Below, one piece after another: positions 1 to 64,000 of a stretch of DNA of 64,000 bases. Location of the stretch: positions 96,001-160,000 of IMG/VR virus record IMGVR_UViG_3300025108_000015; one strand, 5' to 3'. The notes under the pieces are model-generated. The model worked only from the letters and a program-made list of their open reading frames with translations. It ran no database searches and had not been told where the DNA came from. Positions within the stretch are counted from its first letter, which is position 1. Each line of letters starts with the position of its first letter. A program made the translations under genes and the position numbers. The stretch comes from a virus.

Positions 1-141
1 GAAGACCAAGGGTTTGGTTCTTCTGATGGGACGTATATGTTAAAGGAGTTTATTGATTCCGTGATAGGGCTGGTTCATTGGAAGAATCATAAGAAAGAGT
101 ATTCTACTAAGTTCAACCCGATGTTAGAGGTTGTTAAATAA
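1..141 (+). CDS. hypothetical phage protein, 3' end only
   Basis: Frame 1 is open from the window start (EDQGFGSSDGTYMLKEFID...) to TAA at 139-141. Confidence 0.5.
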   Translation, partial: EDQGFGSSDGTYMLKEFIDSVIGLVHWKNHKKEYSTKFNPMLEVVK

Positions 142-150
142 TTTTGGATT

Positions 151-309
151 ATGAAGTATTGGAAGTATTATAAGGTGCCTGTGTTTTTTTCGTGGTTGTT
201 CAGAGTTAGAATGGAACGATTGGGTTGGAAGGTTACCAAGGTCTCAGGCGTTATACTATTAACCTATCGTGTGTCTACATATGATAGAGAGTTATATATG
301 GGGTTATGA
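151..309 (+). CDS. small hypothetical protein (52 aa)
   Basis: ATG at 151, MKYWKYYKVPVFF..., fills the gap between genes; below the ORF-track cutoff. Confidence 0.45.
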   Translation: MKYWKYYKVPVFFSWLFRVRMERLGWKVTKVSGVILLTYRVSTYDRELYMGL

Positions 310-368
310 TAAGAAATAACGATAATCTTTACATAGTAAAGGAGATGTGATAAGAAAATGGAAAGTTT

Positions 369-605
369 ATGACTGATAAACAATGGTCAGCTTTAATAAG
401 GATGACAAGGGGTGGGATACATTCAGTAGAAGCTTCCCTTGGAAAGATAACCTTGATTAAAAAGGATGATGGGTTTGACTTAGAGTATCCTTCCCATAGT
501 GTATCTTTGTATAGGGATGTTGATATACCTTCTACTGATGGTTATTATCTTCATTATATGTATAATGATTTATTTAATAAAGTATTTGACCACTCTTGTA
601 TATAG
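369..605 (+). CDS. hypothetical protein, paralogous to 728-991
   Basis: ORF track; N-terminus MTDKQWSALIRMT. Confidence 0.7.
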   Translation: MTDKQWSALIRMTRGGIHSVEASLGKITLIKKDDGFDLEYPSHSVSLYRDVDIPSTDGYYLHYMYNDLFNKVFDHSCI

Positions 606-656
606 TAGTATTTAGCTGATTTAATTTTATATCACTTTATTTAACACCAAAGACAG

Positions 657-731
657 ATGAAAGAGTTAATAATAATTACTTTGATTGTAAGTATGATGTT
701 TATGTACCTCACTAATAAAGAAAAGAAATGA
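657..731 (+). CDS. 24-aa single-pass membrane peptide
   Basis: MKELIIITLIVSMMFMYLTNKEKK; its stop overlaps the next ATG (ATGA). Confidence 0.45.
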   Translation: MKELIIITLIVSMMFMYLTNKEKK

Positions 732-991
732 CCTCACAAGAATGGAGTGCGTTAATTAGGATGGCAACATCCACATCCACAAATAGTTATAGTGGCCATT
801 ACAAGGGGATTCCTATTGAGGTAACGGCCAACACTATGTTGACACGAGTACGGCTAAATACTAACCACGACAATATTGTCCAACCTATGAGCTTTACGAA
901 AGATGGACCATTATTACCTTTGTATAGAAAGGTGTTTAAGGAATTGTATAGAGTATGGTATGATGTTAAGGTAGATAATTTACCATTTTAA
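728..991 (+). CDS. hypothetical protein, paralogous to 369-605
   Basis: ORF track; N-terminus MTSQEWSALIRMA. Confidence 0.7.
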   Translation: MTSQEWSALIRMATSTSTNSYSGHYKGIPIEVTANTMLTRVRLNTNHDNIVQPMSFTKDGPLLPLYRKVFKELYRVWYDVKVDNLPF

Positions 992-995
992 AGTT

Positions 996-1070
996 ATGAA
1001 AAGAATTAAAAAGTTATTAGTTGAGTATTGGAACCTATTGTTAGATGGGTATAGAGCAAATAAGCGATAG
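996..1070 (+). CDS. 24-aa peptide
   Basis: AAGTTATG start context shared with several other genes; MKRIKKLLVEYWNLLLDGYRANKR. Confidence 0.4.
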   Translation: MKRIKKLLVEYWNLLLDGYRANKR

Positions 1071-1107
1071 GGCAATAAATGAAAATTTATTTTAAACACA
1101 CGTTGTT

Positions 1108-1329
1108 ATGATTTTTAGGAGTGGGAAATACCAAGGTTACTCGGTAGACGAAGTTAGACGAATTGCCCCATGGTATATAAGGTGGGTTCAAGAGAATCGT
1201 CCTGAGATGTTACGTGAACGGACTCCTCGTAAAAAGACTACCACCAAAGTTATTGAAGACGAACACCACGACCATCCCGGCCGAGTTATCCAACCACTAA
1301 TACCGGCATCGTGGGACGAGGCATTCTAA
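1108..1329 (+). CDS. DUF3820-like small protein
   Basis: FRSGKYQG...PWYIRWV resembles the FGKYKG...YLxW motif family. Confidence 0.55.
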   Translation: MIFRSGKYQGYSVDEVRRIAPWYIRWVQENRPEMLRERTPRKKTTTKVIEDEHHDHPGRVIQPLIPASWDEAF

Positions 1330-1337
1330 TATACGTT

Positions 1338-1454
1338 ATGGATAACATCCTTCGTGGGTTAACTATAATAATGGAACTTACGTTATTTGGTTATAGTAGT
1401 ATTCATCTAATATCCAATCTGAGAAAGTATATAAAACGTAAACGAAATAACTGA
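1338..1454 (+). CDS. 38-aa membrane peptide
   Basis: MDNILRGLTIIMELTLFGYSSIHLISNLRKYIKRKRNN: hydrophobic core with a basic tail. Confidence 0.4.
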   Translation: MDNILRGLTIIMELTLFGYSSIHLISNLRKYIKRKRNN

Positions 1455-1509
1455 ACAAAGTTTTGGTTAGAAACTGAGGGTATCTTTAAATCACATTATA
1501 TTTATATAT

Positions 1510-2037
1510 GTGAAACGATTACTATACATAACTCTACTTGTGTTGTGTATTCCCTTCTCTATGAAATCTCAAAGTTATGTCAATCCAATCAAATCAATCG
1601 AACACGGGGTTTACACCGACCATAACTTCACATACCCATACACACAAGTGGGTATGGCACTACGTAGTGGGTTATACTTTGAGTTAGGTATGTTAGACCT
1701 ACCTACTGAAATTGATATTGGTTTTAATCAAACTATCCAACAACGAGCTGGTAGACTGGCTTGGATGATAAACAATATGGAAGAGCCAGTTGGATATAAA
1801 GGAAAACCTCGATATAAAGAATTTTACTATTCAGTTGGGTACGTTGGTCAATTCAAACGTTATAGAGGTGTTATACAATATGGATATTCAAACGAAGACT
1901 CTATGATTAAGATGTCAAATTATTATAGAGCAATAGATTCATCTCCTGGCCATCTCGATATTGGAGTACACTTACAATATGGAATGAGACGTAGGTTTTT
2001 ATTTATTGGGTACTCTTGGGGAATTCACCTCAACTAA
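1510..2037 (+). CDS. secreted, possibly outer-membrane beta-barrel-like protein
   Basis: Signal peptide ending SMKS-Q; alternating aromatic/Gly strands; C-terminal FLFIGYSWGIHLN. Confidence 0.6.
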   Translation: MKRLLYITLLVLCIPFSMKSQSYVNPIKSIEHGVYTDHNFTYPYTQVGMALRSGLYFELGMLDLPTEIDIGFNQTIQQRAGRLAWMINNMEEPVGYKGKPRYKEFYYSVGYVGQFKRYRGVIQYGYSNEDSMIKMSNYYRAIDSSPGHLDIGVHLQYGMRRRFLFIGYSWGIHLN

Positions 2038-2041
2038 ACAT

Positions 2042-2097
2042 TTAACAATTTCTTAACATACATCGTTTGGTAAATCCGACATTTATCCTTATATTTA
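2042..2097 (+). promoter_or_regulatory. Bacteroidota-type promoter with TTAACA-N5-TTAACA box (site 1)
   Basis: TTAACA 2042-47 and 2053-58; TTTG 2066-69; 20 nt; TATATTTA 2090-97. Confidence 0.75.
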
Positions 2098-2107
2098 CTA
2101 TGTAATA

Positions 2108-2413
2108 ATGAGAGAGATGATGAAAGATAGTTTTAAGTCAGTTACCGAAATGGCAAAGAGTGACATTTCAAAATATATAGGTGAGTTGAAGAAAGATGAA
2201 TCTACTGAGTTTAAGAACAACAAACATCTTCATAGGATTGGTCGTAAGTTTTCAAGTGGGAAATACAACTCACCACAATACGGACCAAACGATTGTTTTT
2301 TAGTTGGCGATACAATTTATCACGAGTCATATATCTACTCGACTGAAATGTTGTTCTCAAAAGAAACAAAGTGGTTAAACAAACAATTAGGAATTCACTC
2401 GGTAAATAAATAA
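2108..2413 (+). CDS. hypothetical protein
   Basis: ORF track; directly downstream of the promoter. Confidence 0.7.
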   Translation: MREMMKDSFKSVTEMAKSDISKYIGELKKDESTEFKNNKHLHRIGRKFSSGKYNSPQYGPNDCFLVGDTIYHESYIYSTEMLFSKETKWLNKQLGIHSVNK

Positions 2414-2416
2414 GTT

Positions 2417-2761
2417 ATGTCAGTATTTAAAAACACCAAACCAGTAAACTCGATTGAAGAGTTTGAGAATCAGTTAGTTAATCAATTGACTGCCCATTAT
2501 AAGGGTTGGTTTAAAAGTTATAATCCCACTTCGACTCCCGAAGTCAAAATCAACAAGGGGTCTAAGTTCTACAAGATTATCGTAGGAACTTCGGTATGGG
2601 GGTTCATCGCAAGAATCCCATTCGTTCACAAGGGTATCCAACTGAAGAAGGGTGACTTGATGAAACCTGCCGGTTGGTCGGCTGCTGCTAAACATTCTCG
2701 TGGTAATGTAATTGAAGGAACTGCAATGTACGGACCATATGGACCTATGTACCTAAAATAA
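2417..2761 (+). CDS. conserved phage hypothetical protein
   Basis: ORF track; KGDLMKPAGWSAAAKHSRGN motif seen in phage proteins; AAGTTATG start. Confidence 0.75.
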   Translation: MSVFKNTKPVNSIEEFENQLVNQLTAHYKGWFKSYNPTSTPEVKINKGSKFYKIIVGTSVWGFIARIPFVHKGIQLKKGDLMKPAGWSAAAKHSRGNVIEGTAMYGPYGPMYLK

Positions 2762-2767
2762 AAAGTT

Positions 2768-2947
2768 ATGAACAAATTAAAAAAGAAATTGTTAACAAAG
2801 TGGTTTATGGAATGGGTAAAGACTGAGACTGATGTCGAGACTCTACAAGCTACTACTATGTTTATTAGAAATCGTAAAGTAGAATTGGTAGGTGAGGAGA
2901 AACCACCGATTGGATTCCGTAGAAATAATTTGGAAATGTCAAAATAA
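2768..2947 (+). CDS. small hypothetical protein (59 aa)
   Basis: AAGTTATG start; MNKLKKKLLTKWFMEW...PPIGFRRNN. Confidence 0.55.
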   Translation: MNKLKKKLLTKWFMEWVKTETDVETLQATTMFIRNRKVELVGEEKPPIGFRRNNLEMSK

Positions 2948-2960
2948 TTTTGTATATTGT
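2929..2960 (+). promoter_or_regulatory. Bacteroidota-type promoter for thyA
   Basis: TTTG 2929-32; 20 nt; TATATTGT 2953-60. Confidence 0.65.
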
Positions 2961-2991
2961 AACAAGCTTTAACACTAAATACAATAACTAA

Positions 2992-3873
2992 ATGAGTATA
3001 GACACTACTTATAAAAACCTTTTGGTTGATATCATGTATGATGGTATCGAACGTGATGATAGAACTGGTACTGGTACTATATCTATATTTGGTGAACAAA
3101 TTAGATATTGTATGTGTAATGGATTTCCATTACTTACCACAAAGAAGATGGCTATCAAAACTATGATGACCGAATTGAAGTGGTTCTTAAAAGGAGATAC
3201 CAACATCAAGTACCTTGTTGACAACGGATGTAACATTTGGAATGGTGATGCTTATAAGAATTATAGAAATAAGTTTGAACCAACCCCATATCAATTTACT
3301 CCAGATACAATGGAAGAATTCATCAACAAAATCAAAACTGATGCTGAATTTGCAAATGAGAATGGTGAGTTAGGTCCTATCTATGGAAAGCAATGGAGAG
3401 ATTGGAATGGTAAAGACCAAATCCAAAATCTAATCAACGACCTTAAAACAAATCCTAATAGCAGACGACTAATGGTATCTGCTTGGAACGTAGGTGAGTT
3501 GGATGATGTGGTTCTACCACCTTGTCATTATGGATTCCAATGTTATGTATCAGAAGGTAAACTATCACTAATGTGGAATCAGAGAAGTGTGGATACATTC
3601 CTTGGTCTACCATTCAACATTGCATCATATGGTACATTACTCCTACTACTATGTGAGGAGACTGGATACAAGCCAGGTGATTTGATTGGTAATCTTGGGG
3701 ATGTACATTTATATAAAAATCATATAGATGCCGCTAAGACTTTAATTCAAAGAGATGATATGAGTATACCAAAGTTAAAGTTGAGTAATGTAGATATTCT
3801 AAATGGTGAGTTCGATTATGAAGTTATCGGATATGAATCACATCCACCTATTAAAGCTCCATTAAGTAATTAA
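2992..3873 (+). CDS. thyA: thymidylate synthase
   Basis: DDRTGTGT, catalytic LPPCH, QRSVDTFLGLPFNIASY, GDVHLYKNH. Confidence 0.97.
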   Translation: MSIDTTYKNLLVDIMYDGIERDDRTGTGTISIFGEQIRYCMCNGFPLLTTKKMAIKTMMTELKWFLKGDTNIKYLVDNGCNIWNGDAYKNYRNKFEPTPYQFTPDTMEEFINKIKTDAEFANENGELGPIYGKQWRDWNGKDQIQNLINDLKTNPNSRRLMVSAWNVGELDDVVLPPCHYGFQCYVSEGKLSLMWNQRSVDTFLGLPFNIASYGTLLLLLCEETGYKPGDLIGNLGDVHLYKNHIDAAKTLIQRDDMSIPKLKLSNVDILNGEFDYEVIGYESHPPIKAPLSN

Positions 3874-3884
3874 GTAAAATAGAT

Positions 3885-4043
3885 ATGACACACGAACAAG
3901 AAATTGAAGAAATCTTAATCGAGGCCCACGCTCATGGTATGAGGGATGAGGTAATGGAATGGGCTAAAAAGGAAATGGAAGCGAATCATAAATTAAGTAG
4001 AGTTGATGCATACCATCAAGGATACTTAGAATTTTGTAAATAA
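3885..4043 (+). CDS. small hypothetical protein (52 aa)
   Basis: MTHEQEIEEILIEAHAHGMR...; fills the gap after thyA. Confidence 0.6.
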   Translation: MTHEQEIEEILIEAHAHGMRDEVMEWAKKEMEANHKLSRVDAYHQGYLEFCK

Positions 4044-4044
4044 G

Positions 4045-4140
4045 ATGTTAGAATACGCAATATTTATCCCGATGATTACAATTGGTTTGATAGGAGGATA
4101 TCAAATGTATTTAGATTATAAAGATAGTTGTAATAACTAA
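4045..4140 (+). CDS. 31-aa membrane peptide
   Basis: MLEYAIFIPMITIGLIGGYQMYLDYKDSCNN; starts 1 nt after the previous stop. Confidence 0.5.
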   Translation: MLEYAIFIPMITIGLIGGYQMYLDYKDSCNN

Positions 4141-4150
4141 AGAAACGCAA

Positions 4151-4354
4151 ATGGAAGAATTTGGTTATAGAAAGTCTCTATTGGATAGAGATAACATTGA
4201 CTTGTTTATAGTAGATGATGAAAATCAAGAAATTATAGCCGAAGTGTTGTTGGAAGAAAACGGATGGGTTGATACACCAACGAACTCAGCTGAATTACCT
4301 AAACTACAACCTTGGCAAGAAGAGATACTGAATAAAGAAATAACTCATGACTAG
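4151..4354 (+). CDS. hypothetical protein
   Basis: ORF track; tight operon packing. Confidence 0.65.
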   Translation: MEEFGYRKSLLDRDNIDLFIVDDENQEIIAEVLLEENGWVDTPTNSAELPKLQPWQEEILNKEITHD

Positions 4355-4661
4355 CGAAAAGAAATACTATGCTGTTGTTAAAGTTCGTAAAGCTGAACTT
4401 ATAAGACCAACCGAGTCACAACTTATGTCGTATTATATGGACTATGGATATAATAATGTAGATGAGGTAGTAGATGATTATGGTAGTCTTGAGGAAGTGT
4501 TACGTGAATGGTACAATAATACGAATTACTTAAATGAGTTCACTGAACACCAACAACAATCTAACATATTTGGAATTGATTGGGATTCCGAATGGGAGCA
4601 GGTTGATATAATTGAAAAAGAGAATTGGGAGTCTATATACAATAGTACATATGTTTCTTAG
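4347..4661 (+). CDS. acidic hypothetical protein
   Basis: ORF track; overlaps its neighbours. Confidence 0.7.
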   Translation: MTSEKKYYAVVKVRKAELIRPTESQLMSYYMDYGYNNVDEVVDDYGSLEEVLREWYNNTNYLNEFTEHQQQSNIFGIDWDSEWEQVDIIEKENWESIYNSTYVS

Positions 4662-4857
4662 TTTATTAAAATGGTATGTCATAGTTGGTGTTATCAATTT
4701 AGCTATAATTGATTTCTTTACCAACAAAGTATCTGAGATACGAGGTACGGCTGGTTTGAGCAATCTTGAACGAGTGGTTATACTTTGTGGTTGGCCGGTT
4801 TTCTCTACCATATTCTGGTATAATTTTATAAAATCATTTACGAAAAAAGATGACTAA
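4651..4857 (+). CDS. small two-TM membrane protein
   Basis: Start moved to ATG 4651; two hydrophobic segments. Confidence 0.6.
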   Translation: MFLSLLKWYVIVGVINLAIIDFFTNKVSEIRGTAGLSNLERVVILCGWPVFSTIFWYNFIKSFTKKDD

Positions 4858-5389
4858 GACTTTTTTAGAAATAGGTTCATGTGATTTTGATACACTATCA
4901 TATATGTCGTTCCATGGTTGGCATGGTGTGGTCATGGAACCTATACCAAAATACTTTAACAATATAAAGTTCGAAGAAAACATACACTATGTAAATGCAG
5001 CAATATACCCAACTGATGGGTTGGCTACTATGTATATGGCTAGCGATGAGGTTATAGAAAAAGATTCAGACTTCAAAGGTATGAGTACCTTACTCGAAAA
5101 CTCTAATGTAAATCTTACTATACCGATTGAGGTTAGAACCATGTGCTTTGATACGTTGTTTAAATTAACCAATATTGATGAAATTGATTATCTAAAAATA
5201 GATACTGAGGGTTATGATGGTGAAGTACTACGTATGTTCCCATGGCACCGATGTAAACCTAAATACATAAAGTTTGAATCCGAACATCTTGTTTTAAATG
5301 GATGGGAAGCTGATATAATGGAGTTATTAAAAGTCAATGGGTATCACGTGGAGATTGATGAACGTAATTGGTACGCTATAAAACTTTAA
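4850..5389 (+). CDS. FkbM-family SAM-dependent methyltransferase
   Basis: FLEIGSCDF, VMEPIP, IDYLKIDTEGYD motifs. Confidence 0.9.
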   Translation: MTKTFLEIGSCDFDTLSYMSFHGWHGVVMEPIPKYFNNIKFEENIHYVNAAIYPTDGLATMYMASDEVIEKDSDFKGMSTLLENSNVNLTIPIEVRTMCFDTLFKLTNIDEIDYLKIDTEGYDGEVLRMFPWHRCKPKYIKFESEHLVLNGWEADIMELLKVNGYHVEIDERNWYAIKL

Positions 5390-5440
5390 CAATTTAGTAA
5401 CAATCTAATTTTGCAGTTTAAAATATTATTCGTATATTGG
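5386..5440 (+). promoter_or_regulatory. promoter with TTAACA-N5-GTAACA box (site 2)
   Basis: TTAACA 5386-91; GTAACA 5397-402; TTTG 5410-13; 19 nt; TATATTGG 5433-40. Confidence 0.7.
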
Positions 5441-5462
5441 TAGAGATAAACATTGAAGAAAT

Positions 5463-5792
5463 ATGAAATATAATAAAATCACAAATGAAAAATCAGCACT
5501 TGAATTAGTTGGTAACACTTCTCTAAAGGACCGATTGATTGGTTGGAACTACAAACAACTCGTTGCCACCTTTGGTGACCCAACATTCTCAAACGAAAGT
5601 GGTGATGGTAAGATTCAAAAAGAATGGGTATTCCAACGTACCTCAGATGGTGAAATATTTACTATCTACGATTGGAAGACGTATGATACCGAATACACTA
5701 CTACTATGAACTCTGATTGGAACGTTGGTGGTAAAACATATGCTGGTGATTTTGTCATTGATTTAATAACTGAACTTAAAAAGAAAAACTAA
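5463..5792 (+). CDS. hypothetical phage protein
   Basis: ORF track; FTIYDWK...WNVGG motif. Confidence 0.75.
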   Translation: MKYNKITNEKSALELVGNTSLKDRLIGWNYKQLVATFGDPTFSNESGDGKIQKEWVFQRTSDGEIFTIYDWKTYDTEYTTTMNSDWNVGGKTYAGDFVIDLITELKKKN

Positions 5793-5793
5793 T

Positions 5794-5955
5794 ATGAGTA
5801 AGTATTCATTTTATTCAATTGACGATTCGACTAAAGAATCGATTTATACGTGTGACGCATCCTCATTAGAAGAAGCACGAAGTGTATTTGCCAAAGGTAA
5901 GTTATTAGAATTAGAGGTTTTTGATAAATTGTACTCAGTTAAAAAGTGTGGATAG
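5794..5955 (+). CDS. small hypothetical protein (53 aa)
   Basis: MSKYSFYSIDDSTKESIYTC...; fills the gap exactly. Confidence 0.6.
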   Translation: MSKYSFYSIDDSTKESIYTCDASSLEEARSVFAKGKLLELEVFDKLYSVKKCG

Positions 5956-5956
5956 T

Positions 5957-6712
5957 ATGACGATAGATAAAGTCTATATAATTACAATTGACCAATCCGC
6001 TGATAATTATAATAGTATCTTAAAAAGATTGAACGCGTTATCCTTACCTAATCACACAACGTACCATATAATTGATGGTGTAAATGGTCGTGAAGAATTA
6101 TCTACCGATGAACTTAGAGATAGTCATGGTGTGAGTTTCTATAAAGATTGGGTTGCCAATTCCGAATCAAATGGTAATTCATTTTACAATAGAAATGTTA
6201 CTGTTGGTGAGGCTGGTGGTATGTGTTCTCATATAAGAGTATGGGAAGATGCATATAAGAACGGACATGAAACTATACTGATATTAGAAGATGACTTCGA
6301 GCCCATTACGGAGTTTCCATGGGAATCATTTGATGAACTCCAAGACTATGATTGGGATTTAGCTTTCTTATCAAGAACGTTAGTACCTAATATGGATGGG
6401 GTTAGTGATAGTAATGTGGGGTTGGCTAATTGGGTAAGTCCTGGTTATTCATATAACACACATTCATATGTAATTACACGTGAAGGACTACGTAAGATTA
6501 TAGAATATAATTTAGATACATTAAAAAATAATATAATAGTATCAGATGAATTCTTACCATCTACATACACCTATCACCCAAGACAAGATATGCGTACTAT
6601 GTTTAAACGTAATATGAACGCTATCGCACACAAGGTGAGTTTAGTTGGTCAAACTCGATTTGAATCAGCCGGCAACTCATTAACCGAACCAATTGAAGGT
6701 ATAGATTATTAA
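5957..6712 (+). CDS. glycosyltransferase family 25
   Basis: VYIITID, IIDGVNG, GEAGGMCSHIRVW, ILILEDDF; start moved to ATG 5957. Confidence 0.88.
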   Translation: MTIDKVYIITIDQSADNYNSILKRLNALSLPNHTTYHIIDGVNGREELSTDELRDSHGVSFYKDWVANSESNGNSFYNRNVTVGEAGGMCSHIRVWEDAYKNGHETILILEDDFEPITEFPWESFDELQDYDWDLAFLSRTLVPNMDGVSDSNVGLANWVSPGYSYNTHSYVITREGLRKIIEYNLDTLKNNIIVSDEFLPSTYTYHPRQDMRTMFKRNMNAIAHKVSLVGQTRFESAGNSLTEPIEGIDY

Positions 6713-6715
6713 ATT

Positions 6716-7033
6716 ATGAATGAACAAGAACTACACAAACTATTAGAGATTCAATACCTAAAAGGTCGTATTGATGAACTACATAAAGCAATACCAACTG
6801 TAACTGATTTGAGTCGTAGTCGTAAGTTAGACCAACGATTGGATAAGTACTACAACAAGTTAAAGTCAATTGATGAGATGGCATATCACTTGTATCAAGT
6901 AGAGCATACTAATCAACAAATTTCAAAAAAGAAATCTAAAGATTTTATGAAAGAACTTTTGGAAAAAGTGATACCACATATTAGTAATAGTGGGTTGGTG
7001 CATGAAATAGAAAATCAAATATCTAAATATTAA
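6716..7033 (+). CDS. hypothetical coiled-coil protein
   Basis: ORF track. Confidence 0.7.
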   Translation: MNEQELHKLLEIQYLKGRIDELHKAIPTVTDLSRSRKLDQRLDKYYNKLKSIDEMAYHLYQVEHTNQQISKKKSKDFMKELLEKVIPHISNSGLVHEIENQISKY

Positions 7034-7036
7034 GTT

Positions 7037-7411
7037 ATGTCTGAAAAGATTTATGTCCGTAAAGTAGAGACTTGGACAATCTCATCGGCAAGTGAACCTA
7101 TTGAGGTTAACGTAGAAGCGCTTCGTAAATGTGAACCCCCATACGAAGGAGACTCTGACCAAGAGTTAGTTAACTATCTTCAAAACAACGTATTCATGGA
7201 GTATGAGTTCTACGAAAACGAAACCAACATCGAGGCGTATGGTGAAGATGCTGTTTTTGACTTGGTTATGGAAGAGGCATATGTAGACAATGAGTTCTTT
7301 GATTCACGTAATAAGGGTGAAGAGTCGAGTCTTCAGATAGGTATTCCCGATGAGGAGTGGTCAAAGTATGGTGGTTTCCAACCATTAGCAAACGGAGAAT
7401 ACGAATATTAA
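7037..7411 (+). CDS. acidic hypothetical protein
   Basis: ORF track; AAGTTATG start. Confidence 0.7.
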   Translation: MSEKIYVRKVETWTISSASEPIEVNVEALRKCEPPYEGDSDQELVNYLQNNVFMEYEFYENETNIEAYGEDAVFDLVMEEAYVDNEFFDSRNKGEESSLQIGIPDEEWSKYGGFQPLANGEYEY

Positions 7412-7419
7412 ATAGGGTA

Positions 7420-7493
7420 GGACTCGTAGCTCAGCTGGATAGAGCATCTGCCTTCTAAGCAGACGGTCATAGGTTCGAATCCTATCGGGTTCA
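7420..7493 (+). tRNA. trnR: tRNA-Arg(UCU)
   Basis: Cloverleaf: GGACTCG/CGGGTTC acceptor, anticodon loop CTTCTAA, TTCGAAT T-loop; no encoded CCA. Confidence 0.95.
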
Positions 7494-7585
7494 CATAGAG
7501 TGGGTAAAAAGTTTAGTACACCTCTGCAGGGGTAAATGTAAGTTACTATTAATAGGACTACGTATCCTAACGACTACTCTTATTT

Positions 7586-7657
7586 GCTCGGTTCGTCTAT
7601 CGGTTAGGACCTATGGTTTTCATCCATAAAAGAGGGGTTCGATTCCCCTACCGAGTA
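7586..7657 (+). tRNA. trnE: tRNA-Glu(UUC)
   Basis: GCTCGGT/ACCGAGT acceptor; TATGG-TTTTCAT-CCATA; TTCGATT T-loop. Confidence 0.93.
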
Positions 7658-7661
7658 CAAT

Positions 7662-7732
7662 TGTCCGATGGTGTAATGGCAACACTTCTGTTTTTGGTAC
7701 AGACATTCAAGGTTCGAGTCCTTGTCGGATAA
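7662..7732 (+). tRNA. trnQ: tRNA-Gln(UUG)
   Basis: TGTCCGA/TCGGATA acceptor; TCTGT-TTTTGGT-ACAGA; TTCGAGT T-loop. Confidence 0.93.
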
Positions 7733-7785
7733 CTAAGTTTACTAAAGTTGAGTAGACTATTTATTTAAAATTAAATTACAAAGTC

Positions 7786-8043
7786 ATGAGTAAAATTTCA
7801 AGAAGATTATTCCAAGCATTGGAATCAAAATATACGGCAGAGATTATGGATGCAAGAGCACGTATCTCTATCTACTTTGAAAATCCGGTAGCTATCGGAG
7901 AACACCCACAACATACTGAAGAGATTGATTTGTTAGTATCACAGTTGACTGATGCTACTGATAAACTATCTACACTACGTGATAACTTTGGCCAAGAGTA
8001 TGGTGAGTTTGATGATAACGACAAACAAGTATTAAAGGGATAA
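7786..8043 (+). CDS. conserved phage hypothetical protein inside the tRNA cluster
   Basis: IYFENPVAIGEHPQ motif recognisable from T4-like phage proteins. Confidence 0.75.
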   Translation: MSKISRRLFQALESKYTAEIMDARARISIYFENPVAIGEHPQHTEEIDLLVSQLTDATDKLSTLRDNFGQEYGEFDDNDKQVLKG

Positions 8044-8052
8044 TATCCGCTA

Positions 8053-8137
8053 GGAAGATTGGCAGAGTGGTCGATTGCACTGGTCTTGAAAACCAGCGTA
8101 CAGCAATGTACCATAGGTTCGAATCCTATATCTTCCG
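8053..8137 (+). tRNA. trnS: tRNA-Ser(UGA)
   Basis: GGAAGAT/ATCTTCC acceptor; CTGGT-CTTGAAA-ACCAG; long variable arm; G73. Confidence 0.95.
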
Positions 8138-8166
8138 CAATTCGCAGTCAAGTATTTTATATTTTA

Positions 8167-8198
8167 TTTGTTTTATTCAAAAAATTGTTGTATATTGT
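8167..8198 (+). promoter_or_regulatory. promoter for the Gly tRNA unit
   Basis: TTTG 8167-70; 20 nt; TATATTGT 8191-98; first tRNA begins at 8211. Confidence 0.7.
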
Positions 8199-8210
8199 AT
8201 AAACAATAAC

Positions 8211-8282
8211 GCGGGAGAAGACTTAAAAGAAAGTCGTCTATCATCCAGATAGAAGGTGTTGGGGCAGTACCAACCTCCCGCT
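8211..8282 (+). tRNA. non-canonical tRNA-Gly(UCC)-like RNA, copy 1
   Basis: All four stems are perfect Watson-Crick; GCGGGAG/CTCCCGC plus U73; anticodon loop CATCCAG (A33); T-loop GGCAGTA; A8. Confidence 0.85.
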
Positions 8283-8350
8283 CAAAGAGAATGGTTAAAG
8301 ATTGGGATAAGGCCGCTCAATTTAAGCTACCGGTTATCATTCTCTATAAT

Positions 8351-8422
8351 GCGGAAGAGGAGTTAAGAGAAACTCGTTGAACATCCAGTTCAAAGATGGT
8401 GGGGCGGAGCCACCCTTCCGCT
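8351..8422 (+). tRNA. non-canonical tRNA-Gly(UCC)-like RNA, copy 2
   Basis: All four stems are perfect; GCGGAAG/CTTCCGC plus U73; same loop CATCCAG; T-loop GGCGGAG; A8. Confidence 0.85.
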
Positions 8423-8428
8423 CAATAA

Positions 8429-8501
8429 GCGAAAGTAGCTCAGCTGGTAGAGCATCACCTTGCCAAGGTGGGGGTCGCGAGTTCGAATCTCGTCTTTCGC
8501 T
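8429..8501 (+). tRNA. trnG: tRNA-Gly(GCC), canonical
   Basis: GCGAAAG/CTTTCGC plus U73; loop TTGCCAA; TTCGAAT T-loop; D-loop GG. Confidence 0.95.
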
Positions 8502-8513
8502 CTAAGATTCTTA

Positions 8514-8798
8514 ATGAACAAGAAAGAACACATATCTAAACTTTGGAATAAGAAAGACGTATCTGATATAATTCTGATGATGTATACTCTTATAGAAAAT
8601 ACTGATTGGGATGTAACTGAGAAGAAGAAGTCATACGCTGTATTGAAGGGTATAATTGCATACACTGATAGGGGTGATGACTTGTTATCACATCATAGAG
8701 ATTACTTACACAAAGAATGGAGTGATGCTTGGGAAGACCAAATAGATAACTCAGCAAGAGAAGAAATAAAAGAGTGGTTATTAGGACCAGCACTTTAA
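8514..8798 (+). CDS. hypothetical protein
   Basis: Start moved to ATG 8514 because the upstream part of the track ORF overlaps tRNA-Gly. Confidence 0.7.
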   Translation: MNKKEHISKLWNKKDVSDIILMMYTLIENTDWDVTEKKKSYAVLKGIIAYTDRGDDLLSHHRDYLHKEWSDAWEDQIDNSAREEIKEWLLGPAL

Positions 8799-8805
8799 TA
8801 AGAAT

Positions 8806-9240
8806 ATGATACATTGGTTTTATGGACAGCCAGGAAGTGGTAAGACCACACTGGCTAAAGCTATGATAAGTAACTCACCTCAATTGGAGTTTAAGAAACA
8901 CATACATATTGATGGTGATGAAATGAGAACTATCTTTAATAATAAAGATTACTCAAAAGAAGGTAGGTTGAATAACTTACGTAATGTTAATAATATAGCA
9001 AGATTCTTAGAATACAAAGGGTACGATGTATTCGTATCAGTTGTTGCTCCTTACAATGATATACGTGATGAGCTAAGGGATTTAGATATTAATTACTATT
9101 ACGTACATACAACTGAAACGAGGGGTCGTGAAGATTACTTTGCGTCTGATTTTGAATTCAACGACTCTGATATTAAAATTAACACAACAAACAAATCAGT
9201 TACTGAATCATTAAATGAAGTATTCACTATTCATAGGTAG
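8806..9240 (+). CDS. cysC: adenylylsulfate (APS) kinase-like protein, short
   Basis: P-loop GQPGSGKTT, IDGDEMR, RLNN, VSVVAPY. Confidence 0.82.
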   Translation: MIHWFYGQPGSGKTTLAKAMISNSPQLEFKKHIHIDGDEMRTIFNNKDYSKEGRLNNLRNVNNIARFLEYKGYDVFVSVVAPYNDIRDELRDLDINYYYVHTTETRGREDYFASDFEFNDSDIKINTTNKSVTESLNEVFTIHR

Positions 9241-9565
9241 GTGGCAACCATGGCACGAAGGTCATCAATGGTTAATTGACCAAGAGTTAAATAAAGGTAA
9301 TAACGTTTGTCTTGCTATACGAGATGTGGAGGTTGATGAGAATAACCCATGGACCGCTAAACGTATACAAATGAGATTGGGTCACATTCACTACGACTTG
9401 ATAACTCAAGGTAGAATTAAAACTGTTATTATTCCTGACATACAATCGGTTAACTATGGTAGAGGTGTGGGTTATGACATAAATGAACACGTGCCACCAC
9501 AAGAGGTATCCGACATATCAGCTACTAAGATTCGAGAACAAATGAAAAAAGATGGTAAGTTATAA
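9215..9565 (+). CDS. HIGH-family cytidylyltransferase-like nucleotidyltransferase
   Basis: FIGRWQPWHEGH (HxGH) and ISATKIR (KMSKS-like); overlaps cysC by 26 nt. Confidence 0.85.
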   Translation: MKYSLFIGRWQPWHEGHQWLIDQELNKGNNVCLAIRDVEVDENNPWTAKRIQMRLGHIHYDLITQGRIKTVIIPDIQSVNYGRGVGYDINEHVPPQEVSDISATKIREQMKKDGKL

Positions 9566-9951
9566 TGGAATTAATATCAACACATCCAGTTAAGAAATCT
9601 GATTTAGGATTTCATGCTAATCTATTTGGTGGTAAGTTACTTGCTTGGTTAGATGCAGCTGGGGCTGCGTTTGCATCTCAAGTATGTGACACTCCACGAG
9701 TCGTTACTATTAAGATAGACGAGTGTTTATTTAAACGACCAGCACGTGAGGGTCAGTTAATTAAGATATATGGTAGTGTTGCTGAGATAGGGACCACTTC
9801 GGTTACATTGTATATGGAAGCAAGAGCACATAACGTATACTCAGGTAATCAATCAGTTATACTATCTACAAACATAAAATTCGTAAGGGTAGATGAAAAT
9901 GGTGATTCAATACCTATATCGGATAGAGTTCGTGATAAATTTAAAAAATAG
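9565..9951 (+). CDS. acyl-CoA thioesterase (hotdog fold, YciA-like)
   Basis: DLGFHANLFGGKLLAWLDAAG, VAEIGTTS motifs. Confidence 0.9.
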   Translation: MELISTHPVKKSDLGFHANLFGGKLLAWLDAAGAAFASQVCDTPRVVTIKIDECLFKRPAREGQLIKIYGSVAEIGTTSVTLYMEARAHNVYSGNQSVILSTNIKFVRVDENGDSIPISDRVRDKFKK

Positions 9952-9952
9952 A

Positions 9953-9974
9953 TGTTGATAACTTTGTGGATAAC
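9953..9974. promoter_or_regulatory. tandem DnaA-box-like pair
   Basis: TGTTGATAA 9953-61 and TGTGGATAA 9965-73 (the latter is the exact reverse complement of TTATCCACA). Confidence 0.55.
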
Positions 9975-9987
9975 TTAGTATTTATAC

Positions 9988-10122
9988 ATGATGAAAAAAA
10001 CAAAAGACACATTACAAAAAAAAGAGTTTACCATTCAAGAGATATGGCAGGCTATGCGTGGTAATGTACATAAAAGTAAAAAACAATATACGCGTAAGGC
10101 TAAACATAAGAAAAACTTATAG
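9988..10122 (+). CDS. 44-aa basic protein, ArfA/BrfA-like ribosome rescue factor candidate
   Basis: MMKKTKDTLQKKEFTIQEIWQAMRGNVHKSKKQYTRKAKHKKNL; TATTTATA upstream, terminator downstream. Confidence 0.65.
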   Translation: MMKKTKDTLQKKEFTIQEIWQAMRGNVHKSKKQYTRKAKHKKNL

Positions 10123-10135
10123 TTTGCGTTACATC

Positions 10136-10165
10136 GTTAGTGATTTCTAAGTCACTAACTTTCTT
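10136..10165 (+). terminator. intrinsic terminator
   Basis: GTTAGTGATT-tcta-AGTCACTAAC hairpin followed by TTTCTT. Confidence 0.65.
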
Positions 10166-10184
10166 ATTTAGATTCGTTCTAAAT
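10166..10184. promoter_or_regulatory. 19-bp palindrome, Fur-box-like
   Basis: ATTTAGATTCGTTCTAAAT, upstream of promoter CTTG 10206-09 / TATCTTTA 10230-37. Confidence 0.55.
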
Positions 10185-10272
10185 TTAAGATTAATTCAAA
10201 TACTTCTTGGCATTTCGGATTTTTATTCGTATCTTTACATAGTAAAGAGAGATAATTAATAAAGAATAAAAA

Positions 10273-10458
10273 ATGAAAAAATCAATCAACGTAAGTCAAG
10301 AGAATTCAAAAATGTTAGGTGGTAAGTTATATATCACCGGTTTGAAAATGTCAAGATTGGGAGCCAAACTCTCAGAGTCTATCGTCAAGGGTAATACAAT
10401 CAATCACCCTACAATGGGTCTAATGTATGAATACAATGGTCCTTACTCTCGCAAGTAA
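10273..10458 (+). CDS. small hypothetical protein
   Basis: ORF track; has its own promoter. Confidence 0.65.
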   Translation: MKKSINVSQENSKMLGGKLYITGLKMSRLGAKLSESIVKGNTINHPTMGLMYEYNGPYSRK

Positions 10459-10475
10459 AATAGTTTCAGAAAACT

Positions 10476-10531
10476 TTAACAATTTCTTAACATTAGGAAC
10501 TTGTTTATATCGAATATATTCACTACTTTAG
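10476..10531 (+). promoter_or_regulatory. promoter with TTAACA box (site 3)
   Basis: TTAACA 10476-81 and 10487-92; CTTG 10500-03; 20 nt; TACTTTAG 10524-31. Confidence 0.75.
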
Positions 10532-10545
10532 TATAGTAATAAGAA

Positions 10546-12660
10546 ATGAGAAGTATGTCAAAAAATAATCTATCCTATTCATCGTTCTGGCTTGATGAGT
10601 CAATCTTCGATGATACTGAGATTTCTTCAGTAGAAAAGAAGTCAAATGACTTAATGAAGTTAATGTCTTACAAACGTAGTATCGCTAACTTCGTTTCCAT
10701 CGTAACTGGCAAGTCAATTCCTGTGACCTTTGATGGTCGTGGAGACCAATCCTATACTGATGGTACTGAGGTTGTTATATCGGCTAAGTTAGATGATAAA
10801 GAGTTCGACCCTGTTGTTGGTCTGGCTCTCCACGAGGGTTCTCACATCGCACTGACTGACTTTACAACACTTACGGAAATGAATCGTGGTTACCTACCTA
10901 CTACTATTGATAAAGAGTGGATGGCTAATCGTTACCAATGTGAGACTGATGAACTTAGTCACATAGTTAGTAACAATCTAAAATCACTTCTTAACTACGT
11001 TGAAGATAGACGTATTGATAATCACGTTTACACTACGGCGCCTGGCTATCGTGGTTACTACGAGTCTATGTACGATAAGTACTTTCACTCTAAGGTAATT
11101 GACAAAGGTCTTGAGTCTTCTGAGTATCGTACTGAGGATTGGGATTCTTATATGTTCCGTATCATCAACTTGACTAACGAGAATCGTGACCTCGATGCTC
11201 TTAAAGGTCTTCGTGAGATTTGGAATGTACTTAATCTACGTAACATATCACGACTAAAATCATCGTGGGAAGCTATGGATGTGGCTGGTGAGATTCTTAT
11301 GATTGTTGAAAAACAACTTGAGGTTGCCGGTAGTGATACTGGCTCATCGTCTAATGGTGATGGTGAACCACAAGGTGGTGATAGTGAAAATGGTGAGTCA
11401 CCTATGAGTGGTGACACTGAGAATAACCCCACTTCTGATGATGGTATGAGTTCTAATGGAAATGGTGAAACATCACCAAGTGACTCCGATGATGGTTCAG
11501 ATTCAGATGATGAGTCTACACAAGGTGGGTCTCCAAGTGGTGAAGGTAATCCTAATGGGGCTGGTGGTCAATATGAACCACTCTCAGACCGCCAAAAGAA
11601 AATGTTGGATAACGCTATTGAAAAACAAAAAGAGTTTCAAGAAGGTGATGTTAAGAAGAAGAAGATTTCCAAGTCTGACAAGAATAAGATTGACCAATTA
11701 GATAAGGCTGATATCAAGTCTGAGGTTACTGGTAAGGGATTCGCCAAAAGTAATTGGTCGGTTGGTTCCAATGGAGTTCAAACCTACATTATTAACAATT
11801 TAACCCGTGGGTTAATTGATTCGGATATGGTGGGTATGTTGACTAATTCGGAATACAGAACCAGTGGTAGTGATAAGTATATCAAGAAGGGTATTCAGTT
11901 GGGTACTATTCTTGGTAAGAAACTCAAGACTCGTAATGAGGAACGTGTCCTCACTACCCCACGAATGAAGAGTGGTAAGTTGAGTAGTCGTATGATTCAT
12001 GAGATTGGGTTTGGTAACTTCGATATCTTTGAACAAACTTTAATAAGTAACGCTACACCGATTGTATTACATATTTCAATTGACGCGAGTTCATCAATGA
12101 ATGGGTCAAAATGGAATAGTACACAAACCGCTGCTGTGGCTATTGCTAAGGCGGCTTCGATGACTGACAACATTGATGTTGTTATTTCGTACCGAGGTAT
12201 CTACTACTCACCAGGCAATTGGAGTAAGTGTCAACCACTAATGTTGATTGCATATGATAGTCGTAAAGATAAGTTCTCAAAGATTCAACAATTATTTAAA
12301 CACATTCAATCCGATGGTACTACTCCTGAGGGATTGTGTTATGAGGCTGTGATGAATGAGATTACTAAAACCAAATCAGGTGTGGACACATACCTAATAA
12401 ACTTCTCAGATGGTTTTCCTGGTTTTGATAACCAAGAGATTTCTTATGGGGGTCAAGCCGCCAGAAAACATACGGCAGAGCAAGTGTCTAAAATGAGAAA
12501 GGCTGGAGTTAAGGTGTTGTCATATTTCATATCCGAATGGGAGGGGCATGGTACTGATGGGTTTAAACAAATGTATGGAAACGATGCTGAATTTATTGAC
12601 ACCAATAATATGACCCAACTGGCTAAGACCTTAAATAAGAAGTTTGAAGTTGTTATTTAA
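10546..12660 (+). CDS. VWA (MIDAS) protein with N-terminal HExxH metallopeptidase-like domain, CobT-like partner of the AAA ATPase
   Basis: ALHEGSHI; YVEDRRID; Ser/Gly/Asp linker; SIDASSSM MIDAS; GTTPEG; NFSDGFP. Confidence 0.88.
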   Translation: MRSMSKNNLSYSSFWLDESIFDDTEISSVEKKSNDLMKLMSYKRSIANFVSIVTGKSIPVTFDGRGDQSYTDGTEVVISAKLDDKEFDPVVGLALHEGSHIALTDFTTLTEMNRGYLPTTIDKEWMANRYQCETDELSHIVSNNLKSLLNYVEDRRIDNHVYTTAPGYRGYYESMYDKYFHSKVIDKGLESSEYRTEDWDSYMFRIINLTNENRDLDALKGLREIWNVLNLRNISRLKSSWEAMDVAGEILMIVEKQLEVAGSDTGSSSNGDGEPQGGDSENGESPMSGDTENNPTSDDGMSSNGNGETSPSDSDDGSDSDDESTQGGSPSGEGNPNGAGGQYEPLSDRQKKMLDNAIEKQKEFQEGDVKKKKISKSDKNKIDQLDKADIKSEVTGKGFAKSNWSVGSNGVQTYIINNLTRGLIDSDMVGMLTNSEYRTSGSDKYIKKGIQLGTILGKKLKTRNEERVLTTPRMKSGKLSSRMIHEIGFGNFDIFEQTLISNATPIVLHISIDASSSMNGSKWNSTQTAAVAIAKAASMTDNIDVVISYRGIYYSPGNWSKCQPLMLIAYDSRKDKFSKIQQLFKHIQSDGTTPEGLCYEAVMNEITKTKSGVDTYLINFSDGFPGFDNQEISYGGQAARKHTAEQVSKMRKAGVKVLSYFISEWEGHGTDGFKQMYGNDAEFIDTNNMTQLAKTLNKKFEVVI

Positions 12661-12671
12661 TGTTGATAACT

Positions 12672-12727
12672 TTAACATAAACTTAACATTAAAAGTTTGG
12701 ATTTATAAAATAAATGTCGTACTTTAG
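12672..12727 (+). promoter_or_regulatory. promoter with TTAACA box (site 4)
   Basis: TTAACA 12672-77 and 12683-88; TTTG 12696-99; 20 nt; TACTTTAG 12720-27. Confidence 0.78.
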
Positions 12728-12746
12728 TACTGTAAGATTGAGAGAT

Positions 12747-12965
12747 ATGAGAAAGACAATTGAAGTAAAAAAAGTTTTAGATTACGTTAACAACCAACTC
12801 CAACGTACTGATGAGTATTGCGATGATAAGTTCAAAGCAGGTATGTGTACAATGATTGAACGAATGTTGTATGATACCAATCAGTATAATGGGTACACCC
12901 CATTGAATGATGTTAATGTAGGTGAGGTTGGTTATTACAATCGGTTTTATCATATGAAAAGTTAA
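12747..12965 (+). CDS. small hypothetical protein
   Basis: Start moved downstream of the promoter, to ATG 12747. Confidence 0.65.
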   Translation: MRKTIEVKKVLDYVNNQLQRTDEYCDDKFKAGMCTMIERMLYDTNQYNGYTPLNDVNVGEVGYYNRFYHMKS

Positions 12966-13017
12966 CATAAACTTAACATTAAAAGTTTGGAGTTGTGAAC
13001 CTAAATCACTATATTTA
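12962..13017 (+). promoter_or_regulatory. promoter with TTAACA box (site 5); first 30 nt identical to site 4
   Basis: TTAACA 12962-67 and 12973-78; TTTG 12986-89; 20 nt; TATATTTA 13010-17. Confidence 0.78.
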
Positions 13018-13045
13018 CAGAGTAATAATTGAGAAATATAAAAAT

Positions 13046-14311
13046 ATGAAGTCACAAAAATCAGTTTTCGGTAAGATTGTAGAAGTAGACAATCAACTAA
13101 TGTTTCAAGACTCCAATGGAGTTAACTTCCTTATTGAGGAATTAAACGAGAAGGGTTCTTCTCTTTACAAACGTGCCAGAGCGGCCGCCAACAATCCTGC
13201 TAAGTGGGGATGGAAGGTTCGTGTCGTTGGTCGATTGTCCGATGGTGAGTTAGGACACACACGTGTTCCATCATCAAAGGTTGAAGATAACCTTGAGCCT
13301 GTTGGTAACTTCAACAATCCAAATGGTGGGTTGTTATCATTGGAGTATAAACCAAAATCACAATCAACACCAATTTCAGTTGAGATGTCAGATGATGTCC
13401 TCAAGTTTATTCACGAGGAGTCTGAAGGTCTTAAACCTCAGATGTTGTTTATGAATCCTTTGAAGTGGAAACTTCTTATTCGTAACATTATCCGTGGTAA
13501 GAATATTATGATGACTGGTCCAGCCGGTTGTGGTAAGACTATGGCTGCTAAGGCTGCTGCCAATTCAATTGAAGGTTACAACACCTTTGTAATTAACTTG
13601 GGAGCTACCCAAGACCCACGAACCACATTGATTGGGAACACTCAGTTTGAAACCAAGAAAGGTACGGTGTTTAACCCATCACCATTTGTCAAGGCGATAT
13701 CCACTCCAAATACCGTGGTTGTTCTTGATGAGTTGACTCGGGCCCATCCTGAGGCTCACAACATTCTAATGACCGTACTTGACCAAGGTCAACGTTACTT
13801 ACGTCTCGATGAGGCTGCTGACGCTCCTGTTGTTAAGGTCGCCGATGGTGTTTCGTTCATCGCCTCTGCTAACATTGGTAATGAGTACACCGCTACACGT
13901 TCTCTTGACCGGGCAATTCTTGACCGATTCATTCCAATTGAAATGGATACTTTGACTCGTGATGAGGAAACTCAACTACTTCAAATGATGTACCCATCGG
14001 TTGATATTGAGATTCTAAATAATGTTGCTGAGGTGACTTCCATGACTCGTAACGAGTTGATGTCTGAGTCTCCAAAGTTATCTAACGCACTATCTACACG
14101 GACCGCAGTTGAGATTGGGTCTCTACTCTACGATGGGTTCTCACTAAGTGAGGCTGCAGAGTTGGCTGTTTATCCAATGTTCGACCAAAGTGGTGGGGCT
14201 GAATCTGAAAGAGTTTATATGAAACAATATGTTCAGAAGTTCTTAGGTGAGATTCCTCAAGATGATAACTTGTTCAATGTTGAAACCGAAGATATTTCTA
14301 ATCCGTTTTAA
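13046..14311 (+). CDS. MoxR/CobS-like AAA+ ATPase
   Basis: Walker A GPAGCGKT; Walker B VVLDELTRA; LDRF arginine finger; start ATG 13046. Confidence 0.92.
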   Translation: MKSQKSVFGKIVEVDNQLMFQDSNGVNFLIEELNEKGSSLYKRARAAANNPAKWGWKVRVVGRLSDGELGHTRVPSSKVEDNLEPVGNFNNPNGGLLSLEYKPKSQSTPISVEMSDDVLKFIHEESEGLKPQMLFMNPLKWKLLIRNIIRGKNIMMTGPAGCGKTMAAKAAANSIEGYNTFVINLGATQDPRTTLIGNTQFETKKGTVFNPSPFVKAISTPNTVVVLDELTRAHPEAHNILMTVLDQGQRYLRLDEAADAPVVKVADGVSFIASANIGNEYTATRSLDRAILDRFIPIEMDTLTRDEETQLLQMMYPSVDIEILNNVAEVTSMTRNELMSESPKLSNALSTRTAVEIGSLLYDGFSLSEAAELAVYPMFDQSGGAESERVYMKQYVQKFLGEIPQDDNLFNVETEDISNPF

Positions 14312-14313
14312 TC

Positions 14314-14727
14314 ATGGGATATAATCCGTTCAGATGGTATACTAAAGGAAAGAAAAAGCGTTTACCCATTAACGCTCACTTGTTTGACAAGATTAAGAAT
14401 GGGGACTTCAATTATTCTCACTATTACACGGAAGCGGAGAGTGCTCGTAAAGAGTACTCTTCCATCTTCCAAAAGACAATGGATGAGACCGGCGACTACG
14501 CTATGGCTAGAACGGCTGCTAAGATGAAAAACGTAAAGGCCTTGAAACTTGACGAAGAAGCGTTTAAGGATGAACAAAAGTTATTACGTGATTTGAAGAT
14601 TGAATTAAGAGAGAAGTTTGGATTTTGTTTGTGGGATGAGATGATGAGTAAAAAAGCAATGGACCTTGAGGAGTTGTATAATTACTATTGTCACGAACAA
14701 ATGAGACGAAATGGTTTGGATGTTTAA
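14314..14727 (+). CDS. hypothetical protein
   Basis: ORF track. Confidence 0.7.
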   Translation: MGYNPFRWYTKGKKKRLPINAHLFDKIKNGDFNYSHYYTEAESARKEYSSIFQKTMDETGDYAMARTAAKMKNVKALKLDEEAFKDEQKLLRDLKIELREKFGFCLWDEMMSKKAMDLEELYNYYCHEQMRRNGLDV

Positions 14728-14746
14728 TATTTTTTTTGTATATTTG
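14715..14746 (+). promoter_or_regulatory. Bacteroidota consensus promoter
   Basis: TTTG 14715-18; 20 nt; TATATTTG 14739-46 (perfect TAnnTTTG). Confidence 0.75.
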
Positions 14747-14751
14747 TATAT

Positions 14752-15078
14752 ATGATTTACGACCCTAATAATGAATTAACCGAAGAAGAGATAACTCAAT
14801 TGAGTGAAGATGCATTCTTCGAGTATTTAGATACCAAAGCAGAGTATCTTAAAACAAAGACACGACCATTGGGTCAGTATCATACTAAGATGTATGCAGC
14901 ATTAAGTAAAGGTGATAAGTTGACAACTAAGGAGTTGAAGAGAGCAAAAGAAATTGGTCAGTTAGGTGACAATGAAGTTAACGAAAAGATTGCTGAGGCC
15001 GCTTCTAAATTGGGTGGCGACCCTAAGTATAACAACGTTGATAACGTAAAGACTAATAGGTCAGAGTGGTTTGATTAG
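14752..15078 (+). CDS. hypothetical protein
   Basis: ORF track. Confidence 0.7.
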   Translation: MIYDPNNELTEEEITQLSEDAFFEYLDTKAEYLKTKTRPLGQYHTKMYAALSKGDKLTTKELKRAKEIGQLGDNEVNEKIAEAASKLGGDPKYNNVDNVKTNRSEWFD

Positions 15079-15253
15079 TATGGGATTTAATAAAAAAACA
15101 TTACCAAGTAAGGAAAAACTTCAGAGTATGGTTTATGACTATGGAACTGAAGAGGTTGTACTTAGATATAAAAACGCAGATATGTTAATGGGTAATTCCG
15201 ATGCTATGGCGTATTTACAAACTATAATAAGAGAGTATGAATTGGGAAGATAA
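15071..15253 (+). CDS. small hypothetical protein
   Basis: ORF track; the true start may be the second Met. Confidence 0.6.
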   Translation: MISMGFNKKTLPSKEKLQSMVYDYGTEEVVLRYKNADMLMGNSDAMAYLQTIIREYELGR

Positions 15254-15866
15254 AGACGAGTTCGAAGATATGTTTTCCGAAGTTAGAAAGCAACTATATA
15301 AAGATGATTTTTTTCATTTAATGAATATTGAACACATTGAGAAGTTCCTTGAGTATTTAAGAGATGACTTGTCCAATTCCAATGACGATGACTTATTGTC
15401 CGATGTTCTTATGAAAACTTTTAGGACATATGAAATGTGGGAGACTGATAACGCATTATCTGAATTATCAGACAAGGGGTTGGTACGGATGGTATTACGT
15501 GCGGATGGTAAGTTGGCTTACGAAGCAACTGACGATGGTGTAGAACTCAATGACTATATTCAATCTATGGCAAGTCATATGGATTATAGAGAAGATAATC
15601 AAACAGACTATATTATGGATTTAAAATATTCACCTGAAATATTTAGAGTAACTGGTGCTGATGATGCATTAAAATTTGTTGACCATGGAGATAACTTTGA
15701 GTTCATTGTTATCCCCGCTGGAAGACAACACGATGGTGAAGAGTTCGTTGAATTCTATCATACAATTTTCACTCATTATAATGATCCTGGCCCTAATGGT
15801 CAGTATGAGTTAGTAGACGAGGTTCAGCTCTACGATATGTTAAACAATAATTATAATCAATATTAA
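15237..15866 (+). CDS. acidic hypothetical protein
   Basis: ORF track. Confidence 0.75.
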   Translation: MNWEDKDEFEDMFSEVRKQLYKDDFFHLMNIEHIEKFLEYLRDDLSNSNDDDLLSDVLMKTFRTYEMWETDNALSELSDKGLVRMVLRADGKLAYEATDDGVELNDYIQSMASHMDYREDNQTDYIMDLKYSPEIFRVTGADDALKFVDHGDNFEFIVIPAGRQHDGEEFVEFYHTIFTHYNDPGPNGQYELVDEVQLYDMLNNNYNQY

Positions 15867-15879
15867 ATAAAAGTAAATT

Positions 15880-16080
15880 ATGAGTTATTACATTGCAAAA
15901 GTAAAGGTTCATCATGAAGATGACAAAGGAAGAGTTAAAAAAGTAACTGAACAATATTTAGTTCAAGCCATATCTGTAACGGATGCTGAAACTAAGGTTG
16001 TTGCTGAATTCGAAGGAAGTAATTTAGAGTTCGAGGTAACTGCTGTCGTTGACACTAAAATTATCAGTGTTATACAATGA
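15880..16080 (+). CDS. DUF4494-like protein (Bacteroidota-associated family)
   Basis: YIAKVK...KKVTEQYLVQAISVTDAETKV pattern. Confidence 0.7.
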   Translation: MSYYIAKVKVHHEDDKGRVKKVTEQYLVQAISVTDAETKVVAEFEGSNLEFEVTAVVDTKIISVIQ

Positions 16081-16289
16081 TATACTCAGTAGGTGATAAT
16101 GTAGTAGTAAACGTGAACGGCACTAACCGAGTTGGTGCCGTCACGATTGCTAAAAAGCTTAAAAAGGGGTGGGTCTATTCAGTACATTTGGAAAATGGAA
16201 AGACGCTTGAATCATGTTCGGTTAACAAAGAGTTGACAACGTATCACATAAGTCGTACACTTACAAAGATATTTAATAATGGTAATTGA
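16077..16289 (+). CDS. small SH3/KOW-like hypothetical protein
   Basis: YSVGDNVVV...GAV...VYSVHLE beta pattern. Confidence 0.55.
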   Translation: MIYSVGDNVVVNVNGTNRVGAVTIAKKLKKGWVYSVHLENGKTLESCSVNKELTTYHISRTLTKIFNNGN

Positions 16290-16575
16290 TGTTAAGAAAT
16301 TTAAATCTTTAAAACGTAAGGTCTTAAAGAAGTACCCATCCGCTAAAACTGAAATGACCACTGATGGTCGTTTTACAATATCAAATGGAAATGGTGGTTC
16401 TATTGGTTTAGAGTTTATGATACCACCACAAGACAGTGTTAGTATGGCGTGGTTTTGGGCAGCAGAGTGTGTTAGGTATAAGCAAAATATTAATAGAACA
16501 CACCCCATACGAAGTGCTATGAGTTTTAACGAGAAAAAGTTTAATAGAGTTTCTCGTAGAAATCGCAGAAAGTGA
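16279..16575 (+). CDS. basic hypothetical protein
   Basis: ORF track. Confidence 0.7.
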   Translation: MVIDVKKFKSLKRKVLKKYPSAKTEMTTDGRFTISNGNGGSIGLEFMIPPQDSVSMAWFWAAECVRYKQNINRTHPIRSAMSFNEKKFNRVSRRNRRK

Positions 16576-16626
16576 TTTTATTAAAGTTGTGAAAACTATT
16601 TATAGTAAATAAACAATTTCTATATA

Positions 16627-16926
16627 ATGAAAAAGCACAACAATAAACAACGTGGGTTTGTAAACCAATCTTATGGAGTTACAGAAAGTGAGGTCGTTCG
16701 ACAGGCCAAAGCTTATGGTAAAAATTATAGTTCAATAGACTTCGCTTTTAATCCTGATTTAACAAAGGAAGATTTTCCTATAAAAAATCGTATGGAGCTT
16801 GGGTCGTTAATAGTGGGTAACCATGAAATTGAATTAACAAAGTCGGAAGCAACGAAGATTATTCAAACATTGGAAACTGCTATATCTTCGACTCAACAAC
16901 GATATCGGTTAGGTATTTTAAACTAA
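16627..16926 (+). CDS. hypothetical protein
   Basis: ORF track; TATTTATA at 16597-604 upstream. Confidence 0.7.
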   Translation: MKKHNNKQRGFVNQSYGVTESEVVRQAKAYGKNYSSIDFAFNPDLTKEDFPIKNRMELGSLIVGNHEIELTKSEATKIIQTLETAISSTQQRYRLGILN

Positions 16927-16935
16927 AATTTAAAA

Positions 16936-17304
16936 GTGGGTGATGATGTAATTTCAAGGATACTAACTTCAACGTTGGATACCACTGACCATGGAGATGT
17001 TTCTGAATTAGCATTATTTTTAGATGATGGGGTCTCTACAATCTTAACGGAACGTAAAGACCCTTACTTCACCATAGCTAAGCAAAAGATAAAACAACTC
17101 ATTACCTTTGCGGACGAATCCCCCTCAGTAGATTACACTAACAAAATGATTAAGAGTCTACTTAGATTGGAGTCTTACATAGCGGACCAAACAATGGATT
17201 TGGTATTTGTTGAAATTTGTTTAGAGTGTGCTAGGGATAAAAATATAATAACACGAGAGGCTTTAATTTTATTAAATGAGATACATAACTCAATTAATAG
17301 ATAG
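16936..17304 (+). CDS. hypothetical protein
   Basis: ORF track; GTG start. Confidence 0.6.
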   Translation: MGDDVISRILTSTLDTTDHGDVSELALFLDDGVSTILTERKDPYFTIAKQKIKQLITFADESPSVDYTNKMIKSLLRLESYIADQTMDLVFVEICLECARDKNIITREALILLNEIHNSINR

Positions 17305-17336
17305 TTATAGTAAACGGAAGGGATATTGGTGTTATT

Positions 17337-17696
17337 ATGGAAAATTATTTTGGAGAATGGCATTGGGATGAATCTGAATATAACTTCTTTATGTCACTTG
17401 GGGTTGTAGCCAAATTAGAATACGTATACGATTACTTTAATATATCGGATGACGTTCTTTTTGAGTTTGAGGTTGACGATGAATTTGACATTGACGATGA
17501 ACATACATCAGCTACGTCTATTGATGTAGTTATTACTGATACACATTTTCTTTTAACGTGTAATGACTATGATATAGCTATGAAAACAATAAGCACGTTT
17601 CAAATGGATGGTTATATATTGACGTTTGATAAGAAAAAAGGTGACACTTATTTCTATAAATGTATAGGAATGTCACAACCACTATCGGTAAACTGA
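17337..17696 (+). CDS. acidic hypothetical protein
   Basis: ORF track. Confidence 0.7.
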   Translation: MENYFGEWHWDESEYNFFMSLGVVAKLEYVYDYFNISDDVLFEFEVDDEFDIDDEHTSATSIDVVITDTHFLLTCNDYDIAMKTISTFQMDGYILTFDKKKGDTYFYKCIGMSQPLSVN

Positions 17697-17776
17697 CATC
17701 GTGTCATGAAATAATCAATTGGTCTACATATTGTTCTATTGTTAATGTATTAATAAATTAATAAAAGGAATATAAT

Positions 17777-18121
17777 ATGACGTTTAATAGACTAAACACA
17801 ATGGTCTCCGACTTTATGTTGGGGGAGTGGGGGAATGAAGCAGGCCTTAATTCAAATACTGCTTTTTTAAAAGATGATGTACTAACTATGGAATTCGCAG
17901 TGCCTGGATTGTCCAATGAAGACATCGATGTTATTGTTGCTGACCGAATGATTGAAATCAAAGCTGAAAAGGAACATCGTAAATTGGAAAAGAGATACAA
18001 GATACATGATGCGTTTGATATAAATAAAACATCTGCTGTTGCTAAGGATGGGTTACTTATTGTATCAATACCTAAGTATGAGGACCGTAAGGCTAAATCG
18101 ATAAAAGTAAAAGTTAAATAG
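17777..18121 (+). CDS. small heat-shock protein (Hsp20)
   Basis: EFAVPGLSNEDIDV, AVAKDGLLIVSIPK alpha-crystallin motifs. Confidence 0.92.
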   Translation: MTFNRLNTMVSDFMLGEWGNEAGLNSNTAFLKDDVLTMEFAVPGLSNEDIDVIVADRMIEIKAEKEHRKLEKRYKIHDAFDINKTSAVAKDGLLIVSIPKYEDRKAKSIKVKVK

Positions 18122-18318
18122 TGTATAGATTCTTCAGGTCGCAAAAAGTTACGTTTAATGATAAGTTGTTCATCGTGGTTAAAAAAATTAAAATTGACCG
18201 AAATCCGATAATTGATGTATGGAAGGAACACCTTAACGCTGATACTGTTTTAAAAAGAGATGGATACTATTGGTTTTGTGAGGAAATTCCTTCAATTGAC
18301 TTTGAAGAATTAACATAA
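18121..18318 (+). CDS. small hypothetical protein
   Basis: ORF track, coupled to hsp20. Confidence 0.65.
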   Translation: MYRFFRSQKVTFNDKLFIVVKKIKIDRNPIIDVWKEHLNADTVLKRDGYYWFCEEIPSIDFEELT

Positions 18319-18365
18319 ATTTAACATAGGGGGCTTGTATAGTCCCCTTTTTTTTTGTACATTTA
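18310..18365 (+). promoter_or_regulatory. promoter with TTAACA box (site 6) for uvsE
   Basis: TTAACA 18310-15 and 18321-26; CTTG 18334-37; 20 nt; TACATTTA 18358-65. Confidence 0.72.
18328..18356 (+). terminator. intrinsic terminator overlapping promoter site 6
   Basis: AGGGGGC-ttgtata-GTCCCCT followed by a T run. Confidence 0.75.
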
Positions 18366-18384
18366 CATAGTAAATAAGAAACAT

Positions 18385-19314
18385 ATGACAAACCTCGGAT
18401 ATTGCTGTATCAACATGACCCTTCGTAAGGACAAGATTACTACCAATCGTAGTATGATTAAAAAAACATTCCTTAAAGAAGGTATCAGTAGGTCATCAGA
18501 CCTTGCATTACAAAATGCTAAAGACCTTGTAGAGATTATCAAATGGAACGAACGTAATGGTTTCAAACTATTCCGTATGTCGTCTGACTTAGTTCCATGG
18601 GCTAGTGAGTTCAAGTTATCAGATATGCCAGACTATACTAAGTTTAGTAATGTACTCAAGGGTGCAGGTACTTTAGCTAAGTCGTATGGTCAACGTATCA
18701 CTTCACATCCTGGCCCATTCAATGTATTGGTGTCACCTAATGATAGAGTTGTAGATAACACGATTAGAGACCTTTCAATACACGGAGAACACTTTGACCT
18801 TATGGGGTTAGAGAGAAGTCATCAGAACCCTATTAACATCCATTGTAATGGTGTCTATGGTGATAAGATGTCTGCTATGAATCGTTTCATCACAAACTTC
18901 AAGAGATTGCCTGAGTCAGTCCAATCACGATTGGTTGTTGAGAACGATGACAAAGCAAGTATGTACTCAGTCAAAGACCTTATGTACCTACACGAACATA
19001 TTGGTATTCCGATTACGTTTGACTATCACCACCACAAATTCAATACCGGTGGGTTGTCTGAACAAGAAGCACTTGAGTTGGCTATGTCAACGTGGGGTGA
19101 CTACAAACCCTTAGTCCATTACTCTGAATCACGTCTATTGGAACAAGAAGGTGTAAAAGCACAAGCACATTCTGATTTTATCTATTCTGAAATCAATACA
19201 TATGGTCATTCTTTAGACATTGAGGTCGAGGCTAAGATGAAGGAGTTGACTGTGTTAGATTATCTTTCCAATTTTGGTACACATCCAAAAGGGCATAGTA
19301 TGGGGAAAGCTTGA
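18385..19314 (+). CDS. uvsE: UV damage endonuclease
   Basis: LGYCCIN, LFRMSSDLVP, RITSHPGPF, INIHCNG, VENDDK, FDYHHH, EVEAKMKE; start ATG 18385. Confidence 0.95.
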   Translation: MTNLGYCCINMTLRKDKITTNRSMIKKTFLKEGISRSSDLALQNAKDLVEIIKWNERNGFKLFRMSSDLVPWASEFKLSDMPDYTKFSNVLKGAGTLAKSYGQRITSHPGPFNVLVSPNDRVVDNTIRDLSIHGEHFDLMGLERSHQNPINIHCNGVYGDKMSAMNRFITNFKRLPESVQSRLVVENDDKASMYSVKDLMYLHEHIGIPITFDYHHHKFNTGGLSEQEALELAMSTWGDYKPLVHYSESRLLEQEGVKAQAHSDFIYSEINTYGHSLDIEVEAKMKELTVLDYLSNFGTHPKGHSMGKA

Positions 19315-19451
19315 TTTAATTAATTTATTAATTATTTTCCTGATATTTATACCTATCAGGTGGTTAACTTGGCTTGAGCTGCTTAGCGAAAACGTAGTTT
19401 AATAATAAGTACAACTCCTGAAGTTAGTAAAACCAATTTGTGGAAAAATAA

Positions 19452-20483
19452 ATGAAAAAACTTTTTAATAGGAAGAATATGTTCATACTTCTAATGACTA
19501 TCAGTACATTAGGGTTAGCTATTTCAGCTGCATATTATTCAGTATTTGGATTGAGTTCACTGTTTGCTGGTGCTAGAACTGAGGTAATAATAATGGCGGG
19601 TTCATTAGAGTTTTCTAAACTTATAATAGCATCATACTTACATAACAATTGGAAGACTGCTGGTTGGATGAAGTGGTATCTTACCTTAGCAGTTGGTGTA
19701 TTAATGGTAATCACCTCAGCAGGTATCTATGGATTCTTAACATCAGCATATCAAAAGACTGCTGACCAATTAGGTGTATTGGATAAGCAAGTTCAAGTAA
19801 TTGATTTAAAGAAGGGAAGATTCCAAGAACAATTGGATTACTTTAATATAGAAAAGAATCAGTTATCGGAATCAATTACGGAACTACGTAATGGGCTATC
19901 TAATAATGTAGTACAATATCGTGATAAAGAAACTGGTCAGATTATAACAACAACGTCATCATCTCAACGTAGAGCTTTGGAACGTCAATTAGCATCAGCA
20001 GTTGAATCACGTGATGGTATATCTATAAAAATTGAGGTATTGACCGATTCAATTACATCACTTGATTTAAAAGTATTGGATTTGGAATCTAATAATGAAG
20101 TAGCTGCCGAAGTCGGACCATTGAGATATATGTCCGCAATAACCGGCCGACCTATGAATGTGATTGTGAATTGGTTTACATTACTTATAGTATTTGTATT
20201 TGACCCACTTGCTATTTCAATGGTAATAGCATTAAACAAGTTAACATCTAAACCTACTGATGTAAAACTACCAATCTCTGAAGAGGAAGAGTCAGACGAA
20301 GTTATCGATGATGTTATTGTGCCAGAACTTACCAAAGTACCAGTTGTACCAAAGACTGAACCAATTGAAAAGGAAGATGTAACATTTATCCCAACGGATG
20401 ATGATGCTAGAAAATTATATGGTGAGAATCGTAAATCCAATTCAAAGACTAAACATATATACAAAAACGCATCTACTAAATAA
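19452..20483 (+). CDS. membrane protein with a long coiled coil
   Basis: Three to four N-terminal TM helices, a coiled coil, then a further TM (IFVFDPLAI-like). Confidence 0.8.
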   Translation: MKKLFNRKNMFILLMTISTLGLAISAAYYSVFGLSSLFAGARTEVIIMAGSLEFSKLIIASYLHNNWKTAGWMKWYLTLAVGVLMVITSAGIYGFLTSAYQKTADQLGVLDKQVQVIDLKKGRFQEQLDYFNIEKNQLSESITELRNGLSNNVVQYRDKETGQIITTTSSSQRRALERQLASAVESRDGISIKIEVLTDSITSLDLKVLDLESNNEVAAEVGPLRYMSAITGRPMNVIVNWFTLLIVFVFDPLAISMVIALNKLTSKPTDVKLPISEEEESDEVIDDVIVPELTKVPVVPKTEPIEKEDVTFIPTDDDARKLYGENRKSNSKTKHIYKNASTK

Positions 20484-20484
20484 A

Positions 20485-20516
20485 TTTGTGTATGTCAATA
20501 TTTTTTTGTATATTGT
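20485..20516 (+). promoter_or_regulatory. Bacteroidota-type promoter for clpP
   Basis: TTTG 20485-88; 20 nt; TATATTGT 20509-16. Confidence 0.7.
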
Positions 20517-20541
20517 ATATAAATAAACAAGTTATAAACTA

Positions 20542-21171
20542 ATGGATGAACTATACAACACAACACCAACCTCTGCTGGAGTTAATTTAAGTTATCATGA
20601 TACGGATAACTCTAAAGATGGCCATAAAAGTTTTTATCGTGAATTCGATTATGGTATAGACACCACGGACAATGTTATCTTAATACAAGATGAAATATCA
20701 AGTGGGTTAACATTTGACATTGTATCTAAGGTCAGATTACTTCTGAAGATAAATGGTGATATCAATACTATTAATATATTACTCAACTCTCCTGGTGGGG
20801 ATGTAATCGAAACTTTAGCTTTGATAGATTACATGAAGTCTCAAGAAGCTCAAGGTATTAAGTTTAATATCATCGTAAGAGGGTCAGCTATGTCAGCAGC
20901 AGCACTTCTACTTACTTGTGGTACTGGTCTACGGGCTGCATCTAAACACTCTAAGATTATGGTACATCAATTATCAACAGTCGCAGTAGGTAAGTTGAGT
21001 GATGTTAAATCAAACGCACGATTCTCTGAAGAGTTAGAGAATGATTGTAATCAACTTATGGCTGAAAATTCTAAAATGGACAAAGAGTATTGGGAAGGTA
21101 TATCTTCTTCAGACTACTTTATGTCAGCAGAAAAAGCACTTGAGTGTGGTATCATCGATAAAATAATTTAA
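20542..21171 (+). CDS. clpP: ClpP-like serine protease
   Basis: LLNSPGGDV, GSAMSAA (Ser), IMVHQ (His), MSAEKALECGIIDKII. Confidence 0.92.
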   Translation: MDELYNTTPTSAGVNLSYHDTDNSKDGHKSFYREFDYGIDTTDNVILIQDEISSGLTFDIVSKVRLLLKINGDINTINILLNSPGGDVIETLALIDYMKSQEAQGIKFNIIVRGSAMSAAALLLTCGTGLRAASKHSKIMVHQLSTVAVGKLSDVKSNARFSEELENDCNQLMAENSKMDKEYWEGISSSDYFMSAEKALECGIIDKII

Positions 21172-21177
21172 AATAAT

Positions 21178-21957
21178 ATGTTAGACTTTTTCACAGCAGA
21201 AGAACTCGTAGAGAACTACGAGAAGTTCCGTAAACTAATTAACAAAACATTTGAAGGTGACCGATTAGAGGCACTTAATAAAATGTACGACCACTTCGAA
21301 GAACGTATGATTTATACACCAGCATCTTCGGTAGAACATTACCACAATGCATTTCCAGGTGGATACATCGACCACGTTCTTAGGGTAACACGTAATGCTT
21401 TAAAAGTATACGACCTTTATTCTGAGTTAGGTGGTGTTGGTGATTATAGTAGAGAAAGTCTAATATTCACAGCACTACACCACGACCTTGGTAAGTTGGG
21501 TACGCCTGAGTTGGATTACTATGTTAAGAATGATTCCGAATGGCACATAAAGAATCAAGGTAAGATTTACAAAACAAATTCAGACATCCATTGGATGAAT
21601 CTAAACGATAGAACATTCTATCTACTAAACTACTTTGGTATTCAATGTACCCAAGAAGAATGGATTGGTATTAAACTTACTGATGGGTTGTATGACGAGA
21701 ATAACAAAGAGTATTTTATCAAGTACAATAAAGATGACGCATTAAAAACATCGATGCCATACGTAATGCATACCGCTGACTTATTCGCTGCAAGATACGA
21801 GAATGAGAGATGGATGAAAGAAATGAATCCAATAAAGTCTACACGGAAGTCAACTATTGGTAGACCTAAGAAGGGGAATTTAGGTGACGCTTTTACTAAT
21901 AGTAATACTGATACTAAAAGTGTATTCGACGCGTTTAAAGGAATTATAGAGGAGTAA
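21178..21957 (+). CDS. HD-domain metal-dependent phosphohydrolase
   Basis: HNAFPGGYIDHVL and LHHDLGK. Confidence 0.88.
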   Translation: MLDFFTAEELVENYEKFRKLINKTFEGDRLEALNKMYDHFEERMIYTPASSVEHYHNAFPGGYIDHVLRVTRNALKVYDLYSELGGVGDYSRESLIFTALHHDLGKLGTPELDYYVKNDSEWHIKNQGKIYKTNSDIHWMNLNDRTFYLLNYFGIQCTQEEWIGIKLTDGLYDENNKEYFIKYNKDDALKTSMPYVMHTADLFAARYENERWMKEMNPIKSTRKSTIGRPKKGNLGDAFTNSNTDTKSVFDAFKGIIEE

Positions 21958-21958
21958 T

Positions 21959-22240
21959 ATGATTATAACAATTATTATATTATCAATAACAACAATCGTA
22001 TTTTTATTTAGTACGATAAACCTTCTTCGTAAGAACGAAGCATACGAAGATGTTGTGGAAGAGCAGGAGATAGTAATATCAGACACCGCAAATAGAATTG
22101 ATGATTCTATGGCTAAGATGAAAGAGATTGATAAGTTAGGTTCTTTTGAAGCAGATGATGAGACTGGATTTATCTTTAAGAATTTGTATGAAGTAATTGA
22201 GCAATTAGAAAAGTACTATGGGTCGAAAGAGGAAGAATAA
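21959..22240 (+). CDS. small membrane-anchored coiled-coil protein
   Basis: Hydrophobic N-terminus; GAGGAG RBS. Confidence 0.7.
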   Translation: MIITIIILSITTIVFLFSTINLLRKNEAYEDVVEEQEIVISDTANRIDDSMAKMKEIDKLGSFEADDETGFIFKNLYEVIEQLEKYYGSKEEE

Positions 22241-22934
22241 AAGATATTTTAATAAAATAAATGAGATTGCAATCAACGCATATAACAATTGTGATGACCA
22301 GCGACTAAAGAATAAAATATACAATCGGTTTATTCATTACCCATTTGATAAACTTGCAGAGAATGTAATACATACTTACAAGACTTATTATTTTGAAGTT
22401 CCATACGAAGATGTTAAAGCAAATGTAGTAGCATTCTTAAATGAGAAGATTCATAAGTTCAATGGAGACAATGGTAGAGCGTTCTCATACTTTACTGTAA
22501 TAGCACGTAACTATTTGTTCAATGAAAACAATGCTAATTATGCTCGTATGAAAATGAGAGATGGTGTTGAAGTCATAGACTCGTCACGTGATATTGTAAA
22601 TGAGGTATTCGATAAACGACAAATGGAAGCTCTAAAAGATTTCATGGATTACTATGTAATGTACATGGATAGTAATATTCTTACAATATTCAATAAAGAA
22701 CGGGACCAAAAGATAGCAGATTCGCTTACTGAATTATTTAGAACACGTGATAACCTATATTCTTACAATAAAAAGGCTCTCTATATACTTATTAGGGAGA
22801 GAACTGGAGTTCAGACTCAATACATCACACGTGTGGTAGGTAAGATGAAGGTTATATACAAAGAACTATATATCGATTTTATGAAAGGTGATATATTACC
22901 AGTAACACATCGAGTGGAGGAATTTAATGGATAA
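22218..22934 (+). CDS. gp55: late-transcription sigma factor, T4 gp55-like
   Basis: FLNEKIHKF...GRAFSYFTVIARNYL resembles the gp55 PFAYFTQI motif; precedes the structural module. Confidence 0.65.
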   Translation: MGRKRKNKRYFNKINEIAINAYNNCDDQRLKNKIYNRFIHYPFDKLAENVIHTYKTYYFEVPYEDVKANVVAFLNEKIHKFNGDNGRAFSYFTVIARNYLFNENNANYARMKMRDGVEVIDSSRDIVNEVFDKRQMEALKDFMDYYVMYMDSNILTIFNKERDQKIADSLTELFRTRDNLYSYNKKALYILIRERTGVQTQYITRVVGKMKVIYKELYIDFMKGDILPVTHRVEEFNG

Positions 22935-23289
22935 GGATACTGAATTATTTAAAGGTAAGTCTTTCTCGGATATTATGTCAGACATATATTCCAATCAAAA
23001 AAAGAAAGACCGCCAAATCAAACTACTGATTGCTCAACTCGAACCAATGGTTAAGAGTTTGGGTGATGCATCAGTAGTTGTACCTTTGATAAAAGAATAC
23101 TTAGATATATCAGTTCGTAATGACGATGCTTTAATTAAATTAGCAGCAATCGTCCAACGTATGATGAAGGACAACAATTCGGGCTCAGATGGTGGTATGT
23201 TATTATCACCAGAGGAGAAGAGACAATTGATGGATGCTATTGATGAGGTTGAGAAAGACCTACCTAAAGACGATGGGGGTGATGAATGA
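22927..23289 (+). CDS. conserved hypothetical helical protein
   Basis: ORF track; GGAGG RBS. Confidence 0.75.
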   Translation: MDKDTELFKGKSFSDIMSDIYSNQKKKDRQIKLLIAQLEPMVKSLGDASVVVPLIKEYLDISVRNDDALIKLAAIVQRMMKDNNSGSDGGMLLSPEEKRQLMDAIDEVEKDLPKDDGGDE

Positions 23290-24284
23290 AATATGCACAA
23301 GTATTAGAAGTATATTTAGATGATGATAACCCCAACGGACCCTACTCAATACAAGCTTCTCTAAAAGAATCAAATACAAGTAAACGTATTTTAGCTAAGC
23401 CATTAAGTATACTTAGTAAAACTATTCCTGTTGTTGGTGAGTATGTATGTATACAAAAAGCACCTTCTGATTTCATATCTGCTACGGGTGGTGGTGCTAC
23501 TGTATTTTATTACTCACATCCGGTTTCATTACAAGGTAATGTAAATAATAATATATTAGAAAACGCAACCAGACTTGAAGGAAGTACGATTGGTGGTGAT
23601 TATAATATTACCTCAGCCGGAGTTCCGAACACATCAGGCCCTTCTAAATCCGACCCTAAGAATAAAGAGTTCAAAATAGTATCAAACCTATCACAATTAC
23701 AACCATACTCAGGTGATATTATACATGAGGGTAGGTTTGGCCAATCAATTCGATTTGGGTATACTCCACAAAATTCAGATTCTAAGATTAAACCATCTTG
23801 GACCTCAACTACACCCGAATCACCAATCACTATTATTCGTAATGGCGCTGGTAACTCAAATGGGTATAATAAATTTGTTATAGAAGATATCAATGATGAC
23901 GACTCATCTATATACTTAGCTTCTAAACAAAAGGTTGGAATTAAGTCGTCAAATAACTTTACGTTAGGAGTTACACCCACATCTCTATATACTAAACCAC
24001 AAATAGTATTAAACTCGGACCGACTCGTTCTAAATTCAAAAAAAGACTCAGTTCTAATCAGTGGTGCTAAATCGGTAAATGTATCAACGTCCAATTGGAA
24101 AGCTGATATGGATGTCATATTCAGTCAGTTGGAATCAATCACCGATGCACTATTACAGTTAGCACCCCAACTAACTGCGGCTGCCAATACTGGTGGGCCA
24201 GTCCCATCACTAACGGCCGGTGGTCCTCAATTGTTATCTACGATTACTCAAGTAAAAACTCAGTTAACATTAATGAAACAATAA
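23286..24284 (+). CDS. baseplate hub/spike-related protein (gp5-like)
   Basis: N-terminal OB-like region (PVVGEYV); GDIIHEGRFGQSIRFG; beta-rich C-terminus; position upstream of gp25. Confidence 0.5.
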   Translation: MKYAQVLEVYLDDDNPNGPYSIQASLKESNTSKRILAKPLSILSKTIPVVGEYVCIQKAPSDFISATGGGATVFYYSHPVSLQGNVNNNILENATRLEGSTIGGDYNITSAGVPNTSGPSKSDPKNKEFKIVSNLSQLQPYSGDIIHEGRFGQSIRFGYTPQNSDSKIKPSWTSTTPESPITIIRNGAGNSNGYNKFVIEDINDDDSSIYLASKQKVGIKSSNNFTLGVTPTSLYTKPQIVLNSDRLVLNSKKDSVLISGAKSVNVSTSNWKADMDVIFSQLESITDALLQLAPQLTAAANTGGPVPSLTAGGPQLLSTITQVKTQLTLMKQ

Positions 24285-24308
24285 TTATATATAAACATAT
24301 TTATTATC

Positions 24309-24791
24309 ATGGATACAAAGAAACTAATTAAGGCAATTCAACTCATCATTAAAGAAGAGGTAAAGAAGGAAGTCTCTAAACGTGAGAAGTCTTTACGAGC
24401 TTCTATTATAAAAGAGATAAAGCAATCACAACCAAACGTTGTTGATAAAGACCCGCTTGATGTAGACCACGTATTTGAATCTAATACTAAAATAAATAAA
24501 TCATTTACCGGCAACGCAACGTTAAATGATATGTTAAACGAAACCGCTGATAGTGGTGAGTGGAGAAGTATTAATTCAAATGGAGTTGGTGGTGGTATGT
24601 TTGATGCATCACAAGCACAGGCGTTCGCTGGTGGTATGGGTCAACAACCACAAGTGTTACAAAACGCAGATGGTAGAACAATACCAACTAATCAGCTACA
24701 ACAAACTGACGCAGGTAAAGCGGTAGTTGACGCACTAACACGTGACTACTCAGGTTTAATGAAACATATAAATAATAAGAAGGGTAGCTAA
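24309..24791 (+). CDS. hypothetical virion-associated protein
   Basis: IIKEEV N-terminal motif, LNDMLNETA; TATTTATT upstream. Confidence 0.7.
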   Translation: MDTKKLIKAIQLIIKEEVKKEVSKREKSLRASIIKEIKQSQPNVVDKDPLDVDHVFESNTKINKSFTGNATLNDMLNETADSGEWRSINSNGVGGGMFDASQAQAFAGGMGQQPQVLQNADGRTIPTNQLQQTDAGKAVVDALTRDYSGLMKHINNKKGS

Positions 24792-25225
24792 TGGCATCCC
24801 GTAATGAATTTAGTATCAATCCTTTAGACTTAAAAAGGAATAAGGCAGTTGGAGTTTTGTTACCATTGGGTGGTAGTCCATTATTTAAACTATCATATAC
24901 AACTGAAGAGCAGGCTATATCTAATCTTAAAAACTTGATTTTAACAAGAAAGGGTGAACGTCATCTTCAACCAACATTTGGTTCCGATGTATACTCATTG
25001 TTATTTGAACAAATGACAGAAGACTTAGCAGATGATTTGGAAAGTTCACTACGAGATGATATTAAATTCTGGCTTCCATATATTATTATAGATAGTATAC
25101 GAGTAATTACCAACGAAGATAATAATAGAGTAAACATAAATTTAGTAGTTAAGGTAACTGACCGTGGGGCAAACACAAAAATAACAATTCTTGTTTCAGA
25201 GCAAGGTAATATATCTATTGTTTAA
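24791..25225 (+). CDS. gp25: baseplate wedge protein, gp25-like
   Basis: NLKNLILTRKGERHLQPTFGSDVYSLLFE. Confidence 0.92.
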   Translation: MASRNEFSINPLDLKRNKAVGVLLPLGGSPLFKLSYTTEEQAISNLKNLILTRKGERHLQPTFGSDVYSLLFEQMTEDLADDLESSLRDDIKFWLPYIIIDSIRVITNEDNNRVNINLVVKVTDRGANTKITILVSEQGNISIV

Positions 25226-25234
25226 GGATAAGAC

Positions 25235-27145
25235 ATGGCTGATAAAATAAAAAAAGATGTAAATTTAATAGGTAGAGACTTCGGTGATATCCGTAAGAAT
25301 CTAATTGACTTTACTAAAACATATTTCCCAAATACCTATAATGATTTTAATGAATCATCTCCTGGTATGATGTTTATGGAAATGGCGGCATATGTGGGTG
25401 ATGTACTTTCATATTATACCGATGTTCAATTAAGAGAATCTGTTTTAGAAGAAGCTCAAGAAAAGTCTAATGTATTTACAATAGCACAATCATTTGGGTA
25501 TAAGCCAAAGTTAAATGTACCAGCAACAACCGATATGACTGTGTATCAGATATTACCTGCGATGGGTAGTGGTGATAATGTTAAGCCAAACTTTGACTAC
25601 GCATTAACCTTAAAAGAAGGTATGGTCATTGGTTCAACTGAAAGTCCCAACGTTGAATTTACTACTATAAATAAAGTAAGATTTGCACAATCATCTTCAT
25701 TCGACCCCACTGACGTTTCGGTTTATCAAATTGACGAAACAACAAACGAACCTATCTATTATTTATTAAAAAAATATGTTAAAGCAGTTAGTGGTAAAAG
25801 TGAAACATCTACATTTAACTTTGGTTCTCCAAAACCTTACGATAAAATAAAAATAGAAGCGGATGGTTTGATTGATGTAATAAGCATCATGGATGATGAT
25901 GGTGATGAGTGGACTAAGGTTGAGTATCTAGCACAAGACACTGTGTTTGAAGAATTACCAAACACTACCGATTACTCATTAGCCATGGCTGCTTACGCAA
26001 ATGAGACACCATCATTACTTAAACTAAAAAGAGTACCCAAACGTTACATTACACGTATAACTGACGATGGTACACTCGACATTCAATTTGGAGCAGGGGT
26101 ATCATCAAATTCAGACGAAGAGATACTTCCAAATCCGGATAACGTTGGCTCCGCACTATATCCCGCAAGTGGTGACCTTGACCAAGGGGTTGACCCATCA
26201 AACTTTATGTACGCTAAAACATATGGTGTAGCTCCAGCTAATACCGAATTAACTGTTACATACCGAATAGGTAATGGTGTTTCTGATAACGTTCCATCTT
26301 CTGATTTAACAACGATTGTAGAACGTGTAATTGAAACTGATGGTAGTAGGTTGGTTGGTGATGTTTTTAATGTAGTTAAAAACTCAATAGCAGTAACGAA
26401 CGAAGTAGCAGCAACTGGCGCCCAATTTGAAGAAGAGATTGAGCAGGTACGTAACAACGCTCTTGCATATTTTAGAGCACAAAATAGAGCCGTAACCAGA
26501 GAAGACTACTTACTTAGAGCGTACGCATTACCACCACAATTTGGTTCGGTAGCAAAAGCATATGCTGCACCTGACTTCCAAATCAATACTTTATTGGATG
26601 ATGGTCCGGACCCAATTCCAAATCCATTAGCAATTAACTTCTATACATTAGGATATGATTCTAAGAAAAAGCTTACTCAGTTAAACAATGCTACAAAGCA
26701 AAACTTACAAAACTATTTGTCTTACTATCGTATATTAACTGATGCTGTAAATATTAAAAATGCATACATCGTAAATATTGGTATCAACTTCGAAATAATA
26801 GTATTACCAAATTACAATTCAAATGAGGTTCTCTTAAAATGTATCAACACATTAAAAGAATTATTCAAAATCGAACGTATGGCTATTAACAAACCGATAA
26901 ATCTAACTGACTTATATGTTAGCTTGGATGGAGTTGATGGTGTTCAATCGGTAGTCAGACCTAATAAAGAAGATGAGGGTGGGTTACAAATTATAAATAA
27001 ATTTGGCGGAACTTATTCTGATAATAAATATAGTACAAAAGAAGCTACCAGAAATGGTATAGTGTATCCACCAAAAGACCCAACTTGTTTTGAAATAAAA
27101 TATCCTGACGTAGACATCGTAGGTAAAGTTGTATCATTATTTTAA
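25235..27145 (+). CDS. gp6: baseplate wedge protein, gp6/baseplate-J-like
   Basis: RDFGDIRKNLIDF, DFNESSPGMMFMEMAAYVGD, QNRAVTREDY. Confidence 0.9.
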   Translation: MADKIKKDVNLIGRDFGDIRKNLIDFTKTYFPNTYNDFNESSPGMMFMEMAAYVGDVLSYYTDVQLRESVLEEAQEKSNVFTIAQSFGYKPKLNVPATTDMTVYQILPAMGSGDNVKPNFDYALTLKEGMVIGSTESPNVEFTTINKVRFAQSSSFDPTDVSVYQIDETTNEPIYYLLKKYVKAVSGKSETSTFNFGSPKPYDKIKIEADGLIDVISIMDDDGDEWTKVEYLAQDTVFEELPNTTDYSLAMAAYANETPSLLKLKRVPKRYITRITDDGTLDIQFGAGVSSNSDEEILPNPDNVGSALYPASGDLDQGVDPSNFMYAKTYGVAPANTELTVTYRIGNGVSDNVPSSDLTTIVERVIETDGSRLVGDVFNVVKNSIAVTNEVAATGAQFEEEIEQVRNNALAYFRAQNRAVTREDYLLRAYALPPQFGSVAKAYAAPDFQINTLLDDGPDPIPNPLAINFYTLGYDSKKKLTQLNNATKQNLQNYLSYYRILTDAVNIKNAYIVNIGINFEIIVLPNYNSNEVLLKCINTLKELFKIERMAINKPINLTDLYVSLDGVDGVQSVVRPNKEDEGGLQIINKFGGTYSDNKYSTKEATRNGIVYPPKDPTCFEIKYPDVDIVGKVVSLF

Positions 27146-27155
27146 AAGGTAGAAG

Positions 27156-29246
27156 ATGATTTATAGAATATATCCAAAAAAAGACGCAACCATATACGAA
27201 GACTCCGCTCGTAAAAATCAAAACACGGGTAAGGATGAGATTCTTGAAATCGGTAAGTTTTACGATACTGATAACACCTCTTTATTGGGTAATAGTAGAG
27301 CACTCATTGAATTTGATTTAAAAGAAATATCATCTTCAATAGCCAATGGGGACATCACATCACCACAATATAGATTGAGAGTTGAGAATATTGAAAGTCG
27401 TGAAATTCAATCTGAATACGACTTATTTGTATATCCGTTATATGAGGGGTTTACCGAAGGACTTGGTTCTCAAGATGACAAACCACACAATGAATCAGAT
27501 GTTAGTTGGGTAACACGAAGTTTATCAGAAGGGTGGGATATATTGAATTCCACAGTTGGTAAGCCAGTTGACCCATCATTAATTCCAGCACTTGAAACTT
27601 ACTACAACTTTAATTCAAATGCAGGTAACTTTGAGTTAGTTGAACCAATACTTGGTACTGATGGTAGTTCACCATCATTACAAGCAATCGATGGGGCATT
27701 GGTGTTATCGGCATCCAACTATGGTGGTGGAACTGCCGCTCTATCCTCATCATTGGATGAAGGTAAAGTCTACACAATATCATTTGACGCAAAGCAATTG
27801 TCGTTATCTGGAATTGATTTTAGAGTATATAAGCCAGATGGTTCATATTATGATGATAGTGAAGTTAGTGGTTATTTTGATTCATTATTGGGTAGTAAAT
27901 CATATGAGATGTCATTCACAGGCTCGGCTGCTGTAAATGGTAATAAGATACATAAAGTCTTATTTACATTCTTTGATGATAATGGTAGTAACGGGTCGGA
28001 TGGTCAGCTTGATAACTTCTTCGTATACAGTAATGTAGAGAATGATGTAATATTTCTTGACCAATTCAATATAGATGGTGACCTACCATCTACGTATGTT
28101 GTAAATGACATTATTTTAAGTGAACACCAATCTAAACAAATCACCACTATTAAAGATGGTGTACTGATAATGTCAGCGTCAAATTTCGGTGGTGCTACAT
28201 TAAATCGTAAAGCAACATTACAAGACACACTAATATACACAGCAAGTTTTAGTATAGATCCAGGAACAATACATACAAGTTCAGCTGATGGGTCTCCATC
28301 CGGTATTGTATTTAGTATTCAAGAACCTGATGGTAGGCTTTTAGACTCGTCTGAATATTTACAAAACTCATATGTATCAAACTTAACATCGTCAAACGAT
28401 GTCACGGTATTTTTTAAAGCACAACAGGATGGGAATCACAACTTTAGATTTACATTCTTTGGTAGTGGTAGTGGTGATTTTAGTGGGTCTTTAGATAATT
28501 TCTCACTCAAAACCCCAAATGTATTAACGTCTTCATATTATACTGATTTTAAATACGATGCGCACTGGATTTCTAATCAAGGTGGTGGTACATGGTTTAC
28601 TTCATCATTCAACACAGGTAAACATTACTACCAATCTTTTGATAAGTACACGTCTAATTTGGATGTCGAAGTAACTGATTATGTAAATGATTGGTTGGAT
28701 GGTACACGAACCAATAATGGTTTCATTGTTAAAAAATCTAAAACGGATGAACAATCAACAACTAAGTTTGGTTCAATCAAATTCTTCTCGTCAGATACCA
28801 ACACAATCTATCCACCGGTATTAGAAGTAAGATGGGATGGTGATTCATTCGATACGGGTGCACTATCCGCGCTGAGTGGTGATGATATCATACTATATGT
28901 TAAGAATTTGTCAACTGAGTATAAAGAAAGTTCCAAAGCCAAGATTAGAGTCTATGGTAGAGAACGTTTTCCGGCACGTACATTTTCATCAACATCAAAT
29001 TACAAATTGGTTAAATACCTACCAGCTACCTCATACTACTCGGTAGTTGATGCTGAAACAGAACAGGTAATTATTCCGTTCGACACTACTTATACTAAGG
29101 TGGGTTGTGACTCCGAAGGTAACTATTTTAACTTTTGGTTTAATGGACTTCAACCGGAACGATTCTATAAGTTTATATTTAGGGTAGACCAGAATAGTAC
29201 AACAAAATATTATGATGATAACTTCTATTTTAAGGTGGTTAGATAA
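27156..29246 (+). CDS. virion structural protein with inserted beta-sandwich (CBM-like) repeats
   Basis: KKDATIYE...SRALIEFD N-terminus; FFSSDTNTIYPPVLEVRW; two internal similar beta domains. Confidence 0.65.
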   Translation: MIYRIYPKKDATIYEDSARKNQNTGKDEILEIGKFYDTDNTSLLGNSRALIEFDLKEISSSIANGDITSPQYRLRVENIESREIQSEYDLFVYPLYEGFTEGLGSQDDKPHNESDVSWVTRSLSEGWDILNSTVGKPVDPSLIPALETYYNFNSNAGNFELVEPILGTDGSSPSLQAIDGALVLSASNYGGGTAALSSSLDEGKVYTISFDAKQLSLSGIDFRVYKPDGSYYDDSEVSGYFDSLLGSKSYEMSFTGSAAVNGNKIHKVLFTFFDDNGSNGSDGQLDNFFVYSNVENDVIFLDQFNIDGDLPSTYVVNDIILSEHQSKQITTIKDGVLIMSASNFGGATLNRKATLQDTLIYTASFSIDPGTIHTSSADGSPSGIVFSIQEPDGRLLDSSEYLQNSYVSNLTSSNDVTVFFKAQQDGNHNFRFTFFGSGSGDFSGSLDNFSLKTPNVLTSSYYTDFKYDAHWISNQGGGTWFTSSFNTGKHYYQSFDKYTSNLDVEVTDYVNDWLDGTRTNNGFIVKKSKTDEQSTTKFGSIKFFSSDTNTIYPPVLEVRWDGDSFDTGALSALSGDDIILYVKNLSTEYKESSKAKIRVYGRERFPARTFSSTSNYKLVKYLPATSYYSVVDAETEQVIIPFDTTYTKVGCDSEGNYFNFWFNGLQPERFYKFIFRVDQNSTTKYYDDNFYFKVVR

Positions 29247-29752
29247 TGAATAAACGTGGCGTAAGACGTAATGGTAGAGGTCAGATAATCTCATACGAGA
29301 TTGATGGCGCATCCGATTCTAATGTAGATTCACAAATATATGGTGATGTTACACTTACATCGGATGATAATAATTATAGTAGTACTATAAAGCATGACTT
29401 GATACAAAGGTCAAGTCGGCCATTTTTTAATTCAGACCAGCAGCCAATATCTGTTTCGTATGAAACGTATACTGATGTTGAATTTTCTGATGAGTTTATA
29501 AATGAAGTAGATATTAAGGAACCACGTGATGTGTTTGCTGTATTTACGTTCCAATCTTTAGTAAGAAATATAAATGAAGGTGTGGTAGGCCCAACGGCAG
29601 GTCCAACCGGCCCACAAGGTACGACAGGTCCAACAACAGGTTTTGGTTCAACAACTCCAACGACAGGTTTTGGCTCAACCGGTCCAGGCCGACCATCCCC
29701 AACACCGTCACCAAGCGGACCTTCGGGTGGTGGATTTAAAGGCGGACTATAA
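29246..29752 (+). CDS. structural-region protein with Pro/Thr/Gly-rich tail
   Basis: C-terminal GPTAGPTGPQGTTGPTTG...PSPTPSPSGPSGGG. Confidence 0.7.
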   Translation: MNKRGVRRNGRGQIISYEIDGASDSNVDSQIYGDVTLTSDDNNYSSTIKHDLIQRSSRPFFNSDQQPISVSYETYTDVEFSDEFINEVDIKEPRDVFAVFTFQSLVRNINEGVVGPTAGPTGPQGTTGPTTGFGSTTPTTGFGSTGPGRPSPTPSPSGPSGGGFKGGL

Positions 29753-29755
29753 TAT

Positions 29756-32700
29756 ATGTCATTGGATAGATTTAAAAATAAAGAAGAAGTTGTTGGGTTC
29801 GTTCCAACCTATGGAAACACATTTAACGATGGTGTCGATGGTACTCTTAGACCATTAACTGTAAATGATGTTGATGGTACACTTGCGCCCGGAGTTTTAT
29901 CAAAACTCAGACCCAACATGGAACGTCATGTATATTCTGGTGAAAACTTATTAAAGTCAACATACAAACTACCAATACCATATTCTGAAAATGGTAACAC
30001 GTATCCACTAATAACATTACAGCCTGAGAAAGATATCCGTGATGATGGATACTTACAAGGAGTTTATAGTATAGTTTACAACTTCATGCATAAATTAAAT
30101 GATGGTGTAAAAGTTAAAGCTATTGGTGGTGATAGGACTGAAGTATTACTTACTGTAAAAGACCCATACCAAATTTCGGAAGCGTCTATCATTAATGGGA
30201 ACGTGGGTTCAAGTATTAACAAGCCAGTTATCACTTCTAATGGAAATCCGGTGGTTGCCAATGCATTGTCAGCGAAATCACTCATGACCGCGTTTCAGTT
30301 ACCATCCGGACCTATTAATATCAACCCCAATCCACTTCCTCGTGATTTTGAAACACTAAAAGACTTATACTTCCAGCGAGCAAACACTGATTCTACCTTT
30401 ACACAAAATAGACCTGACTTTGTATTGAACTTAGGTGATAACAATATAATTGATATTGCAAGTGTGTATTTTGACCAAACACGTGTAGGGTTAGAGTTGA
30501 CTGAGAAATCATATCCAAATCGTGGTGGTAGATATAACCACGATGGTGGTGGTTTGATTTCAACCACGTATGTACCATTCGATAGACTATCAGAAAAGTT
30601 AGGTGTATTTACTGAATTTTTAGAAATATACACACCAGCTATCGGTGAACCAACCAAGGTGACTGATGAAAACGGAAATACATTCAATGCTGCTGGGCGC
30701 ATGACAGGTCGATGGAGAAGATTTTCACTATACTATGATGACAATAACCAACTTCAATGGAATGGGGCTAGAACATTTGACATCAATCAAGGTGACTCTA
30801 ATTTACCAGCAGTAACCCAAGCCCGAAGTGTAAGGGTTATTGAAACTGGCAAAAAAACTAATACTGATTTAAGTAAACTATACTTAACATACAAAAAATA
30901 TAATACTGATTTTGCATTTGATGTGAAGGATATTGTTGTTAAGTTAGCATCACCATTACCCGATAATATAGTTGTTAATAATTTAGTAGAATTAGATGCA
31001 CGTATTAAAGAAAGTTGGGTAGAGAAGTTAGTTATATTTCCAAGTATAGCTAATGTAAGTAGACCTAACTTTTCACAACCCAACTTTGAGTTAGATATGT
31101 CTGATGTTAAAAGTGCGGGTGGTACAGAATGGCAGAATTGGAACTCGTTGTTAGACGTAAACGCAACAACGTCACAACAATTAATAAATAAATATTTTAG
31201 TGGGTCGTTGGGTTCTATTGACTTAAACATAGACTATTCTGATTTTAAAAATTATGTACATTTTTCATCCGCAACTGAACGTGTAGATAATTTCTTATAC
31301 AAATTACAGCAAATCGAAGCTTACGATTCACGAATAAACACATTACTTAACGTTAGTGGTTCTGAAGCTATAACCAATATATCTCAATCAATGGTCCGAA
31401 GAGATACGTTGATTGGTGGTTTCGATGGATTTGAAAACCACTTGTATTATTCTGAACAACAAAGTAACTATACCCACTGGTCGTCATCAATATATACTAT
31501 TAAACCATACCCTAAACAATCAACATTTCCTCATGTGTTAAAACCAACTACATCTGTTGAAGGTACAACTTGGTATCAAAACACATACGCTAGCGCATCG
31601 TTGTTTGATGAATTTAATGATGCTTCTCTTAGAAATTCGATACCAATTTACCTAAAAGCAGACCCTCGTAATACAGAGTATATCACATTCGTAGATATGA
31701 TTGGCCAACACTTTGATATTCAGTGGACATATATCAACGCATTAACGAGTATAAATGAACGAGAAGAACACTTCAATGATGGTATGCCTGATGAGGTACT
31801 AAAGTCGGTAGCAGACTCTCTTGGGTGGAAATTGTCAACAGGATATTCAGACGTATCTCTTTGGAAATATGCATTGGGTGTTAATGCGGATGGAACTAAA
31901 TCACAAACCGGTACGTTGGAATCTAAGCCACGTGAGCAAATAACACATGAGATTTGGAGACGTATTGTAAATACAATTCCCATGTTGTACAAGACGAAGG
32001 GGACTGCTCGTTCAATTAAAGCACTACTATCCACATACGGAATCCCACAGGCATTCTTGAAGATTCGTGAGTGGGGTGGTCCTACGATATCCACTCGTAA
32101 AAGTGTTTATGAGCAAGAACGATTTGTAAACAAACTACAAGCGTCACCATCTAAATATATTTCAAATCCATGGGATGATATACAGTCTGATAGACCAAAC
32201 TCAATTGAGGTTATTGGTAAAATGCCTAAAGGTAATTATCATATCTTACGATTGAGTGATACATCTGATAATGTAGATTTATTTTGGGACTACTTAAATG
32301 AAACCGCAAGGCTTAGGTTACGTGTAAATAGTACTGATATCATATCATCATCATATGTTCCTTATAAAGAACGTAGAGAAGTTGCGATATCTTTGAATTC
32401 AAGTTCAATTGACATCAACGCTGCGTGGGTTGATGATTGGGGTGAACTACTCGCAAACCCAACAGCAACATTAAGTGGTGGTAACTCAACATTCAATAGT
32501 GTATGGACCTCAACGGGAACAGTTCAAGTACCTGGTCCTACAACGGATACAAATGTAAACTCATATGAGACCGCAAGTATTCAAGAGATTAGATATTTCA
32601 GAGATACTATCTCAAATGAAATCATAACCGAACACGCTAAGAATAGAGAAGCATATTTTAGTGATGACAACACAACTGATTTAGATATTGATACTTCATT

Positions 32701-34096
32701 CGATAAGTTGATGTATCGAATATTTCCAGATAGTGGATTCAAAACCAATAGTGGTTCTATAAGCTCCATACACCCAAATCAAAGATTTACATCATCTGAT
32801 ACTGGATTAGTGTTGTCAGCATCATTAGTAAATATGAAGCCATCTGATTTAGTTGGTGAAGTTGATACTCAGTATGTTACCATACCATCAATGGGTGCAT
32901 TAAATCTGATGAACAACAAAATTAGAATTGAATCATCTTCATTAAAAGGTCCATTGAGTATAGATAAATCAAATGAGGTATCTCAGTTCGATTATGCTCC
33001 AGTTGATTCTAATTTATTAGGTACTTACTTCTCAACAACCGACACTGTAAACTCGGACATATATAATTCTGAGGGATATTTCGAAGCTGATGATTGGGTG
33101 GGTGATACTGATAAGAGATATAATGAGGATTACCCATTACTAAAGTATAGAGCTAAGAATTATTTCCAAAAATACACTACGGGTACTTCATTGGATTTGA
33201 TTATGGATATGTTATCTCGTTATGATATGTCTGTATTCGACCAAATAAAACAACTAATTCCAGCACGTGTGGATTGGCATAAGGGTATATTGATAGAACC
33301 TCATGTGTTTGAACGTAATAAGTTTCAGAGAGAACGTGGTGTGTCTATATCTAGCCATTATTATGAAGGTACTATATCAGTAGGTGATGGTATAATTACA
33401 GCAAGTAGAAACGATTATGGTTTAAGTAGTGGGTCATCTCGTCCAGATGGGGTTGTGAGTCTATATGATTACGAACCATCTACTTATAAATTTGACATTG
33501 CTACTTTGAGTGGGGATACCTACGTAACACGATATAATGGTTATTGGGAGTACTCCCCAACCGGTTCCACTATTTTAGAGGCTCGACCTTCTAAAATATA
33601 TTTAGAACCAAAATACTTCTTCGCTACTAATGAAGATGCTGTGACAATGACACCGAATTCAACTTCGTTTCATTATACGGATGTACAAGACACTAGACTA
33701 CCACTTTCATTTCAAAACCTATTTTATAATGGTTGTAAGGTAAGTAGTGATTCGTTAACCACGGATTCACAAGACACACCCGATGGTGGGCCGGTAGTTG
33801 AAATAACAAAAGTAGACCCGAACGTTATAGTATTCTCTGGTCAAACTGGAGATGTGTTAGCTAACGAACAAAAAACAAAACCAAAATTAGTTAGTATCAT
33901 GCCGGCTGACGCATTGATTTCGGTTAAAAAAGAAAACGATAAACTAAAACGACAATTACCATCCGCTGACCTTGAAAGGCAATCGTTAAAACCACTACCA
34001 TTTGTAGTGAAATTGCCAAAACCTAAGTTTAGATTTAAAGAAAATACAGAAAATAAATTACTAAAAGGTATACTAAAAAGGTTTAATCGGAGATGA
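29756..34096 (+). CDS. large baseplate/tail structural protein
   Basis: 1446 aa; DMIGQHFD and YKTKGTARSIKALLSTYGIP (baseplate gp7/tail P2_I-like segment). Confidence 0.7.
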   Translation: MSLDRFKNKEEVVGFVPTYGNTFNDGVDGTLRPLTVNDVDGTLAPGVLSKLRPNMERHVYSGENLLKSTYKLPIPYSENGNTYPLITLQPEKDIRDDGYLQGVYSIVYNFMHKLNDGVKVKAIGGDRTEVLLTVKDPYQISEASIINGNVGSSINKPVITSNGNPVVANALSAKSLMTAFQLPSGPININPNPLPRDFETLKDLYFQRANTDSTFTQNRPDFVLNLGDNNIIDIASVYFDQTRVGLELTEKSYPNRGGRYNHDGGGLISTTYVPFDRLSEKLGVFTEFLEIYTPAIGEPTKVTDENGNTFNAAGRMTGRWRRFSLYYDDNNQLQWNGARTFDINQGDSNLPAVTQARSVRVIETGKKTNTDLSKLYLTYKKYNTDFAFDVKDIVVKLASPLPDNIVVNNLVELDARIKESWVEKLVIFPSIANVSRPNFSQPNFELDMSDVKSAGGTEWQNWNSLLDVNATTSQQLINKYFSGSLGSIDLNIDYSDFKNYVHFSSATERVDNFLYKLQQIEAYDSRINTLLNVSGSEAITNISQSMVRRDTLIGGFDGFENHLYYSEQQSNYTHWSSSIYTIKPYPKQSTFPHVLKPTTSVEGTTWYQNTYASASLFDEFNDASLRNSIPIYLKADPRNTEYITFVDMIGQHFDIQWTYINALTSINEREEHFNDGMPDEVLKSVADSLGWKLSTGYSDVSLWKYALGVNADGTKSQTGTLESKPREQITHEIWRRIVNTIPMLYKTKGTARSIKALLSTYGIPQAFLKIREWGGPTISTRKSVYEQERFVNKLQASPSKYISNPWDDIQSDRPNSIEVIGKMPKGNYHILRLSDTSDNVDLFWDYLNETARLRLRVNSTDIISSSYVPYKERREVAISLNSSSIDINAAWVDDWGELLANPTATLSGGNSTFNSVWTSTGTVQVPGPTTDTNVNSYETASIQEIRYFRDTISNEIITEHAKNREAYFSDDNTTDLDIDTSFDKLMYRIFPDSGFKTNSGSISSIHPNQRFTSSDTGLVLSASLVNMKPSDLVGEVDTQYVTIPSMGALNLMNNKIRIESSSLKGPLSIDKSNEVSQFDYAPVDSNLLGTYFSTTDTVNSDIYNSEGYFEADDWVGDTDKRYNEDYPLLKYRAKNYFQKYTTGTSLDLIMDMLSRYDMSVFDQIKQLIPARVDWHKGILIEPHVFERNKFQRERGVSISSHYYEGTISVGDGIITASRNDYGLSSGSSRPDGVVSLYDYEPSTYKFDIATLSGDTYVTRYNGYWEYSPTGSTILEARPSKIYLEPKYFFATNEDAVTMTPNSTSFHYTDVQDTRLPLSFQNLFYNGCKVSSDSLTTDSQDTPDGGPVVEITKVDPNVIVFSGQTGDVLANEQKTKPKLVSIMPADALISVKKENDKLKRQLPSADLERQSLKPLPFVVKLPKPKFRFKENTENKLLKGILKRFNRR

Positions 34097-34151
34097 TATG
34101 GTTAAATAAAATAAAAAACCATATTTATATACAAATAATAGGAAAGAGAAC

Positions 34152-34829
34152 ATGGGATTTTTAGACAATTCATCAGTAACAGTAGACGCTATTCTGACCA
34201 AAAAGGGTAGAGAGTTATTAGCAGAGGGACGTGACAAGTTCCAAATCACCCAATTCGCATTAGCGGATGATGAGGTTGATTACGAACTATGGAATCCAGC
34301 ACACTCGTTGGGTTCTGACTACTATGGTATCATCATTGAGAATATGCCTGTAATAGAGGCAATCACTGATGAAAACTATGCAATGAAATACAAATTACTT
34401 TCATTACCAAAAACGACCACAAGGTTACCATTTATATCAGTGTCACCATCAACTATCACTTTAGATGAAGGTGTAAACAATACTATCATGTCGGTGGTAA
34501 CTAAAAATGGTGGTAACGAAAACTTAGGTTATACAGCAATTCTACTTAACAAAGATGCTGGTAGTATTAGTGGTAATGCTGGTGTTCCTGGAAACATAAC
34601 TCCAATCATAAATGTTGGTACATACAATACCAATCAATCACAAACTGTTGTGGGTAAAAATCAATTTACATTCCAATCGGCGGCTAATCTACCAAACGAT
34701 ACCGCAATTTCAACTCGTGTAGTTATCATAGGTAATGAAACTGGTGGTAGAACTGAGATTGACATAACTGTTAATCCGGTGACTGACGCACAAACAGCAG
34801 TAGTGGTTGTAAATAATAATTTAGCTTAA
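34152..34829 (+). CDS. conserved virion protein (tail/baseplate-associated)
   Basis: MGFLDNSSVTVDAILTKKGRELLA...ITQFALADDE; TATTTATA and AGGA upstream. Confidence 0.7.
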   Translation: MGFLDNSSVTVDAILTKKGRELLAEGRDKFQITQFALADDEVDYELWNPAHSLGSDYYGIIIENMPVIEAITDENYAMKYKLLSLPKTTTRLPFISVSPSTITLDEGVNNTIMSVVTKNGGNENLGYTAILLNKDAGSISGNAGVPGNITPIINVGTYNTNQSQTVVGKNQFTFQSAANLPNDTAISTRVVIIGNETGGRTEIDITVNPVTDAQTAVVVVNNNLA

Positions 34830-34845
34830 AAAATAGGATAATAAA

Positions 34846-36084
34846 ATGGCAGTACAATCGATAGGTAATACAGGTGGTGGAGGTGGTGGCAACCGCGGAA
34901 ACCAAGGACCATCTGCTGGCCCAAGCGGTACATCAGGTGGTAATAGGGGTGGTTCTCAAAGACCTTCTATTAGTAGGGGAAATCTTCCTGGTCTTGCTCA
35001 AGCAGAAACTCTTGCTCAAATTCAAGCAATAGATACAGTAGAAAACCAAACTCCGGTAATCCCTGCAGGTGCATATGATTATGGTAGTGGTAAAGTATAT
35101 ACTGCTTTTACTGTCGAAGACATTGTAGAGGGAAATACACAAAGAATCACACGTGGTTTATGGAGTGGTAAGGTCGGTGAACTAATAACATTCGCTACCT
35201 CATCGTTTCAATCGGATACTCAAAAACAATACTACCATGAGATATATAATGGAGACCCAACGGATTCAACGAAAGAATCTCAGTTCTCAGTTGCATATGG
35301 GCACTACGCTGGTAGTGGTTCATCTAATGATGGTTCTAATGAAGATTCACCATCAAACGCAATGTACTCACAATTTCAACAAGTATTGTTACCATCTAAC
35401 CAAACACGATTTACATTTAACGATGTAACTCAAGATGACGTTTACATCCTAACAATTAATAGAGCCAGAATTAAAGATAAATTAGATCCTGGAAATTGGG
35501 AACTTGTATTATCGGGTTCTAATGGTGAGACCCTTAGACTTATTGATAATAGTGGTGACACTAATCAATTAGGAAACTCAAACAAAAATAAATACAACAT
35601 CGTATCGGGTTCTTTAACTGATGGTGTACTTACCGAGGATGAGGTCTTTGGAGAAGTATATCCTCAATTTGGTGTAATTGTATTATCAGCCGCAGCATTA
35701 GACGCTTCAGCATCATTTGGTACTATCAGAACAACTAACACTGATGCACAAAACCATAATAAATTGTTTACAGCAATTAGTGGAGCTGCATTTGAGAATC
35801 CAGCAAACGGATTCCAAGCTAGAAGTGAAGAAGAAGTTAAATCAACATTCTTCTTTGTTAGAGCTAAAAATGGTGAATATAATTACTCAAACAACCCATC
35901 GTATGTTACGGGTTCAGTTGGTAAGTTAAGACAACAAACATTTGTAGGTGACCCTAAGTCATACATTACTTCAGTTGGGTTGTATAACAATGACAATGAA
36001 CTTTTAGCAATTGCAAAGTTATCTAAACCTTTATTGAAATCATTCTCTAATGAAATTCTGATTAAGGTTAAGCTAGACTTTTAA
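34846..36084 (+). CDS. virion structural protein, Gly-rich N-terminus
   Basis: C-terminal YITSVGLYNNDNELLAIAKLSKP is paralogous to 36663-38126. Confidence 0.7.
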   Translation: MAVQSIGNTGGGGGGNRGNQGPSAGPSGTSGGNRGGSQRPSISRGNLPGLAQAETLAQIQAIDTVENQTPVIPAGAYDYGSGKVYTAFTVEDIVEGNTQRITRGLWSGKVGELITFATSSFQSDTQKQYYHEIYNGDPTDSTKESQFSVAYGHYAGSGSSNDGSNEDSPSNAMYSQFQQVLLPSNQTRFTFNDVTQDDVYILTINRARIKDKLDPGNWELVLSGSNGETLRLIDNSGDTNQLGNSNKNKYNIVSGSLTDGVLTEDEVFGEVYPQFGVIVLSAAALDASASFGTIRTTNTDAQNHNKLFTAISGAAFENPANGFQARSEEEVKSTFFFVRAKNGEYNYSNNPSYVTGSVGKLRQQTFVGDPKSYITSVGLYNNDNELLAIAKLSKPLLKSFSNEILIKVKLDF

Positions 36085-36096
36085 CGATGGTCACTC

Positions 36097-36663
36097 ATGG
36101 GAATAGCATTAAAAAAAATATTCAATGGTGGTATTCAGAGAAGACCATTTAAAGCTCATAAAAGATATGAAGTTACGAATGTAAACCACTCATCATCTTT
36201 TGAGATTTCTGTACTTAGGGGTATTTCGGATAATGGTACATTAACCGAAGTATCAACGTCAGTGTCGGGTGAAATTGGTGTAGATACATTTTTGACATCA
36301 TCTCATGGTGTAACTGATGAATTAAATTCTATACCACAATATATTGTATGGAATTCAATAAACTCCACATTCTTTAAAAGAAGAACTGATATTAAACTAT
36401 ACGATACAGCTTCAATAGTATCGATTCCACAAAATAAATTTGGTGATGGTATAAAGCCGGGTTCTATTTCTATTATTGACAACTCAAATTACCCAGCATC
36501 GGCTATACGACTTTATGACCAAAAAGTTGATGATGAATATGGATTACTAATCGCAAGTGAACAAACTGGATCGTCATATATTAAGTCAACCGATACTTTA
36601 GTTTATTTGGATTTTGAATCAGACACAAGTGATAAATCTAACTTTGTAAATAGAATTGTGTAA
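36097..36663 (+). CDS. virion structural protein (N-terminal partner of the LamG protein)
   Basis: PFKAHK, IPQNKFGDGIKPGS; TAATG coupling to the next ORF. Confidence 0.65.
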   Translation: MGIALKKIFNGGIQRRPFKAHKRYEVTNVNHSSSFEISVLRGISDNGTLTEVSTSVSGEIGVDTFLTSSHGVTDELNSIPQYIVWNSINSTFFKRRTDIKLYDTASIVSIPQNKFGDGIKPGSISIIDNSNYPASAIRLYDQKVDDEYGLLIASEQTGSSYIKSTDTLVYLDFESDTSDKSNFVNRIV

Positions 36664-38126
36664 TGGGTGTATTTAAAATAAACATAACAAATGATTCAGC
36701 TAATACCAAAGTTACAAGTGGAGCAAGCCCTTTTACATCTGCGATAGTAACCAAAGAGGTATCAAATGGTATCAATGGTACTATATTATATCTGACATTT
36801 TACGTTCACCCAAATTCAGATTACTACTTTGACAACTTCACCGACTTAACCTATACAATTGGTGGTACTGGTTATACAGCCGCAAGTAATGGTTCTGTAT
36901 ATAGTTCTGGCAATACATCATTGTCAGTATCTATGGTAAATGGGTCTATACGAGTTGATGGTATTCACCAAATTGAGCCTGGAGTAACATTAAACCTAAC
37001 TTTAGGTGGTGGTGCAATATCATTATCATCAGACCCACCATCCGATGGAGATTCTATTGCAGCTGGCAGTGATTCGGCTATCTCGTCAAATCCGGTATCT
37101 GGTATTGGTAACACATATAACTTTGAACAAACACGTAGTATTCAAATCAAACATCAAAGTCATTTTAATATATTAAATAAAAATGATGATTGGGCAGTTT
37201 CATTTGGAGCAACCATCCCACCATCACAATCAATTGCAGGTAGACGAGAGTTTAGCTTAGTTCAAAAACGAAATACACTATCCACCATAGGTGATGATGG
37301 ATTGGAGACCACAAAAGCCGATGGGTCTGGTCAGTACCCATTTGACATATCATTCTACTCAGAAAACCACCCAACAAGTCCTGGTCATATATTTGTAAAA
37401 GCCTCAGATGGTAATATTACAATGAACTTTTCCTCATCCACAGCATACGCTGATGGAACACATCACAAATATGTACTCAATAAAAAAGACGACCTCATCT
37501 ACTTATACGTTGATGGTATTGTTGACACATCAGCATCTTATTCGTTTAAGACAAATGTAAACAATGATAGGGATATACTTATAGGCAGTCGTGATGTTGA
37601 AAATACTGAAGCAAACTTTAGTGGTTCTATATCACAATTTAGAATATCAAAAACCGCATTAACTGATGATAATATAATATCGCTAGCAGATACTTCTCCA
37701 AGTGGGTCTGCTCTACAAAGAAAAGAAGTGGGTTATGTATTTTATAAACAAGGTATGATTATTACGTCAGACCCAAGGTATAGATATCAGAATATATTTT
37801 TAGGAAATAACAATGGTGATTATACAAATCGTGATTATGAATTAAAGTATAGGTCTACTAAAACAATCGAAGAAGTTTCTGTATTATGTGAGATAAATAG
37901 AAACGAATACAATGTGTCATCAAACCCATCGCTTCGAGTTGGCGGCACCGCTGATGATAACCGATTAATAAATATGGTCACAGGTTCAGACTTTAGACCA
38001 TACATTACTCAGCTTGGATTATATAACGACACTGGTGACTTATTAGCAATAGCAAAGTTAGGTTCACCATTGAAAAAGAGACAAGACGTTGACGTGACAA
38101 TCAACGTTAAATTTGATATAGACTAA
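36663..38126 (+). CDS. LamG/concanavalin-like domain tail protein
   Basis: HHKYVLNKKDDLIYLYVDG, ILIGSR, FSGSISQFRI; C-terminal YITQLGLYND. Confidence 0.75.
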   Translation: MGVFKINITNDSANTKVTSGASPFTSAIVTKEVSNGINGTILYLTFYVHPNSDYYFDNFTDLTYTIGGTGYTAASNGSVYSSGNTSLSVSMVNGSIRVDGIHQIEPGVTLNLTLGGGAISLSSDPPSDGDSIAAGSDSAISSNPVSGIGNTYNFEQTRSIQIKHQSHFNILNKNDDWAVSFGATIPPSQSIAGRREFSLVQKRNTLSTIGDDGLETTKADGSGQYPFDISFYSENHPTSPGHIFVKASDGNITMNFSSSTAYADGTHHKYVLNKKDDLIYLYVDGIVDTSASYSFKTNVNNDRDILIGSRDVENTEANFSGSISQFRISKTALTDDNIISLADTSPSGSALQRKEVGYVFYKQGMIITSDPRYRYQNIFLGNNNGDYTNRDYELKYRSTKTIEEVSVLCEINRNEYNVSSNPSLRVGGTADDNRLINMVTGSDFRPYITQLGLYNDTGDLLAIAKLGSPLKKRQDVDVTINVKFDID

Positions 38127-38132
38127 AAAGTT

Positions 38133-38564
38133 ATGGCAAAAGGAAATTGGTCCCACATCCAAAAGATGAAGGGTCATAAAAGTGGTTTGGAGACTCGTAT
38201 AGATGAGCAACTTAAATTACAAGGTATTGATGGTGAGTACGAGAAGCATGAATTCGGATATACAATTCCAGCAACTAATCATACTTACAAACCAGACTTT
38301 AGATTACCTAATGGTATATTCATAGAGTCGAAGGGGTGGTTCTTGCCCGATGATAGGAAGAAACATCTTTTAATCAAAGAGCAAAATCCTAACGTTGATT
38401 TACGATTCGTTTTACAATCTCCCAATGGTAAAATTTACAAAGGTTCAAAGACCACTTACGCACAATGGTGTGAGAAGAATGGATTCAAATGGGCCAAGAA
38501 AGAAATACCCCAAGAGTGGATTGATGAAAAACCTTCCGCTGATTTCTTTGATTATTCAAAATAA
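38133..38564 (+). CDS. Holliday junction resolvase, T7 endonuclease I-like
   Basis: KSGLE, YKPDFRLPNGIFIESKGWF, DRKKHLLIKEQ. Confidence 0.93.
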   Translation: MAKGNWSHIQKMKGHKSGLETRIDEQLKLQGIDGEYEKHEFGYTIPATNHTYKPDFRLPNGIFIESKGWFLPDDRKKHLLIKEQNPNVDLRFVLQSPNGKIYKGSKTTYAQWCEKNGFKWAKKEIPQEWIDEKPSADFFDYSK

Positions 38565-38577
38565 TTTCGTATATTAG
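38547..38577 (+). promoter_or_regulatory. Bacteroidota-type promoter for primase and Mre11-Rad50
   Basis: TTTG 38547-50; 19 nt; TATATTAG 38570-77. Confidence 0.65.
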
Positions 38578-38582
38578 TAGTT

Positions 38583-39518
38583 ATGGAAGAAAGACTACTT
38601 GAATTATTAGAGTCCGTACTTGGGTCATCCAAGAAAACGAGTGGGGATAATTATGCATTCTATTCACCATTTGTTGACCATTACAAACCAAAGTTAGAGA
38701 TTAATATACGAATTAATTCTAAAGGAAACAACCCGTGGCATTGTTGGATTTCTGATGAGAAGGGTAGAAGTATCAAGACACTCTTCAAGAAACTTCGCGT
38801 ATCCAAGTCAACTTGGGATGAGTACAACTCGATATTCAGTAAGGTAAATCGTTATAGAAGTGAATACGATAATGTAGACGTTGTAGAGCAAGTAGAGCTT
38901 CCCAAAGAATTCCAACCACTTTATAACCCATCAAACTCTTACAAACGGAAACACGCACTAAACTATTTGTTAGGTCGTGGTGTTAGGCCTGAAGACATTG
39001 TAAAGTATAATATTGGGTTTTGTGATGAGGGTGAATATAGAGATAAGATTATAATTCCATCGTATGATGAACGTGGTAAATTAAACTTCTTTGTTGGTAG
39101 GTCATTCTATCAGACTCAATACAAACATAAAAACCCAAAGGTATCTAAGGACATTGTGGGTTTTGAATTACTTATCAATTGGGATACACCACTGGTGTTA
39201 TGTGAAGGTGCATTTGATGCATTATCAATACGAAGAAACGCAATACCATTATTTGGTAAAGCTATACAATCTGAATTAGAGAAGAAAATAATTGGAAATA
39301 AAGTAAAAAAGTTGTATATTGTATTAGATTCAGATGCTATAAAGAATGCTCTGCGTCTTACAAAGAAGTTTATGTCGTATGGAATTGAGACTCACCTTGT
39401 AGACTTAGGTGACCAAGACCCATCAGATATGGGCTATGAAAATGTTAATGAATTAATTTATAATACTCCACCAATGGACCTTAGAAAGTTGGTTGAGTAT
39501 GAACTATATAGAGTATGA
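38583..39518 (+). CDS. gp61: DNA primase (TOPRIM)
   Basis: WHCWI, IIIPSYD, LCEGAFDA, VLDSDA, DQDPSD. Confidence 0.92.
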   Translation: MEERLLELLESVLGSSKKTSGDNYAFYSPFVDHYKPKLEINIRINSKGNNPWHCWISDEKGRSIKTLFKKLRVSKSTWDEYNSIFSKVNRYRSEYDNVDVVEQVELPKEFQPLYNPSNSYKRKHALNYLLGRGVRPEDIVKYNIGFCDEGEYRDKIIIPSYDERGKLNFFVGRSFYQTQYKHKNPKVSKDIVGFELLINWDTPLVLCEGAFDALSIRRNAIPLFGKAIQSELEKKIIGNKVKKLYIVLDSDAIKNALRLTKKFMSYGIETHLVDLGDQDPSDMGYENVNELIYNTPPMDLRKLVEYELYRV

Positions 39519-42500
39519 AACGACTCAAAAAAATTAAAGTCGGTATAGAAAAGGTAAACAAAGTTTATCATATCGCAGATGTACATATAAGAAACCTCAA
39601 GCGACACAAAGAGTATCGTGATGTATTTTCCCAACTTTATGGATATATTCTATCCACAATGGATGAAAATGACATCATATACATTGCAGGTGATATTGTT
39701 CATGCTAAGACTGATATGTCACCCGAAGTGGTAGACTTGACTCAAGAGTTCTTTACTCGATTAGCAGACTTACTACCAACAATTGTCATTCCTGGTAATC
39801 ACGATGCTAATCTAAACAACACGTCAAGGTTGGATGCATTGTCACCAATTATTAACGCATTGAAACACCCAAACCTATTCTACCTAAAAGATACAGGTGC
39901 TTGGTCATTGGGTGACCTCACAATAGTACACCAATCAGTTTGGGATAAGTCTCCAGGATTTCCACCATCGGTTGATTACAAAGGTGATACTAAGATTGCA
40001 GTATTTCATGGACCGGTTGATAAGATTGAGACTGAACATGGATTTGCTATCGAGAATAAGAACATCAATGTAGGAAACTTTGATGGGTATGATATGGTGA
40101 TGTTGGGTGATATCCATAAACCAAATAATGCAGTTCAAGGTGTTGATACAATAAAGTACGCAGGTTCACTTATAGTTCAGAATCATGGTGAGGCAAAATA
40201 TCCAGACCATGGTATTTTAGTTTGGGATGTTCTAACTCGTACAAGTGAGTTTGTAAGAATTCCAAATGACTATGGTTATGTAACCGTTGATATTGAAGAG
40301 GGTAAGATTGTATCAAGTATGCCAATTCCTCAAAAACCACGAATGAGAGTTCGTGTAAAAGATACTAAGGCATCTGAACTAAACAAGATTATAGCAGACT
40401 TAAAGAAGGGTAGGCAGGTTCAAGAATTAACGATACAAAAAGTAATTACTCGTAAAAGTGGTAGTGATAGTGAAAAGATTGTTCTTCAGAATGTACGTGA
40501 TACTGCTTTCCAAAATAAATTGATTGAAGATTTCTTAAATGAAAACGAACACCTCACCGAACAGCAACTTGAAGTTGTTAAAGGTATTAATAACGACATC
40601 AACTCAAAGTTGGGAATCCACCGAGCAATTACCAACACCACTTGGATACCAAAGAAGTTTGAATTCTCGAATATGTTCTCGTATGGTCCTAACAATGTTG
40701 TAGACTTTAGTCAAATGAAAGGAGCATATGGTATCTTTGCTCCAAACGCAAGTGGTAAATCAACCTTATGGGATGCTCTTTCATTTTGTATATTCGATAA
40801 ATGTTCTCGTACTTCTAAAGCAGAAGACGTTATGAACTATTCTAAGATGTCATTTAATTGTTCATTTACTTTTGAATTAAATGGTGTTGATTATACAATT
40901 GAACGTACCGCAAAAAAATCACCAAAGCGTGGTACTGTGAAGGTTAATACTGACTTTTATAGAATTATAGATGGTCAGAAAGAATCTTTAAATGGTGAAC
41001 AGCGTAGAGATACAAATGTAAATATAAGAGAATATGTTGGAACATACGAGGATTTCATCCTTACAGCCATGTCAACCCAATCGAACAATAGTGGGTTCAT
41101 CGAAAAGTCTCAGAAGGAACGAAAAGAACTCCTCGCCCAATTCTTGGACATGGATGTCTTTGAAGGGTTATACCAAATCGCAAGTGAGGAGATTAAAGAA
41201 TTATCAGCTCTTTTAAAAGATTACAAAAACCAAGACCTACCAACACAACTTGCAGAGGCAGAAGATACATTGACATCAATTACTGGCTCATTGACCGACC
41301 TACAAGATAGACGTTCGGAGTTGGAGACAAAATGTGATAACACAAACATTAAAATAGAATTTGAAATGGGCGCACTCAAGCCTGTTGAAGATTTAGGTGA
41401 TGTTTCTGATTTAGAAGATAAGCTCGAACTACAACAAGAGTACATTAACAAACAACAAATGTCATGTGATGGGGTATCGGTATCTATTAAAAAAACAAAT
41501 ACTGATATAAAGAATATTCAGTCTAAACTATCTAAGTTTAACGAGAGTGAATTAATTGAGTCAGATAAACAATACAAGATACTCGATAATAAATTTAATC
41601 AGATGGGTGTTGAGTTAACCAAATTAGAATCAGAAATGGTTCATTCAAAAAAACACTTAGATGGTATTGGGTCATTGACCTTTGATGAAACTTGTGAACA
41701 TTGTGTAAAAAATCAAAACACTCCGTTTGCTAAACAAGCACAAACACTTGAGGTTGGGTTAGAACGATTAGGTAAAGAATACTCAACGTTAGTTTCAAGT
41801 AGGTTAGATGTAATGACTGAACGAGATACCCATGATGTATCAGCTAAACTAAAAGTATATAATGAGTTAGTATTAGATTCTAAAGAGTTACATAGTGAGT
41901 TAAGTAAGTATGAATCTGAGTATGATGGGTGTATTCTTCGTGTTGATAATATGACCTTAGAGATGGAATCTTTAAAAGAAAAGGTAACTCGTGCTAAAAA
42001 TCAACAAGAAGCTGTAACCCATAATGCTCAAATACAAGAAAAGGTAAAATCTTTTAAAATCACACGAGATAAACTTAAAGATGAGATTCGTGATATTACC
42101 ACCGAGATTATGGATGTTAATTCGGATATTAAGTTAGCCGAAAAAACAATAGATATGGTAAATACGTCAATCGATAAACTTCGTGATATGGAAGTTCGTT
42201 TTGATGGTTATGAATATTATCTTAAATGTGTAAAGAGAGATGGTATACCATATAATCTTATTTCAGATGTCTTACCTAAGTTAGAGGTTGAGATTAACAA
42301 CATACTACAACCAATAGTAGACTTTCAAGTACTACTAAATACTGATGGTAAGAATATCAACTCATACATTGCATATGGTACTGAGGAATATTGGCCATTA
42401 GAACTTACAAGTGGTATGGAAAAGTTCATATCGTCAATTGCAATTAGAACCGCATTGATTAATGTATCGAATCTACCAAGACCAAACTTCATTGCTATTG

Positions 42501-42682
42501 ATGAGGGATTTGGTTCATTAGACACGGATAACTTTAATTCTTTATATTTATTATTTGACTACCTAAAGACACAATTTGATTTTATCATAACAATATCACA
42601 CATTGATAAGACTAGAGATATGGTTGACCAAATAATTGATATAAATAAAGTTAGGGGATTCTCTAAGGTGTCATATTTATAA
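39515..42682 (+). CDS. Mre11(SbcD)-Rad50(SbcC) fusion recombination nuclease/ATPase
   Basis: IADVHI, GDIVH, PGNHD, GDIH; Walker A APNASGKST; zinc hook CEHC; LTSGME; FIAIDEGFGSLD. Confidence 0.93.
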   Translation: MKRLKKIKVGIEKVNKVYHIADVHIRNLKRHKEYRDVFSQLYGYILSTMDENDIIYIAGDIVHAKTDMSPEVVDLTQEFFTRLADLLPTIVIPGNHDANLNNTSRLDALSPIINALKHPNLFYLKDTGAWSLGDLTIVHQSVWDKSPGFPPSVDYKGDTKIAVFHGPVDKIETEHGFAIENKNINVGNFDGYDMVMLGDIHKPNNAVQGVDTIKYAGSLIVQNHGEAKYPDHGILVWDVLTRTSEFVRIPNDYGYVTVDIEEGKIVSSMPIPQKPRMRVRVKDTKASELNKIIADLKKGRQVQELTIQKVITRKSGSDSEKIVLQNVRDTAFQNKLIEDFLNENEHLTEQQLEVVKGINNDINSKLGIHRAITNTTWIPKKFEFSNMFSYGPNNVVDFSQMKGAYGIFAPNASGKSTLWDALSFCIFDKCSRTSKAEDVMNYSKMSFNCSFTFELNGVDYTIERTAKKSPKRGTVKVNTDFYRIIDGQKESLNGEQRRDTNVNIREYVGTYEDFILTAMSTQSNNSGFIEKSQKERKELLAQFLDMDVFEGLYQIASEEIKELSALLKDYKNQDLPTQLAEAEDTLTSITGSLTDLQDRRSELETKCDNTNIKIEFEMGALKPVEDLGDVSDLEDKLELQQEYINKQQMSCDGVSVSIKKTNTDIKNIQSKLSKFNESELIESDKQYKILDNKFNQMGVELTKLESEMVHSKKHLDGIGSLTFDETCEHCVKNQNTPFAKQAQTLEVGLERLGKEYSTLVSSRLDVMTERDTHDVSAKLKVYNELVLDSKELHSELSKYESEYDGCILRVDNMTLEMESLKEKVTRAKNQQEAVTHNAQIQEKVKSFKITRDKLKDEIRDITTEIMDVNSDIKLAEKTIDMVNTSIDKLRDMEVRFDGYEYYLKCVKRDGIPYNLISDVLPKLEVEINNILQPIVDFQVLLNTDGKNINSYIAYGTEEYWPLELTSGMEKFISSIAIRTALINVSNLPRPNFIAIDEGFGSLDTDNFNSLYLLFDYLKTQFDFIITISHIDKTRDMVDQIIDINKVRGFSKVSYL

Positions 42683-42702
42683 GAAAGTAATGGAGTCCGT
42701 TA

Positions 42703-45700
42703 ATGGGATTAGAACTAAAACGAAGGTCTAAGCAATTTTTAAGTAAAATATCAAACGCTCTTGATTTAGATGATAAAGAGGCAGTTAGGGTATTTGGTAT
42801 CAGAAACTTTCCAGAATTTTTTGGAGAGGGTAAGAACTCGTTTAGAATAAAACCACAACCACGCTCGATTGTTACTAATACTCAAATTGACGTTGAGGTA
42901 TTGGATAGTAATGGCAATACGATATATTGGGAAGCTCCCAAGTATAAGGATGACGATAAATCTCAACTGATTACTGTTTGGGTTTACTCTGACGATAACG
43001 ATAGGTATCATACTCCTGATGGAATATGTACGGTAACAATCGTAGCAAATACCACGGAAGGTCCTATCAGATACACTCGTGAAGTAAATGTTGTAAAAAA
43101 TCAAAAATCAATATCTGATATTGTTTTCGTAGATACTCCGAATGGAGAGGTGTCAGCCTCAGTTGATTCATTTACAGAACTACCCCAAACAAATGGTGTA
43201 CTATCAAAGGTTTCAGTAAATGGTGAGTTTACTTACAAGAAGTCTATATATGGTGACGATGTTTCGTTTGAGGTATCTACACCCATAATAAATGGTGAAA
43301 TGCTGGGTGGTACTCTTGAATTAGATTTATCATCTACCACTTTATTTCCACGATTGACTGGCGGCCAACCACAACCGACACACGTTACTTCAAGTATTAC
43401 TGAAGTTATAACAAACAATATATTTAGAGTTGGGTTACCAATTACATCAAGCGATAATCGTAGTGATGGTTCAATTCATACATATGAATATTCCAACGAC
43501 ACTATAACCGGTACAATACGATATCAGTCAACTGGTTCGTTAAATACAACTCAAAATCAAGTAGCAGTTGCAAATATTACATTATCAAATGTAAATCCGG
43601 TATCGGGTAGAATTAGCTCTGTAAATACCTTGATTAAATCACAAGGGTTACCAAACTCTGATTTTGAGATAATATCAAATACTGACGTTCCAAACGAACC
43701 TGATATTTCATATAAAGTTGTAATACCAACCGAACAATTAAACGACCCTAAAACTTTAAAGATTCAATTCTTAAATAAGAATGGTAATGTATCTAATACT
43801 GAAATATTAATTGAAGGTATTATATTTGAGGGTGGTAACGTTTATATAGGTGGGTCAGAATCCATAATTACTGGTTCTATATTCGTATCAAATGCTATTG
43901 GTAGTGGTTTAGAAATAGGCGGTCATTCAAGTGGTTTTCTAAAATCAGTAGGATATGATGGCCAAATTTCGGCATCGGAAGGTAAAGGACCTGGTGGATT
44001 CATACTATATAGTGGTAGTAACGCATTACAAATGGGTAGTGATGTACTACGTGGTGTTGGTATGCAGTTTGTTGGTGACAATGACGATAGACACTTAATA
44101 TTTACAACAGCCGATGGTGGGTTGTTGGATGTCAAAACTGATAAGTTTTTTATTGGTACAACCAACACTCAATTTATAAGTGGGTCTGATTCTAATATAG
44201 AAATCAGTTCTTCACTATTTCACTTAGACCCCAAGAATGACCGATTAGTAATTGGTGCTGACGCTATTATAGAAGCAGACTTATCAGCAAACAATATTCG
44301 TACTCCTGCAACAATTGGTGGTAATCAATCCACCGACTTAAATGCAAGTTCATCTATAACACAAGATGGGTTCGCTCGATTTGTATCCGCAAGTATTGGT
44401 GGTTGGAACGTAGACACTGGTTCAATCTTTAGTGATAATTTAGAGATAAATTCAACAGGTAAGATAAAAACGAGAGATTACATATCAGATACTAAAGGGT
44501 GGTTAATTGATGAGACTGGTATAGCTGAATTCGCTAATGTTAAGATTCGTGGTACTCTTGCAACTACAACCTTTGAGAAGGAAAGTGTAAACGCAGTAGG
44601 TGGTCAACTATATGTTGCTAATTCTACTACTTTGAGTGGGTCATATAGTTCAAGTATAACGCCAGTACCTTCGAGTGGGGTAACATCGTCTACATCACTA
44701 CCAACTGAGTTTGGTGATAATAGTACGGATAAGATTGAATTTCCACAATTTACTCCATATCAATTAGTATCTGTTGAAGATTCCACAAAGTTTACTATTG
44801 ATACACCAATCTTCGCAAATGGTGGTACTGCATTTTTGTATTATAGTTCAAGTAACGCATTTGGTTCACAAGTCTCGGCAAGTGAAGAAGTTACAGTAAG
44901 TACAACAATACCATATTCAGCATCGTTCTTAAATCGGACTGGTGTTATTAATGGTCAGAGTACCTTTGAATACACTGACTTTGTTGTACAAACGCCATTA
45001 CCACCCACGGGCCAAGAAGACCATTTTGTAGATGAAGTATGTACTATTACGGAAATGAATGGGGCAATCGTATTTAGTAATAGTAGTGATACAGCCACCG
45101 CTACGTTGACCTCTTTAGGCCCTCCAACTGAAATTACACTTGAACCTGGAGTTACATTTAACGGAGCTTATAGTGGTCAAACTTTAGAATTCGCATTATC
45201 ATTTACAAACTCTACGAGTGTAACTGAACACCAAGCAACTAATATTGTTTATAAGAAAGTTGGAATTTGGCCAGCTTCAATTGTAGATGATGGTGAGATT
45301 ACATTTGACGATGGTGGTGGTAGTCATACGTTCGATATCCTCGAACGTGTTAGTGATACACAACTAAAAATAGACACATCATCACATAAACCAAATACCA
45401 GCGCGTCGTTTGTAGGCGCATCTGGTAACTATTCACAATCATTATCCGACACACGAACTATAAGCGCTGGTACAACTACAACAACACAATTTATTTACGA
45501 TAACATATCACCATCTTCAAGTAGATTTATAGTAGAAAATGTAACAGGCTTCGCAGAAGGTGAAATACTAACTTTAAAAAAAGTAAATAATACTGGATTT
45601 ACAACTGAGTACGTTAGAGTACATAGTTCAACACGATTGGATGGTAGTAGTGATACCGACCTAACAGGTATATTAGACGTTACACGTTCATATGGTAGTG

Positions 45701-47100
45701 GTACGACCGGAGATACTGCCTCACTTGGGGATATTGCATCGGTAGCACAAGAATACGATACTGGTCAGGTGGTGGTATCTACTGGTAAAATCGGAAGTGG
45801 TTACATTAGAATTAACGCGAATCCAAATGACCCATCTACACCATATATTGATATTGTAGAAAGAACGGGTAGTGGTTTATATGATGTAGACCTTAAAGCA
45901 CGTTTGGGTGACCTTAGTGGGTTAGCCGGTAGTAATATGGTATTGGGTAATAATACTCCTGGTTTTGGTTTAGCTACTGATAATGTATTCCTTCAAGGTG
46001 GTATCATTGCAACCTTTGGTGAAATCGGTGGGTTTGGTATAAACGCCACTACAATATCATCATCAAACAATAATCTTATTTTAAGAAGTAATGGTCAGAT
46101 AACCGGTTCAGCTGCATTATTAAGTGGTAGTGATGTTGTGATTGACGTAGAAGACTTTACTTTAAACTCAACAAACTTCAAAGTAAATTCTGCTGGTGAT
46201 ATTACTGGCTCTAATGTGTTATTCGATGGTGGCACTATTGGTGGATTTGAATTAGGGTCTAATATTATATCATCATCAAATGGCGATTTAGTTTTAAAAT
46301 CGAATGGTGAAATTACCGGCTCTAATGTATTATTTAACAACGGAATAGTCGGTGGTTTTGAAATAGGAAGTAATCAGATATCATCATCTAATTCAGCATT
46401 AATTCTAAAGAATAATGGGCATATTACAGGATCAGCAGTACGTTTAACCACAACAGTTGGTAGTCAGTTGTACGAAGTCCTTGACACCACTAAGGGTATA
46501 ATTGATGCTAAGAATGTTGGTAGACAACTATACATGAGTTCCGATGAGCATATACTCCAAAACTCAAATAGTAATTCAGGAAAAACAGTATCATCTGATA
46601 AAATTACAATTATATGGCAGGGGTTTAGACACGAAACGCGTGTTAATATTTCATTTCAGGGGTTATTCGAAAAACATGGCACTGGAAAAGCGATAGGTGG
46701 ATTTCAAGGTTCGTTATACACTGCAATATCAGGCTCTGATAATTCTGCTGACACTTATTATGATAATTGGCAATCGTTACGTACTAATCAAGGTATGGCT
46801 GTATTTGGAACTACTGGCACAAATACACCCTATTCTGCATCGGAATCGAATATTGGTCCTGACGCTTTTACGTTTGAAATTGATAATTACACCGATGGGT
46901 TAAGTACATATAATCACGAAAAATATCAAACACAATTATTTAAACTTGAACTACAACCATATGTTCAGAACCTCATAACAACAACAGGAACTTCAAGAGT
47001 TAAAATAAAAAATATATCAGTTTGGACATCACGTGGATTAGCTAGTACATTTGAGGCACTTCCAGTTCAACCGAACAATGGTGGGTTTGGTCTTCCATAA
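42703..47100 (+). CDS. large tail fibre/spike-like protein
   Basis: 1465 aa Ser/Thr/Gly-rich beta protein with IGGF/ITGS repeats; TATTTATA and GGAG upstream. Confidence 0.75.
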   Translation: MGLELKRRSKQFLSKISNALDLDDKEAVRVFGIRNFPEFFGEGKNSFRIKPQPRSIVTNTQIDVEVLDSNGNTIYWEAPKYKDDDKSQLITVWVYSDDNDRYHTPDGICTVTIVANTTEGPIRYTREVNVVKNQKSISDIVFVDTPNGEVSASVDSFTELPQTNGVLSKVSVNGEFTYKKSIYGDDVSFEVSTPIINGEMLGGTLELDLSSTTLFPRLTGGQPQPTHVTSSITEVITNNIFRVGLPITSSDNRSDGSIHTYEYSNDTITGTIRYQSTGSLNTTQNQVAVANITLSNVNPVSGRISSVNTLIKSQGLPNSDFEIISNTDVPNEPDISYKVVIPTEQLNDPKTLKIQFLNKNGNVSNTEILIEGIIFEGGNVYIGGSESIITGSIFVSNAIGSGLEIGGHSSGFLKSVGYDGQISASEGKGPGGFILYSGSNALQMGSDVLRGVGMQFVGDNDDRHLIFTTADGGLLDVKTDKFFIGTTNTQFISGSDSNIEISSSLFHLDPKNDRLVIGADAIIEADLSANNIRTPATIGGNQSTDLNASSSITQDGFARFVSASIGGWNVDTGSIFSDNLEINSTGKIKTRDYISDTKGWLIDETGIAEFANVKIRGTLATTTFEKESVNAVGGQLYVANSTTLSGSYSSSITPVPSSGVTSSTSLPTEFGDNSTDKIEFPQFTPYQLVSVEDSTKFTIDTPIFANGGTAFLYYSSSNAFGSQVSASEEVTVSTTIPYSASFLNRTGVINGQSTFEYTDFVVQTPLPPTGQEDHFVDEVCTITEMNGAIVFSNSSDTATATLTSLGPPTEITLEPGVTFNGAYSGQTLEFALSFTNSTSVTEHQATNIVYKKVGIWPASIVDDGEITFDDGGGSHTFDILERVSDTQLKIDTSSHKPNTSASFVGASGNYSQSLSDTRTISAGTTTTTQFIYDNISPSSSRFIVENVTGFAEGEILTLKKVNNTGFTTEYVRVHSSTRLDGSSDTDLTGILDVTRSYGSGTTGDTASLGDIASVAQEYDTGQVVVSTGKIGSGYIRINANPNDPSTPYIDIVERTGSGLYDVDLKARLGDLSGLAGSNMVLGNNTPGFGLATDNVFLQGGIIATFGEIGGFGINATTISSSNNNLILRSNGQITGSAALLSGSDVVIDVEDFTLNSTNFKVNSAGDITGSNVLFDGGTIGGFELGSNIISSSNGDLVLKSNGEITGSNVLFNNGIVGGFEIGSNQISSSNSALILKNNGHITGSAVRLTTTVGSQLYEVLDTTKGIIDAKNVGRQLYMSSDEHILQNSNSNSGKTVSSDKITIIWQGFRHETRVNISFQGLFEKHGTGKAIGGFQGSLYTAISGSDNSADTYYDNWQSLRTNQGMAVFGTTGTNTPYSASESNIGPDAFTFEIDNYTDGLSTYNHEKYQTQLFKLELQPYVQNLITTTGTSRVKIKNISVWTSRGLASTFEALPVQPNNGGFGLP
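46018..46440 (+). repeat. tandem ~35-aa protein repeats (IGGF..ISSSN..LILKSNG.ITGS)
   Basis: Three full copies and one partial copy in the tail-fibre translation. Confidence 0.8.
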
Positions 47101-47135
47101 TTGGAATTTAAAAATAATTTAGGATACTTATTAGT

Positions 47136-49424
47136 ATGGGAAAATTAATAAACGAATGGGTAACGGAATCAATCCTTACCGAAGACATTAAAAAAACAGT
47201 GGTAACTTACGTAGGTAGGTTTCATCCATTCCATTCTGGCCATAACGCAACATACCAACACTTAGTTAAAAAGTTTGGTAAAGATAATGTGTATATAGGT
47301 ACGTCTGATAAGGTACAATTACCAAAGTCACCATTCACTTTCAAAGAGAAAGTTAAGATAATGACTACTATGTTTGGTATTCCCAAAAATAAAATAGTAA
47401 AGGTAAAAAACCCATATTCACCAAAAGAGATTCTACAATCATTTTCAGAAGAGACTACTGCATTTATCACAGTAGTTGGTGAGAAGGACAAGAGTAGATT
47501 GGGTGGTAAATACTTTGAACCATATAAGGGTAAGGTAGAAAAGGGTTATGCTGATGTCGGTTACGTTTATGTAGCACCATCACAAGGAAACGGAATATCT
47601 GGTACTCAAGTACGTAAGGGTATGTCTGATTCGGATGAGAAATCTCGTATTAAGTTTTTCAAGTCAGTATACCCAAAGTTCAACCAAAAGATTTATGATT
47701 TAGTTTCAGGTCGTTTAATAAAAGTAGAATCCGTAATGGAATCGTTCTTACAAACATTTGATATTAATGAAATGTTATCCGAAGCTTCATCATTACCACC
47801 AAGTGGTAAGGGTATAGTAGATGATGGTCCTGGCGCTTTCTATGGTAATATGAAAACTTTTAAGAAAGAGATGAATGATGTAACTTCTACATTAGGCTGG
47901 CAAATTATATCATACCTAATGGATGATGATTCCATGGAGTCATTTGATACATCATACCCTAATGGGTCTGGTAGATATCCGGTATCATTTTTTCCAAGTG
48001 GTGATACCATGGATGGTCAGAAAATGAGATATGGAACGGATGTAACCGGCAGACCGGGATATAAAAAGTGGGCTAAACATATTAAGAAAGTTGCCCTTCG
48101 TTTGGGTATGGAATTCGTTAAGTTTGCTGAACCAAAGGATATTGAAAATCTTACTTCTAAAATTGATAATGAAAAAACTAAAGATAAAAAAAATAATCTA
48201 AAAGAAGGTATTCTTAATGAAGGTGGTGCATATGGTCATATGAATCACCCATTTGATATTGAGTTAGGCCTTACATTTGGTGATTTAAAAATAATAATAG
48301 ATAACGCTCTAAATGGTAAGTTAGAATTTACACGAGAAAAAACCGATGGACAAGCACTTGCTATATCATATAGAAGTGACAAAGGTATCATCGCTGCAAG
48401 AAATAAATCACATCTAAAAGATAAAGGACTTAATGCATTAGACATTAAGGGTGTTTCAGATAAATTTGCTAATAGAGGTGGTTTGACCGATGCGTATAAT
48501 TTCGCTATGAGAGATTTGGAATCTGCGATTTCAAAACTATCAAAAGCACAAAAAGAAAAAGTCTTCAAGAATGGTTCAAAGTTTATGAACATCGAAGTCA
48601 TCTGGCCGGAGTCAGTAAACGTAGTACCATATGGTCAACCCCTATTAGTATTTCATGGAACTATGGAATACAACGAAAAAGGTGAAGCTATTGGAGCAGA
48701 CACCTCTGATGCAAGAATCTTAGCCGGTATGATTAAACAAGTAAATGCGGATGTACAAGATGCATATACAATACAAGGCCCTCCGGTTGTAACTCTCCCA
48801 AAGAATCAAGAACTATCAAAAATGAAATCAAAGTTCTTTAGTCAATTATCTAAAGTTCAAAAAGAATTTAAACTTAAAGATAGTGATGGTGTAGCTGAAT
48901 ACCATCAACGTTGGTGGGAACAGTATGTTGATAAAAACTCACCATCTTCATTAGACAACAAAACCAAAATGGGTCTTGTTAAACGTTGGGCATTTTATGA
49001 TAAGGGATTCCGTTTGGATAAGAAAAACATTTCTGATTCTAAAACATTAGATTGGGCAAAGAAGACTGATAAAATAGACCAAATTAAAATATCCAAACAA
49101 AACATACGTAAGTTTGAAGATATATTCTTAGGTGTAGGTGCCGAGGTATTATCCTTTATGTCATCAGCTTTAACTGTAAATCCAGACAAAGCTCTTCGTG
49201 CAATGCAAAAACGACTCGACCAAACCATCAAAGACGTTAGGAAATCGGGCGACCCAAAAAAGATTGAAAAATTAAAATTAGAATTAGAAAGACTAAAAGC
49301 CGTAGGTGGTAGAGATAAGATTGTTCCAAATGAGGGATTGGTATTCGCATATAAAGGATACACCATGAAACTTACAGGTACATTTGCATCACTCAACCAA
49401 ATCCTTGGTTTAATGTATTTTTAA
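47136..49424 (+). CDS. multidomain protein: HIGH nucleotidyltransferase, unknown domain and RNA-ligase-like nucleotidyltransferase
   Basis: YVGRFHPFHSGH; EKTDG (motif I), NIEVI, LVFHG, NEGLVF, KLTG. Confidence 0.75.
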   Translation: MGKLINEWVTESILTEDIKKTVVTYVGRFHPFHSGHNATYQHLVKKFGKDNVYIGTSDKVQLPKSPFTFKEKVKIMTTMFGIPKNKIVKVKNPYSPKEILQSFSEETTAFITVVGEKDKSRLGGKYFEPYKGKVEKGYADVGYVYVAPSQGNGISGTQVRKGMSDSDEKSRIKFFKSVYPKFNQKIYDLVSGRLIKVESVMESFLQTFDINEMLSEASSLPPSGKGIVDDGPGAFYGNMKTFKKEMNDVTSTLGWQIISYLMDDDSMESFDTSYPNGSGRYPVSFFPSGDTMDGQKMRYGTDVTGRPGYKKWAKHIKKVALRLGMEFVKFAEPKDIENLTSKIDNEKTKDKKNNLKEGILNEGGAYGHMNHPFDIELGLTFGDLKIIIDNALNGKLEFTREKTDGQALAISYRSDKGIIAARNKSHLKDKGLNALDIKGVSDKFANRGGLTDAYNFAMRDLESAISKLSKAQKEKVFKNGSKFMNIEVIWPESVNVVPYGQPLLVFHGTMEYNEKGEAIGADTSDARILAGMIKQVNADVQDAYTIQGPPVVTLPKNQELSKMKSKFFSQLSKVQKEFKLKDSDGVAEYHQRWWEQYVDKNSPSSLDNKTKMGLVKRWAFYDKGFRLDKKNISDSKTLDWAKKTDKIDQIKISKQNIRKFEDIFLGVGAEVLSFMSSALTVNPDKALRAMQKRLDQTIKDVRKSGDPKKIEKLKLELERLKAVGGRDKIVPNEGLVFAYKGYTMKLTGTFASLNQILGLMYF

Positions 49425-49460
49425 CATACTTATAGTAATAAAAGTTATATATAAAAAGTT

Positions 49461-50039
49461 ATGTCAAAATTAAACAACATCAAGGCAGTCAAAGAAATGA
49501 TTGCTGGAAACCACCGAACACAAACAAAGAACACGGTGGCATTTGATGCACATAAAGAGTTCGTCAAACGAGAAGTTGGTGACCAGTGGATTGATGATGA
49601 TGGAAATACATGGGAGCAGAAGAAAGGATACAAAGTAAAACTTGGTAAACTTTCGGAATTGAGAAACACACTCAAGGACTTTCCTAATTGTAAAAAAGAT
49701 ACGTGTACATCGCATACGAATCCAACTCGTAACGATATTAAGATGCAGGCCATTCATGGTATGTGTCTAAATTGTGTTATTAGTATGGAACATCAAATGA
49801 AAATTGATGGTACGTATAGTGAGTATGAACGTAAAAAGAAGCTAGAAAACGCAAAAGCTTGGTTAGCCCAAGCTGAGTTGGAAAAGGATACTATAAAGTT
49901 AGCTATGAAAGCTAGGTTTGTGAATGAAGATGGGTCACTTGAAGATTGGGATGGTGGTTCATGGGAAGAGATTGAAGAAAAGATAGAAACTGAGTTTCAA
50001 AATTTTAAAGAAACCTTTATCCAAAAATTGGAGAAATAA
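49461..50039 (+). CDS. conserved hypothetical protein
   Basis: REVGDQWIDDDGNTWEQKKG, CxxxxC...CxxC. Confidence 0.75.
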   Translation: MSKLNNIKAVKEMIAGNHRTQTKNTVAFDAHKEFVKREVGDQWIDDDGNTWEQKKGYKVKLGKLSELRNTLKDFPNCKKDTCTSHTNPTRNDIKMQAIHGMCLNCVISMEHQMKIDGTYSEYERKKKLENAKAWLAQAELEKDTIKLAMKARFVNEDGSLEDWDGGSWEEIEEKIETEFQNFKETFIQKLEK

Positions 50040-50040
50040 A

Positions 50041-50451
50041 TTGAAAACATTTATTAAAGAAACATATAAATTCTACACCGAAGATGGTATACCTCATACA
50101 TTAGCTATGGAGTATACCATTTCCGATGTTTACGAACGACTATGTACTGAAGGTGTAATGACTGAAGATTTACGTAAGTGGTTTGGTAAAGGTAAGACTG
50201 GTTCATCAGATGGTGGTGGATGGGATAGATATAGTTCTGATGGTAAGAAGTTAGGTAAATGTGGTGATGGTAAAGAGGGTGGTGCATACGCTGCATGTTT
50301 ATCAAAAGAAAAGGCTGCAAAACTTGGACCAAAGGGTAGAGCAACTTTCGTGAATAGAAAGAGACGTGCTCAAAAGAAGAGTGGCGATTCAAAAAAAGGT
50401 GGAAATCGGACTAAAGGAAAAAAACCAACAAACTCAAAGACTGGGGCATAA
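50041..50451 (+). CDS. putative internal head protein
   Basis: TTG start with GGAG RBS; MTE|DLRKWFG...GKCG...YAACL module. Confidence 0.65.
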   Translation: MKTFIKETYKFYTEDGIPHTLAMEYTISDVYERLCTEGVMTEDLRKWFGKGKTGSSDGGGWDRYSSDGKKLGKCGDGKEGGAYAACLSKEKAAKLGPKGRATFVNRKRRAQKKSGDSKKGGNRTKGKKPTNSKTGA

Positions 50452-50454
50452 GAT

Positions 50455-50754
50455 ATGATTAAGTTAAAACAATTACTAAACGAGAGTGATTACAAGATAT
50501 ATCACAAATCATTTACTGCAGCATCTGAAGAAGCAAGGAAGCTTGCTGAAAAACGTGGATTCGAAATCGATGAAGACGATTGGCAGTCTCAGATTGTAAT
50601 GGGTGGTCGTAACAAACGCTCAAGACCAAGTGAAGGTAAAACTACTGAGTTCACAATTAGATTACTTAAAGGTGGTAAACCACAACGTAAGTCTCTTCAA
50701 ATCCAAGTATATGGTATGAAGAAGGGTTATGAACTAAACGCATACATCAACTAA
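50455..50754 (+). CDS. putative internal head protein
   Basis: N-terminal MIKLKQLLNE. Confidence 0.7.
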   Translation: MIKLKQLLNESDYKIYHKSFTAASEEARKLAEKRGFEIDEDDWQSQIVMGGRNKRSRPSEGKTTEFTIRLLKGGKPQRKSLQIQVYGMKKGYELNAYIN

Positions 50755-50762
50755 GGGGTATT

Positions 50763-52559
50763 ATGAATACTAAACTAAATAAATCGGTTAAGAAGTTTTT
50801 AGATGATTATCTAAAAGATGAAAAAAAGAATTCGCCAGAACATCAAGAATCGGTTATGCTGATTATGAGAGGCGCCTTAACTGACGCTAACTTTCATAGT
50901 GAAGCAAAACAATTAGGTAAATACTTTCCAAAAGCAGGTAAGAAATACATTGGTACACCAATGGAAGATGTGATTGAAAGTAAGGGTATTGCTATTGCTA
51001 AAGCTGCAAAGTGGGATGGTCATGATATCATTGACGCATTTGCATTTTACCTAAGTATGTCAATTGGTGGTTCATTCGGAAATAGATTGATGTCACTAAA
51101 AGAATCAATTGAAGAGTCATTAGTTGAAGAGGGTGAAAAGTTAGACGAGAAGAATGTACCAACTAACCCATCTAAATGGGCTTACTATAAAGCACAAGCA
51201 AAGAAGAAGTTTGACGTATACCCATCAGCATATGCAAATGGTTGGGCTTCAAAACAATACAAAAAAGCTGGTGGTGGTTGGAAGACTGAATCAGTAAACG
51301 AAGGTATGGTAAGTCCAAGTAAAGGGCATGCTTACTATAAGTTGAGTAAAGACACCCCAATCAAATATGTATCAGGTCATTATGGAGTCGGATTAAAAGT
51401 TCCTGGTGTATTACTTCATAACGAATATGATACAATCAAAGGTCAGAAGGGTGCTTACATTATCAATTACTTCAATCAACATTTCTATGTGGATATTAAA
51501 AACAAATTTGCATCAAGAATTGCCCATCCAGATAATAAAGAGCAAAATAAAGATTTGAAAAAAAATATGCAGTTCTCGGCAGTTGCACCTGACCACAAAG
51601 ATTGGAAGAAATATGTGAAGGAATCAGTAAACGAAGGTTATGGTAAATTCATTAAAGCTAAAAACCTTACTGATATCATTAAATTATCAAAGCAAAAGAA
51701 AAACGCAACATTCTATGTAACTGATGATAACAATTCTCGTATTGGTGCATTTTATTTAAAGAATGGTAAGTTTGCTAAAGCAACTACTGCAAACCCTAGC
51801 TATGATTTACAAAATAACAAAACTAAGTTAAGAGATAGAAGTGATGTAATCTACAAGTATAAAGTAGACGAATCAGTAAACGAAGCTAAGGATAAAGTAT
51901 TTGTAGTGATGTTTAAGGTCAAAAAAGATTTACCCAATAGAAGTGTAAAACCATCTTCAGCTGTATATGCAAAAGAAGCTGATGCTAAGAAATTCTTAAA
52001 ATCGGTTGAGAAAGATGGTGGTAAGGGAATGATTGTAAAGTCTAATAAACCCGTTGGTGTAAAGGTAAATGAAGCTGCAACAAGAACTGCTGTGGAAATT
52101 GGTGGTTTGACCGGTGTGAATAAAGATGCTATCCAAAAGTTTGTTGATGATAACAAATTAGACATTGAGAAAGTATACCAATTCGTTAAGAAAGGTAAAC
52201 TTGCTGATAGAATGAAGTTAGTATCTGCAATCGCAGGTAAACCTAATAACCCAGTTCAAAAGAAGATGGTTAAACAATTCGGTGAAGGTATCATCAAAGA
52301 AGCAAAAGTAAGATTGGGTAAAGACTCAGTAAACTTCAAAGTGATGGGTGACTCAAAGGGATTGACCCTAATCGCTGCAAGTGGTAATGACTTAGATGGT
52401 CTTCAAGATGCAATTGAAAATAATGTTGATGTGAAAGAAGAATTGAGAAAGACACTTGAGAAACAACTTAAAGTTCCAGTTGAAGTGGATAGAGATTACG
52501 ATGGTGCTGGTTTTAGATTCAACATTGACTTTTACTCATTGGCTAAAAAGGTAAAGTAA
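50763..52559 (+). CDS. modular putative internal head polyprotein with ESVNE linkers
   Basis: Three ESVNE linkers plus LDE, VNE and IKE junctions; YPSAYANGW module. Confidence 0.75.
   Translation: MNTKLNKSVKKFLDDYLKDEKKNSPEHQESVMLIMRGALTDANFHSEAKQLGKYFPKAGKKYIGTPMEDVIESKGIAIAKAAKWDGHDIIDAFAFYLSMSIGGSFGNRLMSLKESIEESLVEEGEKLDEKNVPTNPSKWAYYKAQAKKKFDVYPSAYANGWASKQYKKAGGGWKTESVNEGMVSPSKGHAYYKLSKDTPIKYVSGHYGVGLKVPGVLLHNEYDTIKGQKGAYIINYFNQHFYVDIKNKFASRIAHPDNKEQNKDLKKNMQFSAVAPDHKDWKKYVKESVNEGYGKFIKAKNLTDIIKLSKQKKNATFYVTDDNNSRIGAFYLKNGKFAKATTANPSYDLQNNKTKLRDRSDVIYKYKVDESVNEAKDKVFVVMFKVKKDLPNRSVKPSSAVYAKEADAKKFLKSVEKDGGKGMIVKSNKPVGVKVNEAATRTAVEIGGLTGVNKDAIQKFVDDNKLDIEKVYQFVKKGKLADRMKLVSAIAGKPNNPVQKKMVKQFGEGIIKEAKVRLGKDSVNFKVMGDSKGLTLIAASGNDLDGLQDAIENNVDVKEELRKTLEKQLKVPVEVDRDYDGAGFRFNIDFYSLAKKVK
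51288..51885 (+). repeat. three exact 16-nt repeats GAATCAGTAAACGAAG
   Basis: At 51288-303, 51621-36 and 51870-85. Confidence 0.9.
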
Positions 52560-52560
52560 G

Positions 52561-53430
52561 ATGACTAAAACACAACTCAAGGAATTAATCAGAGAAGAAT
52601 ACCATAACGTAAAAGACTTTATGGAAGATAAGTATGGTTTTACTCCTGAGCTGGGTAAGGTCATTGACAACCCATATGTATCATCATTTAAAAATGAAGC
52701 TACATATTCAAGTGGATTATATATGATACTTGACAAAGATGGTAAAGTCGTTGATAAGGGTCTTGAAAGTAATATGTGGTATTCCTTTGAAAAATATAGA
52801 GGTAAAGGAACACACTATATCGTATCAAAGAAAAACCTAAGTAAAGCACAATCACTTATCAAAAAATATCAGTCAGACCTTAGTAATACTAAGTTCAGAG
52901 ATTCGATGTTTAAATTGTACAAGGAATCAGTATCAACTGAAGCGTTATCAGATTATGAAAAAGATGGTGCTGACTACGAACAATTATACAAAGATTACTT
53001 ATACTCTAAGAAGAGAAAAACCGAAGGTGATGAAGTAATCGATGAGTATGATGTTGATACTATTGAAGAGACGACTGATTTCATAAACTTTATGAAAGAA
53101 TACTCTCAGATGTTAAATTTACATAAAGAGCAGAATAGTGATATCTACGCACTAAACCCAACACTTGATGAAGCAGAGTATCAAGGTCGTGACGTAAAAC
53201 TTGGTAAACCAATGCAAGGTGATGTTAAGAAGTTTAAAGTATACGTAAAGAATCCAAAGGGAAATGTTGTAAAGGTAAACTTCGGACATGGTGGAACATC
53301 TGCAAAGGGTAAAACAATGTCTATCAAAAAGAATGACCCTGCGAGACGTAAGGCATTTAGAGCAAGACATAATTGTGATAATCCTGGACCACGACATAAA
53401 GCTAGATATTGGTCTTGTCGTAAGTGGTAA
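52561..53430 (+). CDS. modular putative internal head protein
   Basis: LKELIREE N-terminus; LDE|AEYQGR...KVNFG...RARHNC...ARYWSCRKW module. Confidence 0.75.
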   Translation: MTKTQLKELIREEYHNVKDFMEDKYGFTPELGKVIDNPYVSSFKNEATYSSGLYMILDKDGKVVDKGLESNMWYSFEKYRGKGTHYIVSKKNLSKAQSLIKKYQSDLSNTKFRDSMFKLYKESVSTEALSDYEKDGADYEQLYKDYLYSKKRKTEGDEVIDEYDVDTIEETTDFINFMKEYSQMLNLHKEQNSDIYALNPTLDEAEYQGRDVKLGKPMQGDVKKFKVYVKNPKGNVVKVNFGHGGTSAKGKTMSIKKNDPARRKAFRARHNCDNPGPRHKARYWSCRKW

Positions 53431-53490
53431 CTTAATTAACTCCGAGTTACATACTTATATAAACAAGTAAGTTTAACAAAAGAGAGAATT

Positions 53491-53808
53491 ATGACAAAAC
53501 TTAAAAATTGGTTCATCGGTCTATGGAATAGATTATTGAACAAAACTACCATTGATGAACAAATCATGGAAACAGTAGCAGATGCAAAGGAAAAGCTAGA
53601 ATCAGTTAAAGAAGAGTTTGCTGATGTAGCAGAAGAACTTAAAGACGTAATGTCGGCCATTAAGGGAAAGGTTACTAAAAGTAAACTTCGTTCGATGACA
53701 AAAGTACAAATGCTTGAAGCTGCTAAAAAAGACCACAATGTTGATTTGGATTCTAAACTAAACAAGACGAATCTAATTAATAAAGTTTACGAACTTTACA
53801 ACAAGTAA
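53491..53808 (+). CDS. coiled-coil protein with a C-terminal Rho-N-like helix pair
   Basis: LRSMTKVQMLEAAK...LNKTNLINKV. Confidence 0.65.
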   Translation: MTKLKNWFIGLWNRLLNKTTIDEQIMETVADAKEKLESVKEEFADVAEELKDVMSAIKGKVTKSKLRSMTKVQMLEAAKKDHNVDLDSKLNKTNLINKVYELYNK

Positions 53809-53811
53809 TTT

Positions 53812-54393
53812 GTGAGAAATTATTTCGGAGATATCAAGACCCTTCTGATAGTAGTATTAGGAGTTATTATATTTTTGACACGTGGTTGTCAGAACGGGTC
53901 TGATATTACCGAACCACAAGTTATTACTGAAGTAGTCACAAAATGGGATACTGTACAAATTGAAAAAACCAAGTACATCCCAAAGGTAGTGGAGAAGGTA
54001 GTAGTTAATATTGATACATTTACTACACCAATTGATACATTATCAGTATTAAAAGATTATTACGCAAAATACTTTTATACTGACACTATTATTATAGATT
54101 CGCTAGGTTATGTTACTATTAACGATACGATAACACGTAACCTAATTTCATTTAGAGATGTTCAATCCGAAATACTCATCCCAACAACTACAATTACTAA
54201 TACTGTTTACATCAACAAACGTGAACTCTATGTGGGTACTACGTTAAATGGTGACCGAACTCAATTATATAACTTGAGCGGTAATCTTTTATACAAAACA
54301 AAAAAACGTAATGTATATAATATTGGGGTAGGTGTAGATAGTGACTTCAAGCCCGTTTACACAATTGGTATGTATTGGAAGTTTGGTAAATAA
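53812..54393 (+). CDS. membrane/lipoprotein, possibly spanin-like
   Basis: Hydrophobic N-terminus ending TRGC; C-terminal beta strands ending YWKFGK. Confidence 0.55.
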   Translation: MRNYFGDIKTLLIVVLGVIIFLTRGCQNGSDITEPQVITEVVTKWDTVQIEKTKYIPKVVEKVVVNIDTFTTPIDTLSVLKDYYAKYFYTDTIIIDSLGYVTINDTITRNLISFRDVQSEILIPTTTITNTVYINKRELYVGTTLNGDRTQLYNLSGNLLYKTKKRNVYNIGVGVDSDFKPVYTIGMYWKFGK

Positions 54394-54401
54394 TAGGTGA
54401 T

Positions 54402-55976
54402 ATGCCAAAAGATATAAAAACACTAATCAGGGAAGAGTGGGTTAAGTGTGCTAAGGATCCAGTATATTTCTTCAAGAAGTATTGTTATATCCAACACCCC
54501 CACCGAGGTAAGATTTTATTTAATCTTTACCCATTTCAAGAAGACTTAATGACAAGTGTAAATGAGGAACGATTCAACGTAATCCTCAAGTCACGTCAGT
54601 TGGGTATCTCAACACTATCAGCCGGGTATTCACTATGGTTGATGTTGTTTCATGAAGATAAAAACATTCTTGTAATTGCTACCAAACAAGAGGTAGCTAA
54701 GAATCTTGTTACTAAGGTAAGATTCATGCATGATAATTTACCAACGTGGCTAAAGGGTCAGACTGAAGAAGATAACAAACTATCCTTACGATTACGAAAT
54801 GGTTCTCAAATTAAAGCAACATCTGCCGCAGGTGATGCTGGTCGTTCTGAAGCATTATCAATGTTGATTATCGATGAGGCTGCATTCATTAACAATGTAG
54901 AAGAGATTTGGACTTCGGCACAATCTACACTTTCTACCGGTGGTGGTGCTATTGTATTATCTACTCCAAATGGTGTGGGTAATTGGTTTCACAAGATTTG
55001 GGTTCAAGGTCAACAAGGAGACCAGTGGAATCCAACCGAATTACATTGGACGGTACATCCTGAGAGAAATCAATTGTGGAGAGATGAACAAGAGAAATTA
55101 TTAGGAGCTAAGGGCGCAGCACAAGAGTGTGATTGTGACTTTATCAGTTCTGGCCATACGGTAGTTGAAGGTGCTACATTACAATGGTACGAAGAAACGT
55201 ATGTAAAAGACCCAATTGAAAAACGTGGGTTTGATGGTAACTATTGGTTATGGGACTATCCAAATTATTCTCGTGATTATGTAGTAGTTGCCGATGTCGC
55301 AAGAGGTGACTCATCCGATTATTCAGCATTCCATGTATTCGATGTAGAGACTGTTGAACAAGTAGCAGAATACAAAGGTAAGATTGATACTAAACAATAT
55401 GGTGCAATGTTAACTTCGGTAGCGGCGGAATGGAACAACGCAATGTTGGTGATTGAAAACGCAAATATTGGTTGGGCAGTGATACAAGAAGTAATTGATA
55501 GAAACTATGATAATCTATATTATTCATATAGAGATGTAGGTTACATAGATGATGATATACATCTCAGAAAAGGTTTTGACTTAAAACGTAAAGAGGATAT
55601 GGTTCCTGGATTTTCTATGACAAGTAGAACTCGACCATTAGTAATATCTAAGTTAGATATGTATATGAGAGAGAGGACCCCTATAATCCATTCTAAGAGA
55701 CTTATAGACGAATTGTTTGTATTCATATGGAATGGTAGTAGAGCTGAAGCACAACGTGGTTATAATGATGACTTGGTGATATCATTCTCCACCGGTCTTT
55801 GGGTACGTGATACGGCATTAAAATTAAGACAACAGGGTATGGATTTAACGAGAACTACATTAGGGCATATGGGTAAGTCAAGTACCGGTGTTTATTCTAA
55901 CCGTAACCTCGGCCAAGACCCATGGAAACAAAAAGACCAACATGGAAAGGACCAAGATTTAACTTGGTTACTTTAA
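54402..55976 (+). CDS. gp17: terminase large subunit
   Basis: KSRQLGIST, LIIDEAAF, STPNG, VADVARG, NDDLV. Confidence 0.96.
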   Translation: MPKDIKTLIREEWVKCAKDPVYFFKKYCYIQHPHRGKILFNLYPFQEDLMTSVNEERFNVILKSRQLGISTLSAGYSLWLMLFHEDKNILVIATKQEVAKNLVTKVRFMHDNLPTWLKGQTEEDNKLSLRLRNGSQIKATSAAGDAGRSEALSMLIIDEAAFINNVEEIWTSAQSTLSTGGGAIVLSTPNGVGNWFHKIWVQGQQGDQWNPTELHWTVHPERNQLWRDEQEKLLGAKGAAQECDCDFISSGHTVVEGATLQWYEETYVKDPIEKRGFDGNYWLWDYPNYSRDYVVVADVARGDSSDYSAFHVFDVETVEQVAEYKGKIDTKQYGAMLTSVAAEWNNAMLVIENANIGWAVIQEVIDRNYDNLYYSYRDVGYIDDDIHLRKGFDLKRKEDMVPGFSMTSRTRPLVISKLDMYMRERTPIIHSKRLIDELFVFIWNGSRAEAQRGYNDDLVISFSTGLWVRDTALKLRQQGMDLTRTTLGHMGKSSTGVYSNRNLGQDPWKQKDQHGKDQDLTWLL

Positions 55977-56049
55977 ATTTGGTACTTTAATTTATTTTTT
56001 GTATATTTATAACTTGTAGAAGTATATACTTTTAGTTAGAGACGAAATT

Positions 56050-64000: not shown

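What the first reader, a model, noticed from the sequence alone, without database searches (positions are those of the whole stretch)
2042..18365. Six promoters share a fixed TTAACA-N5-TTAACA-N7-(T/C)TTG-N19-20-TAnnTT architecture, a Pho-box-like regulon
Seen: the 11-bp-period direct repeat lies exactly 7 nt upstream of the -33 element at all six sites (2042, 5386, 10476, 12672, 12962, 18310); one half-site at 5397 is GTAACA. Sites 4 and 5 share 30 identical nt. Other promoters of the same type (2929, 8167, 10206, 14715, 20485, 38547) lack the box, so it is a separate module. Targets include the VWA protein, MoxR ATPase, UvsE and several unknowns. Known: 11-bp direct repeats next to -35 are typical of OmpR/PhoB-family activators; B. 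subtilis PhoP binds TT(A/T/C)ACA repeats; cyanophages place host Pho boxes upstream of their genes. Inference: a host response regulator, possibly PhoB, or a phage activator controls this gene set.
Basis: partly seen in the sequence, partly recalled or inferred. Interest (0 to 1): 0.8.

Follow-up and report, generated by a model that had tools for sequence, protein, structure and literature searches.

The report
Host phosphate-starvation boxes on phage promoters
A large marine phage of Flavobacteria-type bacteria puts a perfect copy of its host's phosphate-starvation operator (Pho box) at a fixed spot in front of 15 of its roughly 28 host-type promoters, so much of its early gene expression is probably tuned by the host's phosphate sensor PhoB.

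Summary
All six sites exist as described. The whole 173-kb phage genome holds 15 such promoters, all on the coding strand. The box starts 47-48 nt before the -7 element in every one (11 exact boxes against 0.06 expected).

The same 22-nt box occurs in 39 bacterial genome stretches, mostly Bacteroidota and relatives. There it lies upstream of phosphate-selective porins, PstS-type binding proteins and PHO4/PhoU transporters. Porin_O_P and PstS-type genes of Flavobacteriaceae carry the repeat upstream, and so do the best PhoB-like regulator genes in three of five genomes. The phage encodes no OmpR/PhoB-type DNA-binding domain, no MotA and no AsiA.

The box sits at about -59 to -43, on the same helical face as host Pho boxes. 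Unlike them, it lies upstream of an intact -33 element.

The 22-mer recurs in 107 IMG/VR stretches, nearly all from relatives of this phage. One 266-kb relative has 29 boxes. Presence or absence of the box is conserved gene by gene.

No binding or phosphate response has been measured. The closest precedent is host PhoB control of cyanophage genes. This scan noted the same motif earlier on other phage genomes, and one follow-up there reached the same reading.

The parts
2042..2097 (+). Box promoter 1. Box at 2042-2058, TTTG at 2066-2069, -7 element from 2090. It drives small ORFs 2108-2947.
5386..5440 (+). Box promoter 2, whose second half-site is GTAACA. TTTG at 5410, -7 element from 5433. It drives a 109-aa ORF, a glycosyltransferase-like ORF at 5921-6712, and the genes that follow.
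10476..10531 (+). Box promoter 3. It drives the 704-aa CobT-like protein at 10546-12660.
   Evidence: A box is also kept at the orthologous gene of the 266-kb relative.
12672..12727 (+). Box promoter 4. It drives a small ORF that ends at 12965.
12962..13017 (+). Box promoter 5. It drives the AAA_5/MoxR (CobS-like) ATPase whose ORF ends at 14311.
   Evidence: A box is also kept at the ortholog in the relative.
18310..18365 (+). Box promoter 6. It drives the UvdE UV endonuclease, whose ORF ends at 19314.
18328..18348 (+). Terminator-like hairpin with a T-run, embedded between the box and the -7 element of promoter 6. The -33 CTTG lies in its loop, making a composite terminator/promoter.
2929..2960 (+). 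Comparator: a core-only promoter with the same TTTG-N20-TAnnTT core and no box, upstream of a 293-aa gene. Similar core-only promoters lie at 8167, 10206, 14715, 20485, 38547 and 55978.

Best explanation
The TTAACA-N5-TTAACA(-TTAAA) box is the Pho box of Bacteroidota, that is, the operator of the host PhoB-type OmpR-family response regulator. The phage has copied it, in consensus form, onto 15 of its roughly 28 host-sigma-A-type promoters. In each it lies at about -59 to -43, one helical turn upstream of an intact -33 TTTG and on the same helical face as the repeats in host Pho promoters. Inferred mechanism: when the host is phosphate-limited, or becomes so during infection, a phosphorylated PhoB dimer binds the box and raises transcription from these promoters, acting as an upstream activator. 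The core elements are complete, so these promoters probably also fire at a basal level without PhoB. The controlled set is specific: the DNA polymerase operon, a PD-(D/E)XK nuclease, the CobT/CobS-like pair, UvdE, a HAD-like protein and many small early-type ORFs. Because the cassettes are near-identical repeats between small genes, they probably also serve as recombination points for gene shuffling, like the PeSLs of T4-type phages. Shown: the motif, its geometry, its identity with host Pho-gene upstream sites, and its conservation. Inferred: PhoB binding, activation, and phosphate dependence.
For: 1. Motif and fixed geometry. There are 15 sites, all on the + strand. The box-to-TTTG gap is 6-7 nt, the spacer is 19-20 nt, and the box start lies 47-48 nt before the -7 element. 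Eleven exact boxes were found against 0.058 expected.
2. Host link, forward test. The 22-mer was found in 39 bacterial stretches, mostly Bacteroidota, Ignavibacteria and other FCB phyla. Of 10 downstream proteins tested with Pfam, 6 matched Porin_O_P (one just under the family's curated cut-off), 2 were PstS-type PBP_like_2 and 1 was PHO4+PhoU. By N-terminal likeness, 14 of the 39 are phosphate-uptake genes. Five more are one orthologous secreted protein.
3. The degenerate 17-mer in five Bacteroidota genomes gives 3-11 sites per genome. These include two more PHO4 genes, two TonB receptors and a ComEA-like protein.
4. Host link, reverse tests in Flavobacteriaceae. About 10 of 14 Porin_O_P genes carry the repeat upstream. 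Of PstS-type genes, 13 of 30 have a box with up to 2 mismatches within 300 nt, against a background of 0.037 per 300 nt.
5. The best PhoB-like regulator gene has tandem TTAAC repeats upstream in 3 of 5 genomes, which fits autoregulation.
6. Phasing. Host promoters carry repeats at about -71/-60/-49/-38 or -69/-58/-38/-27. The phage repeats lie at -59/-48.
7. No Trans_reg_C domain was found in this phage or in five relatives, and no MotA or AsiA in this phage.
8. Selection. Relatives with only 30-70% protein identity keep the exact 22-mer, in 107 IMG/VR stretches. Compared with the 266-kb relative, 6 of 7 box promoters keep a box at the orthologous gene and 7 of 8 core-only promoters stay without one (Fisher p = 0.01).
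9. Precedent. Host PhoB binds cyanophage S-PM2d promoters, including that of the DNA polymerase gene (PMC10976474).
Against: There is no binding or expression evidence of any kind. The phage's host is unknown beyond being Bacteroidota-type. The box does not overlap or replace the -33 element as it does in classical PhoB-dependent promoters, and the core elements of box promoters look no weaker than those of core-only promoters. PhoB may therefore be dispensable for these promoters. Some bacterial hits are not next to phosphate genes: RnpA-like, DnaA-box contexts and a dehydrogenase. Host PhoB-like hits stay below the TIGR02154 equivalog cut-off. The phage's own phoH has no box. Nearly all box-rich phages belong to one family, so a family-specific phage factor is not excluded.
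Confidence: 0.65

Rival explanations
1. The box is read by a phage-encoded DNA-binding protein, shared by this phage family, that happens to use or mimic the Pho-box sequence. This would define a phage temporal class (for example middle genes) independent of host phosphate status.
For: Heavy use of the box (9-29 per genome) is confined to one family of T4-like phages. Unrelated phage contigs have 1-4. These phages share 82 proteins with the 266-kb relative, many of unknown function.
Against: No OmpR/PhoB-type wHTH, MotA or AsiA was detected. Identity with sites in front of host phosphate genes, down to the spacer and the trailing TTAAA, is unexplained unless the factor copies PhoB specificity. 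The phasing matches host Pho promoters.
Confidence: 0.12
2. The box acts as a constitutive upstream enhancer that strengthens early promoters whatever the phosphate status, either as a UP-element-like contact for the RNA polymerase alpha subunit or as a bend site. Its likeness to Pho boxes would then be incidental or historical.
For: Its position at -59 to -43 is where UP elements lie. It is A/T-rich, and the core promoter is complete.
Against: Among the 39 bacterial hits, none with an identified neighbouring gene lies in front of an rRNA or ribosomal-protein gene, while at least 14 lie in front of phosphate-uptake genes. The two C residues and the 11-bp direct-repeat form are strictly kept, which is typical of a sequence-specific winged-helix dimer and not of minor-groove A-tract contacts.
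Confidence: 0.1
3. The boxes work mainly as a sink. After replication, thousands of consensus sites titrate PhoB~P away from the host Pho regulon, or they recruit it for repression, rather than activating phage genes.
For: Density is 15 sites per 173 kb in the phage against 3-11 per 2-4 Mb in hosts. The phage boxes are consensus-grade, while host boxes often carry mismatches.
Against: The strictly fixed distance and orientation relative to the core promoter, and the gene-by-gene conservation, are not needed for a sink. The box does not overlap the core elements, so steric repression is unlikely.
Confidence: 0.08
4. The repeated sequence identity reflects only PeSL-like cassette spread and homogenisation by recombination, with no regulatory meaning for the box itself.
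For: The cassettes are near-identical, include leader sequence, and sit between small ORFs. One carries an embedded terminator. Contigs of related strains break or join at the cassettes.
Against: Core-only promoters of the same genome lack the box. Spacers and core sequences vary while the half-sites stay fixed. The same sequence is found at host phosphate genes.
Confidence: 0.05

Closest known systems
Host PhoBR control of cyanophage genes (P-SSM2 pstS/phoA; S-PM2d, ISME J 2024, PMC10976474)
   Same: A T4-like marine phage carries host Pho boxes. Host PhoB binds phage promoters that are not limited to phosphate-acquisition genes and include the DNA polymerase gene. Here too the DNA polymerase operon lies behind a box.
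   Different: The host phylum and box sequence differ. The cyanophage boxes are degenerate, variably placed and poorly predictive. Here there are 15 consensus boxes at one fixed position on an otherwise complete promoter. They cover about half of the host-type promoters and recur in 107 IMG/VR stretches. Binding has been tested in the cyanophage but not here.
Bacillus subtilis PhoP core binding region: TT(A/T/C)ACA repeats with 11-bp period on the coding strand of PhoP-activated promoters (from my own knowledge of Hulett-lab work; not checked in a paper here)
   Same: The hexamer, the 11-bp period and the coding-strand orientation are the same. Host Bacteroidota promoters also show four phased repeats.
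   Different: The phage promoters have only one dimer site (two repeats), placed upstream of an intact -33 element rather than four repeats spanning about -60 to -20.
E. coli Pho box / PhoB-dependent promoters
   Same: Two direct repeats with 11-bp period are bound by an OmpR-family dimer, and the regulon holds pstS, a phosphate porin and phoB itself.
   Different: The E. coli consensus is CTGTCAT-type and replaces the -35 element. Here the consensus is TTAACA and, in the phage, it lies upstream of the -33 element.
PeSL composite promoter/terminator cassettes of T4-type phages (PMC2839356, PMC4122927)
   Same: Repeated, near-identical early-promoter cassettes lie between small variable genes. 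One has a stem-loop terminator, and homology breakpoints between related strains fall at the cassettes.
   Different: As far as I read them (abstracts only), PeSLs are not described as carrying a host regulator's operator. Only one of the six window sites has a clear hairpin.
T4 MotA/AsiA middle promoters
   Same: A subset of promoters is marked by an extra box that gives a separate regulatory class.
   Different: The MotA box replaces -35 at about -30 and needs phage MotA and AsiA. Neither gene is found here, and the -33 element is intact.

Membership tests
Pho box (operator of a PhoB/PhoP-type OmpR-family regulator) | Two or more direct repeats of a short core with an 11-bp period, in one orientation relative to the gene | tested here: met
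   All 15 sites on the coding strand have TTAACA-N5-TTAACA.
Pho box (operator of a PhoB/PhoP-type OmpR-family regulator) | The same sequence lies upstream of the host group's phosphate-acquisition genes | tested here: met
   The 22-mer lies upstream of Porin_O_P, PstS-type and PHO4/PhoU genes. Reverse tests gave about 10 of 14 porin genes and 13 of 30 PstS-type genes against about 1 expected.
Pho box (operator of a PhoB/PhoP-type OmpR-family regulator) | The host encodes PhoB, and phoB is itself preceded by the box (autoregulation) | tested here: inconclusive
   PhoB-like regulators are present in all 5 genomes but score below the TIGR02154 cut-off. Tandem repeats lie upstream of the best hit in 3 of 5.
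Pho box (operator of a PhoB/PhoP-type OmpR-family regulator) | The box overlaps or replaces the -35/-33 element (classical PhoB-dependent promoter) | tested here: not met
   The phage box ends 6-7 nt upstream of an intact TTTG. Host promoters do have a proximal repeat at about -38.
Pho box (operator of a PhoB/PhoP-type OmpR-family regulator) | Bound by phosphorylated PhoB, and transcription induced by phosphate limitation | not testable with these tools
   No binding or expression data exist. The one RNA run held only contigs from relatives at low similarity.
PeSL cassettes of T4-type phages | Repeated near-identical early promoter cassettes in regions of small variable ORFs | tested here: met
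   Nine of the 15 sites lie at 80-109 kb among small ORFs.
PeSL cassettes of T4-type phages | A stem-loop or terminator forms part of the cassette | tested here: inconclusive
   A clear hairpin is present only at 18328-18348. Similar hairpins occur in some cassettes of relatives.
PeSL cassettes of T4-type phages | Cassettes mark indel or replacement junctions between related phages | tested here: inconclusive
   Metagenome contigs join 10494 to 12717 and break at 10471/10476 and 12682/12701. These are contig-level data only.
T4 MotA-dependent middle promoters | Phage MotA and AsiA are present, and the box replaces -35 | tested here: not met
   PF09158 and PF09010 were not found, and the -33 element is intact.
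UP element (RNA polymerase alpha C-terminal domain site) | Found at strongly expressed housekeeping promoters of the host (rRNA, ribosomal proteins) | tested here: not met
   None of the 39 bacterial hits with an identified neighbouring gene is at an rRNA or ribosomal-protein gene. This is a weak test, because only the exact 22-mer was searched.

The most novel reading that the evidence does not exclude
In these MotA/AsiA-less T4-like phages the Pho-box promoters serve as the 'middle' mode. Phage DNA synthesis drains the cell's phosphate, which switches on host PhoR-PhoB. PhoB~P then fires a second wave of phage transcription (DNA polymerase operon, nuclease, CobS/CobT-like pair, UvdE and takeover genes). 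The phage would thus use the host's starvation alarm, which its own replication provokes, as an infection timer and as a gauge of phosphate supply.
Probability: 0.15. Interest if true: 0.85.

Novelty: new variant of a known kind. Interest (0 to 1): 0.65.

Why it matters
If it holds, a widespread family of marine phages of Flavobacteria-type hosts ties a large part of its early programme, not only nutrient-uptake genes, to the host's phosphate sensor. Flavobacteria are major degraders of algal bloom carbon. Phosphate supply would then directly set infection dynamics and burst output in the sea.

The work also gives a concrete, testable Pho-box consensus for Bacteroidota: TTAACA-N5-TTAACA-TTAAA. 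I found no description of it in the paper library searched here. It would allow Pho regulons to be predicted across the phylum.

The fixed 'operator plus complete promoter' design is a ready-made phosphate-responsive promoter part for Bacteroidota genetics.

Tried and rejected
- blastn of window 10400-14400 and of one promoter cassette against 50,697 deposited phage genomes gave no relevant match. No cultured relative or named host was obtained.
- My first working idea was a phage-specific temporal promoter or UP-like element, with Pho at about 10%. I dropped it once the bacterial hits turned out to lie at phosphate genes.
- I first read the 266-kb contig as an unrelated phage lineage. That was wrong: it shares 82 collinear proteins with this phage. 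Truly unrelated phage contigs have only 1-4 boxes.
- Sequencing runs: one metatranscriptome (X20) held 5% of the sampled words, only as contigs at 85-95% likeness. It therefore shows neither transcription starts nor expression of this phage.
- Literature: no paper in the held library combines 'Pho box', phage and Flavobacteri*, and none defines a Bacteroidetes Pho box. The searches for TTAACA with Flavobacter* and for TTAACA with PhoP gave nothing relevant.
- Pfam and PHROGs left most box-driven genes without a function.
- Structure, complex and atlas tools were not used, because the question concerns DNA sites.


Full report
**What the DNA is**

The window is bases 96,095-160,094 of a single 172,976-bp virus record with 35.6% G+C. 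Nearly all genes are on the + strand. Earlier notes of this scan call it an uncultured T4-like marine phage of Flavobacteria-type hosts. Three of my own results fit that: a family-B DNA polymerase, the collinear relatives, and the promoter type.

Its promoters have the Bacteroidota form, TTTG-N19/20-TAnnTT(T/A)(G/A). I found about 28 of them upstream of + strand genes.

**The observation**

TTAACA-N5-TTAACA with up to one mismatch occurs 8 times in the window against 1.67 expected, and no shuffle reached 8. Each is followed by 7 nt, (T/C)TTG, 19-20 nt and TAnnTT. The GTAACA half-site at 5397 and the 30 nt shared by sites 12672 and 12962 are as stated. The matches at 16222 and 28898-28914 (- strand) lie in ORFs without a core promoter, and I take them as chance.

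The box is therefore an add-on module.

Genome-wide there are 11 exact boxes on the + strand and none on the - strand, against 0.058 expected per strand. With one mismatch allowed there are 15 promoters of identical geometry, between genome positions 18,646 and 114,404. The box start lies 47 or 48 nt before the TA of the -7 element in all 15. None lies in the structural-gene part of the genome.

**What the box is**

I scanned the public collections for the 22-mer TTAACAATTTCTTAACATTAAA.

In 185,579 bacterial and archaeal genomes it occurs in 39 stretches. Most are from Bacteroidota (Flavobacteriales, Bacteroidales, Sphingobacteriaceae, Cytophagales, Cyclobacteriaceae), Ignavibacteria and other FCB-group members. 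The hits are intergenic.

The genes downstream are very often phosphate-uptake genes:
- Of ten proteins tested with Pfam, six matched Porin_O_P (phosphate-selective porin; one of them just under the family's curated cut-off). Two are PstS-type PBP_like_2 and one is a PHO4 transporter with a PhoU domain.
- By N-terminal likeness, four more are PHO4-type and two more are porins.
- That makes 14 of 39. Five further hits are orthologues of one secreted 371-aa protein without a Pfam match.

With any spacer allowed, five Bacteroidota genomes hold 3-11 boxes each, against 0-7 for the reversed control pattern. These add two more PHO4 genes, two TonB-dependent receptors and a ComEA-like protein.

The reverse tests agree:
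- About 10 of 14 Porin_O_P genes of Flavobacteriaceae have TTAAC(A)-N5/6-TTAAC repeats upstream.
- Of PstS-type genes of the same family, 13 of 30 have a box with up to two mismatches within 300 nt upstream. The background in the same loci is 0.037 per 300 nt.
- The best PhoB-like regulator gene is itself preceded by tandem repeats in three of five genomes, as expected for an autoregulated phoB.

Together this identifies TTAACA-N5-TTAACA(-TTAAA) as the Pho box of Bacteroidota.

**Geometry**

In host promoters where a TAnnTTTG can be placed, the repeats lie at one of two sets of positions. One set is about -71/-60/-49/-38 (four tandem repeats). The other is -69/-58/-38/-27. One PHO4 promoter has them at -60/-49. 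In the phage they lie at -59/-48.

The phage box is therefore on the same face of the helix as in natural Pho promoters. The difference is that the proximal repeat is replaced by a normal -33 TTTG. This is not the classical PhoB promoter, in which the box substitutes for -35. It looks like a complete promoter with one PhoB dimer site placed immediately upstream. The core elements of box promoters and core-only promoters look equally good. I therefore expect basal activity plus PhoB-dependent stimulation. This is inference.

**Host factor or phage factor**

No OmpR/PhoB-type winged-helix domain (PF00486) is found in this phage or in five other box-bearing phages. No MotA or AsiA is found in this phage. 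This favours the host regulator but cannot exclude an unrecognised phage protein.

**Distribution and selection**

The 22-mer occurs in 107 stretches of IMG/VR contigs. It is nearly always followed by TTTGG-N20-TAnnTT and a conserved leader. Most of these contigs encode proteins only 30-70% identical to this phage's proteins, so the non-coding 22-mer is far better kept than the genes.

Complete or near-complete relatives hold 9-29 exact boxes on one strand and 0-1 of the control pattern. The 266-kb record with 29 boxes turned out to be a collinear relative sharing 82 proteins, not an independent lineage. Unrelated phage contigs have only 1-4 boxes.

Between this phage and the 266-kb relative, 6 of 7 box promoters with an orthologous downstream gene keep a box. 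These genes are the DNA polymerase operon, the CobT-like and CobS-like genes, UvdE and two unknowns. In the same comparison, 7 of 8 core-only promoters stay without a box (Fisher p = 0.01). So the box marks a conserved gene set, that is, a regulon, and not a random scatter of cassettes.

**Targets**

Behind boxes lie:
- an operon ending in the family-B DNA polymerase;
- a PD-(D/E)XK nuclease heading a long operon;
- a CobT-like 704-aa protein;
- an AAA_5/MoxR (CobS-like) ATPase;
- UvdE;
- a HAD/polynucleotide-kinase-like protein;
- a glycosyltransferase-like protein;
- many small unknown ORFs in the 80-115 kb region.

The phage's phoH lies just beyond the window and has no box.

**A second role**

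The cassettes resemble the PeSL promoter/terminator cassettes of T4-type phages (PMC2839356, PMC4122927). They are near-identical repeats between small genes. The one at 18310 has the strongest terminator-like hairpin of the region embedded between the box and the -7 element. Contigs of related strains in marine metagenomes join position 10494 to 12717, thereby lacking the CobT-like gene, and break at other cassettes. This suggests cassette-mediated gene shuffling. It rests on contigs only.

**Comparison with what is known**

Host PhoBR control of phage genes is established in cyanophages. For S-PM2d, host PhoB binds several promoters, including that of the DNA polymerase gene. There the predicted boxes are degenerate and unreliable (PMC10976474).

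I found no paper in the held library on Pho boxes in phages of Flavobacteria, or on a Bacteroidetes Pho-box consensus. This scan itself noted the same motif earlier on at least 15 other phage genomes. One follow-up, on a 169-kb phage, reached the same reading. I looked that up only after my own bacterial-genome result.

**Verdict**

The finding is a new variant of a known kind. The principle is that of cyanophage Pho control. The differences are a new phylum, consensus operators at one fixed position on complete promoters, coverage of about half of the host-type promoters, and conservation across a large phage family.

The main gap is experimental: nobody has shown PhoB binding or a phosphate response for these promoters.

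Noticed in passing
window 18328-18348: The strongest terminator-like hairpin of window 1-20000 lies inside box promoter 6, with the -33 CTTG in its loop. The same box/hairpin/T-run/-7 design recurs in relatives (for example, several cassettes of the 266-kb record).
   Followed up: partly
window 2096-2112, 10532-10548, 13018-13040 and the other box promoters; also loci L011-L117: The leader after the -7 element is conserved within this phage and across related phages: GTAATAAtGAGAGAt just before the ATG. It may be a translation or RNA-stability signal in a host group that largely ignores Shine-Dalgarno sites.
   Followed up: no
genome-wide promoters, e.g. window 2929-2945 and 38547-38563: Many promoters, with or without the box, start with an inverted repeat TTTGG-N5/6-(T)CCAAA at the -33 element. 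Its meaning is unknown.
   Followed up: no
genome 160615-161277 (about 520 nt beyond the window end): A PhoH gene (Pfam E = 2e-52) is present but is not preceded by a Pho box.
   Followed up: partly
window 10494 to 12717: Marine metagenome contigs of related strains join these two points, with a different 25-26 nt core promoter between them. They therefore lack the 704-aa CobT-like gene, and the junction lies at two box promoters.
   Followed up: partly
L132, L135, L150, L152 (small MAG contigs labelled Gammaproteobacteria, Saccharibacteria, Moraniibacteriota): The same 22-mer lies about 60 nt upstream of a DnaA-box-like TGTGGATAA in four related contigs. This is not a phosphate context and remains unexplained.
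   Followed up: no
L120, L137, L147 (Ignavibacteriaceae): The 22-mer lies about 580 nt upstream of an RnpA-like ORF in three orthologous loci. No phosphate gene was identified nearby.
   Followed up: no
window 7420-8502: A cluster of five tRNA genes (Arg-tct, Glu-ttc, Gln-ttg, Ser-tga, Gly-gcc), with a core-only promoter at 8167.
   Followed up: no

Follow-up and report, generated by a model that had tools for sequence, protein, structure and literature searches.

The 64,000-nt stretch of viral DNA analysed here (the window) covers positions 96,001 to 160,000 of the IMG/VR record IMGVR_UViG_3300025108_000015, a genome of 172,976 bases with a GC content of 35.6% and a T4-type portal and terminase, whose closest cultured relatives, judged by the portal, are Microcystis phage Mel-JY01 (54%) and Flavobacterium phage immuto (52%). 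Within the window, ARAGORN identified a phage tRNA array on the plus strand consisting of tRNA-Arg(TCT) (7420-7494), tRNA-Glu(TTC) (7586-7658), tRNA-Gln(TTG) (7662-7733) and tRNA-Ser(TGA) (8053-8138). An 85-aa ORF matching phrog_1811 (unknown function) lies inside the array on the same strand, between tRNA-Gln and tRNA-Ser (7786-8043), and is conserved in 21 loci. Downstream of tRNA-Ser are two 72-nt non-canonical tRNA-Gly-like RNAs, also on the plus strand, which we call tl1 (8211-8282) and tl2 (8351-8422), using tl for their RNA family; the 68-nt spacer between them (8283-8350, plus strand) contains a weak hairpin with a fold z of only -1.9. A canonical tRNA-Gly(GCC) (8429-8502, plus strand; ARAGORN and Rfam, 68.3 bits) starts 6 nt past tl2, in agreement with a preliminary description of the region, and ARAGORN found no canonical tRNA-Gly(UCC) in the whole genome.

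The identification of tl1 and tl2 rests on their fold, a family model and covariation. As the preliminary description had claimed, each RNA alone folds into a cloverleaf with solely Watson-Crick stems (tl1, -29.2 kcal/mol, z -4.2; tl2, -28.3 kcal/mol, z -3.0). The layout is 7-2-4-8-4-1-5-7-5-4-5-7-5-7-1, with standard 7/4/5/5-bp stems, standard spacing and every stem cell paired. The two RNAs share the anticodon loop C-A-U-C-C-A-G (CATCCAG) and the T-loop GGCAGUA, and CCA is not encoded. The differences between the copies that had been noticed to preserve pairing are indeed compensatory, and they occur in the acceptor stem as well as in the D, anticodon and T stems. All of the unusual residues listed earlier were also found, namely the CATCCAG loop with A33, A8/U14, A18, G19, the T-loop GGC, G58 and U51-A63. 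Standard tools do not recognize these RNAs: neither ARAGORN nor Rfam RF00005, the latter even at E<=10, had a match at tl1 or tl2 or anywhere else between tRNA-Ser and tRNA-Gly of the window. We also considered a tRNA on the minus strand. The reverse complement folds, but a 5-bp arm directly follows the acceptor stem and a 4-bp/8-nt arm occupies the T position, an arm order that is not tRNA-like, and this candidate was rejected.

A promoter-like element of the Bacteroidota type lies 12 nt upstream of tl1 (8167-8198, plus strand), with TTTG at 8167-8170, a 20-nt spacer and TATATTGT at 8191-8198; no match to a sigma-70-type promoter was found upstream of tl1. A TTTG-N20-TAnnTTTG block (TA(ta)TTTG) recurs about 10 nt upstream of the first tl copy at many loci, in many diverged lineages. 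This conservation lends support to the earlier suggestion that the pair has its own promoter at 8167-8198, and it fits a Bacteroidota host as well as a dedicated promoter. The hosts of these tl-bearing marine T4-like phages are probably Flavobacteriia.

When 963 neighbouring ORFs from 60 tl loci were clustered, no transferase adjoining tl was found among them; the clustered neighbours are syntenic phage genes, comprising CobT/CobS-like proteins, small ORFs and a kinase/NTase/thioesterase set. Of all neighbours of the tRNA array, the CobT-like protein is conserved most widely, at 26 of 60 loci; in the window, a 704-aa version is encoded together with a MoxR/CobS-like AAA ATPase at 10546-14311. 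Two overlapping ORFs at 8806-9565 (144 and 116 aa) match, respectively, the N-terminal (7-87) and C-terminal (134-229) parts of phrog_10255 ('kinase'), which spans 230 positions, and they may represent a split or frameshifted gene. They are followed by a 4HBT thioesterase (9565-9951).

To define the family, a covariance model (R1) was built from tl1 and tl2, and IMG/VR was then scanned with a short pattern. R1 found full-length relatives at 34 of the 35 pattern loci (61 matches at 80-101 bits, mostly tandem pairs), and it scores about 100 bits on the near-identical contig copies of tl1 and tl2 in L028. About 20 more loci came from a second pattern in which positions 33 and 34 were left free, used with a model built from 33 sequences (R2), and the family now comprises at least 90 copies on about 55 IMG/VR phage contigs, with 51 distinct sequences. 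All 743 stem cells of the family are paired (100%), and 15 of the 21 pairs have changes on both sides; none of 500 shuffles equals this, and slid controls pair at 43-55%. tl is a structured RNA under selection. The length of the spacer between adjacent copies is not conserved among the relatives, where it can be as short as 4 nt or as long as about 450 nt, and a tRNA-Thr lies between the copies in some arrays. Searching 50,697 GenBank phage records with the tl pair by blastn gave no match. Among 185,579 cellular species genomes there was no true tl copy: the 67 pattern matches were all rejected by R2, and their number is close to the chance estimate (17 fixed bases, 596 billion bases, both strands). 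The covariance-model search proposed in the preliminary description has, in short, yielded conserved homologues in IMG/VR phage contigs and none in cellular genomes. The family looks phage-specific, being found only in viral contigs, and is new, without an earlier description in the literature searched.

Several RNAs lie at the edges of this family. Two appear to be evolutionary intermediates between a normal tRNA-Gly and tl: one (L039:4964-5035, minus strand) has a TGC T-loop and A33, and the other (L055:5445-5516, plus strand) has a normal T-loop, A8/U14 and the 8-nt loop CAUUCCAG. A second odd kind of tRNA-Gly occurs in a sister clade of Mom-bearing phages (L261-L268; G051-G056, G062 and G063), with either an 8-nt anticodon loop, again CAUUCCAG, or a 7-nt loop with G33, and with T-loops that are normal in some cases and GGCAG-like in others. 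Each array of the sister clade has up to three Gly(UCC)-type genes, and CCA is encoded in two genes.

Comparison of the 51 distinct 72-nt copies separates fixed positions from free ones. In the acceptor and anticodon arms, G1-C72, C2-G71, G3-C70, U73, C35, C36 and A37 are fixed in 51 of 51 copies, and the same is true of A8, U14, A18, G19, A20, A21, G54, G55, C56 and G58 in the core and of G49-C65 and U51-A63 in the T stem, where the pair 50-64 is either U50-A64 or G50-C64. The acceptor pairs 4-69 and 5-68 keep their purine-pyrimidine order. One diverged lineage, outside the set of 51, is an exception with U2-G71. We take G1-C72, C2-G71, G3-C70, U73, C35 and C36 to be the bacterial GlyRS identity set; the glycine identity residues reported earlier for tl1 and tl2 (G1-C72, C2-G71, G3-C70 and U73) are present in both, and the retained identity elements are invariant across the 51 copies. 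Other positions drift: position 33 is A in 29 distinct copies, U in 20 and C and G in one each, position 34 is U in 41 and A in 10, and positions 15/48 are AA in 23, AU in 19, GU in 5 and UU in 4. Two earlier claims do not survive this comparison. A33 does not define the class, since position 33 takes all four bases, and it is instead a lineage trait; and the A15-U48 pair, thought to be kept, is not conserved (AU in 19 of 51). In elongator tRNAs, U8, A14, G18, U33, T54, U55 and A58 are near-universal. In tl, the residues at 8, 14, 18, 54, 55 and 58 are invariantly replaced, and 33 can be any base. The residues for glycylation are thus fixed, while the U-turn residue and the wobble base are allowed to drift, a pattern that indicates selection for charging rather than decoding.

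These counts bear on the possibility that the tl RNAs are unusual but working tRNA-Gly(UCC/ACC) decoders of GGA and GGG whose altered loops and core evade a tRNA-targeting nuclease or modification enzyme of host or phage, a reading we regard as unlikely. Their setting would suit such a role, as tl always lies within arrays made up almost wholly of U34 tRNAs for A-ending codons, most of which have no canonical tRNA-Gly(UCC); about 40% of the distinct copies have U33 and a normal-looking C-U-U-C-C-A-G loop, and variant tRNAs reportedly let phages escape tRNA-targeting defences (10.1101/2024.07.05.602228). On four contigs, however (L045, L052, L061 and L062), tl stands beside a canonical tRNA-Gly(UCC). 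Codon usage also argues against decoding: the glycine codons of the source genome are GGT 66%, GGA 19%, GGG 11% and GGC 5%, and relatives that lack tl have a GGA fraction as high as or higher than the 19% seen here (27% in the sampled part of G048, 60% in immuto). U33 is near-universal in decoders, whereas tl tolerates any base at position 33 and either U or A at 34, and the replacements of T54, U55, A58, G18, U8 and A14 are themselves invariant.

The same invariance can be read in terms of mimicry, with tl acting as a chargeable decoy or sponge that binds host defence toxins recognizing the acceptor stem of tRNAGly (toxSAS such as FaRel2, or GNAT toxins such as TacT/AtaT2) or titrates GlyRS. 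The fixed G1-C72, C2-G71 and G3-C70 pairs, together with the purine-pyrimidine order at 4-69 and 5-68, include the pairs that FaRel2 reads, and such RNAs, with a promoter of their own, would have no duties in translation. Yet a stoichiometric sponge is a weak strategy against an enzyme, an acceptor-stem decoy has no need of a strictly invariant elbow, and we found no link between the tl family and any defence system. A decoy also leaves unexplained the co-variation with Mom and DruA-type genes described below, and we consider this role improbable.

The T stem was compared as well. In proteogenic tRNAGly, tight EF-Tu binding is associated with G49-U65, C/U50-G/A64 and G51-C63, and the weak set of the staphylococcal non-proteogenic tRNAGly is A49-U65, U50-A64 and A51-U63 (PMC7826273). 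The T stem of the window's tRNA-Gly(GCC) (G49-U65, C50-G64, G51-C63) corresponds to the tight set, from which tl differs at two of the three pairs; by analogy, U51-A63 and G49-C65 may affect EF-Tu binding.

Mu Mom is a GNAT that takes glycine from Gly-tRNAGly and attaches it to N6 of adenine in dsDNA; every tRNAGly isoacceptor works, the acceptor end is probably what is read, and this transfer is known for Mu Mom and two metagenomic homologues only (PMC13219725). The search for GNAT or Fem-like transferases elsewhere in the genome that the preliminary description had recommended turned up tandem Mom-family GNATs: using Mu Mom as the query, we found two ORFs outside the window and about 70 kb from the tl pair, Mom1 (G000:C1:33024-33785) and Mom2 (G000:C1:33769-34563), which together span C1:33024-34563 (L445:9025-10564) and overlap by 17 nt. 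Both are full-length on Pfam PF25680 (147.7 and 165.7 bits, respectively, against a cut-off of 27.1), and Mom1 matches the Mom of PDB 8bv8 with E 1.4e-10. The Mu Mom residues H58, Y59, R111, S124, D149 and Y159 are invariant, and R151 is replaced by K or E. As Mu Mom is a homodimer, a Mom1-Mom2 heterodimer is conceivable by analogy. The two genes are placed between ribonucleotide reductase and DNA polymerase B, in the replication module, and the pair keeps its place beside ribonucleotide reductase in all deep branches examined. Between Mom2 and the polymerase lie genes for proteins of 610 and 372 aa (p610 and p372; G000:C1:34635-37594, L445:10636-13595), for which no match was found in Pfam, PHROG or PDB; p372 is kept beside the polymerase in G043, G053, G033 and G038.

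The presence of tl closely follows that of Mom. Two to three Mom genes are present in each of the 12 tl-bearing records with a completeness of at least 70%, and in eight of eight at 90% or above. Starting from the Mom side, six of six additional long contigs (73% complete or more) carry odd tRNA-Gly genes, with the 8-nt loop CAUUCCAG or G33, with GGCAG-type T-loops in some, and often beside a canonical tRNA-Gly(UCC). For the phage group overall, Mom is present in 19 of 19 genomes that carry such RNAs and are sufficiently complete, and none of four relatives without Mom (G048, immuto, Mel-JY01 and RM378) has tl, a distribution of 19 : 0 : 0 : 4 that gives a Fisher p of ~1e-4, uncorrected for phylogeny. 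Contigs not covering both loci (G047, G065, G017, G030 and G006) were left as uninformative; G017, G030 and G006, three of the longer tl-bearing fragments without Mom, are also missing the polymerase that neighbours Mom, so the replication module lies off these fragments.

The most informative of the relatives without Mom is G048, which is 94% complete and has a portal 85% identical to that of the source phage, yet lacks Mom, the DruA-like gene and tl. Its tRNA array retains Arg, Ala and Glu, and its replication module is missing exactly the MazG-like/Mom1/Mom2/p610/p372 block. The portal tree places G048 inside the positive clade as the sister of G001/G012/G025 (support 98/99), which implies that two loci about 70 kb apart were lost together. 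The tRNA sets of immuto and Mel-JY01 are small (Ser/Glu/Gln and Leu). Joint presence and loss with Mom would not be explained if the tl RNAs were decoders. The independent events are few, however, at least one gain and one joint loss within one broad phage group, and phage genomes differ in many accessory genes.

Outside this group, Mom-like genes are rare among GenBank phages (199 of 50,697 records), and no tl was found in eight unrelated cultured phages that have a Mom-like gene. Mu Mom, moreover, takes ordinary host tRNAGly, so that a private tRNA is unnecessary for Mom, and within this phage group tl seems to accompany Mom as an accessory without being required by it. One cyanophage unrelated to the group, Synechococcus phage S-SSM7 (L436, NC_015287 216654-217395), has a Mom-like gene beginning 35 nt downstream of a tRNA-Leu, and its record yielded no tl-type RNA.

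Mom is not the only gene with this distribution. Just after DNA polymerase B lies a gene for a DruA/DUF4338-type GNAT (G000:C1:40864-42054, L445:16865-18055; PF14236, E 7e-24; PADLOC DruA, 5e-26), and tl could be a glycyl donor for this protein instead of Mom, with a target that is perhaps not DNA adenine. Of 19 positive genomes, 18 have PF14236, against none of four negative ones, and DUF4338 has been described as a GNAT domain (PMC10853773). As it co-varies with tl almost as well as Mom does, the DruA-type protein is a second candidate user. No member of the DruA family has a known tRNA-dependent activity, though, and the direct biochemical precedent belongs to Mom; furthermore, in G051 (92% complete), Mom and odd Gly tRNAs occur without a DruA match. 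hhalign of the DruA-like protein against the Mom profile gave nothing, no PDB relative was found, and its single-sequence AlphaFold model is unusable (pLDDT 37). We think it doubtful that the DruA-type protein is the user in place of Mom.

The closest parallel to tl is found in S. aureus and S. epidermidis, where the non-proteogenic tRNAGly NP1-NP3 are donors for FmhB, FemA and FemB; these RNAs have TGC or TGT T-loops, bind EF-Tu weakly and are used by the Fem GNATs (PMC7826273). Like tl, they are extra tRNAGly(UCC) paralogues that keep GlyRS identity, and U55 of the T-loop is lost in both (TGC/TGT in staphylococci, GGC in tl); the intermediate at L039:4964-5035 has TGC, as the staphylococcal RNAs do. 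In both, T-stem pairs depart from the tight EF-Tu set, and each is accompanied by an enzyme of the GNAT superfamily that draws its glycine from Gly-tRNA, Fem in staphylococci and the Mom family in the tl phages. In contrast to the staphylococcal RNAs, tl is phage-encoded, its core has been rewired much further (A8/U14, A18, G54, G58), position 33 is unconstrained, and the partner is a Mom-type DNA modifier rather than a Fem peptidoglycan transferase. tl is not of the staphylococcal tRNAGly lineage, as the 185,579 cellular species genomes contain no true copy.

Compared with phage Mu Mom (PF25680, PDB 8bv8), the phage studied here has two full-length Mom-family genes with the same catalytic residues, and the acceptor end, which is thought to be read by Mu Mom, is conserved in tl. 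The systems differ in that Mu has one mom gene and no tRNA genes and uses host isoacceptors, whereas the tl phages have two overlapping mom paralogues kept as a pair, K or E in place of R151, and a private tRNA-like family. With the ordinary phage tRNAs of T4-like arrays, tl shares its setting, size, cloverleaf, lack of an encoded CCA and transcription with canonical tRNAs, but it differs from them in failing both RF00005 and ARAGORN, in keeping none of the seven near-universal residues as a constant feature, and in an anticodon loop that is unconstrained for decoding.

Taken together, the conservation pattern, the co-inheritance and the precedent best support the reading in which tl1 and tl2 are phage-encoded, non-decoding ('non-proteinogenic') derivatives of tRNA-Gly that serve as glycyl donors for Mom, and on sequence and analogy we judge this to be reasonably probable. 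Of the three options raised in the preliminary description (a glycine donor for a non-ribosomal transferase, a GlyRS sponge or a decoy for anticodon nucleases), the first is favoured by the full GlyRS identity set, the drift at 33 and 34, the Mom GNATs and their joint presence and absence with tl; the transferase, on the other hand, appears to be of the Mom type and not the Fem type. We envisage that tl is transcribed from its own promoter together with tRNA-Gly(GCC) and processed like a tRNA, with CCA presumably added by the host enzyme since it is not encoded. We infer that host GlyRS would charge tl through its intact identity set, and that the rewired elbow (A18-G55, G54-G58, A8-U14), U51-A63 and the free positions 33 and 34 would exclude it from EF-Tu and the ribosome, and hence from translation. 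Gly-tl would then donate its glycyl group to phage GNAT transferases, most likely Mom1 and Mom2, which would act on N6 of adenines in the phage DNA in the manner of Mu Mom; the DruA-type GNAT inherited along with them may use Gly-tl instead or as well. Further observations weigh against tl as the donor for Mom. The tl and Mom loci are about 70 kb apart and in separate operons, and many copies have an ordinary C-U-U-C-C-A-G loop in arrays that mostly have no Gly(UCC), so that some decoding is possible.

In its strongest form, the proposal is that a large group of marine T4-like phages possesses a private tRNA insulated from translation, whose sole job is to deliver glycine to Mom-type enzymes for adenine hypermodification, with the rewired D/T-loop elbow offering the transferase a recognition handle and serving as an anti-determinant against EF-Tu and the ribosome; we see this version as evenly poised between right and wrong. 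To our knowledge, staphylococci are so far the only organisms with documented non-proteinogenic tRNAs, which work there in building the cell wall, and it was only in 2026 that Mom was shown to modify DNA in a tRNA-dependent way, with host tRNAs. A phage-encoded, Mom-linked tRNA-like family that standard finders have missed would join those two findings. If the proposal is true, the family would be without precedent both as a non-proteinogenic tRNA of a virus and as a tRNA dedicated to DNA modification. Confirmation would mean that viruses are able to set aside part of the aminoacyl-tRNA pool for nucleic-acid chemistry; it would provide a natural case of a chargeable tRNA kept out of translation, and would flag a probable adenine hypermodification in abundant marine phages.
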